Source: Reclinomonas americana ATCC 50394 | Taxonomy: Eukaryota | Assembly (NCBI GenBank): GCA_048213135.1 | Contig: PS015366.1 | Coordinates: 54,486-107,569 of the forward strand | Direction of reading: 5' to 3' | Length of the DNA stretch: 53,084 nt | In this document: positions 1-53,084 of the stretch, piece after piece | How the letters are laid out: each line of letters begins with the position of its first letter | Numbering within the stretch: the stretch's first letter is position 1 | The notes under the pieces: model-generated | What the model saw: only the letters and a program-made list of their open reading frames with translations | Database searches by the model: none | Told to the model about the DNA's origin: nothing | Made by a program: the position numbers and the translations under genes

Positions 1-31
1 CGTCTCTCTCCTCCTCCTCCTCCTCCTCCTC

Positions 32-93
<62 letters not shown>

Positions 94-190
94 TTCCCTC
101 CTCCTCCCTTCTCTCTCATTCTCTCCCTCCCTCCCTCTTCCCTTCTCTCTCACTCTCTCATTCTCTCTCTCCCTCTCCCTCCCTCCCTCC
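1..190. repeat. (CT)n/(CCT)n/(CCCT)n polypyrimidine microsatellite
   Basis: Direct reading of the sequence. Confidence 0.95.
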
Positions 191-489
191 TTTGTTGTTT
201 GCTCACCGACCCGCGCACAGATCCCACAAATCGCCGTGTCGGGTGTGAAGATCGAGAGCGTGAATCTGCCGGCGGAGACCTATCGCGTGTTCAAGGGAGT
301 GCGATCCATGACCCGATCGGGCATTTACCAAGTGCGCACCGGTTGAGGTGGTTGAGAAGGTTGTTTTGCGATCGGTGACTTGGAGAGATTGAAGGGGTGG
401 GTGGATGAAGGAAAATGACGAAAAAGGGGGGAAAACTTCCGTGTGTACAAAACAAAACAACAACAGGCAAAAGTAGGGCGAGAGTTTGC

Positions 490-1932
490 TCAAGCCGCCA
501 CGCCCGTGTTCTCCGCCATCGTGCAGTCATTCTCGCAGAACGACTGCGCCGCCGGGCAAAACGCCGTGCAGTTGGCATCGGTGGCGCACGACGCCATCGA
601 GCAGTACTCGTGCACATGCACGCACACCTTGCAGCCTGTGCGAAACAATGTGTAAGTGCCAATGAAAGGAGAGGAAAAAGGATGGCGCGTGCACGCAACG
701 ATCGCTGACAGTCTGCGACCAAAAGTCGATCTCCGCGGTCTCCACCGGTGGCGACGCCGGTGCCATTGCCGTGGCGTTGGCCACTCCAGTGCCAGCAGTC
801 GTGGTGGTAGCCGCCGGAGCTCCGACCTCTCGAATCTCCGCGGCCAGCTCGGCCGTCGTCACTGGCGGCACTGGTGTAGACACCGGCACCGGCATGGTCG
901 TCGCACACTCGGTGCTGCAGCGCACCGACACAATGTGCACGCACTCCAGATGATCACGCGCCGGCTCCATCATCGGCGGCGGTGGCGGTGGCGGCGGCAT
1001 GCCAAACTCGCCTCCACGGTGGTGGTGATTGTGGTGGTGGTGCTGGTGCTCCTCACGCGCCTCCTGCTGCTGGTGGTGGTGGTGATGCTGGCGACGATCG
1101 TGCGCATGGTGCGGGTGATGCTCACGCCACTGCGCCGGCATGGCGTTCGGGTGGAGACCCTTGGTGCACAGGTGCCAGTCGTGCTGCACACAGAGGTCGC
1201 ACGAGAAGTTGTCGGCCGCGTGGCAGGCCTCGTGCGGAGTCGGCAATCGGCGCAGCTGATCGTGATGGTGATGATGCTGATCATGATGATACTGACGATG
1301 CTCGTGACGGTGGTGAGGCGCAGAAGGAGGCGGCGGCACAGCCGGCATGCCCTGAGGCAGCGGAGGCATAGTCTTGGCGACGTGAGGCATGGTCTCCATC
1401 GCCGGCATTCCCTCCGGCAACGACGGCACAGTCTTGAAGACCTCCGGCAGTGTCGGCAGCGCCTTGGCCACCTCCGGCATGGTCTCCATCGCCGGCATGN
1501 NNNNNNNNNNNNNNNNNNNNNNNNNNNNNNNNNNNNNNNNNNNNNNNNNNNNNNNNNNNNNNNNNNNNNNNNNNNNNNNNNNNNNNNNNNNNNNNNNNNN
1601 NNNNNNNNNNNNNNNNNNNNNNNNNNNNNNNNNNNNNNNNNNNNNNNNNNNNNNNNNNNNNNNNNNNNNNNNNNNNNNNNNNNNNNNNNNNNNNNNNNNN
1701 NNNNNNNNNNNNNNNNNNNNNNNNNNNNNNNNNNNNNNNNNNNNNNNNNNNNNNNNNNNNNNNNNNNNNNNNNNNNNNNNNNNNNNNNNNNNNNNNNNNN
1801 NNNNNNNNNNNNNNNNNNNNNNNNNNNNNNNNNNNNNNNNNNNNNNNNNNNNNNNNNNNNNNNNNNNNNNNNNNNNNNNNNNNNNNNNNNNNNNNNNNNN
1901 NNNNNNNNNNNNNNNNNNNNNNNNNNNNNNNN

Positions 1933-1981
<49 letters not shown>

Positions 1982-2045
1982 CTCTCCTCTCTCCTCCTCC
2001 TCTCGTCGTCGTCGTCTCCTCCTCCCTCCCTCCCTCCCTCCCTCC

Positions 2046-2087
<42 letters not shown>

Positions 2088-2379
2088 CCTCTCTGTCTCT
2101 GTGAGGAGTGCACCGCGACGCATCTCTCTCTTCAAATCCCTCAGTCTCCCCTTGTCTCTTCCTTCCTCTCCTCTCTCTCTCTTCTCTCTGTGTGAGAGTC
2201 GCACCTTGCTCCTCCACCTCCTCCTGCTCCTCCACAGGCACCCGGAACACCTCAATCTTGCCCACAGGCTCCTCCTGTTCCTCCTCAGTCGCCTGCTCTG
2301 ACTGAGCCTCTTGTGCGCAGGCACATCCCACTGCCAGCAGTGCGAGGAGCACTAACAGCACAAGCAGTGAAGAACGCAT
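490..2379 (-). CDS. Secreted protein of unknown function: signal peptide, acidic segment, Pro/Met-rich ~10-aa repeats, poly-His tracts and Cys-rich domains (multi-exon, interrupted by a gap)
   Basis: Exon 1 MRSSLLVLLVLLALLAVGCACAQEAQ...EEQ ends at a G|GTGCGA donor. After the gap the frame reads MPAMETMPEVAKALPTLPEVFK...HHHH...SQTVSD. Intron 699-636 (GTTGCGT...CACAG) joins a last exon RCKVCVHVHEYCSMASCATDANCTAFCPAAQSFCENDCTMAENTGVAA* (stop 490-492). Linkage across the gap is inferred. Confidence 0.7.
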
Positions 2380-3075
2380 GGTGGTGATCTTCTCTCCACA
2401 AATCGCGATGAAAACTGTCGGTTACGTCACGCTGCGAGATGATATCCGCAAATTGGCGGCATTATCGTGGCTGCGGGAGGATTTTAGAATTTTTGAGGCT
2501 CATTCGTCGCGGAGCACATGTGCGAAGACCACATCTACAGCAACAAGAGACAGGGCATGGTTTTCGGTCTTGACTATGTAGTTTACCGTCCGGATCGATC
2601 GCGCGCGATATCCGCTGCGCGCGATGCTGGAGATCGACTGCGCATGCTGCCTGCGGGTTGCGCCGATTGCAAACCGGGAGTCAACAGCAGTCTTTGCGAT
2701 CGTACAGCCTTGTGCAGCTGCAGGTTTCCCAAAGAGACAGCGAGGAGAATGCAGCTGAATGCATTCATTTCGAATTCGCGATCGCAGGGCCCGGCGGTGC
2801 ACATATACATACTGTATCCGTCAGTCATCCCCGTCACCGGGAATCGACTCGATCAGCTCGTTGACCGGGCTGCCGTCCAAGCCAATTGCAATGCATGTGT
2901 TCTAGCAGCTTGATGGCGTCTGACACGAATTGCCAAAGAGGCGGTAGCTTCGCAGCCATCGCCCTTCCCATTCTTACGCCCCCCTCAGGCCCTTCTTTAT
3001 ACACTGTACACTATCGACACCAAACGTGCGTCTGCCGTCAACAAAGACTTCCACACTTGTCCCACACTTCCGCTC

Positions 3076-6000
3076 ATGCACTTACTCGGGCGAGCGCGCT
3101 CCCTCCTGCTGGGCCCGCTCACCTCCTCCTGCGCCTCCCTCCACCGCAGCATCTCCGACAGCGCCAAGGCCATTGTCCGTCGCGAGCGCGAGTGGCTCGA
3201 CCACGCCTCCCTCTTGCTCTCTCGCTGGCAAGTCGACGCACGCTGGCAGTCAGAGGTGCAAGCCAGTCGCGCCAAGGTCTGTACTGCTGCACATGCATCC
3301 CTCACATTCCGTCTTCTCACACATGCACACGCGCGCGCGAAAAAAAGCTCGACGAGTTATTCTTGATTGTTGTCTGTGGAGAAGTTGCGATGTTGTTGTT
3401 GTATGCAGCTCCAGCACTGCTTGCATGTCTCATCGCGTGCGCTCAGTGGAACAGTGGCAAGAGCTCACTGATCAACACGTTACTGCGTGGCGACTATGTC
3501 AAAGAGGGTTCGCTGCAGGTCACTGCTTTGCATACACGCGCGCATGATTCTCAGCTGCTCTGTGGTAACAGGTGTGCTTCCGACCACCGATGCACTGTTC
3601 TTGATTCGACATGGTGAGCGCGTGCAGCACTGGGAGGGCACTCCGGAGGTGGCCGGCAGTCGGGCTCCGATTCACCTGACTGTGCCGTCGCCGGCGCTGG
3701 TGGATATGGTGGTGGCCGACACGCCCGGCGTGAATTCGATTGTGAAGGGACACCAGGAGATCACTGAGCGAGTGATTCCGCGCTCCGACNNNNNNNNNNN
3801 NNNNNNNNNNNNNNNNNNNNNNNNNNNNNNNNNNNNNNNNNNNNNNNNNNNNNNNNNNNNNNNNNNNNNNNNNNNNNNNNNNNNNNNNNNNNNNNNNNNN
3901 NNNNNNNNNNNNNNNNNNNNNNNNNNNNNNNNNNNNNNNNNNNNNNNNNNNNNNNNNNNNNNNNNNNNNNNNNNNNNNNNNNNNNNNNNNNNNNNNNNNN
4001 NNNNNNNNNNNNNNNNNNNNNNNNNNNNNNNNNNNNNNNNNNNNNNNNNNNNNNNNNNNNNNNNNNNNNNNNNNNNNNNNNNNNNNNNNNNNNNNNNNNN
4101 NNNNNNNNNNNNNNNNNNNNNNNNNNNNNNNNNNNNNNNNNNNNNNNNNNNNNNNNNNNNNNNNNNNNNNNNNNNNNNNNNNNNNNNNNNNNNNNNNNNN
4201 NNNNNNNNNNNNNNNNNNNNNNNNNNNNNNNNNNNNNNNNNNNNNNNNNNNNNNNNNNNNNNNNNNNNNNNNNNNNNNNNNNNNNNNNNNNNNNNNNNNN
4301 NNNNNNNNNNNNNNNNNNNNNNNNNNNNNNNNNNNNNNNNNNNNNNNNNNNNNNNNNNNNNNNNNNNNNNNNNNNNNNNNNNNNNNNNNNNNNNNNNNNN
4401 NNNNNNNNNNNNNNNNNNNNNNNNNNNNNNNNNNNNNNNNNNNNNNNNNNNNNNNNNNNNNNNNNNNNNNNNNNNNNNNNNNNNNNNNNNNNNNNNNNNN
4501 NNNNNNNNNNNNNNNNNNNNNNNNNNNNNNNNNNNNNNNNNNNNNNNNNNNNNNNNNNNNNNNNNNNNNNNNNNNNNNNNNNNNNNNNNNNNNNNNNNNN
4601 NNNNNNNNNNNNNNNNNNNNNNNNNNNNNNNNNNNNNNNNNNNNNNNNNNNNNNNNNNNNNNNNNNNNNNNNNNNNNNNNNNNNNNNNNNNNNNNNNNNN
4701 NNNNNNNNNNNNNNTGTGGGGGATTGCTTTCGCCCCTTCTTTCCCTGTGCATGGTTCTTTCGAGCCGACTTCGTTCATCATTGCTCCTTTCGTGTCTGGG
4801 TGTTTGCATTCGCCTGATCTTTCCCTCTGCCTGGTTCCTTGAGTTCATCGTCGCCCGTATCCTGTCGGACGATTGCTCTCGCCCCTTCTTTCGCTGTGCA
4901 TGGTTCTTTCGAGCCGACTCCGTTCATCGTTGCTCCTTTTGTGTCTGGGTGTTTGCTGTCGCCCCTTCTTTCTCATAGCTTCGAGTCATTAAGCCTTTGG
5001 CGTTCCAGTAGTGTCTGGGTGTTTGCTTCGACTTTTTTCTTTCCCTCCGCTTGATTCCTTGAGTTCATCATTGCTCATTTCATACGGGTTTGCTTTCGCC
5101 CCTTCTTTCGCTCTGCTTGGTTTCTTTGAGCCTTCGACGTTCATCAGTGCTTCCTTTCACCCCTTCTTCCCTCTGCTTGATTCTTTGAGTTAACGTTCAT
5201 CGTCGCCCGGAATATTCGGAGGGTTGCTAGCCCCTTCTTTCCTCATACCGGGTTTGCTTTCGCCCCTTTCTTTCATCTCGCTTGGTTCCTTTGACTGCAT
5301 CAGCGCTCCATTCGTGTGCGGGGATTTGCTCCACCAGTTCTTTCCCCCTAATTGGTTCCTGTGAGCCAACTGTGTCCGTTTGTTGTCGGGTTTGCTGTCG
5401 CCCTTCATTCATCTCCCCTGTTCCCTTTGCCTGAACGATGCAGGCCCCGAGAGATCCACCCGCTTGCCCGTTATCGCCGACGAATTCCAACTCAACCGAT
5501 CTCATCTGCTCTCGGATGTGTCTTCGGCCACGCGGCACGTGGTGGCTGCCTTTGACAAGAACAACGAGATGCAGAATTTGAACGAGTGAGTGTGTGTGTT
5601 TCACGAGTGTGCTGGCTCCATCGTCTCACCCATATGTGGAACGATTCAGTACCATCCACAAGGCCATCATCTCCACCCTGGCGGTGGAGGTCGGCGCCAT
5701 TGGTCTCGGGGTCATGGCAGTGGTGTTGTCGGCATCGCTTTTCGATCCGTCGGGCATGGTTGCAGGTTTGCTGTCGTTGATGTTTACACGCAATCGCGGA
5801 TGAACGACGCTGACTCTTTCTCATCACCACGGGCATGTATTTGGCAGCTGGTGCCTTGGCTCTTGGCGGCCTCTACGTACTGCCGCACATGCGCAGTCGG
5901 CTAAAGGTTTGTATGTGTATTGATGTGATGCCTGTCGACACTGCCGAGTGTCCCCACCCACCTCTGTCCCCCACCCGTCTCATTCTCACTCTCTTTTCCC

Positions 6001-6277
6001 CTTTCATGTGTGTGCTCATCTGGCTGGCCAGGCCGACTTTGAGAACCGCTTGCTGGATGTGCGGGCAAAGCTGCGCACGACACTTCGCGAACAGTTCGAC
6101 TCGCAGCTGCAATTGTCGAGTGAGGAGATACGCAACGCGGTGTTGCCGTACACACGATTTGTGGAGAGTCGTCAGATGGCCGCCCGCTCCGACCAGGAGG
6201 AGTTTGTGGCGCTCCAGAAGGGTCTCGCTGGCCTGAAAGAGGACATTGAGAGGACTTTGCAAAGCACCTTGCAGTAA
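3076..6277 (+). CDS. FZL-like / bacterial dynamin-like GTPase with C-terminal hydrophobic hairpin (multi-exon, middle in a gap)
   Basis: Removing introns 3277-3347, 3384-3446 and ~3508-3571 gives LDELFLIVVCGE|WNSGKSSLINTLLRGDYVKEG|VLPTT and DTPGVNS (G1-G3 motifs of the FZL/DLP type). Exons 5443-6277 encode a TM pair EVGAIGLGVMAVVLSAS...AAGALALGGLYVLP and a coiled-coil end. Confidence 0.8.
4720..5300 (+). repeat. Degenerate intronic tandem repeat (core TTGCTTTCGCCCCTTCTTTC...TTCTTTCGAGCCGACT..GTTCATC; first two copies ~149 bp apart)
   Basis: Near-identical ~85-bp blocks at ~4724 and ~4873, with more degenerate copies to ~5300. Confidence 0.75.
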
Positions 6278-6345
6278 TGAAGGCAACTAGTGCGGGAAAT
6301 GAGGAGAGCCCGTGGGATGTGCGGAGAGAATATATTGCTGTCAAC

Positions 6346-7449
6346 TTACAAGTGCAGCTCAGGGTCTACGCGACATTGATGCATCACGACTTCAGCGTCC
6401 TCCACAATGAAGCATCGCAGTACCATCTCCGGCAGGCAGCGCGAATCCGCCACGTCCTCGTCTCCTGCATCTTGCATCTCCTGAACCGCGTGCATGGCCT
6501 CGAGCGCTTTGACGAGCTCGAGGCGAGCAAGACCACACGGAGTGCTCCACACACGCACAGTGTAGTCATAGCCGCCGCTCACTACTTGCTGCCCGTCGGG
6601 TGTGATGGCGACAGAGCACACTCCCAAAGAGTGTCCCTCCAGTCGTAGCACTTCCTTGTCACCTGCCAGTGACCACACTCGCACCGTACGGTCGTCACTC
6701 ACACTCACAATGTGCTGACAGTTGGGCGTGACGGCGACAGAAAACACGTAGTCACTGTGCCCCTCCAACCATCTCACGTTTTCTCCAGTCGGCATCGACG
6801 ACACACGCAGTATATCGTCAAACTCGCTTCCACAACTCACAATGTGCTGGCCGTCGGGGGTAATGGCGACGGAGTGCACCGAATCAGTGTGCCCCAGCAG
6901 TCGTCGCACCTCCTCGCCACTCGCCAGTGACCACATCCGCACCGTACGGTCCTCACTCCCACTCACAACATGCTGGCCATCGGGAGTGACGGCGACGGAG
7001 TATACCCATCCATTGTGACCCTTCAACAGTTGCGTCTCCCTGCCACTCGCCAGCGACCACACACGCACCGTCTGGTCAAGACTCCCACTCACAACGTGCT
7101 GACCGCTCGGAGTGATGGCAACAGAGGTCACGCATCCAGTGTGTCCATCAAACCGTCGCACTTCCTCGCCACTCGCCAGTGACCACACAAGTACCTGATT
7201 ATCACCACCTCCGCTCACTACATGCTGCCCGTCGGGTGTAATGGCGACAGAACGCGCTTCCGAAGAGTGTCCCTCCATCCGTCGCACCTCCTCTCCACTC
7301 ACGAGTGACCACACTCGCACTGTGCAGTCTCTGTTGCCACTCACAACATGCAGGCCATCGGGAGTGACGGCGACAGACATCACCATGGCAGTGTGTCCTC
7401 GCAGCACGTGCTTGCACAGGAAGAGAGGACGAAGGGCAGTAGCTGACAT
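6346..7449 (-). CDS. WD40 array gene A1 (7 WD40 repeats + conserved tail), intronless
   Basis: ATG of MSATALRPLF shared with A2/A3; seven GH...WS repeats; tail LPEMVLRCFIVEDAEVV. Confidence 0.9.
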   Translation of the reverse strand: MSATALRPLFLCKHVLRGHTAMVMSVAVTPDGLHVVSGNRDCTVRVWSLVSGEEVRRMEGHSSEARSVAITPDGQHVVSGGGDNQVLVWSLASGEEVRRFDGHTGCVTSVAITPSGQHVVSGSLDQTVRVWSLASGRETQLLKGHNGWVYSVAVTPDGQHVVSGSEDRTVRMWSLASGEEVRRLLGHTDSVHSVAITPDGQHIVSCGSEFDDILRVSSMPTGENVRWLEGHSDYVFSVAVTPNCQHIVSVSDDRTVRVWSLAGDKEVLRLEGHSLGVCSVAITPDGQQVVSGGYDYTVRVWSTPCGLARLELVKALEAMHAVQEMQDAGDEDVADSRCLPEMVLRCFIVEDAEVVMHQCRVDPELHL

Positions 7450-7649
7450 GCTTGTGAGGAGGAGAAGAAAATGAAGGGGTGTTCCTGTGCGCGTGAGTGA
7501 CCGGATGAGAGTGTGAGAGGATCGACGTCTCTGACAATATTCTTCGTTCGCGCTCTGCAGGTCCATGGAGGCATTTACTGCACCTCGGGGAGAGGGAGGT
7601 GGAAAGAGAGAGGGACATAAACAAGGGAGTACGAGCACAAGCAAGCGGG

Positions 7650-8738
7650 TTACAAGTGCAATTCCGGATCTGCAAGACAGCGATGCACCACGACTTCAGC
7701 CTCCTCCGCAAGGAAACATCGGAGAACCATCTCTGGCAGGCAGCGCAAACCCCGCACGTCTCCTGCATCCTGCATCTCCTGCACCGCGTGCATGGCCTCG
7801 CGTGCTTTGTTGAGCTCGTTCCGAGCAAGGCCACATGGAGTGCTCCACACACGCACACTATTGTCGTGGCTGCCACTCACGATGCGCTGTCCATCAGGAG
7901 TGACGGCGACAGACGACACCACATCACTGTGTCCCTCCAGTCGTCGCACCTGTCTACCGCTCGCCAGAGACCACACACGTACGGTCCTGTCTCCGCCCCC
8001 ACCCACGATGTGCAGCTCATCTGGAGTGACGGCAACACAAGATACATATTCAGTGTGGCCCTCCAGCCGTTGCACTTCCTCCCCATTCTCCAGTGACCAC
8101 ACTCGCACTGTCTTATCGTACCCTGCACTCACGACGTGTCGACCAGTTGGTGCGACGGCAACACAAAACACCCATGCAGCATGGCCCTCCAACCGTCTCA
8201 CCTCTTCTCCACTTTCCAGTGACCATATCCGCACTTTGTGGTCCTCACCCCCACTCGCAACAAGCTGACCATCAGCAGTGACGGTCACACCGCTCACTGC
8301 TGCAGTGTGCTCCAACCGTCGCACTTCAGCCCCACTCGAGAGCGACCACACTCGCACTGTCTTGTCATCGCTTCCACTTACAATGTACTGACTATCGCAA
8401 GTGACGGCAATGGAGAGCACCAGTCCATCGTGTCCCTCCAGCCGCCGCACTTCTTCTCCAGTCGCCAGAGACCACACTCGCACTGTGTAGTCCCAGCTGC
8501 CACTCACCACGTGATGACCATCGAGAGTGATGGCGACAGAGAATACCGCGCTGGTGTGTCCCTCCATCCGTCGCACCTCCTCTCCACTCACCAGTGACCA
8601 CACTCGCACAGTGTTGTCCCAGCTCCCACTCACAACATGCAGGCCATCGGGAGTGACAGCAACTGAACACACCAAGTCTGTGTGCCCTTGCAGCACGTGC
8701 TGGCAGAGGAAGAGAGGACGAAGGGCAGTGGCTGACAT
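7650..8738 (-). CDS. WD40 array gene A2, intronless
   Basis: MSATALRPLF start, 7 repeats, same tail. Confidence 0.9.
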   Translation of the reverse strand: MSATALRPLFLCQHVLQGHTDLVCSVAVTPDGLHVVSGSWDNTVRVWSLVSGEEVRRMEGHTSAVFSVAITLDGHHVVSGSWDYTVRVWSLATGEEVRRLEGHDGLVLSIAVTCDSQYIVSGSDDKTVRVWSLSSGAEVRRLEHTAAVSGVTVTADGQLVASGGEDHKVRIWSLESGEEVRRLEGHAAWVFCVAVAPTGRHVVSAGYDKTVRVWSLENGEEVQRLEGHTEYVSCVAVTPDELHIVGGGGDRTVRVWSLASGRQVRRLEGHSDVVSSVAVTPDGQRIVSGSHDNSVRVWSTPCGLARNELNKAREAMHAVQEMQDAGDVRGLRCLPEMVLRCFLAEEAEVVVHRCLADPELHL

Positions 8739-8932
8739 GATTGCAAGGAGGAAGGGAAAGGGAAGAGTGCGTGTGCGTGGGAGAGAGATGGGTCGAGATG
8801 GGGAATGTCCCACAGCGACTCGAAGTTGCAGATCAAAGAGGGCATTCATTCTTGCAGGCTCGTTCACAAACACCATTCATGCAGCACCTCGGGAGAGGGA
8901 GGCGGAAGGAGAATGGGACACAAATCTGTTGC

Positions 8933-10045
8933 CTACTGCGGGGTAAGAAGCAGGCGTCGCTCAGGATCTACGTGCCAGCGATGCACCACGACTTCAGCCT
9001 CCTCCACAATAAAGCATCGCAGTACCATCTCTGGCAGGCAGCGCGAGTCCAGCAAGGCCTCGTCTCCTGCATCCTGCATCTCTTGCACTGCGCTCATGGC
9101 CTCACGTGCTTTGACAAGCTCGTTCCGAGCAAACACGAACGGCGTACACCACACCCACGCATTGTGGTCATGGCACCCACTGACAATGTGCTGCCCGTCG
9201 GGAGTGACGGCGACAGACGACACCGAGTCAGTGTGTCCCTTCAGCTGCTGCACCTCCTCGCCACTTGCCAGTGACCACACTCGTACCGACTCGTCCGCAC
9301 TCCCACTCACTACGTGCTGACCATCGGGTGTGATGGCGACAGTGGTCACCCGGCCTGCGTGCCCCACAAGCCGCTGCACTTCCTCTCCAGTCGCCATCGA
9401 CCACACGCGCACTGTGCTGTCAACACCTCCACTCACTGCGTACTGACCATCAGGTGTGACGGCGACAGCTCGAACTGTTTCAGTGTGTCCCTCCAACCGT
9501 CTCACTTCCTCGCCACTCGCCAGTGACCACACACGCACTGTTTCGTCTCCACTACCACTCACAATGTACTGGCCATCGGGAGTAACAGTGACACACCACA
9601 CCGGCTTTGTGTGTCCCTTGAAACATCGCTCCTCCTCGCCACTCGCCAGTGACCACACACGCACTGTCTGGTCAAGACTCCCACTCGCAATGTGTTGACC
9701 GTGGGGAGAGACGGCGACAGAAAGCACCACCGCAGAGTGCCCTTCCAACCGCCGCACTTCCTCGCCACTCGCCAGTGACCACACGCGCACTTGGCAGTCG
9801 CTGCACCCGGTCACAATGTGCTGCCCGTCAGGGGTGACAGCGACAGAGTACACCCATCCTGCGTGTCCCACAATCCGTCGCACCTCCTCTCCACTCACCA
9901 GTGACCACATTCGTACTGTGGCGTCGTGACTCCCACTCACGACGTGCTGCCTGTCAGGAGTGACAGCAACACAGAGAACGCGGTTTGTGTGTCCAAGCAG
10001 TACGTGCTTGCAGAGGAAGAGAGGATGACGGGCAGTGGCTGACAT
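8933..10045 (-). CDS. WD40 array gene A3, intronless
   Basis: MSATARHPLF start, 7 repeats, same tail. Confidence 0.9.
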   Translation of the reverse strand: MSATARHPLFLCKHVLLGHTNRVLCVAVTPDRQHVVSGSHDATVRMWSLVSGEEVRRIVGHAGWVYSVAVTPDGQHIVTGCSDCQVRVWSLASGEEVRRLEGHSAVVLSVAVSPHGQHIASGSLDQTVRVWSLASGEEERCFKGHTKPVWCVTVTPDGQYIVSGSGDETVRVWSLASGEEVRRLEGHTETVRAVAVTPDGQYAVSGGVDSTVRVWSMATGEEVQRLVGHAGRVTTVAITPDGQHVVSGSADESVRVWSLASGEEVQQLKGHTDSVSSVAVTPDGQHIVSGCHDHNAWVWCTPFVFARNELVKAREAMSAVQEMQDAGDEALLDSRCLPEMVLRCFIVEEAEVVVHRWHVDPERRLLLTPQ

Positions 10046-10273
10046 GCTTGTGAAGAGGAGAAGAAGAGCGTGTGCCTGTGCGTGTGCGTGTGATGGGGGA
10101 TGAGAGTGTGTCCCGCAACGAGAGGCTCGAACTCGAAGTCGCAGAAGCGTTAAGAAGGCATTCATTCTTGGAGGCTCGTTCACAAACATCATTCACGCAG
10201 CACCTCGGGAGAGGGAGGCGGAGAGAGAGAGGAGGGGCACGAATCTGTTGTCTACTTCGGGGTAAGAAGAAGG

Positions 10274-11371
10274 TCAGAGGTGCAGCTCAGGGTCTACGCG
10301 ACATCGATGCACCACGACTTCGGCCTCCTCCACAATGAAGCATCGCAACACCATCTCTGGCAGGAAGAGCGAATCCAGCACGCCTTCGTCTTCTGCATCC
10401 TGCATCTCTTGCACTGCGCTCATGGCCTCGCGTGCTTTGTTGAGCTCGTTCCGAGCAAGACCACACGGAGTGCTCCACACACGCACTGTCTCGTCAAAGC
10501 TGCCACTGACGATGCGCTGCCCGTCGGGAGTGATGGCAACAGACAACACCGAGTCAGTGTGTCCCTCCAGCCGCTGCAACTCCTCGCCACTCGCCAGAGA
10601 CCACACCCGCACTGTACGGTCGTCACTCCCACTCACCACGTGTTGACCATCGGGTGTGATGGTGACGGACTCCACTGCCTCAGTGTGACCCTCCAACCGT
10701 CGCACTTGTTCTCCATTCTCCAGTGACCACACTCGCACTGTCTTATCGTACGCCCCACTCACGACATGCCGACCATCGGGCGAGACAACGACAGAGCGCA
10801 CCCCACCAGTGTGTCCCCCCAGCTGCTGCACCTCCTCACCAGTTGCCAGCGACCACACCCGCACCGTCTTGTCAGAAGAACCACTCACAACGTGGCGACC
10901 ATCGGGAGTGACAACAACACTGCGCACCCACTTTCTGTGCCCCTCCAGCCGTCGCACCTCCGCGCCACTCGCCAGCGACCACACACGCACAGTCTTGTCA
11001 TGACTGCCACTCACCACATGCTGCCCGTCGGGCGCAACAGCAACAGCATACACAAAGGCAGTGTGCCCCTCCATGCGCCGCATCTCCTCACCACTCGCCA
11101 GCGACCACACGCGCACAGTCTCATCATCATTCCCGCTCACAACATGCTGCCCATCAGGCGTGATAGCAACAGCCCACACACGACCTGTGAACTCCTCCAT
11201 GCGCTGCACCTCTTCTCCTCCACCACGCACCAGTGACCACACGCGCACTGTGCTGTCCCAGCTCCCACTTGCAATGTGCAGGCCTTCGACGGAGACAGCA
11301 ACAGATTGCACAGCATATGCGTGTCCCACAAGCACATGCTTGCAGAGGAAGAGACGAGGGGGAAGAGTCAT
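10274..11371 (-). CDS. WD40 array gene A4, intronless
   Basis: MTLPPRLFLCKHVL start, 7 repeats, same tail. Confidence 0.9.
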   Translation of the reverse strand: MTLPPRLFLCKHVLVGHAYAVQSVAVSVEGLHIASGSWDSTVRVWSLVRGGGEEVQRMEEFTGRVWAVAITPDGQHVVSGNDDETVRVWSLASGEEMRRMEGHTAFVYAVAVAPDGQHVVSGSHDKTVRVWSLASGAEVRRLEGHRKWVRSVVVTPDGRHVVSGSSDKTVRVWSLATGEEVQQLGGHTGGVRSVVVSPDGRHVVSGAYDKTVRVWSLENGEQVRRLEGHTEAVESVTITPDGQHVVSGSDDRTVRVWSLASGEELQRLEGHTDSVLSVAITPDGQRIVSGSFDETVRVWSTPCGLARNELNKAREAMSAVQEMQDAEDEGVLDSLFLPEMVLRCFIVEEAEVVVHRCRVDPELHL

Positions 11372-11434
11372 GCGCGCACGCGTGAACAACTAACTGAGTG
11401 ATTGAATTTTTCCTCACTCTTTTAATATTCAACA

Positions 11435-13500
11435 ATGTGAGCCGCCACAACCCATCCTTCCCTCTCACTGACACTCACTGTCTCTCTCTCTCTCTCACAC
11501 ACAGGGGCGCAGGTCAATCTGTGAAGCTGGACGCACTGGCGAATGTCGACGACGTGAAGACCAAATGTGCGTGTTTTTTTGTGTTCCATTACTCAACTCA
11601 CACACACTTGCTCACTCACTCACACTCACACACAGTGGGCGAGGATGCTGTGGCGGAGATGCACTCCACCTTCACTGCGCTGGCCAGTCGTCGTGGAGAG
11701 CGTGAGACCATGTTGAGTGGAGAGGTTTTCCCGCGCTCTCTCTTTTGTGTCTTACTCTGTGTGTGTGGCAGCACTGAGGCCGGCTTCCTGTCCATGCTGG
11801 AGGAGATCCCGGCAATGGCCGCGGCCACCAAGGTGACTCTCAATAAGTCGCGCACTTGCTCACTTGTTTTTGTTTGCTGATATGGCACATATCATCAACC
11901 TTTCACAGGATATGCTCAAGGTCGGTGCTGCATCTTGTGTCGTTGTTGTTGTTGTCTTCTGCGAGTTCAATATGTGCGTTGTGCAGCTCATGTTCAATGC
12001 CATGGACCTGGACGGCGATGATATGTACATTGCGCTGTTTGTCTGTCTTTGTGTTGCTGTGAGTGCTGACTTGTGTGTTTTTTCGTGCACGAGTGTTGGA
12101 TTTCAATGGTACATGCGTGTCTGTGTATGCTCATGGTGTGCGGTGATGCTGATGGCTCACTGGCACGTCGTGGCAGAGTTCCTCACTGGCATGTACGTGG
12201 TGACGGCGCCGGAGGCCGGTCGCGAGAAGATGATGCTGATGTTCCGCAGTTGCGTGCGAGCTTGACGTGCCAAGTGTGTGTCGTGCGGCGGCAGCTGATG
12301 GTGGAGTGGCAGTCTTTGATGCCAACCGCGACGGCTTTGTGTCCAAGACCGAGGCCAAGAAGATCTTCAAGGTGGCCATCAACATGGCGCAGTCTGTCAT
12401 GGTGGCCATGATGCAGGGCATGGTGAGCAGTGGGCGCGGCGTGGCGTGGCGGGTGATGTGCTCTCCTGCCGCTCACACACTGCGATGCAGATGAGCATGT
12501 CGGCGGCGGAGGCCAAGCGCGCTGTCAAGGCCATGATGCCGGCGGTCGACGAAATCGTGGACTCCCTCTTTGCCAAGATGGTTCGTTTTGCCTTAGCGGG
12601 GTCTCGCCTTACCTTCTTATCTCTCTTTCTTCACTGCACGGGTTCCTTTTTGAAGGTCACCTTTTCTTTCTCTCCTTTCGACCTGCACTCCTGCTTGTGA
12701 GTGCGTTGGAGGCACATCCAAGCACAGCAGAGGCAGCTGCTCTCCCCTCTCCACCTTGTATTCTTTCTTTCCCTCGCTTGTGAGCGCTACAGAGACGATC
12801 ACACCACGCATGCTGAAGCGGCTGTTCTTCTCATTCTGTCGCTCTCTGTTGACCATGGACACCTCGTTTCGCTTCGCCTTTGTGCGCAACTGAGGCCATC
12901 GGATTTGCGCTTGTACATGCACATCTGAGCGTAGCAGAAGCATTTTTTCCTTCACAATCTTCCGCTCCTCTCTCCACCTTCCATGCTTTTCTTCCTCCCA
13001 CGTGTGAGCGCTGTTGAAGCGATACGATCCGCGCTGGTGCATCTGCGTTGGAGACCACATCTGAGCACTGCATACGCCTGCTGCTCTCCTCACCTTTCCT
13101 CGCTTGTGCGCGCAACTGAAGCTATCCGATCTGCGCTCGCACCGGCACATCTGAGCACAGCAGAAAAGGCGCCATTCTCACACCATTCACTCCTCGCGTC
13201 TCCTCGCTTGTCCGCAACTGATGCATCGCTTGTGCAGAGAGCACATCTGAGCACTGCAGAAGCGGTAGCTTTCCTCGTTCCTCCACTCCTTCTTTTCCAT
13301 TCACTCGTCACCTTTCCTCGCTTGAAGCAATCAGATACATTGCACATCTGACCTCTCCCTCTTCCCCTTCTCCTCTGCAGGACACCAACCAAGACGGCAA
13401 GATCTCCTTGGAGGAGTGGCTGAGCCAGCCCGAGTTCGAGGACGAGAAGGTCGTGTCGCTGTTGGGCTCTCTCGGACTCATGCAGTCGTCGTCGAGCTAA
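11435..13500 (+). CDS. N-myristoylated EF-hand calcium sensor (NCS/recoverin/calcineurin-B-like), 11 coding exons
   Basis: Exons 11435-36, 11505-566, 11636-711, 11772-832, 11909-920, 11987-12020, 12091-108, 12177-248, 12313-422, 12491-580, 13381-500 join in frame: MGAGQS...MDLDGDGVLDFNEF...FDANRDGFVSKTE...MDTNQDGKISLEEW. Confidence 0.85.
12700..13355 (+). repeat. Degenerate intronic tandem repeat (core GCACATCTGAGCAC(T/A)GCAGAAG), ~6 copies
   Basis: Core recurs at ~12712, 12919, 13056, 13145, 13241 and 13342. Confidence 0.7.
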
Positions 13501-13595
13501 ACACCACCGACACACAAAATTTCCTCAAGTCACTTGCTTGCTTGTGTGTGTGTGGTGGAGAGAGACAGAGTGAGAACACACAAAAGTAGTGAAGA

Positions 13596-13844
13596 ATGTC
13601 TGTGCGCATTGCTATTGATCGCGGAGGCACCTTTACGGATGTGTATGCCGAGCTGCCTGGAGGAGTGGTGGTGGTGGAAAAGTTGCTCTCTGTCGACCCT
13701 GCCAACTATGCCGATGCGCCCACGGAAGGTGTGAAGAGCGTGCTTGTTCTCTTTCTCTCATTCTCACATATATGCGTGCTCCCTCTTGTGTGAGGAAGTG
13801 TGCGTGCATTTGTGTGCGTGCATTGATTGATCCGATCATGCATT

Positions 13845-13875
<31 letters not shown>

Positions 13876-14305
13876 CAGACAGTGTGACACATACACGCAC
13901 ACACACTNNNNNNNNNNNNNNNNNNNNNNNNNNNNNNNNNNNNNNNNNNNNNNNNNNNNNNNNNNNNNNNNNNNNNNNNNNNNNNNNNNNNNNNNNNNNN
14001 NNNNNNNNNNNNNNNNNNNNNNNNNNNNNNNNNNNNNNNNNNNNNNNNNNNNNNNNNNNNNNNNNNNNNNNNNNNNNNNNNNNNNNNNNNNNNNNNNNNN
14101 NNNNNNNNNNNNNNNNNNNNNNNNNNNNNNNNNNNNNNNNNNNNNNNNNNNNNNNNNNNNNNNNNNNNNNNNNNNNNNNNNNNNNNNNNNNNNNNNNNNN
14201 NNNNNNNNNNNNNNNNNNNNNNNNNNNNNNNNNNNNNNNNNNNNNNNNNNNNNNNNNNNNNNNNNNNNNNNNNNNNNNNNNNNNNNNNNNNNNNNNNNNN
14301 NNNNN

Positions 14306-14371
<66 letters not shown>

Positions 14372-17300
14372 TTTCTATCTCCCCAGTCTTCATTCTCTCT
14401 CATCACTTTCTAACTCTCCCCTCCTCCCTCACTCTCTCTCTCTCTCTCTTCACTTTTTCTCACTCTTCCCTTCTCTCTCTCTCCTTTGCACTCACACGCG
14501 AGCGGAGCGCAGAAACCAAGCGTGGTGTCGGGTCGGGAGGTGCGCGAGACGCAGGGTGTGAACGGAGAAACAGTGCAGATCATCCAGCCACTGGAGGAGG
14601 AGCAGCTGCGTGCGGATCTGCGACGAGTGCTGGAGAGCACGGAGATTCGAAGCTGTGCGGTGGTGCTGGCGCACGCGTATGCGTTCCCGCAGCACGAGAT
14701 TCGTTGCGGTGAGATTGCGCGCGAGGTCGGCTTCACACACGTGTCGTTGTCGCACGAGATTATGCAAATGGTGCGCCTGGTGCCGCGTGGGCAGACCACG
14801 GCGGTCGACGCCTACTTGACGCCGATTATCCACGAGTATCTGCGCGGCTTCCGACAAGGTTTCAAGAACGAACTGGCTGTTGCGTTGCGATGAGAGGAGA
14901 ACGGTGATGGTGATCAGGGGTATTCACTCTGTGCATGCAGGGCGTCAACGTGCTGTTCATGCAATCCGACGGTGGTCTCACATCGGCCAACGATTTCCGC
15001 GGCTGCCGCGCCATCTTCTCGGGGCCAGCTGGTGCGCTGCGAGTTGGTTGTTTTGGTCGAGCTGCTTTGTCGATGAACCCGCTCAACTGTGTATGTGTGC
15101 AGGCGGTGTCGTGGGCTACGCGCTGTCGAGCTACAATGCCGAGTCGCAACAGGCGGTGATTGGTTTCGACATGGGTGGCACGTCGACGGATGTGTCGCGC
15201 TACCATGGCACATTCGAGCACGTCTTCGAAGTAGAGACGGCTGGCGTGACTCTGCAGACGCCTCAGTTGGATGTGCAGACAGTGGCGGCCGGAGGTGGCT
15301 CCAAATTGCACGTTCTCGAAGGTGGCATGCTGGCTGCGGGACCCGACAGCGTCGGTGTGTGTTGTATCCGTTCGGTTTCTCCTCTACTCTACCGGGTCTC
15401 ACTCACCCCCCGGCAATATGAAGGCGCACATCCGGGACCAGTGTGTTACCGCAAGGGTGGCGAGTTGGCCGTGACCGACGCCAACATTGTGCTCGGTCGC
15501 ATCGTCCCTGAGTATTTCCCAGCCATTTTCGGCCCGCACAAAAACGAACCGCTGGACGCGGCAGGCGCTCGTCGTGCCTTTGAGGAGCTCCTGGATCGCG
15601 TGCGTCACTTGCTACCGTCGTCGATTCACACGGTGGAGGAGCTGGCGTCTGGTGTGCATGATTGTAGGGCGAGAGCACTCTTTGTTTCCTTTGTTTGTTA
15701 TTTGGCTCTCGCGTGCTGAGTTCGGGTCAGCATTTTTGGGCGTTGACGTTCCTTGCTCTTTCTCTTTCTATTTCATATGAGGCTCTATCTCTATCTGTCT
15801 GTGTCTCCTTTTTCCATTCTTGTACTTCTTCGTCGTGCTTCTTGTCCTCCTCTTCTTCCGCTGCTCACACTCCTCCTCCTCTTCCAACTTCTTCTGCGTC
15901 CCCTTTTTGTTCTGCTTCTTCTCCTCCTCCTCTTCTTCCTCCACCTCCTCCTCCACCACCACCACCACCACCTCCTCCTCCTTCTTCCTCCTCCTTCTGT
16001 TCCTTCTTTGCTCTCTTTCTTCTTCTTCATCATGTTCTTCTCCTCTTTCTCCTCCTCCTCCTTCCTCCTCCACCTCCTCCTCCTTCTCCTTCCTCCTTCC
16101 ACCTCCCCTTTCTTCTTCTCTTTTCCTTCCTTCTCCTCCACTTCCTTCTCCCCACTCACCTCACCGGCAGGATTCGTGCGCGTGGCCAACGAGACCATGG
16201 CGCGTCCGATCCGCAACATGACGGTGGCCAAGGGCTACGATGTCGTTACGTGTAATTTTTATGACGTTGCACACTGCCTAGCATTGCTCACGGTGTCCGT
16301 GTATGCAGCGCGAACATGTCTTGTCGTGCTTTGGTGGAGCTGGCGGGCAGCACGCGTGTTCCATTGCCCGTGATCTGGGCATTCGAAAGGTGTTTGTGCA
16401 CCGCTACGCCGGCATTCTGAGTTGCGTCACGTTGGCAATGTGCAATCGCCGGAATGCCTCTCACTCTGCGAGAGTAGGTGCGTACGGCATGGCCTTGGCC
16501 GACATTGTAGAGGACGTGCAAGAGACGTGTCCGTGTGTCTACTCGGAGGCGTCGTTGCGCGACACGCTGGAGCCGAAACTCAGCGAGCTCCGTGAGCGAG
16601 CCGTGAGCGCGCTGGTCGCCAAGGGTCACGTGCGCGACTCGATTCGCACCGAGGTCTGGCCTCCGCATTTCTTCGTCGACTGTCCGCTCATCTCTCACTC
16701 TCATTTCGCATCGCAGGAGTACATCCACTTGCGATACCGCGGCACCGATCATGGCATCATGACGGCGCGTCCCGCTGTCGGCGTAACCTATGAGGAGGCG
16801 TTTGTGGAGAGCTACCGCAAGGAGTTTGGGTTTGTGCTGCCCACTCGCGACATCCTGGTCGACGATTGCCGCGTGCGTGCCATGGCCAACTCGAGTGGTT
16901 TCTCACTCTCCAGTTGCGTTGTGCCTTTTCTTGTCAGTCAGTCAGTCAATCACGTGCAGGCGTTATTGAAGCGGCTGGTGGATGCAGGTGGCCAAGACGT
17001 ACACACTCCGTTCCTGCCGGAGACCACCGTACCCGAGGGCGAGGCAGTCAAGCGGGTCTCGGTTGAGCCGCGTTCGGTGACCAGCTCCTTCTTCCCGAGC
17101 ACTGGGCGGTACGTCTGAGCGTACACACACGAGAGACCAGGTTGTTTCCTTGCGGTCACCACTGCTTTGCTGCAGAGTTGAGATCCCCGTGTATGTGCTC
17201 GATGCCATGATTGCGTCGCGCTCTGCGGCCGGTGACGCGTCGTCGTCGTTGGTGCGCGTGGAGGGCCCATGCATTGTCATGATGGATACGTGGTGCGTGC

Positions 17301-20196
17301 GTGGGATGGACGTCGTTGATGCATAGAACATGGACTCTCCTCATTCGCACACAGCACTGTTGTGGTGGAGCCGCGATGCACTGCCTCGCTCACTGTGGCT
17401 GGCAACTTGCAACTGGATCTGGATTACGAAGGCGCCGAAAGCGGTGCTCATCACGCCTCTGCGCATTCTGCAGTCGCTGATGATGTGTGCGACCCGAGTT
17501 GCGAATTCCCTCCTTGTTTCGCAAATCTGTAGTCACTGTGGTGCCTCATGCTCGTTGTGTGTCTATGTGCAGTTCTGCTTTCCATCTTCTCCCATCGCTT
17601 CATGGGCATTGCGGAGCAAATGGGCCGAACGCTAGAGCGCACTTCCATCTCCACCAACATTCGTGAGCGTCTCGATTTCAGCTGCGCGATTTTTGACGTT
17701 GCGTCTCACTCTCACTCTCGAGCATCAGTTCGTCGTGCTGAAGTGCATCATTCGTGCAGCCTGCCGGTGGACTGGTGGCCAATGGTTTGTGTGCTTTACA
17801 CAACTGTCGAGTCATTCCATGTTCCTCACAACGCACTGTACAGCTCCCAACCTTCCTGTACACCTCGGCAGCATGAGCGAAGCGGTGCGATGGCAGATCA
17901 AGCATCTCGGTTCGCTTCTGTTTCCCAAGTCGGCACAGAAGGACTGCTTGACTGACCGCGCTCCGCAGGCGACAGTTGGACCGATGAAGTCATCCTCACA
18001 AATCATCCGTGGGCCGGTGGCTCGCACTTGCCCGACTTGACGGTGATCACTCCGGTAAGCTCTGCTCCACGCAATACTTAGCCAGTAGAGCAACGTGTTG
18101 CCGCTCACATCTCTCTCTCTCCCTCTCCCGCCCTGCGTGAGTACAGGTGCGCTCCAACGGCAGTGTGGTGTTTTATGTGGCTGCGCGAGGCCACCACGCC
18201 GACATTGGCGGCATTCAACCGGGCTCGATGCCGCCGTTCTCGCAGACGCTTGCCGAGGTTTGTTGGTCACTTCCAGGTGCTTTGCGCCGTGTTCTCATTC
18301 TGCCTGCGCAGGAGGGACTGGCGGTCGAAAGCGTGATGCTAGTCAAGGACGGCGTCTTCCAGGAGGAGACCATTGTCGGGCTGGTAAGCAGTCGGCAGGA
18401 GGTGCCCACCTGTATGGTTTGCCGCTCACGGGCGGCTCTGCACAGTTGCGCGAGGCTGGTTCGCGAACCATTCCCGACAACCTCAGCGACTTGCATGCCC
18501 AGGCGGCGGCCAACAACAAGGTGCAGTGGCACAACTGCGAGAGTCTGTCCCCGTCCGCCAAGCTCACCTGATGTTTTCGTCACCGCCACACGCGTAGGGC
18601 ATCCAATTGCTGCAGCAGCTGATTGAGGAGTACTCGTTGCGACGCGTCCATCGCTACATGCACTTTGGTGAGTGAGCGAGTGAGTGAGTGGGCGTCTATC
18701 GACAGCGTCCTAACACAGTTCCTCATCGCAGTGCAACGAAATGCGGAGCTGTGTGTGCGAGCCATGTTGAAGCGGTTGGCTGAGCGGCACGGCAAGCCGG
18801 TGCAGGATCCATCGGGCGCCGTTTCGTCACATTCTCGTCATTTTCGCGGTAGGGGAAATTCTTCCTCATCTCGTGGTGTGCAGGTGTCCACTGTGGCAGA
18901 GCTGGCGGCCACCGACTCAATGGATGATGGCACAGTGGTGCGTTTGCCTTTCCGCAAGGGCGTGATGTGTGCAGAATGCTGACTTGTGTGTTGTTTGCAG
19001 ATTTGCATCTCCATCAAGGTCGACAAGAACGACGGCAGTGCCGTGGTGGATTTCAGTGGATGCGGTCCGCAGGTTCTCGGCAACACCAACTCACCTCGCG
19101 CCGTGTGCGTCTCAGCTCTCCTCTACTGTCTTCGCTGTCTGATCGAGCAGGACATTCCACTGAACGAAGGTGAGGCTGGCAGTTGGTGGGACTGGCGATG
19201 TTGATGCGCTGATTGCATAATGTGCAGGATGTTTGATCCCGGTGCGCATCATCTTCCCCTCGTACGCCTCGATTGTGGCCCCGTCCAAGACGGCGGCCGT
19301 CGTCGGCGGCAATGTGCTCACTTCGCAGCGTGTGACGGACGTGATCTTGGTTGCGTTGCGCTGCATATGCCTCTGTCTGGTGCACGCCGCGCGTCTCACA
19401 CCACGTGTAGCACGCCTTCCAAGCCTGCGGTGCCTCGCAGGGTTGCATGAACAACTTCACCTTTGGCAACGAGCGGTTCGGCTACTACGAGACCATTGCT
19501 GGCGGAGCAGGTGCCGGGCCCACGTGGGACGGCTGCTCGGGTGTGCAGGTGCACATGACCAACACGCGCATCACCGACGTGGAGATTATGGAACGGCGAT
19601 ACCCGGTGCTGCTTCGCCAGTTTGCTTTGCGCCGAGGATCGGGTGGCACCGGACTCCACCACGGTGGAAATGGAGTGATTCGGTGCGTGACGGGTGAATG
19701 CTGTCCATTCTTTTTGCTGTGCATTGTTGACATGCTTTGTGCGCAATGCATAGCGAGGTCGAGTTCCTCGAGGTGCGCCACTTTTGACACTTCTGCTCCT
19801 GTGACTTGCGGAGACTTATTTTGTTTTGTAGCCGCTTCAAATGGGCATTCTCTCCGAGCGCCGTGCTCTCGGTGTGTGTCTGTCGAACCCCGCACCGCGC
19901 ACCGCGCATTGCTGCGATGATATTTCTCATCTCTTCTTTCCCGTGTGGTAGCTCCCTATGGGCTGGCCGGTGGCGGTCCCGGCGAGCGCGGACTGAACCT
20001 GCTCCTCCGGCAAGAGGACGGCGTCACGATCAACATTGGCGGCAAGGCCTCGCTCCGTGTGCACCCAGTTACGCGCGCCGCACGTATAGTTGCATGCAGA
20101 TTCGTGCTCGCAACCATGCATGACTCTTTTTTGTTGCAGGGCGATCGAGTGCGCATTCACACTCCAGGTGGCGGTGGCTACGGTGTTCCCTTGTAG
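13596..20196 (+). CDS. OPLAH: 5-oxoprolinase (ATP-hydrolysing; fused hydantoinase A/B), ~29 exons, one gap
   Basis: Motifs [90 protein letters not shown] and TPGGGGYG appear in order after removing 60-80 nt introns. Confidence 0.95.
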
Positions 20197-20352
20197 TCGG
20201 GGGAAACTGATCATGAGGCGGGGAAACGGAATGGAAGTGAAATAATTCGTACACACATCCCCCGACGCATCCACGAGGGTTGGAGTAAAAGGACTTCGTT
20301 CACATGACAAGAAGGACAAAGATCAACGACGAAGGATTTAACAGTCACGCAA

Positions 20353-21459
20353 ATGCTTACGAAGGTGCGCCACGCGTGATTCTCTTTCGTTGTCGCTGGT
20401 GCGTCTCACCACAGGTGGGTGGCGCAGATCTTCAAGGGACACACCTCTAACGTGATGTCTGTCGCCATCACTCCCGATGGCCGACACATCGTCAGTGGCA
20501 GCATTGACCGCACAGTGCGTGTGTGGTCACTGACGAGTAGAAAGAAGGAGCGGCGGCTGGCAAGACACACTGGAGGGCTGAACTCGATTGCTGTCACTCC
20601 CGATGGTCGCCACATCGTGAGCGGCAGTGATGACATGACCGTGCGAGTGTGGTCACTGGCGACTGGCAAGGAGGTGCGACGGTTGGAGGGGCACACTTGG
20701 GGGTTGTGGTCTGTTGTCGCCACTCCCGATAGCTCGCACGTGGTCAGCGGAAGCTCTGACAAGACAATACGAGTGTGGTCTGTGGCGACTGGCGCAGAAG
20801 TGCAAAGGTTGGAGGGGCACTCGGCCACGGTGTTCTCGGTCGCCGTCACCCCCGACGGTCTGCACGTTGTGAGCAGCAGCGCTGATAAAACCGTGCGACT
20901 ATGGTCACTGGCAACCGGCGAGGAGATGCGACGGTTCAAGGGACACACGAAGAATGTGTTATCTGTCGCCGTCGCTCCCGATGGTCAGCATGTAGTGAGC
21001 GGGAGTTACGACATGACGATTCGCGTGTGGTCACTTGCGAGTGGTGAGGAGGTGCGGGGATTGGTGGGGCACACTGACACAGTGGCTTCTGTCGCCGTCA
21101 CACCCGATGGTCAGTTTGTCGTGAGCGGGAGTTACGACAAGACTGTGCGAGTGTGGTCACTGGCCAGTGGCGCGGAGGTGCGACGACTGGAGGGACATAC
21201 CGAGTGGGTGGCGTCTGTCGCTGTCGGTGCAGATGGCCATCATATCGTGAGTGGAGGCGGAGACGAGACGATACGAATGTGGTCCACGGCACGTGCCCTT
21301 GCCAGACAGGAGCTCGCGGTCGCACGGTTGGCTGTGCAAGCCGTCAACGAGCTGCTGATTGACGAGGATGACCGCGATTGGATCCTGGTCGACGTCGCTC
21401 TGCGTTGTTTCGTGCTGGAGGATGCAGAGCTGGTGGAGGGTCGCGCACCTGGGTGGTAG
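20353..21459 (+). CDS. WD40 array gene B1 (12-nt first exon MLTK, intron 20365-20427, 7 WD40 + tail)
   Basis: ATGCTTACGAAG|GTGCGC...GCGCAG|ATCTTCAAGGGACAC; tail WILVDVALRCFVLEDAELVEGRAPGW. Confidence 0.9.
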
Positions 21460-22337
21460 GTGCACGAGAGCTACTTGCCTCCCGGTGCCAGGCTGGNNNN
21501 NNNNNNNNNNNNNNNNNNNNNNNNNNNNNNNNNNNNNNNNNNNNNNNNNNNNNNNNNNNNNNNNNNNNNNNNNNNNNNNNNNNNNNNNNNNNNNNNNNNN
21601 NNNNNNNNNNNNNNNNNNNNNNNNNNNNNNNNNNNNNNNNNNNNNNNNNNNNNNNNNNNNNNNNNNNNNNNNNNNNNNNNNNNNNNNNNNNNNNNNNNNN
21701 NNNNNNNNNNNNNNNNNNNNNNNNNNNNNNNNNNNNNNNNNNNNNNNNNNNNNNNNNNNNNNNNNNNNNNNNNNNNNNNNNNNNNNNNNNNNNNNNNNNN
21801 NNNNNNNNNNNNNNNNNNNNNNNNNNNNNNNNNNNNNNNNNNNNNNNNNNNNNNNNNNNNNNNNNNNNNNNNNNNNNNNNNNNNNNNNNNNNNNNNNNNN
21901 NNNNNNNNNNNNNNNNNNNNNNNNNNNNNNNNNNNNNNNNNNNNNNNNNNNNNNNNNNNNNNNNNNNNNNNNNNNNNNNNNNNNNNNNNNNNNNNNNNNN
22001 NNNNNNNNNNNNNNNNNNNNNNNNNNNNNNNNNNNNNNNNNNNNNNNNNNNNNNNNNNNNNNNNNNNNNNNNNNNNNNNNNNNNNNNNNNNNNNNNNNNN
22101 NNNNNNNNNNNNNNNNNNNNNNNNNNNNNNNNNNNNNNNNNNNNNNNNNNNNNNNNNNNNNNNNNNNNNNNNNNNNNNNNNNNNNNNNNNNNNNNNNNNN
22201 NNNNNNNNNNNNNNNNNNNNNNNNNNNNNNNNNNNNNNNNNNNNNNNNNNNNNNNNNNNNNNNNNNNNNNNNNNNNNNNNNNNNNNNNNNNNNNNNNNNN
22301 NNNNNNNNNNNNNNNNNNNNNNNNNNNNNNNNNNNNN

Positions 22338-22823
22338 ACTCCCGATGGTCAACATGTCGTGAGCGTGAGTCAGGACATGACGATTCGCGTGTGGTCACTT
22401 GCGAGTGGTGAGGAGGTGCGGGGGTTGGTGGGACACACTGACGCAGTGGCTTCTGTCGCCGTCACCGCAGATAGTAAGTTTGTCGTGAGTGGTAGTGATG
22501 ACATGACAGTGCGAGTGTGGTCACTGGCCAGTGGCGCGGAGGTGCGACGACTGGAGGGACACACCGAGTGGGTGTCGTCTGTCGCCGTAACCCCCGATGG
22601 TCAGCACATCGTGAGTGGAGACGGTGACGACACGATACGAGTGTGGTCCACGGCGCGTGGATTGGCATGGCAGGAGCTTGCAGCCGCGCGCTCGGCTGTG
22701 CAGGCCATCAACGAGCTCCTTGTTGACGAGGATGATCGCGACTGGATCCTGGTGGATGTCGTGCTGCGGTGTTTCGTGCTGGAGGATGCAGAGGTGGTGG
22801 AGGGTCGTGCGCCTGGGTGGTAG
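22338..22823 (+). CDS. WD40 array gene B2 (3' part only; 5' in gap)
   Basis: Last ~2.5 repeats plus tail. Confidence 0.75.
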   Translation, partial: TPDGQHVVSVSQDMTIRVWSLASGEEVRGLVGHTDAVASVAVTADSKFVVSGSDDMTVRVWSLASGAEVRRLEGHTEWVSSVAVTPDGQHIVSGDGDDTIRVWSTARGLAWQELAAARSAVQAINELLVDEDDRDWILVDVVLRCFVLEDAEVVEGRAPGW

Positions 22824-23227
22824 GTACATGAAAGCTACTTGCCTCCCAGTGCCAGACTGANNNNNNNNNNNNNNNNNNNNNNNNNNNNNNNNNNNNNNNN
22901 NNNNNNNNNNNNNNNNNNNNNNNNNNNNNNNNNNNNNNNNNNNNNNNNNNNNNNNNNNNNNNNNNNNNNNNNNNNNNNNNNNNNNNNNNNNNNNNNNNNN
23001 NNNNNNNNNNNNNNNNNNNNNNNNNNNNNNNNNNNNNNNNNNNNNNNNNNNNNNNNNNNNNNNNNNNNNNNNNNNNNNNNNNNNNNNNNNNNNNNNNNNN
23101 NNNNNNNNNNNNNNNNNNNNNNNNNNNNNNNNNNNNNNNNNNNNNNNNNNNNNNNNNNNNNNNNNNNNNNNNNNNNNNNNNNNNNNNNNNNNNNNNNNNN
23201 NNNNNNNNNNNNNNNNNNNNNNNNNNN

Positions 23228-23720
23228 TCCCGATGGTCAACATGTCGTGAGCGTGAGTCAGGACATGACGATTCGCGTGTGGTCACTTGCGAGTGGTGAG
23301 GAGGTGCGGGGGTTGGTGGGACACACTGACGCAGTGGCTTCTGTCGCCGTCACCGCAGATAGTAAGTTTGTCGTGAGTGGTAGTGATGACATGACAGTGC
23401 GAGTGTGGTCACTGGCCAGTGGCGCGGAGGTGCGACGACTGGAGGGACACACCGAGTGGGTGGCGTCTGTCGCTGTCACTGCAGATGGCCAGCACATCGT
23501 GAGTGGAGCCGGAGATGGCACGATACGTGTGTGGTCCACGGCGCGTGCCCTTGCCGGACAGGAGGTCGTGGTCGCGCGATTTGTTATACAGGCCGTCAAT
23601 GAGCTCCTTGTTGACGAGGATGATCGCGACTGGATCCTGGTCGACGTCGCTCTGCGTTGTTTCGTGCTGGAGGATGCAGAGGTGGTGGAGCGTCGGGCCC
23701 CGGGGTGGCATGAAGCGTGA
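23228..23720 (+). CDS. WD40 array gene B3 (3' part only; 5' in gap)
   Basis: Last ~2.5 repeats plus tail ending GWHEA*; first ~235 nt identical to B2. Confidence 0.75.
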
Positions 23721-23947
23721 TGAGGGAGTTCACTGTCAAATGAACATGAATCCAAAGCGAATTCGAAGTGCCAAGTCATTGTTCCACTGTTCCGAGACAA
23801 TCGTCGTCGTGCCAGTCTGCAGAGATACACTCGCTCCGCCTTCGCAACCACGCATGAACGCGTGCAGGGAACCGAGGTGGCGACAGCTTGGACGGGGGAG
23901 GACAAACGCGAGCCCAATTCACACTCACAGACACACGCGAGAACAGG

Positions 23948-25057
23948 ATGATCACCGAGGTGCGTGCGTGTGCAGCACCCTACTCGTCTGTTCCCGGTGC
24001 GTCTCACCGCTGGCGGGTGGCGCAGATCTTCAAGGGACACACTGCTGATGTGATGTCTGTCGCCGTCACTCCCGATGGTCGGTACATCGTCAGCGGCAGC
24101 AATGACCACACAGTGCGTGTGTGGTCACTGGTAAGTGGGGAAGAGGTGTGGCGGCTGGAAGGACACACTGACTCGGTGAATTCCATCGCCGTCACTCCCG
24201 ACGGTCAGCGCATTGTCAGCGGTAGTGATGACGGCACTTTACGTGTGTGGTCATCGACGAGTGGCAAGGAGGTGCACCGGTTGGAAGAACACACTGGCAT
24301 GGTGTTCTGTGTTGCCACCGCTCCCGATAGTTCACACGTGGTGAGCGGGAGCTATGACGAGACAGTGCGACTGTTGTCACTGGCAACTGGCGAGGAAGTG
24401 CAACGATATGAGGGACACGCAGGAATCGTGTTGTGTGTCACCGTCACTCCCGATGGTAAGCACATTGTGAGCGGGGGTGACGACGAAACGGTGCGACTTT
24501 GGTCACTGGCGAGTGGTGAGGAAGTGCGACGGTATGAGGGACACACAAGCTGGGCGTCGTCTGTCGCCGTCACTCCCAATGGTCAGCAGATTGTGAGCGG
24601 CGGCGGCGACAAAACAGTGCGAGTGTGGTCTCTGACAAGCGGGGAAGAAGTTCTGCGACTGGAAGGACACGTTGGAGCGTTGTCGTCTGTCGCCGTCACA
24701 CCTGATGGTCAGTTTGTCGCGAGTGGGAGTTACGACAAGACTGTGCGAGTGTGGTCACTGGTGAGTGGCGAGGAGGTGCGGCGACTGGAGGGGCACACTA
24801 TGTGGATATTCTCTGTTGCCGTAACCCCCGATGGTCAGCATATCGTGAGTGGAGACGGTGACGACACGATACGAGTGTGGTCCACACTGCGTGGGCTTGC
24901 CCAGCAGGAGCTCGTGGTTGCGTGGTCGGCTGTGCAGGCCATCAACGAGCTCCTTGTTGACGAGGATGATCGCGACTGGATCCTGGTGGATGTCGTGCTG
25001 CGGTGTTTCGTGCTGGAGGATGCAGAGGTGGTGGAGGGTCGTGCGCCTGGGTGGTAG
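23948..25057 (+). CDS. WD40 array gene B4 (MITE exon; intron 23960-24025)
   Basis: Same architecture as B1. Confidence 0.9.
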   Translation: MITEVRACAAPYSSVPGASHRWRVAQIFKGHTADVMSVAVTPDGRYIVSGSNDHTVRVWSLVSGEEVWRLEGHTDSVNSIAVTPDGQRIVSGSDDGTLRVWSSTSGKEVHRLEEHTGMVFCVATAPDSSHVVSGSYDETVRLLSLATGEEVQRYEGHAGIVLCVTVTPDGKHIVSGGDDETVRLWSLASGEEVRRYEGHTSWASSVAVTPNGQQIVSGGGDKTVRVWSLTSGEEVLRLEGHVGALSSVAVTPDGQFVASGSYDKTVRVWSLVSGEEVRRLEGHTMWIFSVAVTPDGQHIVSGDGDDTIRVWSTLRGLAQQELVVAWSAVQAINELLVDEDDRDWILVDVVLRCFVLEDAEVVEGRAPGW

Positions 25058-25362
25058 GTACATGAAAGCTACTTGCCTCCCAGTGCCAGACTGAGTGAAG
25101 CGCTGATCAGTGTGAAGTGAAGTGCCACCCTCCACCATGCAAGTCAATGTTTCATTGTTTCGAGACGATATCGATCGCTGCCGCGTAGATCGGCAAAGAT
25201 CCACTCCCCCGACCTTCATACCCGTGCACCTAGATGTGTACGAGCGCAGGATGTTAACGTGGCGGCAGCTTTGAAGCTTGAAGAACGAGGGAAAATGGCG
25301 CGAGGAGTGAGGACAAACTCGAGCCCAATTCACACTCACTCACACACACACGCGAGAACAGA

Positions 25363-26478
25363 ATGATCACAAAGGTGCGTGCGTGCGTGGCATCCTTCTT
25401 GTCTGTTCCCGGTGCGTCTCACCGCTGGCGGGTGGCGCAGATCTTCAAGGGACACACTGCTGATGTGATGTCTGTCGCCGCCACTCCCGATGGTCGGTAC
25501 ATCGTCAGCGGCAGCATGGACCACACAGTGCGTGTGTGGTCACTGGTAAGTGGGGAAGAGGTGTGGCGGCTGGAAGGACACACTGACTCGGTGAATTCCA
25601 TCGCCGTCACTCCCGACGGTCAGCGCATTGTCAGCGGTAGTGATGACGGCACTTTACGTGTGTGGTCATTGACGAGTGGCAAGGAGGTGCACCAGTTGGA
25701 AGAACACACTGGCATGGTGTACGTGCAGTCTGTCGCCGTCACTCCCGATGGTTCACACGCAGTGAGCGGGAACTATCACGAGGCAGTGCGAGTGTGGTCA
25801 CTGGCGACAGACGATGAAGTGCAACGATTTGCGGGACACGCTGGCACCGTATACTCGGTCGCTGTCACTCCCAATGGTGAGCATGTTGTCAGCGGAGGCG
25901 ACGACGGGGCAGTACTAGTGTGTTCGCTGGCGACTGGCGAGGACGTGCGACGGTATTTTGGACACGCGGGGATCGTGTTCTCGGTCGCCGTCACTCCCGA
26001 TGGTCAGCACATTGTGAGCGGCAGCGCTGACAAAACAGTGCGACTGTGGTCACTGGCCACTGGCGAGGAGGTGCGACGGCTAGAGGGGCACACTGGCGTA
26101 GTGTATTCTGTCGCCATTACTCCCGACAGTCAGTTTGTCGTGAGTGGCAGTGGCGATACGACGGTGCGAGTGTGGTCACTGGCCAGTGGGGAGGAGGTGC
26201 GGCGACTGGAGGGACACACTGCCTGGGTGTCGTCTGTTGTTGTCACTGCAGATGGTCAGCACATCGTGAGTGGAGGCGGAGACGAGACGATACGAGTGTG
26301 GTCCACACCGCGTGGGCTTGCCCAACAGGAGGTCGTGGTCGCGCGGTCGGCTGTGCAAGCCGTCAATGAGCTGCTTGTTGACGAAGATGAACGCGACTGG
26401 ATCATTGTGGACGTCGTGCTGCGGTGTTTTGTGCTGGAGGATGCAGAGGTGATAGTGCGTCGTGCGCCCGGGTGGTAG
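25363..26478 (+). CDS. WD40 array gene B5 (MITK exon; intron 25375-25440)
   Basis: Same architecture as B1. Confidence 0.9.
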   Translation: MITKVRACVASFLSVPGASHRWRVAQIFKGHTADVMSVAATPDGRYIVSGSMDHTVRVWSLVSGEEVWRLEGHTDSVNSIAVTPDGQRIVSGSDDGTLRVWSLTSGKEVHQLEEHTGMVYVQSVAVTPDGSHAVSGNYHEAVRVWSLATDDEVQRFAGHAGTVYSVAVTPNGEHVVSGGDDGAVLVCSLATGEDVRRYFGHAGIVFSVAVTPDGQHIVSGSADKTVRLWSLATGEEVRRLEGHTGVVYSVAITPDSQFVVSGSGDTTVRVWSLASGEEVRRLEGHTAWVSSVVVTADGQHIVSGGGDETIRVWSTPRGLAQQEVVVARSAVQAVNELLVDEDERDWIIVDVVLRCFVLEDAEVIVRRAPGW

Positions 26479-26775
26479 GTACACGAGAGCTACTTTGCCT
26501 CCCGGTGCCAGACTGAGTGAAGCGCTGATCAGTGTGAAGTGAAGTGGCACACTCCACCATGCAAGTCAGTGTTTCATTGTTTCGAGACGATATCGATCGC
26601 TGCCGTGTAGATCGGCAAAGATCCATCGACCGTCATACACGTGCATCTGTATTCGTACGAGCGCAGGATGTTGAAGGGGCGGCAGCTTTGCAGCTTGAAG
26701 AACGAGAGAAAATGGCGCGAGATTTGAGGAGACAAACGCGAGCCCAATTCACACTCACACACACGCGAGAACAGA

Positions 26776-27884
26776 ATGCTTACGAAGGTGCGCCACGCGT
26801 GATTCTCTTTCGTTGTCGCTGGTGCGTCTCACCGCTGGCGGGTGGCCAGATCTTCAAGGGACACACTGCGGATGTATTGTCTGTCGCCGTCACTCCCGAT
26901 GGCCTGCACATTGTGAGCGGCAGTGATGACCACACAGTGCGTGCGTGGTCACTGGTAAGTGGGGAAGAGGTGTGGCGGCTGGAAGGACACACTGACTCGG
27001 TGAATTCCATCGCCGTCACACCCGACGGTCAGCACATTGTCAGTGGCAGTGATGACGGCACTTTACGTGTGTGGTCTGTAACGAGTGGCAAGGAAGTGCA
27101 CCGGTTGGAAGAACACACTGGTATGGTGTACGTGCAGTCTGTCGCCGTCACTCCTGATAGTTCACACGTGGTGAGCGGGAGCTATGACGAGACAGTGCGA
27201 GTGTGGTCTGTGGCAACTGGCGAGGAAGTTCAACGGTTGGGGGAACGCATCGACTCCGTATACTCTGTCGCTGTCACCCCCGACGGTCGACACGTTGTGA
27301 GCGGGAGTCGGGATGAGACCGTGCGTCTGTGGTCACTGGCGACTGGAGAGGAAGTGCGACGGTATAATGGACACGAGGGGATCGTGTTCTCGGTCGCCAT
27401 CACTCCCGATGGCCAGTACATTGTAAGCGGGAGCAGAGATGTGACGATTCGAGTGTGGTCACTGACCACCGGCGAGGAAGTGCGCCGGATGGAGGGACAC
27501 GTTGGAGATGTGCAGTCTGTGACCATCACACCCGATGGTCAGTTTGTCGTAAGTGGGGGTTACGACAAGACAGTGCGAGTGTGGTCACTTGCCGACGGCG
27601 CGGAGGTGCGGCGACTGGAGGGACATACCGAGTGGGTGTCGTCTGTTGTTGTCACTGCAGATGGTCAGCACATCGTGAGTGGAGGCGGAGATGGCACGGT
27701 ACGCATGTGGTCCACGGCGCGTGCCCTTGCTGGGCAGGAGGTCGCGGTCGCACGGTTGGCAGTGCAAGCCGTCAACGAGCTGCTCGTTTACAATGATCTC
27801 GACTGGATCCTGGTTGATGTCGTGCTGCGGTGTTTCGTGCTGGAGGATGCAGAGGTGGTGGAGGGTCGCGCACCTGGGTGGTAG
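26776..27884 (+). CDS. WD40 array gene B6 (MLTK exon; intron 26788-26849)
   Basis: Same architecture; the 62-nt intron is not a multiple of 3, which supports real splicing. Confidence 0.9.
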
Positions 27885-28173
27885 GTGCACGAGAGCTACT
27901 TGTCTCCCGGTGCCAGGCTGGGTGAAGCGCTGATAAGTGTGAAGTGAAGTGCCACCCTCGTACCACGCAAGTCAATGTTTCATTGTTCGAGACGATATCG
28001 ATCGGCAAAGATCCACTTCCCCGACCTTCATACTCGTGCATCTACATTTGTGCGAGCGCAGGATGTTAACGTGGCGGCAGCTTTGCAGCTTGAAGAACGA
28101 GGGAAATGGCGCGAGGAGTGAGGACAAACGCGAGCCCAATTCACACTCACTCACACACACACGCGAGAACAGG

Positions 28174-29280
28174 ATGATCACAAAGGTGCGCCACGCGTGA
28201 TTCTCTTTCGTTGTCGCTGGTGTGTCTCACCGCATGTGGGTGGCGCAGATCTTCAAGGGACACGCTGCTGTTGTGAACTCTGTCGCCGTCACTCCTGATG
28301 GCCTACACATTGTGAGTGGCAGCGCTGACCGCACAGTGCGTGTGTGGTCTCTGACAAGTGGCGAGGAGTCACGGCGGCTGGAGGGACACACTGGAGGTGT
28401 GAACTCGGTCGCTGTCACTCCCGACGGTCAGCACATTGTCAGCAGCGGAGATGACAGAACTGTGCGTGCGTGGTCGCTGGCAACTGGCGAGGAAGTGCGA
28501 CGGTTGGAGGGACACACTTGGGGAGTGTTCTGTGTCGCCGCCACTCCCGATAGTTTGCACGTGGTGAGTGGGAGCTTTGACACGACGATACGAGTGTGGT
28601 CACTGGCCACTGGCGAAGAAGTGCAACGGTTGGAGGGACACACTGATACCGTGTTCGCGGTCGCTGTCACTCCCAATGGTGAGCATGTTGTCAGCGGAGG
28701 CGACGACGGAGCAGTGCTAGTGTGGTCACTGACTACCGGCGAGGAAGTGCGACGATATGATGGGCGCACTATCTGTTTGTCGTCTATCGCCGTCACTCCC
28801 GATGGCCAGCAGATTGTGAGCGGGAGTCAGGACGGTTCTGTGCGAGTGTGGTCACTGGCCACCGGTGAGGAGATGCGACGGCTGGAGGGGCACACTAATG
28901 CAGTGTATTCTGTTGCCATCACACCTGACGGTCAATTTGTCGTGAGTGGGAGTTATGACACGACCGTGCGAGTGTGGTCACTGGCTAGTGGTGAGGCGGT
29001 GCGACGAGTAGAGGGGTGCACTTTCTTGGTGAATTCTGTCGCCGTAACCCCCGATGGTCAGCACATCGTGAGTGGAGGCGGAGACGAGACGATACGAGTG
29101 TGGTCCACGGCGCGTGGATTGGCATGGCAGGAGCTTGCAGCCGCGCGCTCGGCTGTGCAAGTCGTCAACGAGCTGCTTGTTGACGAGGATGATCGCGACT
29201 GGATCCTGGTCGATGTCGTGCTGAGGTGTTTTGTGCTGGAGGATGCAGAGGTGGTGGAGCGTCGTGCGCCCGGGTGGTAG
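28174..29280 (+). CDS. WD40 array gene B7 (MITK exon; intron 28186-28248)
   Basis: Same architecture; the intron contains an in-frame TGA. Confidence 0.9.
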
Positions 29281-29588
29281 GTACATGAAAGCTACTTGCC
29301 TCCCGGTGCCAGACTGAGTGAAGCGCTGATCGGTGTGAAGTGAAGTGCCACCCTCGTGCCACGCAAGTCAATGTTTCATTGTTTCGAGACGGATATCGAT
29401 CGCTGCCGTGTAGATCGGCAAAGATCCACTCCCCCGACCTTCATACCCGTGCATCTAGATGTGTACGAGCGCAGGATGTTAACGTGGCGGCAGCTTTGCA
29501 GCTTGAAGAACGAGGGAAATGGCGCGAGGAGTGAGGACAAACGCGAGCCCAATTCACACTCACTCACACACACACACACGAGAACAGG

Positions 29589-30707
29589 ATGATCACAAAG
29601 GTGCGTGCGTGTGCAGCACCCTACTCGTCTGTTCCCGGTGCGTCTCACCGCTGGCGGGTGGCGCAGATCTTCAAGGGACACACTGCTGATGTGATGTCTG
29701 TCGCCGTCACTCCCGATGGTCGGTACATCGTCAGCGGCAGCAATGACCACATAGTGCGTGGGTGGTCACTGGTAAGTGGGGAAGAGGTGTGGCGGCTGGA
29801 AGGACACACTGACTCGGTGAATTCCATCGCCGTCACTCCCGATGGCCTGTACCTTGTCAGTGGCAGTGATGACAGCACAGTGTGTGTGTGGTCATTGACG
29901 ACAGGCGAGGAGGTGCGACGGTTGGAGGGACACATTTACTGGGTGAACTGTGTTGCCGTCACTCCTGATAGTTCACACGCGGTGAGCGGGAGCTATGACG
30001 AGACAGTGCGAGTGTGGTCGCTGGCGACTGGCGAGGAAGTGCAACGGTATGAGGGACACACTGGCACTGTATTCGCGGTCACCGTCACCCCCGATGGCGA
30101 GCATGTTGTGAGCGGCAGCGCTGATAAAACCGTGCGACTGTGGTCACTGGCCACTGGCGAGGAGGTGCGACGATATGAAGGACACGAGGGGATCGTGTTC
30201 TCGGTCGCCGTCACTCCCGATGGTCAGCACAAGGTAAGTGGCTACGATGACAGCAACATTATAGTGTGGTCTGTGGCTACCGGTGAGGAGATGCGGCGGT
30301 TGGTGGGGCATTCTGATGAGGTGTATTCTGTCGCCATTACTCCAGACGGTCAGTTTGTTGTCAGTGGCAGTGGCGACAACACAGCGCAGGTGTGGTCACT
30401 AGCCAGTGGTGAGGAGGTGCGACGATTAGAAGGGCACACTGGAACTGTGAGATCTGTCGCCGTAACCCCCGATGGTCAGCGCATTGTGAGTGGAGCCGGA
30501 GATGGCACGATACATGTGTGGTCCACACTGCGTGGGCTTGCTCAACAGGAGCTCGCGGTCGCACGGTTGGCTGTGCTAGTCGTCAACGAGCTCCTTGTTG
30601 ACGAGGATGATCGCGATTGGATCCTGGTCGATGTCGTGCTGCGGTGCTTCGTGCTGGAGGATGCAGAGTTGGTACAGCGTCGGGCCCCTGGGTGGCATGA
30701 AGCATGA
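29589..30707 (+). CDS. WD40 array gene B8 (MITK exon; intron 29601-29666)
   Basis: Same architecture; ends GWHEA*. Confidence 0.9.
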   Translation: MITKVRACAAPYSSVPGASHRWRVAQIFKGHTADVMSVAVTPDGRYIVSGSNDHIVRGWSLVSGEEVWRLEGHTDSVNSIAVTPDGLYLVSGSDDSTVCVWSLTTGEEVRRLEGHIYWVNCVAVTPDSSHAVSGSYDETVRVWSLATGEEVQRYEGHTGTVFAVTVTPDGEHVVSGSADKTVRLWSLATGEEVRRYEGHEGIVFSVAVTPDGQHKVSGYDDSNIIVWSVATGEEMRRLVGHSDEVYSVAITPDGQFVVSGSGDNTAQVWSLASGEEVRRLEGHTGTVRSVAVTPDGQRIVSGAGDGTIHVWSTLRGLAQQELAVARLAVLVVNELLVDEDDRDWILVDVVLRCFVLEDAELVQRRAPGWHEA

Positions 30708-31106
30708 CATCACGAGGATTTCATGTTGGTGTTGAAGAGCTCCGCGAGCCTCGCCTCGCCCTCGCCCTTGGCCTCGTCGTTCCGACTGGTCAGTGCGGCA
30801 AAGAGTCAGCTGGTCAGTGCAAGTCTGAACTGTGTCGCTGAGGGAGTTCGCTGTAAAACGCATGCGCTTGCCGCGTTGCGCGTGAACATGCGATCCATGC
30901 CAGCAGGGGAAGGAGTACCCTCGGGCCTCTTCCGTTGCCGAGCTGAGCGACCTATGCCGATCGCCTTCAACACGACGTGTAGCTGATCGCCCAGACTTCA
31001 AACACATGTAAAAGTCCACGCAGCTGTGTGCACACAATCAATGAAGGGGAAGGCGAAGCGCAAGTTGTCCTCGTCCTCTCATTTGCTTTCATTGAGTGCG
31101 GGAGAG

Positions 31107-33541
31107 ATGAGTGGCACCTCGAAACTTGACTATCTCAAGCGATACACCAGTGGCGGCTCTGAGCCCACAGGCAGCAGCGACTACATTGAAAAGAAGAAGA
31201 AAAAGAAGAAGAAGACAGCGACAACAACAGCAGCAAAGGCATGAAAAATGCATCTCTTTCTCTCACTTCTCTCTCTTTTTACTCATGTGTGCATGTGTGT
31301 GTGTGTGTTTAGACTGCCAACTTGGTGATTCACGATGAGGACTGGTCGTGGAATGTGGCCAGAAAGAAGGCTGCAGAGGAAGAGATCGAGGCTGAGTTGG
31401 ATGAAGGTTGGTGCATTCTTCTCTCTCTATTGCTCTCTCTCTCTCTCNNNNNNNNNNNNNNNNNNNNNNNNNNNNNNNNNNNNNNNNNNNNNNNNNNNNN
31501 NNNNNNNNNNNNNNNNNNNNNNNNNNNNNNNNNNNNNNNNNNNNNNNNNNNNNNNNNNNNNNNNNNNNNNNNNNNNNNNNNNNNNNNNNNNNNNNNNNNN
31601 NNNNNNNNNNNNNNNNNNNNNNNNNNNNNNNNNNNNNNNNNNNNNNNNNNNNNNNNNNNNNNNNNNNNNNNNNNNNNNNNNNNNNNNNNNNNNNNNNNNN
31701 NNNNNNNNNNNNNNNNNNNNNNNNNNNNNNNNNNNNNNNNNNNNNNNNNNNNNNNNNNCTCTCTTCTCCCTCCCTTCTCCCTCCCTTCTCCCACCCTTCT
31801 CCATCTCCTTCTCCTCCCCTTCTCCCTCCCTTCACCCTTCCTTCTCCCACTCCTCCTCCTCCCCCCGCAGACGAGAGACCAGTGGTAGTGAACGCGGATG
31901 AGTTCGGGTTGGACCAGAAGCTGCGACCGCGACGCCGAGACGCGGGCGAGGACGACGAATCGCGAGAGTGGCATCGTCCGCGCGCGCCAATCATTGAGGA
32001 TGGCAGTGGGTGGCAGGATGTGTCGGGAGTTGCGCCTGCATCCCTCTGCCCTCTTGCTTCTGTTATCATTGCGTCTCATTTGCCTGTGGCACGCGTAGTC
32101 GAAGGCCAGTCCCATGGATGAGGTGCGCGACGGCCGTCACTCACCGTCTGTCTTGCTGCTATTTCACGCCCTTCACAGGATGAATCATCGCCTCCACGTC
32201 GACGGCCGCGTCACGATTCACCGGATGTTGCGTTGTCTGGTTGGTCGTTCCTCCTCGTCGCCTGTGTTGCTCATCTCGCCTCGTCGCAGGCCTCGGTCGC
32301 CGACCAGTCGCCACCGCGCAGGCGACCGCGACACGACTCGCCCGATCCCACAGCCGCCGCAGACTTGTCGCCACCGCGGCGGCGAGTGCGTCACGATTCG
32401 CCTGATGTTGCGCTTTCTCGTCCGTCCCCTCCCTCCTCCCTCTTCGTCACTCACTCCGTTGGCATGTCACAGGAGAGCACTGGCGCGGCTGGTGATTTGT
32501 CTCCACCACGTCGGCGGCCTCGACACGACTCACCCGATCCGTCTGCCGACCTGTCACCTCCTCGCCGCTCCGCTCCTGCGTCCGCATCGGCGCGGTCGGG
32601 TGACGGAAGCGGTGACTTGTCGCCGCCGAGGCGGAAGGCGGTGGTGGATGGCGATGGAGGTGTGTTGATTGGTCTCCTCCTCTCTTTTCCTCTCTGCCCT
32701 TCGCCAACCATTCGCCGCACAGACCTGTCGCCACCGCGCAAGCGTGCGCGTGTGGACGCAGATGGCGACTTGTCACCGCCACAACGCCGACAAGGCCCGT
32801 CGTCGTCATCGTCGTCGTCTTCGGGCGCTGCATCTTCGCGCCGCCCCGTGGAAGCTGCGGTCATCAAGCAATCGGAGGACATGCGGGGCTTGCGCACCGC
32901 CGAGCAAATCAAAGCCGATGGCGAGAGGAGGCGTCAGGCTGAGCGGGATCGCTTGGCGAAGGTCGACGCGTCAGCCAGTGGACAGGGCGCGGACACGGTC
33001 TATCGCGATCGACATGGTGCGGCGCGCCACCTTCCATTTTCTATCATCATTTGTGTGGCCCACTGAAAGAAAACCACCGCTCGCAGGTCGTCGCATGGAA
33101 ATGTACGAAGCCATGCTCAAGCAGCAGCAGGGCGAAAAGGCGACGAGCGACGACGCGCACTTGGAGTGGGGTGGCGGTCTGAAGCAGAAGCAGGATAAGG
33201 AGGACGTGCAGTCGGCCATTCGCGCCGAGATGAGTCGTCCGTTTGCGCGCTACGCCGACGACGCCGAATTGGACACCCACCTACGCAGTCAGCAGCGCTT
33301 CGACGACCCCATGGCGCGCTTCTCCAGCTCCGCCGCCGGCGACAGCAAATCGAAAGCCAAGGACAAGAAGCCGCGCTATCGCGGTCCGCCGCCGCCGCCC
33401 AACCGCTTCAATATCCCGCCAGGCCACCGCTGGGATGGCATCGACCGCAGTAACGGATTCGAGAAGCGGTACTTTGAGATCATCAACCAGCGCAAGGCCA
33501 TTGGCGATATCATGTACGCCTTTAACAGCGAGGACATGTGA
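31107..33541 (+). CDS. BUD13: BUD13/CWC26 pre-mRNA retention and splicing (RES) complex protein, multi-exon
   Basis: N-terminal LDYLKRY and poly-K, LVIHDED, repeated RHDSPD/DLSPPRR motifs, TVYRDRHGRR, and C-terminal FDDPM...YRGPPPPPNRFNIPPGHRWDGIDRSNGFEKRYF...SEDM. Confidence 0.92.
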
Positions 33542-33658
33542 CGCGGCGCGTGTGAGCGATGAGAGTGAAAATCAAAGGAGAGATGAGCGATTTTTTCGTC
33601 TTATTTGCAAGTTTTCACGAGATTGAATGTGCGCTTGTGTGCAAGCAAGCAACCCGCG

Positions 33659-36600
33659 TCAGTGCGCCTCCACAACTTCGTCGAGTGCGTCGTCGTCTCC
33701 GCCGTGGTCACTGTCGACTTCGCCGTCGGCGGCCACTGGCGCAGCCTCCTGCGGCACAATCTCGGGTGGCGGCGGATTCGGTTGCCACCAGGGGAGGAGC
33801 GAGGCCACAAAGAGGTAGATGGCCCAGGTGATCTTTTGGAAGAAACCGCGCGGTCGGTAGGGTGCGTTGGCGCCGAGCCGGCCCTCCACCACCCCCGGTC
33901 GATTGCGACGCAGCAGCCAGTTGAGGAAGCCCAGGCGGTGCAGAATGATGCCGAGAGACAGCACCGAGAGGAGTACATATCGCTGCCAGCCGCCGTCTTG
34001 ACCAAACACAAAGATCAGGAGGCCGAGCTTGATCAGCAGGCCCCACCAGCCACGATTGCCGCCACCTGCGAGGGGGAAGGGAATGAGGGAAGGAAGAAAG
34101 GGGGAAGGAGAAGGGGGGGAGGAGAAGGGGGAAGGAGAAGGGGGGGAGGGAGGGNNNNNNNNNNNNNNNNNNNNNNNNNNNNNNNNNNNNNNNNNNNNNN
34201 NNNNNNNNNNNNNNNNNNNNNNNNNNNNNNNNNNNNNNNNNNNNNNNNNNNNNNNNNNNNNNNNNNNNNNNNNNNNNNNNNNNNNNNNNNNNNNNNNNNN
34301 NNNNNNNNNNNNNNNNNNNNNNNNNNNNNNNNNNNNNNNNNNNNNNNNNNNNNNNNNNNNNNNNNNNNNNNNNNNNNNNNNNNNNNNNNNNNNNNNNNNN
34401 NNNNNNNNNNNNNNNNNNNNNNNNNNNNNNNNNNNNNNNNNNNNNNNNNNNNNNNNNNNNNNNNNNNNNNNNNNNNNNNNNNNNNNNNNNNNNNNNNNNN
34501 NNNNNNNNNNNNNNNNNNNNNNNNNNNNNNNNNNNNNNNNNNNNNNNNNNNNNNNNNNNNNNNNNNNNNNNNNNNNNNNNNNNNNNNNNNNNNNNNNNNN
34601 NNNNNNNNNNNNNNNNNNNNNNNNNNNNNNNNNNNNNNNNNNNNNNNNNNNNNNNNNNNNNNNNNNNNNNNNNNNNNNNNNNNNNNNNNNNNNNNNNNNN
34701 NNNNNNNNNNNNNNNNNNNNNNNNNNNNNNNNNNNNNNNNNNNNNNNNNNNNNNNNNNNNNNNNNNNNNNNNNNNNNNNNNNNNNNNNNNNNNNNNNNNN
34801 NNNNNNNNNNNNNNNNNNNNNNNNNNNNNNNNNNNNNNNNNNNNNNNNNNNNNNNNNNNNNNNNNNNNNNNNNNNNNNNNNNNNNNNNNNNNNNNNNNNN
34901 NNNNNNNNNNNNNNNNNNNNNNNNNNNNNNNNNNNNNNNNNNNNNNNNNNNNNNNNNNNNNNNNNNNNNNNNNNNNNNNNNNNNNNNNNNNNNNNNNNNN
35001 NNNNNNNNNNAAGGAGAAGGGGGAAGGAGAAGGGCAAGGAGAGGGGAGGACGGGGGACGAGGGGAAGGAGGGCGAGGAGAAGGAGGAGTTTTGGAAGAGA
35101 GAGTGAGAGAGGACTCAGACAAGGAAGAGTAAGTGGAGGAGGATCATCATCGACGTCGGCGGCGGCAGAAAAGAGAGAGAGAGAGAGATCTGGGGATGCT
35201 GTCGACTAACCTCGTTCGCCATTCTCGCCGGCCATTTCTGCCGCCATTTGTGCATCGTTGCCACCGGCAGCTGCTGCTGCGGGCGCCGGTGGGGGCGGCA
35301 GCGGACGAGCGGCACCGTCTGCGGCCGGTGGTGGCGGCTGCAATTGCTGCCCCTGCTGCTGCTGCGGGAGTTGTTGCTGCATGCCGACAGCCATCTGAAT
35401 GGCCATTTGTTGCATGTACCATTGCATGTATTGTTGCATGTAGGCATTCCATTCGATTTGCTGAGCTGGTGTCATGTTGGGCGGTGGTTGAGGGAGCTGT
35501 GAGAGGGGGGAAGGAGGGAGATGAGGCAAAAGGGATAAATGGTTTGGTTAAAAAGACGTGAAGATTCAGAGGGACAGCAGCTGACGAGAACAGGAGAAGA
35601 GGGCGAGAATGAGAGTTAGATAACAAGAGCCAATGAGCACACTTGTGGGAGAAGAGAGACAGCATGCGAAGAACGCGCGCAGAAGGGAAATGGAGAAAGG
35701 AGGAGACACGCGGTAGAAGCACAGAAAAACAATGCAGACGTCGAGAACGCGAGCGACTGAGTCTTCTTGTGGAGAAAGCTAGACAGCATGCGAAGAACGC
35801 GCGCAGAAGAGAAATGAGAAAGCAAAAGGAGGCACACGACAGAAACCACAGGAACAATCATATGGTGGAGGAATGGTCGAGAACGCGAGTGGAGCATGCG
35901 AAGAAAGCGCAGAAGAGAAATGAGAAGGCAAAAGAGGCACACGACAGAAACCACAGGAACAACACAAGCGAGTGAGAACTCTTGGGGCACCGGGAAAGCA
36001 GCAGGCAAATAAAGTCAGCAGAAGAGGAGCCTAAACACCAACCATGGCTGCCGGATTGACGACCATCTGCATCGCGAAGAATTCGCGTCAGAGATAGGAC
36101 AGCGCACGACCGCACACGACACACACATATTCACCGGGAAGCTGCCGGCCGCAAACGCAGGAGCGGGCGATGCCGCAAAGGCGGGAGAAGGCGCGGCTGC
36201 GGGAGTCGACGGGGCAGAGGCCGGGGTTGTACTTGTGGCGCTCATTGTCGAGGAGACACTCGAGGATCCGGCCACGGAACTGGAGCCAGCAGGCCGCTGG
36301 GCAACCACGTGTATGACAATGACCTCGTCGTCGATGGACTGTGAGTGGGAGGGCGTTTAGGAGAGGGAGGGTGGCGGATCAACGGCAGTATTGCAGCAGG
36401 TGTGGATTGGGACAAAGTCAAAGGACGAGACAGAGGAAGGGAAGCACGGGGAATACAAAGAAAAACAGCAGAACAGCAAGTTGCATGGGCGTACTTTCGG
36501 CATTCAGCGCGGAAGGCAGAAAGCGAGGAGAACAGAAACACTACAGTTTGAAGAAAGCTCTCGTGCCCTCTCTCCGTCTACTCTTCCCTGCCCTCCCTTT

Positions 36601-37330
36601 CCTGTCTTTTTCTCTCTTTTTCTCTGTCTCTCTCTCTCTCTCTCTCTCTNNNNNNNNNNNNNNNNNNNNNNNNNNNNNNNNNNNNNNNNNNNNNNNNNNN
36701 NNNNNNNNNNNNNNNNNNNNNNNNNNNNNNNNNNNNNNNNNNNNNNNNNNNNNNNNNNNNNNNNNNNNNNNNNNNNNNNNNNNNNNNNNNNNNNNNNNNN
36801 NNNNNNNNNNNNNNNNNNNNNNNNNNNNNNNNNNNNNNNNNNNNNNNNNNNNNNNNNNNNNNNNNNNNNNNNNNNNNNNNNNNNNNNNNNNNNNNNNNNN
36901 NNNNNNNNNNNNNNNNNNNNNNNNNNNNNNNNNNNNNNNNNNNNNNNNNNNNNNNNNNNNNNNNNNNNNNNNNNNNNNNNNNNNNNNNNNNNNNNNNNNN
37001 NNNNNNNNNNNNNNNNNNNNNNNNNNNNNNNNNNNNNNNNNNNNNNNNNNNNNNNNNNNNNNNNNNNNNNNNNNNNNNNNNNNNNNNNNNNNNNNNNNNN
37101 NNNNNNNNNNNNNNNNNNNNNNNNNNNNNNNNNNNNNNNNNNNNNNNNNNNNNNNNNNNNNNNNNNNNNNNNNNNNNNNNNNNNNNNNNNNNNNNNNNNN
37201 NNNNNNNNNNNNNNNNNNNNNNNNNNNNNNNNNNNNNNNNNNNNNNNNNNNNNNNNNNNNNNNNNNNNNNNNNNNNNNNNNNNNNNNNNNNNNNNNNNNN
37301 NNNNNNNNNNNNNNNNNNNNNNNNNNNNNN

Positions 37331-37364
<34 letters not shown>

Positions 37365-37871
37365 CTCTCTCTACTACTCTTCTTCTCTCTCTTCTTCTCT
37401 CTCTCCTCCTCTCTCTCTCTCTCTCTCTCTCTGCAACTCACTTGTCCTGAGCTCTTTCTGAATCTCTCTGCTCCTCCCCCCCTTCCTTCCCTCGCTCTCT
37501 CGCTGACATCACTTTTCCTCAACCTCCTTCTGCACCTCTGTCCCCTCCCCTTCTCTCAATCCCCACGCACCTTATGCAACGCCTCGCGCAACACCTGTCC
37601 ATCGGTGATCACTCGCCCACCAAAGATGAACTTCATCTCCTCCGGCAGTGGCGCCTTGTCGGCATTCTGCGCGCGCACTCGCTCCTTCACCTCGCGCACA
37701 GTGTCGTCCGCAGTGGCCTCCACCACGAACTCAGTTCTGCAAGGAGAAGAGAAGGAGAGGGTGAGAGAGGGAAGGAGGGGAAGGAGAGGGTGAGGGAGAA
37801 GGAGGAGGAAGAGGGTGAGGGAGAAGTGGGAGAGAGAAAGAGAGTGAGTGAGTGAGTGAGTGAGTGAGTGA

Positions 37872-37914
<43 letters not shown>

Positions 37915-38491
37915 TGTGAGAGTGAGTGAGTGTGTGTGTGAGTGAGCGAGTGAGTGAGTGAGTGAGTGAGTGAGGAGTGAGTGAGTGAGTGAGTGAGTGA
38001 GTGTGTGTGTGAGTGAGCGAGTGAGTGAGTGAGTGAGTGAGTGAGGAGTGAGTGAGTGAGTGAGTGAGTGAGTGAGTGAGTGAGTGAGGGAGTGAGTGAG
38101 TGAANNNNNNNNNNNNNNNNNNNNNNNNNNNNNNNNNNNNNNNNNNNNNNNNNNNNNNNNNNNNNNNNNNNNNNNNNNNNNNNNNNNNNNNNNNNNNNNN
38201 NNNNNNNNNNNNNNNNNNNNNNNNNNNNNNNNNNNNNNNNNNNNNNNNNNNNNNNNNNNNNNNNNNNNNNNNNNNNNNNNNNNNNNNNNNNNGAGTGAGC
38301 GAGTGATTGAGTGAGTGTGAGTCTGAGTGAGTGATTGAGAGAGACAGAATGACTGAGAGAGACACAGTGAGTGAGTGAGTGAGTGAGTGAATGAGTGAGT
38401 GCGCATGTGAGAGAGACACACTCACACACACTCACACACACAATGAGAGTGTGCACAGTGTGATGACGCGTGTCACTGGTGCGAATGACAT
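33659..38491 (-). CDS. HERP-like protein: N-terminal ubiquitin-like domain, Gln/Tyr/Met-rich linker, C-terminal TM segments (multi-exon, gaps)
   Basis: Putative exon 1 MSFAPVTRVITLCTLS; UBL exon TEFVVEATADDTVREVKERV...MKFIFGGRVITDGQVL; SIDDEVIVIHVV; AYMQQYMQWYMQQ; LIKLGLLIFVFGQDG...FVASLLP. The start codon is less certain. Confidence 0.75.
35640..35970. repeat. Degenerate intronic tandem repeat (AGCATGCGAAGAACGCGCGCAGAAG...GGCACACGACAGAAACCACAGGAACAA), ~3 copies
   Basis: Core recurs at ~35660, 35785 and 35893. Confidence 0.7.
37843..38400. repeat. (GTGA)n/(GT)n microsatellite with internal gap
   Basis: Direct reading of the sequence. Confidence 0.9.
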
Positions 38492-38558
38492 GTGTGACGA
38501 AATCAGTCACCACTGACACACAAACACACACACACACACACAACACTCAACTTGTTCG

Positions 38559-38850
38559 CCAAGCGCACAGTCAACCGCATTCCTCGCTCACACAACAACG
38601 CAAAGAGAGAAAGGATCGATCAGAGAAAGGGTCGCAGGACAACTCTGAAGTTGATTTTTCTTTTTGTGCAATTACGTGAGAGGAGTGCGCGCATTCGTGG
38701 CAAGCTCTCCCAAGCGCACAGTCAACCGCATTCCTCGCTCACACAACGAAGAGAGACAGACAAGAGAAAAAGAGTCACAGGACAACTCTGAAGTTGATTT
38801 TCTTTCTTTGCAATGAGTGAGAGGAGTGCGCGCATTCGCGACAAGCTCTC
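38559..38850 (+). repeat. Direct tandem duplication (~150 + ~141 bp) covering the NUBP2 upstream region and first codons
   Basis: CCAAGCGCACAGTCAACCGCATTCCTCGCTCACACAAC...GGACAACTCTGAAGTTGATTT...GTGAGAGGAGTGCGCGCATTCG..CAAGCTCTC occurs twice. Confidence 0.9.
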
Positions 38851-40663
38851 TCGCGTGCGACAACACACAGTGTTGGTGTTGAGTGGAAAGGGTGGAGTAG
38901 GCAAGAGCACAATTACTGCGCAGTTGGCGGTGGCCTTGGCTGCTGCAGAGCATAATGTTGCGCCTGAGAGAGAGAGAGAGAANNNNNNNNNNNNNNNNNN
39001 NNNNNNNNNNNNNNNNNNNNNNNNNNNNNNNNNNNNNNNNNNNNNNNNNNNNNNNNNNNNNNNNNNNNNNNNNNNNNNNNNNNNNNNNNNNNNNNNNNNN
39101 NNNNNNNNNNNNNNNNNNNNNNNNNNNNNNNNNNNNNNNNNNNNNNNNNNNNNNNNNNNNNNNNNNNNNNNNNNNNNNNNNNNNNNNNNNNNNNNNNNNN
39201 NNNNNNNNNNNNNNNNNNNNNNNNNNNNNNNNNNNNNNNNNNNNNNNNNNNNNNNNNNNNNNNNNNNNNNNNNNNNNNNNNNNNNNNNNNNNNNNNNNNN
39301 NNNNNNNNNNNNNNNNNNNNNNNNNNNNNNNNNNNNNNNNNNNNNNNNNNNNNNNNNNNNNNNNNNNNNNNNNNNNNNNNNNNNNNNNNNNNNNNNNNNN
39401 NNNNNNNNNNNNNNNNNNNNNNNNNNNNNNNNNNNNNNNNNNNNNNNNNNNNNNNNNNNNNNNNNNNNNNNNNNNNNNNNNNNNNNNNNNNNNNNNNNNN
39501 NNNNNNNNNNNNNNNNNNNNNNNNNNNNNNNNNNNNNNNNNNNNNNNNNNNNNNNNNNNNNNNNNNNNNNNNNNNNNNNNNNNNNNNNNNNNNNNNNNNN
39601 NNNNNNNNNNNNNNNNNNNNNNNNNNNNNNNNNNNNNNNNNNNNNNNNNNNNNNNNNNNNNNNNNNNNNNNNNNNNNNNNNNNNNNNNNNNNNNNNNTAC
39701 GCACTGCACTCTCTCTCTCCTCCTCCCTCCTCCCTCCTCTCCTCCTCTCTCTCTCTCCTCCTCTCTCTCTCCCTCCCTCTCTCTCTCTCTCACACACACA
39801 CATACATCCGCAGTCCTTGTGCAACAAGAGAATCAGAAGTGGAAACCTCGCAGAAGAGACAAGTCGGAGACCGTCGGAGATTGATTGCTGTCTCACCCTT
39901 GGTGCTGCTTGCAGGTCGGAGTTCTCGACATTGATGTGTGCGGCCCGTCCATCCCAAAGATCCTCGGTCTCGAGGGCCACTCGGTGCATCAGTGCTCCGA
40001 TGGGTGCGCGTTGCTTCTTCTGTTGTCTTGCCTTTCCTCTGCGTCTGATGTCGCGACAGGTGGGTGCCTGTGTATGCCGACGCCAGCAAGCGCTTGCGCG
40101 TGATGAGCATTGGCTTTCTGCTGGCGAGTCCCGACGATGCGGTGGTGTGGCGTGGTCCGCGCAAGACCGCCATGATTCGTCAGTTTATTGAGGATGTGCA
40201 CTGGGGCGACGATGTCGACTATCTGCTGGTGGACACGCCGCCGGGCACCTCTGACGAGCACATCACAATTGTGGAGATGCTGCAGGAGGTGCCGAACGCC
40301 GGTGCGGTGATTGTGACCACGCCGCAGGGTGTGTCGCTCAGCGACGTGCGCAAGGAGATCACGTTCTGTCGGCGCGTGGAGTTGCCGGTGCTTGGCCTGG
40401 TGGAGAACATGAGTGGATTTGTGTGCCCGCACTGCGCCGAGTGCACCGACATTTTCATGAGTGGTGGCGGTCGGGAGCTGGCCACCGCCTGCAGCATCCC
40501 GCTGCTTGGACAGGTGCCCATTGACCCGCAACTGGCGGCTGCCGAGGACGCCGGCGAGGATTTTATCAGCAACTTTCCCGATACGCCAACAGGCAGGGCA
40601 CTGGCGGCCGTGGTGAGTGCCCTCGAGCGGGAGGTGGAGGAGAGAAGGATAACGCCAAAGTAA
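38813..40663 (+). CDS. NUBP2: Cytosolic Fe-S cluster assembly factor NUBP2/Cfd1 (Mrp/MinD P-loop ATPase)
   Basis: [30 protein letters not shown]...[34 protein letters not shown]. It lacks the N-terminal 4-Cys extension of Nbp35/NUBP1. Confidence 0.92.
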
Positions 40664-40795
40664 ATAGTAGGGGGGAGTGCGACTTCGATGACGACCTGCG
40701 CATGCTCTCGGTCGTTCAAGAAGGGATGTGAACTGTTGGTGGGACACGTGAAACGCTTTACTTTGAAGAGGTGCGACCGACAACAACGGACAGCC

Positions 40796-41917
40796 TCACC
40801 AACCAGGGGCCCGACGCTGCACCAACTCTGCATCCTCCAACACAAAGCACCGCAGAACGACATCCACCAGGATCCAGTCATGATCATCGTCGACGAGCAG
40901 CTCATTGATGGCCTGCACGGCCAACCGTGCGACCACGACCTCCTGTCCAGCAAGGGCACGCGCCGTGGACCACACTCGTATCGTGCCATCTCCGTCTCCA
41001 CTCACAATGCGCTGGCCATCGGGGGTGATGGCAACAGACGGCACCCAGTCGGTGTGTCCTTCTAGTCGTCGCACCTCCTCACCACTGGCCAGCGTCCACA
41101 ATCGCACGGTCGTGTCGCCACTGCCACTCACAACAAATTGACCGTCGGGTGTGACGGCGACAGACTGCACCTCTTCAGTGTGCCCCTCCATCCGGCGCAC
41201 TTCCTCACCGGTGGCCAGTGACCACACTCGCACTGTCTTGTCCTCGCCCCCACTCACTATATGCTGGCCATCGGGAGTGACGGTGACAGCATACACTATA
41301 CCTGTGTGCCCCACGCATCGTCGCACTTCCTCGCCAGTGGCGAGTGACCACAGTCGCACGGTCTTGTCAGCGCTGCCAGTGACAACGTGCTGACCATCGG
41401 GGGTGATGGCGACCGAGTACACGGTGCCAGTGTGCCCCTCAAGACGTCGCACCTCCTCGCCAGTCGCCAGTGACCACACTCGTATCGTCCAGTCAAAGCC
41501 CCCGCTCACCGCGTGCGAGCTATCGGGAGTGACGACGACAGACAGCACGTATGCCATACCAGTGTGCTCTTCCAATCGGTGTACTTCCTCGCCACTCGTC
41601 AATGACCACACTCGCACTGTCTCGTCATCACTGCTGCTTACAATGTGCTCACCATCGGGCGTGACGGCGACCGAGTTCACACCTCCAGTGTGTCCTTCCA
41701 AGAGTCGCACTTCCGCGCCACTCGTCAGAGACCACACACGCACTGTGTAGTCGTTGCTGCCGCTGATTATGTGCCCACCATCGGGAGTGACGGCGACAGA
41801 CAACACCCAAGAAGTGTGCCCCTTCAGAATCTGCGCCCGTGCACTTGTGGTGAGACGCACCAGGAACAGACAAGAAGGGTGCCACACGCACACTCACACA
41901 CGCACCTTCGAGATCAT
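40796..41917 (-). CDS. WD40 array gene C1 (MISK exon + intron + 7 WD40 + tail)
   Basis: Same family as B, opposite strand. Confidence 0.9.
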
Positions 41918-42220
41918 CCTGTTCTCGCGGATGTGCGTGTGTGTGTGAAAGACAAAGAAGATTGAACTCGCATTGTCTCCGCACATCTCGCGCCATTTCT
42001 CTCCCCTGCCCGAGCTGCAGCCACGTTAACTGCCGCACACGTTCATACGTGGACGTGAATGTAGAGGAGTGCATCTTCAGGCTGACACGACATCTGTTGT
42101 TTTGGAGCAAAGCAATTAACACTTAAGCTTCACTTGACCCTCGAGCTCGCTTGACTCAACTGACGCTGGGGCGCGCAGCCTTCGCGTGGTACGAGGGCCA
42201 GTAACAGACGACACCTTCAA

Positions 42221-43350
42221 TTATGCTTCACGCCACCCAGGGGCCCGACGCTGCACCAACTCTGCATCCTCCAGCACAAAGCACCGCAGAACGACATCCA
42301 CCAGGATCCAGTCATGATCATCGTCGACGAGCAGCTCATTGATGGCCTGCACGGCCAACCGTGCGACCACGACCTCCTGTCCAGCAAGGGCACGCGCCGT
42401 GGACCACACTCGTATCGTGCGATCTGCGCCTCCACTCACGATATGCTGGCCATCGGGGGTGATGGCAACAGACGGCACCCACTCGGTGTGTCCCTCCAGT
42501 TGTCGCACCTCCTCGCCACCGGCCAGTGACCACACCCGCACTGTCTTGTCATCACCACCACTCACAACAAATTGACCGTCTGGAGTAATGGCCACAGAAT
42601 AGACCTCATCAGCGTGACCCTCCAGCCGTCGCTCCTCCTCACCGGTGGCCAGTGACCACATTCGCACTGTTTTGTCCTCGCCCCCACTCACAATGTGCTG
42701 GCCATCGGGAGTGATGGCGACGGCATGCACTATACCTGTGTGCCCCACGCATCGTCGCACTTCCTCGCCAGTGGCGAGTGACCACAGTCGCACCGTCTTG
42801 TCAGCGCTGCCACTGACAGCGTGCAAACCGTCGGGGGTGACGGCAACAGACCACACCGTGTAAGTGTGCCCCTCAAGACGTCGCACCTCCTCACCAGTCG
42901 CCAGTGACCACACTCGTATTGTCTTGTCATCGCCCCCGCTCACCACGTGCGAACTATCGGGAGTGACGGCGACGCAGAACACCGTTCCATCGTGTCCTTC
43001 TAACACATGCACTTCCTCGCCAGTTGCCAGCGACCACACTCGCACGGAACTGTCATCACTGCCGCTCACAATGTGCTCACCATCGGGCGTCGGGGCGACT
43101 GAGTTCACACATTCTGTGTGTCCTTTCAGCCGCCACACCTCGCAGCCACTGGCTACACACCACACTCGTACTGTGTCGTCGTAACTGCCACTCACAACGT
43201 GCTGACCATCGGGAGTGACGGTGACAGACAGCACGCTGAAAGTGTGTCCCTTCAGAATCTGCGCCCGTGCACTGGCGGTGAGATGCACCGAGAGCAGGCA
43301 ACAAGGCGCCACCAGCACACACACACACACACACGCACCTTTGTGATCAT
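42221..43350 (-). CDS. WD40 array gene C2
   Basis: MITK|intron|ILKGH..., 7 repeats, tail ...GWREA*. Confidence 0.9.
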
Positions 43351-43681
43351 CCTGTTCTCGCGGATGTGCGTGTGCTACGTGTGTGTGTGTGTGTGAAAGA
43401 CAGAGAGTGCATCGGACTCGCATTGTCTCCTAACATCTCGCGCCATTTTCTTTCGCCATGCAAGCTGCAGCCACGTCAACTGCCGCACAAGTTCATACGT
43501 GGACGTGAAGGCAAATCTTTGCAGGCTGACACGACATCTGTCGTACGTCTCGGAACAATGACATGCATTTGCAATTGGTTGCACTGGCGAGGGTGGCACT
43601 TCACTTCACATTCATCAGCACTTCAGTCCACCGCAGGTGCGTAGCCTTCGTGTGGTATGCGATCGATACCAACGGATAGCC

Positions 43682-44767
43682 TTACCAACCAGGGGCACGG
43701 TGTTCAATCACCTTTGCATCCTCCAACACAAAACACCGCAGAACAACATCCACCAGGATCCAATCGCGATCATCCTCGTCAATCAGCAACTCATTGATGG
43801 CCTGCACGGCCAACCGTGCGACAGCAAGCTCCTTCCTGGCAAGTGCACGCGCCGTGGACCACACTCGTATCGTGCGATCTGCGCCTCCACTCACGATATG
43901 CTGGCCATCGGGGGTGATGGCAACAGACGGCACCCACTCGGCGTGTCCCTCCAGTCGTCGCACCTCCTCACCACTCGCCAGCGTCCACAATCGCACGGTC
44001 GTGTCGCCACTGCCACTCACAACAAATTGACCGTCGGGTGTGACGGCGACAGACTGCACCTCTTCAGTGTGCCCCTCCAGCCGTCGCTCCTCCTCACCGG
44101 TGGCCAGTGACCACACTCGCACTGTCTTGTCCTCGCCCCCACTCACTATATGCTGGCCATCGGGAGTGACGGTGACAGCATACACTATACCTGTGTGCCC
44201 CACGCATCGTCGCACTTCCTCGCCAGTGGCGAGTGACCACAGTCGCACGGTCTTGTCAGCGCTGCCAGTGACAACGTGCAGACCGTCGGGGGTGATGGCG
44301 ACCGAGTACACGGTGCCAGTGAATCCTTCAAGACGTCGCACCTCCTCGCCACTCGCCAGTGACCACACTCGCACTTGGTCGCGGTAGCCCCCGCTCACCA
44401 CGTGCGAACTATCGGGAGTGGTGGCAACACAGAACACCATTCCATCGTGTCCCATCCGCCGTCGCACCCTCTCCCCACTCGCCAGTGACCACACTCGCAC
44501 AGTTCTGTCATCACTGCCGCTCACAATGTGCTCACTATCGGGCGTGACGGCGACCGAGTGCACACCTCTACTGTGTCCTTCCAAGAGTCGCACCTCTTCG
44601 CCGCTCGCCAGCAACCACACTCGTATTGTGTTGTCGTAACCGCCGCTCACAATGTGCCGACCGTCGGGAGTGACGGCGACAGACAACACCCAAGAAGTGT
44701 GTCCCTTCAGAATCTGCGCCCGTGCACTGGCGGTGAGATGCACCGGGAGCAGGCAACAAGGCGCCAC

Positions 44768-44821
<54 letters not shown>

Positions 44822-44831
44822 TCGTGATCAT
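43682..44831 (-). CDS. WD40 array gene C3
   Basis: MITK exon; intron with (GT)n expansion; 7 repeats + tail. Confidence 0.9.
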
Positions 44832-45184
44832 CCTGTTCTCGCTCTCACGTGTGTGTGAATGACAGAGAGTGAATTGGACTCGCATTGTCTCCTCAAAGAT
44901 AGAGAGTGCATCGGACTCGCATTGTCTCCTCACATCTCGCGCCATTTCTCTCCCCTGTCCGAGCTGCAGCCACGTTAACTGCCGCACACGTTTATACATG
45001 GACGTGAATGCAGATGAGTGCATCTTGGCAGGCTGATACGACATCTATCGTCTCGGAGCAATGAAACATTGTTAACACTTCACTTGCAAGCAATTACTTT
45101 ACATCACGCTCGCTTGACTCAACTGACGCTGGGGGCGCGCAGCCTTCGCGTGGTACGAGGGCCAGTAACAGACGACACCTTCAA

Positions 45185-46301
45185 TTATGCTTCACGCCAC
45201 CCAGGGGCCCGACGCTGTACCAACTCTGCATCCTCCAGCACAAAGCACCGCAGAACGACATCCACCAGGATCCAGTCATGATCATCGTCGACGAGCAGCT
45301 CATTGATGGCCTGCACGGCCAACCGTGCGACCACGACCTCCTGTCCAGCAAGGGCACGCGCCGTGGACCACACTCGTATCGTGCGATCTGCGCCTCCACT
45401 CACGATATGTTGGCCATCGGGGGTGATGGCAACAGACGGCACCCACTTGGTGTGTCCTTCCAGTCGTCGCACCTCCTCGCCACCGGCCAGTGACCACACC
45501 CGCACTGTCTTGTCATCACCACCACTCACAACAAATTGACCGTCTGGAGTAATGGCCACAGACTGCACCTCATCAGCATGACCCTCCAGCCGTCGCTCCT
45601 CCTCACCGGTGGCCAGAGACCAAACTCGCACCATTTCGTCGTCACCGCCGCTCACAATGTGTTTACCATTGGGAGAGACGGCGACAGACAACACATTTCC
45701 AGCGTGTCCCTCATATCGTCGCACTTCCTCGCCAGTTGCCAGCGACCACAGTCGCACGATCCCGTCGTCACCCCCACTGACAACGTGCTGGCCATCGGGG
45801 GTGACGGCGACCGCGAACACGGTGCCGGTGCGTCCCCCCAATCGTCGCACCTCCTCGCCAGTCGCCAGTGACCACACTCGTATCGTCTCGTCATAGCTCC
45901 CGCTCACCGCGTGCGAGCTATCGGGAGTGGTGGCAACACAGAACACCATTCCAGCGTGTTCTTCCAAAAGGTGCACTTCCTTGCCAGTTGCCAGCGACCA
46001 CACACGTACAGTTCTGTCATCACTACCGCTGACAAGGTGCTGGCCATCGGGAGTGACGGCGATGGAATTCACCACACTGGCGTGCGCCTCCAGTCGCTGC
46101 ACCTCGTCGTCACTGGCTAAACATCGCATTCGTATTGTATTGTCGTAGGCGCTGCTCACAATGTGCCGACCATCGGGAGTGACGGTGACAGAGGTCACAG
46201 CAGCAGAGTGCCCCTTGAAGACCTGCACCTGCGGTGAGACGCACCAGGAACAGACAAGAAGGGTGCCACACGCACACTCACACACGCACCTTCGTGATCA
46301 T
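45185..46301 (-). CDS. WD40 array gene C4
   Basis: MITK exon; 7 repeats + tail. Confidence 0.9.
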
Positions 46302-46599
46302 CCTGTTCTCGCGGATGTGCGTGTGTGTGTGAAAGACAAAGAAGATTGAACTCGCATTGTCTCCGCACATCTCGCGCCATTTCTCTCCCCTGCCCGAGCT
46401 GCAGCCACTTTAACTGCCGCACGCGTTCATAAGTGGACGTGAATGTAGAGGAGTGCATCTTGGCAGGCTGATACGACATCTATCGTCTCGGAGCAATGAA
46501 ACATTGTTAACACTTCACTTTACCCTCGTTTGACTCAACTGACGCTGGGGCGCGTAGCCTTCGCGTGGCGCGGGGGCCAGCAACAGGCGACACCTTCTA

Positions 46600-47731
46600 T
46601 CATGCTTCACGCCACCCAGGAGCTCGACGCTGCACCACCTCTGCATCCTCCACCAAGAAACACCGCAGAACGACATCCACCAGGATCCAATCGCGATCAT
46701 CCTCGTCAACAAGGAGCTCATTGATGGCCTGCACAGCCGACCGTGCGACCGCGAGCTCCTGTCCGGCAAGTGCACGCGCCGTGGACCACACTCGAATCGT
46801 GCGATCTCCGCCGCCACTCACAATGTGCTGGCCATCGGGAGTTACAACAACAGACGACACCCCAGAAGTGTGTCCTTCCAGTCGTCGCACCTCCGCGCCG
46901 TCGGCAAGTGACCACACTCGCACTGTCTTGTCATCACCACCACTCACAACAAATTGACCGTCGGGTGTGACGGCGACAGAATACACCTCTCCAGTGTCTC
47001 CTTCCAGCAGTCGCTCCTCCTCACCGGTGGCCAGAGACCACAACCGAATCGTCATGTCCACGCCCCCACTCACAATGTGCTGACCATCGGGAGTGACGGC
47101 GATAGACAACACATAGTCAGTGTGCCCCACGCATCGTCGCACCTCCTCGCCAGTGGCCAGCGACCACAGTCGCACGGTCTCGTCTTCACCCCCACTGACA
47201 ACGTGCAGACCGTCAGGGGTGACGGCGACCGAGTACACGGTGCCAGTGTGCCCCTCAAGACGTCGCACCTCCTCGCCACTCGCCAGTGACCACACTCGTA
47301 TTGTCTTGTCAAAGCTCCCACTAACCGCGTGTGAACTATCGGGAGTGACGGCGACACAGAACACCAATCCATCGTGTCCCTCCAACCGTTGCACTTCCTC
47401 GCCACTCGCCAATGACCACATTCGCACTGTCTCGTCATCACTGCCGCTCACAATGTGCTCACCGTCGGGAGTGACAGCGACCGAGCTCACACCTCCAGTG
47501 AGTCCTTCCAGCCGCCGTGATTCCTCGCCACTTGTCAGAGACCACACACGCACTGTGTTGTCGTTGCTGCCACTGACGATGTGCAGGCCATCGGGGGAGA
47601 CGGCGACAGACAACACCCAAGAAGTGTGCCCCTTCAGAATCTGCGCGCCCCGTGCACTTGCGGTGAGATGCACCGGGAGTAGGCAACAAGGCGCCACCAG
47701 CACACACACACACACACACCTTTGTGATCAT
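46600..47731 (-). CDS. WD40 array gene C5
   Basis: MITK exon; 7 repeats + tail. Confidence 0.9.
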
Positions 47732-48080
47732 CCAGTTCTCGCGCGCGCACGTGTGTGTGAGAGTAGCTGAGAGTGAATTGGGCTCACATTGTCTTCTCAA
47801 AGATAGAGAGTGCATCGGACTCGCATTGTCTCCTCACATCTCGCGCCATTTCTCTCCCCTGCCCGAGCTGCAGCCACGTCAACTGCCGCACACGTTTATA
47901 CGTGGACGTGAATGTACAGGAGTGCATCTTCACACACTAACACGACATCTATCGTCTCGGAGCAATGAAACTAAACATTGTTAACACTTCACTTGACCCT
48001 CAAGCTCGCTTGACTCAACTGACGCTGGGGGCGCGCAGCCTTCGCGTGGTACGAGGGCCAGCAACAGGCGACACCTTCTA

Positions 48081-49198
48081 TCATGCTTCACGCCACCCAG
48101 GAGCCCGACGTTGCACCACCTCTGCATCCTCCAGCACGAAGCACCGCAGCACGACATCCACAAGGATCCAGTCGCGATCATCATCGTCAACAACAAGGAG
48201 CTCGTTGATGGCCTGCACGGCCGAACGCGCGACAGCAAGCTCCTGTCTGGCAAGGGCACGTGCCGTGGACCACATTCGTATCGTCTCGTCCCCGCCTCCA
48301 CTCACGATATGATGGCCATCTGCAGTGACAGCGACAGACGACACCCACTTGGTGTGTCTTTCCAGTCGTCGCACCTCCTCACCACTCGCCAGTGACCACA
48401 CCCGCACTGTCTTGTCATCACCACCACTCACAACAAATTGACCGTCGGGTGTGACGGCGACAGACTGCACCTCATCAGCATGACCCTCCAGCCGTCGCTC
48501 CTCCTCACCGGTGGCCAGTGACCAAACTCGCACCGTTTCGTCGTCACCGCCGCTCACAATATGCTGGCCATCGGGAGTGATGGCGACAGCATGCACTATA
48601 CTTGTGTGCCGCACGTATCGTCGCACTATCTCGCCAGTGGCGAGTGACCACAGTCGCACCGTCTTGTCAGCGCTGCCACTGACATCGTGCAAACCGTCGG
48701 GGGTGACGGCGACCGCGAACACGGTGCCGGTGCGTCCCCCCAATCGTCGCACCTCCTCGCCAGTCGCCAGTGACCACACTCGTATTGTCTTGTCATAGCC
48801 CCCGCTCACCACGTGCGAACTATCGGGAGTGACAGCGACACAGAACACCGTTCCATCGTGTCCTACTAACACATGCACTTCCTCGCCAGTCGCCAGTGAC
48901 CACACTCGCACAGTTCTGTCATCACCGCCGCTCACAATGTGCTCACTGTCGGGAGTGACAGCGACCGAGTTCACACGTCCAATGTGTCCTTCCAAGAGTC
49001 GCACTTCCGCGCCACTCGTCAGAGACCACACACGCACTGTGTTGTCGTTGCTGCCACTGACGATGTGCAGGCCATCGGGGGAGACGGCGACAGACAACAC
49101 ATTAGCAGTGTGTCCCTTGAAGATCTGCGCCACTCGCCTGTGGTGAGATGCACAAGGAGCAGGCGAAATTAGTGCAGCGCTCGCACCTTCGTAAGCAT
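48081..49198 (-). CDS. WD40 array gene C6
   Basis: MLTK exon; 7 repeats + tail. Confidence 0.9.
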
Positions 49199-49498
49199 GA
49201 TCTCTCGCGCGCGTGTGTGAGAGTGAATTGCTCGCGAACGTCACCTCTCGCGCCATTTCTCTCCCCTGCCCGAGCTGCAGCCACCTCAACATTCTGCACA
49301 CGGTCATGTGTGGTGGCGAAGGTGGGGTGGGTGAATCGTCGCAGGCAGACACGACAACGGTTGTCTCGGAACAATGAAACATTCACTATGGAAGCTTCAT
49401 AGATCACTGCACTATCACATAGTCTCGCAGCACGTGGGGGGGGGGGGGGGGGGGGGGGACCCTCGTAGGGTGTGAAAAACCGATAACAGGTGGCAACT

Positions 49499-50563
49499 CT
49501 ACCACCTGGGCGCACGCCGCTGCACCACCTCTGCGTCCTCCAGCACAAAACACCGCAGCACGACGTCCACAAGGATCCAGTCGCGATCATCGTTGATGAG
49601 GAGCACGTTGATGGCCTGCACGGCCGAACGCGTGGCCGCAAGCTCCTGCCACGCCAGTCCACGCACCGTGGACCACACACGTATCGTGCCATCTCCGTCT
49701 CCACTCACAATGCGCTGGCCATTGGGAATAACAACAACAGATGACACCCAGGTAGTGTGTCCTTCCAGTCGTCGCATCTCTTCGCCGTCGGCAAGTGACC
49801 ACACTCGCACAATCTTGTCATCACCACCACTCACAACACATTCACCATCAGGTGTGATTGCCACACACTGCACCTCTCCAGTGTCCCCTTCAAGCCGCCG
49901 CTCCTCCTCACCGGTGGCCAGAGACCACAACCGAATCGTCATGTCCACGCCCCCACTCACAATGTGCTGACCATCGAGAGTGACGGTGACACACAACACG
50001 GTTCCCGCGTGTCCCTCAAGCCGTCGCACCTCCTCGCCAGTGGCCAGCGACCACAGTCGCACGGTCTCGTCCCGACCCCCACTGACAACGTGCTGGCCAT
50101 CGGGGGTGACGGCGACCGAGAACACGGTGCCGGTGCGTCCCCCCAATCGTCGCACCTCCTCGCCAGTCGCCAGTGACCACACTCGTGTTGTCTTGTCAGA
50201 GCTTCCGCTCACCACGTGCGAACCATCGGGAGTGGTGGCAACACAGAACACCAATCCATCGTGTCCCTCCAACCGTCGCACTTCCTCGCCACTCGCCAAT
50301 GACCACACTCGCACTGTCTCGTCATCACCGCCGCTCACAATGTGCTCACCATCGGGAGTGACAGCGACCGAGTTCACACCTCCAGTGTGTCCTTCCAAGA
50401 GTCGCACTTCCGCGCCACTCGTCAGAGACCACACACGCACTGTGTAGTCGTTGCTGCCACTGACGAGGTGCAGGCCATCGGGGGAGATGGCGACAGAGTT
50501 CACAACAGCTGTGTGTCCCTTGAAAATCTGCGCCGCCCGCCAGCGGTGAGATAAAAAGGGTAG

Positions 50564-50601
<38 letters not shown>

Positions 50602-50625
50602 GCACGCACGCACCTCCGAACGCAT
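49499..50625 (-). CDS. WD40 array gene C7
   Basis: MRSE exon (ATGCGTTCGGAG|GTGCGT); 7 repeats + tail. Confidence 0.88.
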
Positions 50626-50929
50626 TCTGATCGCGCGTGTGTGAATGTGTATTATGTCGAGAAATGATTTGCTCGCGAACGTCACCCCTCGCGCCATTTC
50701 TCTCCCCTGCCCGAGCTGCAGCCGCTTTGACATCCAGCACCTGATCTTACGTGGACGAGAATGTAGATGAGTGCATCTTGGCAGGCTGACACGACATCTA
50801 TCGTCTCGGAACAATGATACATTTAGCAATATACACTTCACTTGACCCTCGTTTGCAATTGACTCAACTGACGCTGGGGGCGCGCAGCCTTCGCGTGGCG
50901 CGGGGGCCAGCAACAGGCGACACCTTCTA

Positions 50930-52069
50930 TCATGCTTCACGCCACCCAGGGGCCCGACGCTGTACCACCGCTGCATCCTCCAGCACAAAACACCGCAGTA
51001 CGACATCCACCAGGATCCAGTCGCGATCATCGTCGACGAGCAGCTCATTGATGGCCTGCACAGCCGACCGTGCGACCGCGACCTCCTGCCACGCCAGTCC
51101 ACGCTCTGTGGACCACACTCGTATCGTGCCATCTCCGTCTCCACTCACAATGCGCTGGCCATTGGGAAAAACAACAACAGATGACACCCACTCGGTGTGT
51201 CCTTTCAGTCGTCGCACCTCCTCACCACTCGCCAGTGACCACACCCGCACTGTCTTGTCATCACTTCCACTCACAACAAACTGAGTGTCGGGAGTAATGG
51301 CCACAGACTGCACATCTCCAGCATGACCCTCCAGCCGTCGCTCCTCCTCACCGGTGGCCAGTGACCACACTCGCACTGTCTTGTCCTCGCCCCCACTCAC
51401 AATATGCTGGCCATCGGGAGTGACGGCGACAGACAACACATTTCCAGCGTGTCCCTCATATCGTCGCACCTCCTCGCCATTTATCAGTGACCACAGTCGC
51501 ACGGTCTCGTCTTCACCCCCACTGACAACGTGCTGGCCATCAGGGGTGACGGCGACAGAGAATACGGTGCCAGTGCGTCCCCCCAATCGTCTCACCTCCT
51601 CGCCAGTCGCCAGTGACCACACTCGTATCGTCATGTCAAAGCTTCCGCTCACCACGTGCGAACTATCGGGAGTGACGACGACGCAGAACACCAACCCATC
51701 GTGTCCTTCCAACACATGCACTTCCTTTCCAGTCGCCAGCGACCACACACGTACAGAACTGTCCTCACTGCCGCTCACAATGTGCTCACCGTCGGGAGTG
51801 ACGGCGACTGAATTCACACATTCTGTGTATCCTTTCAGCCGCCACACCTCGCCGCCACTGGCTACACACCACACTCGTACTGTGTCGTCGTAACTGCCAC
51901 TCACAACGTGCTGACCATCGGGAGTGACGGCGACAGACAGCACGCTGAAAGTGTGTCCCTTCAGAATCTGCGCCCGCGCACTGGCGGTGAGATGCACCAG
52001 GAGCAGGCAACAAGGCGCCACCAGCACACACACACAAACACACACACACGCACGCACCTTCGTGATCAT
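50930..52069 (-). CDS. WD40 array gene C8
   Basis: MITK exon; 7 repeats + tail. Confidence 0.9.
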   Translation of the reverse strand: MITKVRACVCVCVCVLVAPCCLLLVHLTASARAQILKGHTFSVLSVAVTPDGQHVVSGSYDDTVRVWCVASGGEVWRLKGYTECVNSVAVTPDGEHIVSGSEDSSVRVWSLATGKEVHVLEGHDGLVFCVVVTPDSSHVVSGSFDMTIRVWSLATGEEVRRLGGRTGTVFSVAVTPDGQHVVSGGEDETVRLWSLINGEEVRRYEGHAGNVLSVAVTPDGQHIVSGGEDKTVRVWSLATGEEERRLEGHAGDVQSVAITPDTQFVVSGSDDKTVRVWSLASGEEVRRLKGHTEWVSSVVVFPNGQRIVSGDGDGTIRVWSTERGLAWQEVAVARSAVQAINELLVDDDRDWILVDVVLRCFVLEDAAVVQRRAPGWREA

Positions 52070-52384
52070 CCTGTATTCGCGGATATGCGTGTGCTACGTG
52101 TGTGTGTGTGAAAGACAGAGAGTGCATCGGACTCGCATTGTCTCCTCACATCTCGCGCCATTTTCTTTCGCCATGCAAGCTGCAGCCACGTTAACTGCCG
52201 CACACGTTCATACGTGGACGTGAATGTAGATGAGTGCATCTTTGCAGGCTGACACGACATCTGTCGTCTCGGAACAATGATACATTGTAACACTTCTTGA
52301 CCCTCGAGCTCGCTTGACTCAACTGACGCTGGGGGCGCGCAGCCTTCGCGTGGCGCGGGGGCCAGCAACAGGCGACACCTTCTA

Positions 52385-53084
52385 TTATACTTCACGCCAC
52401 CCAGGGGCCCGACGCTGCACCACCTCTGCGTCCTCTAGCACGAAGCACCGCAGCACGACATCCACCAGGATCCAATCGCGATCATCCTCGTCAACAAGGA
52501 GCTCATTGATGGCCTGCACAGCCGACCGTGCTACCGAGAGCTCCTGTTCGGCGAGCCCGCGCGCCGTGAACCACATGCGCACCATCTTGTCTCGACCACC
52601 ACTCGCAATGTGCTGACCAGCGGGAGTGACGGCGACAGAATTCACCACGTCCGTGCACCCGTCCAGTCGTCGCACCTCCTCACCACTCGACAGTGACCAC
52701 AGTCGCAACGTCTTGTCATCACTGCCACTGACGACAAACTGACCGTCGGGTGTGGTGGCGACAGAATACACTGCATTAGTGTGCCCCTCCAGCCGTCGCA
52801 CCTCCTCACCGGTGGCCAGTGACCACACTCGAATCGTCATATCTTCGCCTCCACTCACAATCTGCTGACCATTGGGAGAGACGGCGACAGACAACACGTT
52901 CGCAGCGTGTCCCTGACACCGTCGCACCTCCTCGCCAGTGGCCAGTGACCACAGTCGCACGGTCTCGTCCCGACTGCTACTCACAATGTGCTGGCCGTCA
53001 GGGGTGACGGCGACTGCGAACACGGTGCCAGTGTGCCCCTCCAATCGTCGCACCTCTTCGCCTGTGGCCAGTGACCACACACGC
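52385..53084 (-). CDS. WD40 array gene C9 (3' part; runs off the window)
   Basis: Last 4 repeats + tail ...GWREV*. Confidence 0.85.
   Translation of the reverse strand, partial: RVWSLATGEEVRRLEGHTGTVFAVAVTPDGQHIVSSSRDETVRLWSLATGEEVRRCQGHAANVLSVAVSPNGQQIVSGGEDMTIRVWSLATGEEVRRLEGHTNAVYSVATTPDGQFVVSGSDDKTLRLWSLSSGEEVRRLDGCTDVVNSVAVTPAGQHIASGGRDKMVRMWFTARGLAEQELSVARSAVQAINELLVDEDDRDWILVDVVLRCFVLEDAEVVQRRAPGWREV

Follow-up and report, generated by a model that had tools for sequence, protein, structure and literature searches.

A recurrent class of GTTGCG/GTTACG 5' splice sites in Reclinomonas americana, consistent with a one-base-shifted register

Results

Introns of the window placed by homology

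The DNA analysed was a single 53-kb window of Reclinomonas americana ATCC 50394 (contig PS015366.1), which carries six genes. Short introns are very numerous in it, with at least 24 in one gene of 1,250 codons. Introns were placed by spliced protein-to-DNA alignment, using a purpose-written aligner that accepted any GT or GC donor and any AG acceptor and contained no motif model. The 5-oxoprolinase sites were aligned with 16 references, and site 3384 of the dynamin-like GTPase gene with 14. The class introns of the 5-oxoprolinase gene were also scored against 14-56 enumerated GT/GC/AT..AG/AC alternatives per site. Class donors read GTT[GA]CG in all but one case. The homology-placed set comprises 27 donors (8 class and 19 ordinary), and 15 class sites were retained, 8 of them placed by homology and 7 resting on intron architecture and reading frame. 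The initial annotation had proposed 16 such donors. All 16 motif strings are present (699 on the minus strand), and homology placed 8 of the 16 donors exactly, 7 in the 5-oxoprolinase gene and 3384 in the dynamin-like GTPase gene.

The class intron of the dynamin-like GTPase gene (3384..3446, plus strand, phase 0, 63 nt) reads gaa/GTTGCGAT...CAG, the slash marking the splice boundary. Its donor was picked in the spliced alignment by 10 of the 14 GTPase references, the closest one (61% identical) among them. Splicing at 3384 restores the P-loop GEWNSGKS, and the join is LDELFLIVVCGE/WNSGKSSLIN vs LDELFWLVVVGE/FNSGKSSLIN in reference P0242. The other 4 references favour gat/GTTGTT, 8 nt downstream, which is likewise non-canonical.

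In the 5-oxoprolinase gene, all class introns lie on the plus strand. The phase 0 intron at 14879..14940 (62 nt, gct/GTTGCGTT...CAG) was placed with 15 of the 16 references and ranks first of 15 enumerated alternatives (2352 vs 2243); its length is no multiple of 3. The others were placed with 16/16 references. The introns at 16245..16308 (phase 0, 64 nt, gtc/GTTACGTG...CAG) and 16421..16477 (phase 1, 57 nt, tga/GTTGCGTC...TAG) rank first of 35 alternatives (2900 vs 2734) and first of 56, read-through included (2333 vs 2157), respectively. The intron at 17498..17572 (phase 1, 75 nt, cga/GTTGCGAA...CAG) ranks first of 14 and has a stop codon on read-through, and that at 17698..17759 (phase 0, 62 nt, gac/GTTGCGTC...CAG) also ranks first of 14 (2156 vs 1990). 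At 19350..19410 (phase 0, 61 nt, ttg/GTTGCGTT...TAG), the class intron ranks first of 32, and the margin is small (2695 vs 2676) only over a GC..AC pair. Finally, the intron at 20068..20139 (phase 0, 72 nt, cca/GTTACGCG...CAG) ranks first of 50 (1571 vs 1406).

Five of the eight placed class introns need splicing for the reading frame, because four have lengths of 61, 62, 62 and 64 nt and the 17498 intron contains a stop. With the cut placed one base further downstream (TT..GN), the score fell in 5/5 cases in which the mRNA differs; in the other 3 of the 8 introns, this cut yields an identical mRNA.

Class sites supported by intron architecture

Six further sites (699 on the minus strand, 11712, 12249, 32029, 32227 and 32407) each have an acceptor 60-70 nt downstream (for 32029, alternatively 150 nt) and a branch motif resembling CTNAY, and the resulting joins are in phase. 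By architecture and joins, these proposed donors are plausible. The probable class intron at 636..699 (minus strand, 64 nt, atc/GTTGCGTG...CACAG) lies in a His-rich gene without homologues and was assigned from architecture only, with a branch-like CTTAC, a CAG acceptor and open frames on both flanks. Two probable class introns lie in an EF-hand gene. The one at 11712..11771 (plus strand, 60 nt, cat/GTTGAGTG...GGCAG), supported by architecture and the in-phase join ERET-I-TEAGFLSMLEE, is the sole member with A at +5. The other, at 12249..12312 (plus strand, phase 1, 64 nt, gca/GTTGCGTG...GGCAG), has a stop in the upstream frame 17 nt beyond the donor, and its join MMLMFR-I-FDANRDGFVSKTE (MFR-I-FDANRDG) forms a regular EF-hand entry helix and loop.

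A BUD13/CWC26-like gene contains a possible class intron at 32029..32178 (plus strand, gga/GTTGCGCC, 150 nt, or 70 nt with its end at 32098). The joins are in phase with either end, and an alternative donor, gat/GTGTCG, is possible 9 nt upstream. The same gene has probable class introns at 32227..32289 (plus strand, 63 nt, gat/GTTGCGTT...CGCAG) and 32407..32472 (plus strand, 66 nt, gat/GTTGCGCT...CACAG). The former lies between RHDSPD repeats with the join RHDSPD/ASVADQSPPRRRPRHDSPD, and the excised segment is hydrophobic and flanked by charged repeats; the latter gives the join RHDSPD/ESTGAAGDLSPPRRR. A candidate class donor, aat/GTTGCGCC (38957..38982, plus strand), follows exon 1 of a NUBP/Mrp-like P-loop ATPase gene. 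The motif occurs where the recognisable GKGGVGKST exon ends; a gap of N begins 26 nt downstream, and the acceptor lies outside the window.

The donor proposed at 18821 (gcc/GTTTCGTC) found no support. It scores 743 vs 760 for its canonical neighbour ccg/GTGCAGGA (GTGCAG, 18800-18883), and vs 756. This 5-oxoprolinase intron (18800..18901, plus strand) is ambiguous, the references splitting into 6 for 18800, 6 for 18821 and 4 elsewhere.

Frequency of the class and dependence on the -1 base

The class accounts for 8/27 homology-placed donors; GTTGCG or GTTACG begins roughly 3 in 10 introns of this very intron-rich eukaryote. In the 5-oxoprolinase gene, GTT[GA]CG occurs at 7/22 robust donors vs 7/415 other sense-strand GT (p=8e-7), a 27-fold enrichment of the hexamer at donors relative to other GT. 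Unused exonic copies lie at 14703, 16554 and 18636, and the motif alone is therefore insufficient to define a donor. The link of the class to a base other than G at -1, drawn in the initial annotation, was confirmed: G occupies -1 in 1/8 class donors vs 18/19 other homology-placed donors (Fisher p=7e-5). The sole class member with G at -1 is 19350, and the sole ordinary placed donor without it is 5586 (cga/GTGAGTGT).

The class matches the ordinary donor motif shifted by one base

The ordinary donor motif is G/GT[GA]YG[TC]. Shifted by one base, the class agrees with it at all positions but the replaced G. Class +4 (G13 A2) corresponds to ordinary +3 (G12 T5 A1 C1), and class +7 (T9 C4 A2) to ordinary +6 (T10 C6 G3). 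G stands at +6 in 15/15 class sites vs at +5 in 18/19 ordinary donors, the displacement stated in the initial annotation. The exon side is shifted as well, with class -1 (A6 T5 C3 G1) resembling ordinary -2 (A7 T6 C4 G2). Compared with expectation from codon position, A/T is enriched at class -1 (11/15 vs 4.7, P=9e-4) and at ordinary -2 (13/19 vs 7.3, P=0.007); G is reduced at class -1 (1/15 vs 5.3, P=0.013) and stands at 2/19 vs 5.9 at ordinary -2.

The class is also narrow, reading T-[GA]-C-G in 14/15 sites. C at +5 is found in 8/8 placed members (14/15 overall) vs 7/19 at the equivalent ordinary +4 (p=0.003 for placed members). The missing T at class +5 is explicable because GTTGT would contain a second GT; the scarcity of A there is explained only marginally.

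Other features of the class introns

The placed class introns are 57-75 nt long vs a median of 64 for other introns (p=0.26). The acceptor is CAG or TAG in 8/8 placed class introns, and a CTNAY-like motif lies 16-28 nt ahead of it in 6/8. Judged from their sequences, the class introns are genuine GT-AG spliceosomal introns, with ends, acceptor, branch-like motif and length as in ordinary U2-type introns. U12-type introns have the donor [AG]TATCCT and the branch site TCCTT[AG]A. Both were found in 0/8 placed class introns, and a U12-type identity was rejected. The class resembles U12-type introns in being an intron minority with a rigid donor motif of its own, but differs from them in carrying major-class acceptors and branch-like motifs. 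An introner or transposon-derived origin was likewise rejected: an all-against-all blastn-short comparison of the 27 introns returned a single 18-nt match and no shared family.

Discussion

We consider that the best reading of the class, and a somewhat probable one, is that ordinary U1 binds in a register displaced by +1 while cleavage falls at the sole GU. The ordinary signal, exon G/GU R Y G U, would be moved one base inward to H/GUU R C G U, so that the usual last exon G would become the first intron base and the usual +1 G would give way to U. The class G+1 would then lie opposite the U1 C that ordinarily meets G-1, and U+3, R+4, G+6 and U+7 would occupy the slots of +2, +3, +5 and +6, with U+2 as the lone mismatch. 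The later spliceosome would cut at the sole GU, one base upstream of the point given by the U1 register alone. With G+1 already in place of the "-1 G", the true -1 would act as an ordinary -2 (A/U-rich and G-poor), and the dependence on -1 noted earlier would follow from this. The routine use of a one-base-shifted register, as the initial annotation had proposed, is supported by the position-by-position match and by the -1/-2 base composition. We infer the identity of U1 as the partner, its being standard and the handling of the extra base by U6. Predicted duplexes with the standard U1 5' end, from which that of the organism may differ, range from -3.8 to +0.7 kcal/mol for class sites and from -3.6 to -10.1 kcal/mol for ordinary ones. 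With this standard end, which is perhaps not the organism's own, the +1 register is predicted to be the best one in just 5/15 class sites. At class +5, standard U1 would pair better with A than with the C that is found there, which counts against a shifted register on standard U1.

It is very improbable that there is no special class and that the sites reflect misplaced boundaries or in-frame insertions that are never spliced. Seven introns (3384, 16421, 20068, 11712, 32029, 32227 and 32407) have lengths divisible by 3 and no stop, such that retention would keep the frame, and the proposed site 18821 fails; yet the lengths of four placed class introns are not divisible by 3, and a stop interrupts a fifth. 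Spliced forms outscore read-through and all alternatives with 16 references, retention of the 3384 intron would break the P-loop, and the enrichment of the hexamer at donors also argues against misplacement. A bulged U is a more serious alternative, although we regard it as rather unlikely. U1, and later U6, would pair normally at G+1/U+2, one U (+2/+3) would bulge, and pairing would restart at R+4, G+6 and U+7. Human 5' splice sites with a bulge at +3 (or +2) are known from the summary in PMC4856993, and U6 has in any event to accept one additional base separating GU from the paired G. In addition, the 5-oxoprolinase gene has G/GTGCAG donors (18521 robust, 18800 a candidate) whose predicted duplexes bulge one base at +4 and pair the G at +6 with C4; it thus seems that an offset of one base beyond GU is tolerated. 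With a bulged U, however, G at -1 should be favoured or neutral, since it adds a G-C pair, yet it is depleted in the class. Furthermore, class -1 follows the composition of ordinary -2, and G stands at -1 in nearly all ordinary donors.

A dedicated or altered snRNA, that is, a second U1 or a changed U1/U6 complementary to GUUGCGU/GUUACGU, would make the class a separate, fully paired signal. The narrowness of the class, above all the C at +5, is in line with this, as are its weak pairing with the standard U1 5' end in all registers and the lack of a G constraint at -1, which is expected if pairing begins at +1. The window gives no direct support to such an RNA; an Rfam search of it produced no match at gathering score. 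The ordinary donors (GTGAGT, GTAAGC, GTGTGT, GTTTGT) are compatible with the 5' end of standard U1, so that the variant snRNA suggested in the initial annotation is not needed. The A/T enrichment at -1 is predicted by a shifted register on one U1, whereas a separate snRNA does not need it. We regard this alternative as unlikely. A two-register code, in which G/GU is read normally and H/GUU[GA]CG in the +1 register through a U1 variant of its own or an altered U1/U6, appears equally doubtful. In such a code, an own RNA might pair with the class's invariant C-G, and the base before GU might set the reading; this, too, we consider improbable.

An organism with a quarter to a third of its introns in the shifted motif would be a natural, high-sample system for the uncoupling of cut site and U1 register. 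It would reveal how U6 accommodates the additional base that separates GU from its paired G, and what exon bases -1 and -2 contribute. Gene finders with a single donor model would miss or misplace ~30% of this genome's introns, and most gene models would be corrupted because the genes carry very many short introns. If the snRNAs were altered, this would be a rare instance of changed major-spliceosome specificity, and a true two-register code would provide a natural system with two parallel 5' splice-site specificities of the major spliceosome.

Non-canonical U1 registers are documented in humans as rare exceptions, each of which requires proof in its own gene with suppressor U1s. Among them, the shifted register has been described experimentally as a way in which U1 binds, according to Tan et al. 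2016 (PMC4856993, citing its reference 10). That article summarises the human shifted-register 5' splice sites of Roca and Krainer 2009 and the bulge +2/+3 register of Roca et al. 2012, and it estimates all validated human non-canonical registers together at 1.5% of 201,541 sites. As in the human shifted-register sites summarised there, the class is cut at GU, has the consensus one position deeper (+5 G at +6) and a U after GU, and its U1 base pairs are proposed here to be displaced by one. Unlike those sites, which that summary presents as rare, the class makes up 8/27 homology-placed donors, and the other donors here almost all have G at -1. The class motif GUU[GA]CG has C at +5, whereas the human shifted form, as summarised, is A-rich. 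The class also resembles the bulge +2/+3 register of the same summary in that GU is followed by an additional U and the consensus beyond it sits one base further on; that register keeps -1 paired to U1 C9, whereas the class avoids G at -1. On the sequence evidence, the marking of introns by a shifted donor, which has been described in a handful of human genes, would be routine in Reclinomonas americana.

Homology placement of GTT-type donors in the 5-oxoprolinase gene

The initial annotation had flagged 16 donors, most of the GTT[GA]CG type, in which the ordinary motif (G/GT[GA]YG[TC], where a slash marks the splice boundary) is moved one base into the intron, and all 16 strings were present where it had located them. 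We used a spliced protein-to-DNA aligner without any donor motif, which accepts GT and GC donors and AG acceptors indiscriminately, at a flat cost. With 16 full-length 5-oxoprolinase references, 22 introns were identical with at least 14 references each. These robust introns include the proposed ones at 14879 (15 of 16 references) and at 16245, 16421, 17498, 17698, 19350 and 20068 (16 of 16 each), all on the plus strand. When all GT/GC/AT..AG/AC pairs up to 36 nt from a boundary were enumerated, with read-through as a further alternative, the seven introns each ranked first. The proposed site at 18821 did not hold up: it scored 743 versus 760 for a canonical-looking intron at 18800-18883 (ccg/GTGCAG), and the references were split 6/6/4.

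The gene is extremely dense in introns, with at least 24 in about 5.7 kb (14516-20193, plus strand); in its aligned part an intron occurs roughly every 45 codons. Nearly all are 54-92 nt long, and one is 519 nt. In a linker that could not be aligned, A/GTTGCGTT at 16913 (plus strand) has a GATGCAG acceptor 75 nt downstream with an in-phase join, a possible ninth shifted intron of this gene. The first intron starts near 13746 (plus strand, within 13740-13907), either at ctt/GTTCTC or at agc/GTGCTT 6 nt upstream; both candidate donors lack G at -1 and at +5, and the acceptor falls in an N gap. Three introns begin with two tandem copies of the donor motif, at 14879-14889, 19350-19360 and 17293-17302 (plus strand; GTTGCGTTGCG twice, GTGCGTGCGT once). 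All 16 references agreed on the acceptor at 15412-15423 (plus strand), ATATGAAG/, which has A at -3 in place of the usual pyrimidine. Ab initio exon chaining, aimed at intron counts in genes without homologues, used no donor motif and a coding potential trained on WD40 ORFs; it exactly recovered 5 of the 22 known oxoprolinase introns and was dropped.

Placed and candidate shifted donors in other genes

In a dynamin-like GTPase gene, 10 of 14 references, the closest among them, selected the intron at 3384-3446, whose removal restores the P-loop (GE/WNSGKS vs. GE/FNSGKS). The other four references favored a donor 8 nt downstream, which is likewise GTT-type with T at -1. Ordinary donors were placed in the same gene at 3508 (14 of 14 references) and at 5586, 5766 and 5907 (5 of 14 each; the rest did not reach that far or chose other boundaries).

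Seven flagged sites, 699 (minus strand), 11712, 12249, 32029, 32227, 32407 and 38957, lie in genes with no usable homologues, and their basis is weaker than placement by alignment. At 699, 11712, 12249, 32227 and 32407, an acceptor 60-66 nt downstream is preceded by a CTNAY-like motif and gives an in-phase join; the join at 12249 yields a textbook EF-hand (MFR-I-FDANRDG). For 32029, either of two acceptors may be used, giving an intron of 70 or 150 nt, and another donor 9 nt upstream competes with it; an N gap follows the donor at 38957. The BUD13/CWC26-like gene carries DLSPPRRRPRHDSPD repeats in a run at its N-terminal end (32100-32800, plus strand); of the four introns inferred for it, three belong to the shifted class and the fourth, at 32660-32722, is ordinary (gag/GTGTGT).

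Frequency and dependence on the -1 base

Among the 437 GT dinucleotides on the sense strand of the oxoprolinase gene, 14 are GTT[GA]CG. This hexamer occurs at 7 of the 22 robust donors and at another 7 of the remaining 415 GT (odds ratio 27, p=8e-7). When the homology-placed donors were pooled, the class comprised 8 of 27, a share of about 30% that refers to this window only, as the sample is one window and six genes, with 8 sites placed by homology and 7 on weaker grounds. The ambiguous introns 17910/17920 and 18800/18821 were excluded from the donor counts.

The proposed tie to the -1 base was borne out in the homology-placed set: G stands at -1 in 1 of 8 class donors versus 18 of 19 others (p=7e-5). 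The sole ordinary donor without this G, 5586 (cga/GTGAGTGT), is perfectly complementary to standard U1 from +1 to +8. Donors of the form G/GTTTG[TC] or G/GTTCGC occur at 17785, 18258, 5766, 5907 and 3508 (plus strand). The normal register tolerates T at +3 provided that G is present at -1 and at +5, so membership of the shifted class does not follow from GTT alone.

Motif and intron features of the class

We compared the 19 ordinary donors with 15 class donors, 18821 being left out. The ordinary donors have G at -1 in 18; +3 is G 12, T 5, A 1 and C 1; +4 is T 8, C 7 and A 4; +5 is G in 18; and +6 is T 10, C 6 and G 3. All class donors have T at +3 and G at +6, with G 13 and A 2 at +4, C 14 and A 1 at +5, and T 9, C 4 and A 2 at +7. 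Moved by one base, the class is the ordinary motif everywhere except that the ordinary +1 G is replaced by U.

The exon side is shifted too. The class -1 base (A 6, T 5, C 3, G 1) resembles the ordinary -2 base (A 7, T 6, C 4, G 2). Expected counts were taken from base composition by codon position in the exons of the gene itself. Class -1 has A or T in 11 of 15 where 4.7 would be expected (P=9e-4), and a single G where 5.3 would be expected (P=0.013); ordinary -2 has A or T in 13 of 19 where 7.3 would be expected (P=0.007), and two G where 5.9 would be expected. Since the two positions deviate alike, class -1 carries a -2-type preference, beyond a mere lack of constraint.

The class introns are ordinary in all features other than the donor. 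They are 57-75 nt long (vs. a median of 64; p=0.26), end in CAG or TAG, and carry a CTNAY-like motif 16-28 nt before the acceptor in six of the eight placed cases. U12-type introns were rejected, as no U12 motifs were found in the class introns, and introner copies were rejected, as no sequence family is common to them.

Position of the cut

Homology determines the mRNA, not the cut site. G at -1 would be regained if both boundaries were moved one base downstream (TT..GN). This cut changes the junction codon in five of the eight placed introns and lowers the score in all five; in the remaining three the mRNA is identical. A cut at this position was rejected. In four of the eight the length is not divisible by three, and a fifth contains a stop, so these five cannot be retained insertions.

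Gene content of the window

The 53,084 bases contain ten N runs and are about 58% G+C outside them; this is nuclear DNA of an intron-rich eukaryote. Outside three tandem WD40 arrays, the gene list was drawn from ORF lists and homology: a His-rich gene (~291-1400, minus), the dynamin-like GTPase (~2300-6300, plus), an EF-hand gene (~11400-13500, plus), 5-oxoprolinase (13597-20193, plus), the BUD13/CWC26-like gene (~31760-33541, plus), a ubiquitin-like-domain gene (~33659-38100, minus) and exon 1 of a NUBP/Mrp-like ATPase (38798, plus). Closely similar 7-bladed WD40 genes stand head to tail at 6346-11389 (minus), 20380-31400 (plus) and 39698-53084 (minus), in units of about 1.2-1.4 kb; the plus-strand copies have their apparent start at an acceptor (..VVAG/ASH..). 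In protein searches, the best database relatives were 56% identical for oxoprolinase and 61% for a WD40 ORF and the GTPase. A metagenome scan with one oxoprolinase exon returned 18 loci, each 60-79% identical over part of the exon, and no close relative. Microsatellites of the (CT)n/(GA)n type flank most N gaps (e.g., 1440-1500, 13850-13907, 14306-14370 and 38970-38982), an indication that such repeats are where the assembly breaks.

Possible mechanism

The class pattern is what a shifted U1 register would predict, by analogy with a few human sites for which such a register is described (PMC4856993). U1 would pair one position deeper into the intron, G+1 would occupy the slot of G-1, U+2 would be mismatched, and the cut would fall at the only GU. 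The same donors could instead pair normally at +1/+2 with one U bulged out. Such a bulge would gain from G at -1, yet the class avoids G at -1, and we regard this reading as unlikely. In its favor, the same gene has G/GTGCAG donors (18521-18597 and 18800-18883, plus strand; A at +5, G at +6) at which standard U1 is predicted to bulge C+4, and U6 must bridge one extra base in any case. By this predicted pairing, the G/GTGCAG donors would be a second kind of one-base offset that retains G at -1.

The shifted register has difficulties of its own. Predicted duplexes with the standard U1 5' end, which may not be the organism's own, range from -3.8 to +0.7 kcal/mol for the class versus -3.6 to -10.1 for ordinary donors, and this register is the predicted optimum in only 5 of 15 class sites. 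All 8 placed sites have C at class +5, a position at which standard U1 would prefer A; at ordinary +4, C stands in 7 of 19 (p=0.003). T may be absent at +5 since GTTGT would make a second GT; for the scarcity of A there is only a marginal explanation. The weak duplexes and the insistence on C speak against a simple shift with standard U1 and leave room for an altered or additional snRNA, as the initial annotation had supposed, an explanation to which we assign quite a small probability. An Rfam search of the window gave no matches at the gathering score, and thus no snRNA gene within these 53,084 bases.

Comparison with known systems

Full-text searches, with most subscription journals outside their scope, found no report of an organism-wide GTTGCG or shifted-register donor class making up a substantial share of donors. 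The principle of the shifted register is already known; by these searches, what is new is how abundant the class is, how sharp its GTT[GA]CG motif is and how cleanly the -1 base splits the donors. According to PMC4856993, all validated non-canonical registers in human cells together were estimated at 1.5% of 201,541 sites; the bulge group at +2/+3 was put at a few dozen. Shifted and bulged registers are thus rare in humans, whereas here the shifted class makes up 8 of the 27 homology-placed donors.

What the first reader, a model, noticed from the sequence alone, without database searches (positions are those of the whole stretch)
6346..53084. Repertoire of at least 21 tandem single-propeller WD40 genes: candidate variable-receptor system
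Seen: three arrays (A 6346-11371 x4; B 20353-30707 x8; C 40796-53084 x9+). Each gene is ~345-370 aa with exactly seven highly self-similar 42-aa repeats (LEGHTxxVxSVAVTPDGQHxVSGxxDxTVRVWSLAxGEEVRR) and one conserved tail. All 18 complete copies are free of stops and frameshifts. Known: 42-aa high-internal-conservation WD40 repeats are the recognition domain of fungal HNWD NLRs (Podospora HET-D/E/R). Here there is no NACHT or HET domain; the propellers are stand-alone. Inference: a clustered, diversified family of cytosolic sensors or adaptors, e.g. protist innate immunity or non-self recognition. I do not recognise this architecture as a described family.
Basis: partly seen in the sequence, partly recalled or inferred. 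Interest (0 to 1): 0.85.

Follow-up and report, generated by a model that had tools for sequence, protein, structure and literature searches.

The report
Tandem WD40 propeller gene family, protist
A little-sampled protist carries at least 21 neighbouring genes for small seven-bladed WD40 proteins that share a previously undescribed tail and differ mainly on their binding face, which looks like a set of binding adaptors, but no role in immunity is shown.

Summary
The window has 21 WD40 genes in three arrays (A x4 minus, B x8 plus, C x9 minus, the last cut by the window end). Each complete copy has seven 42-aa blades plus a 58-72-aa tail, and all 18 complete copies are open. B/C copies need a conserved 12-nt first exon and a 62-106-nt intron.

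The genes lie among intron-bearing housekeeping genes of a draft eukaryotic assembly. The tail is a two-helix orphan domain. A profile of it found 3 proteins among 1.84 billion, one an EST of the jakobid Reclinomonas americana.

Scaffold and tail are under purifying selection (dN/dS 0.25-0.33 and 0.18). Five positions per blade are hypervariable. Three of them are the canonical top-face contact positions R1-2, R1 and D-1. They change at about the synonymous rate, so positive selection is borderline. Paralogs exchange patches by gene conversion.

The likeness to fungal HNWD sensors is partial. The variable positions are the same, but blade identity is 61% rather than 80-100%, there is no intragenic concerted evolution and blade number is fixed.

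My reading is a lineage-restricted repertoire of binding adaptors joined to a common partner through the tail. An immune role is untested.

The parts
6346..7449 (-). A1, A-type WD40 + tail gene, intronless (367 aa from the conserved MSAT start)
   Evidence: upstream in-frame ATGs are probably UTR (non-3n indels)
7650..8738 (-). A2, A-type gene (362 aa)
8933..10045 (-). A3, A-type gene (370 aa; tail 5 aa longer)
10274..11371 (-). A4, A-type gene (365 aa); modelled
   Evidence: pLDDT 89.3; 7 blades; tail helices 302-325 and 337-359
20353..21459 (+). B1: exon 1 at 20353-20364, 63-nt intron, exon 2 from 20428
22338..22823 (+). B2, 3' part only (161 aa); 5' part lies in N run 21497-22337
23229..23720 (+). 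B3, 3' part only (163 aa); 5' part lies in N run 22861-23227
23948..25057 (+). B4 (12-nt exon 1, 66-nt intron)
25363..26478 (+). B5 (12-nt exon 1, 66-nt intron)
26776..27884 (+). B6 (12-nt exon 1, 62-nt intron)
28174..29280 (+). B7 (12-nt exon 1, 63-nt intron)
29589..30707 (+). B8 (12-nt exon 1, 66-nt intron)
40796..41917 (-). C1 (12-nt exon 1, 75-nt intron)
42221..43350 (-). C2 (12-nt exon 1, 80-nt intron)
43682..44831 (-). C3 (12-nt exon 1, 106-nt intron with a long TG run)
45185..46301 (-). C4 (12-nt exon 1, 67-nt intron)
46600..47731 (-). C5 (12-nt exon 1, 79-nt intron)
48081..49198 (-). C6 (12-nt exon 1, 62-nt intron)
49499..50625 (-). C7 (12-nt exon 1, 86-nt intron)
50930..52069 (-). C8 (12-nt exon 1, 90-nt intron); modelled
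   Evidence: pLDDT 92.3; tail helices 288-309 and 318-338
52385..53084 (-). C9, 3' part (232 aa); runs off the window end, so the array may continue

Best explanation
This is a lineage-restricted multigene family of small, probably cytosolic, seven-bladed WD40 propeller proteins. Each carries a family-specific C-terminal domain of about 60 aa made of two helices. The family grew by whole-gene tandem duplication from an ancestor whose seven blades were nearly identical. It split into an intronless A subfamily and a B/C subfamily that has a 12-nt first exon. Selection keeps the propeller scaffold and the tail. Amino-acid change is concentrated at five positions per blade (35 per protein) on the top, ligand-binding face. 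Paralogs swap patches by gene conversion. Inferred mechanism: each paralog shows a different top-face binding surface on a constant, stable scaffold, and the shared tail plugs all of them into one common partner or complex. That makes the family a repertoire of adaptors or receptors with different ligand specificities. Shown: gene structure, copy number, selection pattern, location of variability, mosaicism, rarity of the tail, and a transcript of a relative. Inferred: that the top face binds ligands, that the tail docks a common partner, and the cytosolic location. Unknown: the ligands and the physiological role.
For: There are 21 copies and 18 of 18 complete ones are open. The start and splice signals are conserved in 14 of 14 complete B/C copies. 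Pairwise NG86 over 91 B/C pairs gives dN/dS 0.25 for the scaffold and 0.18 for the tail. Per-blade parsimony counts give 0.33 for the scaffold. Among 134 blades, entropy exceeds 2.8 bits only at repeat positions 6, 7, 9, 25 and 27, and scaffold positions are mostly below 1.2 bits. Positions 7, 9 and 25 are R1-2, R1 and D-1, the residues generally used for top-face binding (passages of PMC3419727). In both models they fall in the D-A loop, at the start of strand A, and in the B-C turn (DSSP). These sites take 2.97 non-synonymous changes per site against 0.76 for the scaffold. The His, Ser, Asp and Trp that I assign, by motif, to the hydrogen-bond tetrad are kept in 120-132 of 134 blades. For mosaicism, the longest identical run is 112 polymorphic sites against a permuted maximum of 46, and 21 of 91 pairs exceed the global 5% level. 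The tail is an orphan: no significant Pfam, PDB or Atlas match, 3 hits in 1.84 billion representatives, and none in JGI metagenomes. The R. americana EST P0121 spans the last blade, the tail and the stop, and is 70% identical to A4. P0122 is collinear over propeller and tail at 29% identity.
Against: There are no expression data for these copies. Positive selection is not established: at the variable sites dN/dS is 0.83 against their own dS (bootstrap CI 0.64-1.07) and 1.29 against scaffold dS (CI 1.04-1.60) in B/C, and 12 of 97 within-family pairs exceed 1. Relaxed constraint would therefore fit as well. The tail models are only moderately confident (block means of pLDDT 51-78 in A4 and 61-87 in C8), and no partner is known. 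The variable positions are those that vary in any repetitive WD40, so their location alone does not prove a repertoire function. Trees and counts are approximate because the copies recombine.
Confidence: 0.62

Rival explanations
1. The genes are a neutral or dosage-driven tandem amplification. They are real, but the paralogs are functionally redundant. The top-face positions vary only because they are unconstrained surface loops, so no repertoire of specificities exists.
For: Variable-site dN/dS against own dS is 0.83 in B/C (CI 0.64-1.07) and 0.75 in A (CI 0.59-0.95), which fits neutrality. Only 12 of 97 within-family pairs exceed 1. The same positions vary in repetitive WD40 proteins in general (recalled, and consistent with the passages).
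Against: Dosage arrays are usually kept nearly identical, but here the closest pair has scaffold dS 0.19 and typical pairs 0.3-0.5. All 18 complete copies stay open with scaffold dN/dS 0.25-0.33 over that divergence, which argues that each copy is individually maintained. Variable-site dN relative to scaffold dS is above 1 (1.29, CI 1.04-1.60, and 1.63, CI 1.35-1.95).
Confidence: 0.2
2. One reading: an innate-immunity or non-self recognition repertoire. The proteins would be stand-alone sensors, analogous to the WD40 sensor domains of fungal HNWD NLRs but separated from any NOD module, and they would signal through the tail.
For: The variable positions are the same as in HNWD repeats. The genes are clustered and diversified with gene conversion. 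The family is taxonomically narrow and carries an orphan domain.
Against: There is no NACHT, HET or other death or effector domain in the genes or the window. Blade identity is 61%, not 80-100%. There is no intragenic concerted evolution, and blade number is fixed. There is no evidence on induction, polymorphism or cell death. The neighbours are housekeeping genes.
Confidence: 0.12
3. The apparent family is an assembly artefact or a set of decaying pseudogenes, so the real number of functional genes is far lower.
For: The assembly is a gapped draft with 10 N runs. B2 and B3 are identical for ~236 nt next to their gaps.
Against: There are 21 different tails and 3' flanks. Every pair is diverged, with minimum scaffold dS 0.19. 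No stop or frameshift occurs in 18 of 18 complete copies. Purifying selection acts on scaffold and tail. Splice signals are conserved.
Confidence: 0.04

Closest known systems
WD40 sensor domains of fungal HNWD NLRs (Podospora HET-D/E/R)
   Same: Both have 42-aa WD40 units with a conserved scaffold. Variability is concentrated at a few codons on the top, interaction face. Recombination occurs among family members (passages of PMC12222747).
   Different: This family has no NACHT and no HET domain. Blades are 61% identical in protein, not 80-100%. There is no concerted evolution within a gene. It has seven blades forming one propeller rather than about 11 repeats of variable number. It has its own C-terminal two-helix tail.
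Highly or moderately repetitive WD40 proteins of bacteria, fungi and protists (Hu et al. 2017, PMC5587647); structures 5yzv, 2ymu and the designer WRAP-T proteins
   Same: These are the best structural matches (Foldseek E 1e-35 to 1e-31, 40-43% identity, rmsd 0.9-2.0 A). Internal identity is 0.48-0.61 in 18 of 18 complete copies, which falls in their 'moderately repetitive' band of 0.4-0.7. The residues I assign to the hydrogen-bond tetrad are kept in nearly every blade.
   Different: Those proteins are mostly multi-domain or multi-propeller and are not described as tandem arrays of single-propeller genes with a shared orphan tail. In this family the blades no longer homogenise: 104 of 106 B/C blades have their nearest relative at the same position in another gene.
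Gcp1-3, the Pex7-related WD40 proteins that co-occur with the mitochondrial T2SS in jakobids, heteroloboseans and malawimonads (PMC8134430)
   Same: They are lineage-restricted WD40 proteins reported from the same part of the eukaryotic tree (passages).
   Different: Gcp1-3 are described as Pex7 relatives, some with PTS1 signals. In this family no row described as Pex7 appears among the listed PDB rows to rank 50, and the tails end in other residues. Their sequences are in a supplement that I could not see, so no direct comparison was made.
Expanded substrate-receptor families built on WD40 (F-box/WD40, DCAF)
   Same: The logic is the same: a variable propeller face plus a constant docking element.
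   Different: No F-box or other docking domain is detected on the tail by Pfam at E <= 10. DCAF-type propeller models appear only as weak generic hits on relatives.

Membership tests
WD40 repeat beta-propeller (PF00400) | Repeated WD40 units that fold into a closed propeller | tested here: met
   7 PF00400 stretches in each of 4 copies scanned (E 1e-74 to 1e-83). AF2 gives seven four-stranded blades (pLDDT 89-92). Foldseek to WD40 structures gives TM up to 0.98 on the target.
Fungal HNWD / HIC-repeat NLR sensors | NACHT nucleotide-binding domain upstream of the repeats | tested here: not met
   Pfam finds only WD40-type families. The N-terminus is 4-16 aa before blade 1.
Fungal HNWD / HIC-repeat NLR sensors | N-terminal HET or other effector domain | tested here: not met
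   None in the genes or in the flanking ORFs scanned.
Fungal HNWD / HIC-repeat NLR sensors | Repeat identity of 80-100% within a gene, maintained by concerted evolution (PMC12222747 passage) | tested here: not met
   Within-gene blade identity is 61% protein and 67.6% DNA, the same as between genes. Between-blade dS is about 0.86.
Fungal HNWD / HIC-repeat NLR sensors | Variable repeat number | tested here: not met
   All 18 complete paralogs have seven blades. Variation between strains could not be tested.
Fungal HNWD / HIC-repeat NLR sensors | A few hypervariable codons per repeat on the interaction face | tested here: met
   Entropy exceeds 2.8 bits only at positions 6, 7, 9, 25 and 27. Positions 7, 9 and 25 are R1-2, R1 and D-1.
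Fungal HNWD / HIC-repeat NLR sensors | Diversifying selection at those codons | tested here: inconclusive
   In B/C, dN/dS is 0.83 (CI 0.64-1.07) against own dS and 1.29 (CI 1.04-1.60) against scaffold dS. No likelihood site model was available.
Moderately repetitive WD40 (Hu et al. 2017) | At least six repeats with all pairwise identities between 0.4 and 0.7 | tested here: met
   0.48-0.61 in 18 of 18 complete copies, computed on the first 33 positions of each blade. Definition from the Methods passage.
Highly repetitive WD40 (Hu et al. 2017) | Internal identity of at least 0.7 | tested here: not met
   The maximum level is 0.61.
Gcp1-3 (Pex7-like, miT2SS-associated) | Specific relatedness to Pex7 and to the Gcp1-3 sequences | tested here: inconclusive
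   No row described as Pex7 among the listed PDB rows to rank 50. The Gcp sequences are in a supplement that I could not see.
F-box/WD40 or DCAF substrate receptors | An F-box or another recognised ligase-docking element | tested here: not met
   Pfam on both tail types at E <= 10 gives no F-box, SOCS or other docking family.

The most novel reading that the evidence does not exclude
A jakobid-like protist keeps a genomic repertoire of stand-alone WD40 sensors. These would be NOD-less counterparts of the fungal and bacterial NLR sensor domains. Their hypervariable top faces would recognise diverse foreign or prey-derived ligands, and the orphan two-helix tail would be a new signalling or docking domain that couples all of them to one effector.
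Probability: 0.12. Interest if true: 0.8.

Novelty: new variant of a known kind. Interest (0 to 1): 0.45.

Why it matters
Jakobids and their neighbours are among the least explored eukaryotes, and almost nothing is known about how they recognise partners, prey or parasites. This is a compact, well-defined family: a constant scaffold, 35 variable top-face residues per protein, and a constant orphan tail. It lies in three arrays that still exchange sequence. That makes it a clean natural experiment in how binding repertoires arise from a recently amplified repeat protein. The tail is a new domain whose partner would name the pathway. If the family proved to be a recognition system, it would show that variable WD40 sensors can work without a NOD module. 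If not, it is still a good example of birth-and-death evolution with gene conversion in a stable consensus-like propeller, which is of interest for protein design.

Tried and rejected
The whole genome is not held, so genome-wide copy number could not be counted.

A whole-protein search returned only generic bacterial and fungal WD40 proteins (29-59% identity) and said nothing about the family.

A tail-only search of the 5.8-billion collection at near lengths found nothing. The longer and shorter length classes were not searched there. The all-length representative search covers them only at the 50% cluster level.

The JGI metagenome scan with the tail gave 159 pattern matches, none confirmed.

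Sequencing runs: none was listed, and no RNA holder was listed.

Tail homodimer prediction gave no verdict. The alignment was not used and the partner's own fold was uncertain.

The protein Atlas search on the A4 tail gave a best score of 0.76, which is below the level of a lead.

The PDB sequence search with the tail profile gave a best E of 0.081 to a designer PPR protein, taken as chance. Pfam on the tails gave one chance-level hit (PRA-CH, E 0.15).

Earlier notes of this scan: none for this genome or sequence. A word search returned only bacterial WD40 arrays, which did not affect the reading.

Organism identity: the NUBP2-like exon matches diverse eukaryotes at only 53-67%, so no close relative is in the collection. 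The jakobid link rests on one EST of a family member.

I considered and rejected an F-box-like or BC-box-like reading of the tail (by eye, with no Pfam support). I also rejected an N-terminal extension of A1-A3, because the upstream in-frame ATGs lie in a region with indels that are not multiples of three.


Full report
**Observation.** The window is a gapped draft sequence with 10 N runs totalling 5715 bases, flanked by GA/CT microsatellites. A six-frame scan finds 21 reading frames with WD40 repeats. A1-A4 lie on the minus strand (6346-11389). B1-B8 lie on the plus strand (20353-30707). C1-C9 lie on the minus strand (40796-53084). C9 runs off the window end, and the 5' parts of B2 and B3 lie in N runs. 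All 18 complete copies are open. Pfam reports seven PF00400 stretches in each of the four copies scanned and no other kind of domain. TRF finds the 126-bp period throughout at 67-77% matches. AlphaFold2 models of A4 and C8 are confident seven-bladed propellers (pLDDT 89.3 and 92.3, pTM 0.86). Every copy ends in a tail of 58-72 aa that aligns across all 21 copies with 11 invariant columns. There are two tail types: A is 38-44% identical to C8, and B/C are 79-92% identical to it.

**Gene models.** A-type genes are intronless and start at a conserved ATG 13-16 codons before the first Gly-His. A1-A3 also have in-frame upstream ATGs. The upstream region differs between copies by indels that are not multiples of three, so it is probably untranslated. 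In B/C-type genes many reading frames lack an in-frame ATG. This is explained by a conserved 12-nt first exon (mostly Met-Ile-Thr-Lys), a GT donor, an intron of 62-106 nt that often holds a TG microsatellite, and a CAG acceptor just before blade 1. The pattern is present in 14 of 14 complete B/C copies. In 10 of these 14 the intron cannot be read through, because of 3 stops and 7 frame shifts. The splice model rests on conservation only. No RNA was available.

**Context and organism.** Between A and B lies a multi-intron 5-oxoprolinase gene (Hydantoinase_A and Hydantoinase_B). Between B and C lie a Bud13 homologue, a ubiquitin-like gene and a NUBP2/Cfd1-like gene. The locus is therefore ordinary nuclear DNA of an intron-bearing eukaryote. 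The NUBP2-like exon is only 53-67% identical to its best matches, which come from very diverse eukaryotes. A4 as translated is not in the 15-billion-protein collection. The organism thus has no close relative there. The only named relative of the family is an EST-derived protein of the jakobid Reclinomonas americana (see "The tail" below). No whole genome is held.

**The tail.** Pfam (E <= 10), the PDB sequence profile search and the protein Atlas give nothing credible for it. A profile of the 21 tails was scored against 1.84 billion representative proteins and found 3 proteins at E <= 0.001.
- P0121 (E 5.7e-19) is the R. americana EST product. It covers the last blade, an A-type tail and the stop, and is 70% identical to the end of A4.
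- P0122 (E 2.6e-11) is an unnamed 394-aa protein. It is collinear with C8 over the whole propeller and tail at 29% identity, and its blades are not self-similar.
- P0123 (E 3.5e-4) is an unnamed 144-aa protein with only the tail in common.

A near-length search of the 5.8-billion collection and a scan of JGI metagenomes found nothing more. In both models the tail forms two helices with a loop between them, at moderate confidence (block means of pLDDT 51-78 in A4 and 61-87 in C8). Its dN/dS is 0.18-0.20 within subfamilies, so it is a functional, constrained part of the protein. The EST shows that the propeller-tail junction is transcribed as one message in a relative.

**Repeat anatomy.** I cut 134 blades of 42 aa from the alignment.
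- Entropy exceeds 2.8 bits only at repeat positions 6, 7, 9, 25 and 27. These are the two residues after Gly-His-Thr, the residue after the next Val, and the residues on either side of the invariant Asp.
- Positions 18, 24 and 36 are intermediate. Most others are below 1.2 bits.
- By the rules in passages of Wu et al. 2012 (PMC3419727), position 9 is R1, position 7 is R1-2 and position 25 is D-1. These are the three residues generally used for binding on the top face.
- DSSP of both models puts positions 6-7 in the D-A loop, position 9 at the start of strand A, and positions 25 and 27 in the B-C turn.
- The His, Ser, Asp and Trp that I assign, by motif, to the hydrogen-bond tetrad are kept in 120-132 of 134 blades.

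**How repetitive the blades are.** Blades of one gene are 61% identical in protein and 67.6% in DNA. That is exactly the value for blades at different positions in different genes. By the criterion of Hu et al. 2017 (PMC5587647 passages) all 18 complete copies score 0.48-0.61, which is "moderately repetitive" and not "highly repetitive". It is far from the 80-100% reported for HNWD repeats (PMC12222747 passage). In B/C, 104 of 106 blades have their nearest relative at the same position in another gene. That subfamily therefore grew by duplication of whole seven-blade genes, without blade shuffling. In A the figure is only 10 of 28. Between A and B/C, same-position identity (68.0%) equals different-position identity. 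Between-blade dS is about 0.86-0.92. Blades share the same codon at 57.5% of identical residues, against 37.7% expected from family codon usage. The simplest history is an ancestor with seven near-identical blades, formed by recent internal amplification or homogenisation, around the time of the A versus B/C split. Independent divergence followed.

**Selection.**
- Pairwise Nei-Gojobori estimates within B/C (91 pairs) give scaffold dN/dS 0.25 (dS 0.46) and tail 0.18. The five variable positions have dN 0.57.
- No pair is near-identical. The closest, C1-C3, has scaffold dS 0.19.
- Parsimony counts on per-blade trees give 2.97 non-synonymous changes per site at the variable positions in B/C, against 0.76 for the scaffold.
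- At those positions dN/dS is 0.83 against their own synonymous rate (bootstrap CI 0.64-1.07) and 1.29 against the scaffold synonymous rate (CI 1.04-1.60). In A the values are 0.75 and 1.63.
- The variable sites therefore evolve about four times faster than the scaffold, at roughly the neutral rate. This is compatible with weak diversifying selection or with relaxed constraint. I could not run likelihood site models.

**Mosaicism and phylogeny.** Among 14 complete B/C copies the longest run of identity over polymorphic sites is 112, against a maximum of 46 in 300 column permutations. In all, 21 of 91 pairs exceed the global 5% level. Examples are C1-C3 over blades 4-5 and C2-C4 over blade 7 plus the tail. 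The tail dS is 0.02 for C2-C4, although their propellers differ by 0.32. In trees, A and B/C are separate clades (support 100). C1-C8 form a clade (99) nested among B copies. Groupings change between the whole gene and its 3' half. Arrays therefore expanded or were homogenised locally, and they still exchange patches.

**Structure comparison.** The best PDB matches of the A4 model are a thermostable prokaryotic WD40 domain (5yzv), designer consensus propellers (7big, 7bie, 7bif) and a highly repetitive cyanobacterial propeller (2ymu), at 40-43% identity. WDR5, Tup1, RACK1 and others follow at about 30%. The scaffold belongs to the consensus-like, repetitive class of WD40 proteins.

**Interpretation.** The data show real, individually maintained genes. 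They combine a constant, probably very stable scaffold and a constant orphan tail with 35 fast-changing residues placed where WD40 proteins bind their ligands. I infer a repertoire of adaptors or receptors. The top face gives each paralog its own specificity, and the tail connects all of them to one partner. This is "works like" reasoning. It shares its logic with HNWD sensors and with expanded WD40 substrate receptors, but membership of those families fails on defining features: no NACHT or HET, no HIC-level identity or concerted evolution, fixed blade number, and no F-box. The immune reading is not excluded, but nothing tested here bears on it. The main rival is neutral divergence of redundant copies. 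Long-term preservation of all reading frames and the dN excess over scaffold dS argue against it, but it is not excluded.

**Literature.** I searched the held library five times and found no description of this family. Six papers hold both "Reclinomonas americana" and "WD40". Of these I looked only at passages of the mitochondrial T2SS paper (PMC8134430); for the others I saw at most the search listing, and one was not listed. That paper's WD40 proteins, Gcp1-3, are Pex7 relatives, and their sequences are in a supplement I could not see. The search listing shows no occurrence of "WD40" in the Andalucia godoyi genome paper. I did not read it.

**Limits.** There are no expression data, no whole genome and no population data. 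The assembly is gapped, and B2 and B3 share an identical 236-nt stretch next to their gaps, which may be a scaffolding artefact. The selection estimates are counting methods on recombining sequences.

Noticed in passing
window 1500-1932, 3790-4714, 13908-14305, 21497-22337, 22861-23227, 31448-31758, 34155-35010, 36650-37330, 38105-38292, 38983-39697: Ten N runs of irregular length, mostly bordered by GA/CT dinucleotide runs. They look like scaffold gaps at microsatellites in a short-read assembly. Several lie inside introns or genes.
   Followed up: partly
window 22338-22573 and 23229-23464: B2 and B3 are identical for about 236 nt directly after their gaps and then drop to about 80% identity. 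This is either a very recent conversion tract or one contig end used twice in scaffolding.
   Followed up: partly
window ~14400-20200 (+): A 5-oxoprolinase gene (Hydantoinase_A and Hydantoinase_B) split into many exons by introns of a few hundred bases, some rich in CT and poly-proline-like low-complexity sequence.
   Followed up: partly
window 32122-33541 (+), ~37559-37780 (-), 38813-40663 (+): A Bud13 homologue with a repeated Arg/Pro/Ser-rich motif, a ubiquitin-like gene and a NUBP2/Cfd1-like gene sit between the convergent arrays B and C. The NUBP2-like exon is only 53-67% identical to any protein in the collection.
   Followed up: partly
window 37842-38103 and 38559-38850: A (GAGT)n microsatellite of about 66 units. 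Separately, a 141-151-bp unit is present twice in tandem (85-86% match) and overlaps the start of the NUBP2-like gene.
   Followed up: no
introns at e.g. 44714-44819 (C3), 51968-52057 (C8): The first intron of B/C genes carries a TG microsatellite whose length differs between copies (intron 62-106 nt). This explains why some copies seem to have an in-frame ATG and others do not.
   Followed up: yes
window 7450-7620, 8739-8900, 10046-10220 (-): A1-A3 have in-frame ATGs upstream of the conserved start, which would add about 39-49 Arg/Ser/Pro-rich residues. The region has indels that are not multiples of three, and A4 lacks it, so it is probably UTR. A targeting peptide is not strictly excluded.
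   Followed up: partly
window 527-2379 (-) and 2886-3617 (+): His/Pro-rich and Glu/Arg-rich open frames with no Pfam match lie at the left end of the window. Their coding status is unclear.
   Followed up: no
window ~49400-49430 (between C6 and C7): A run of about 23 C on the gene strand lies in the spacer upstream of C6. It was not seen in the spacers printed for the other copies.
   Followed up: no
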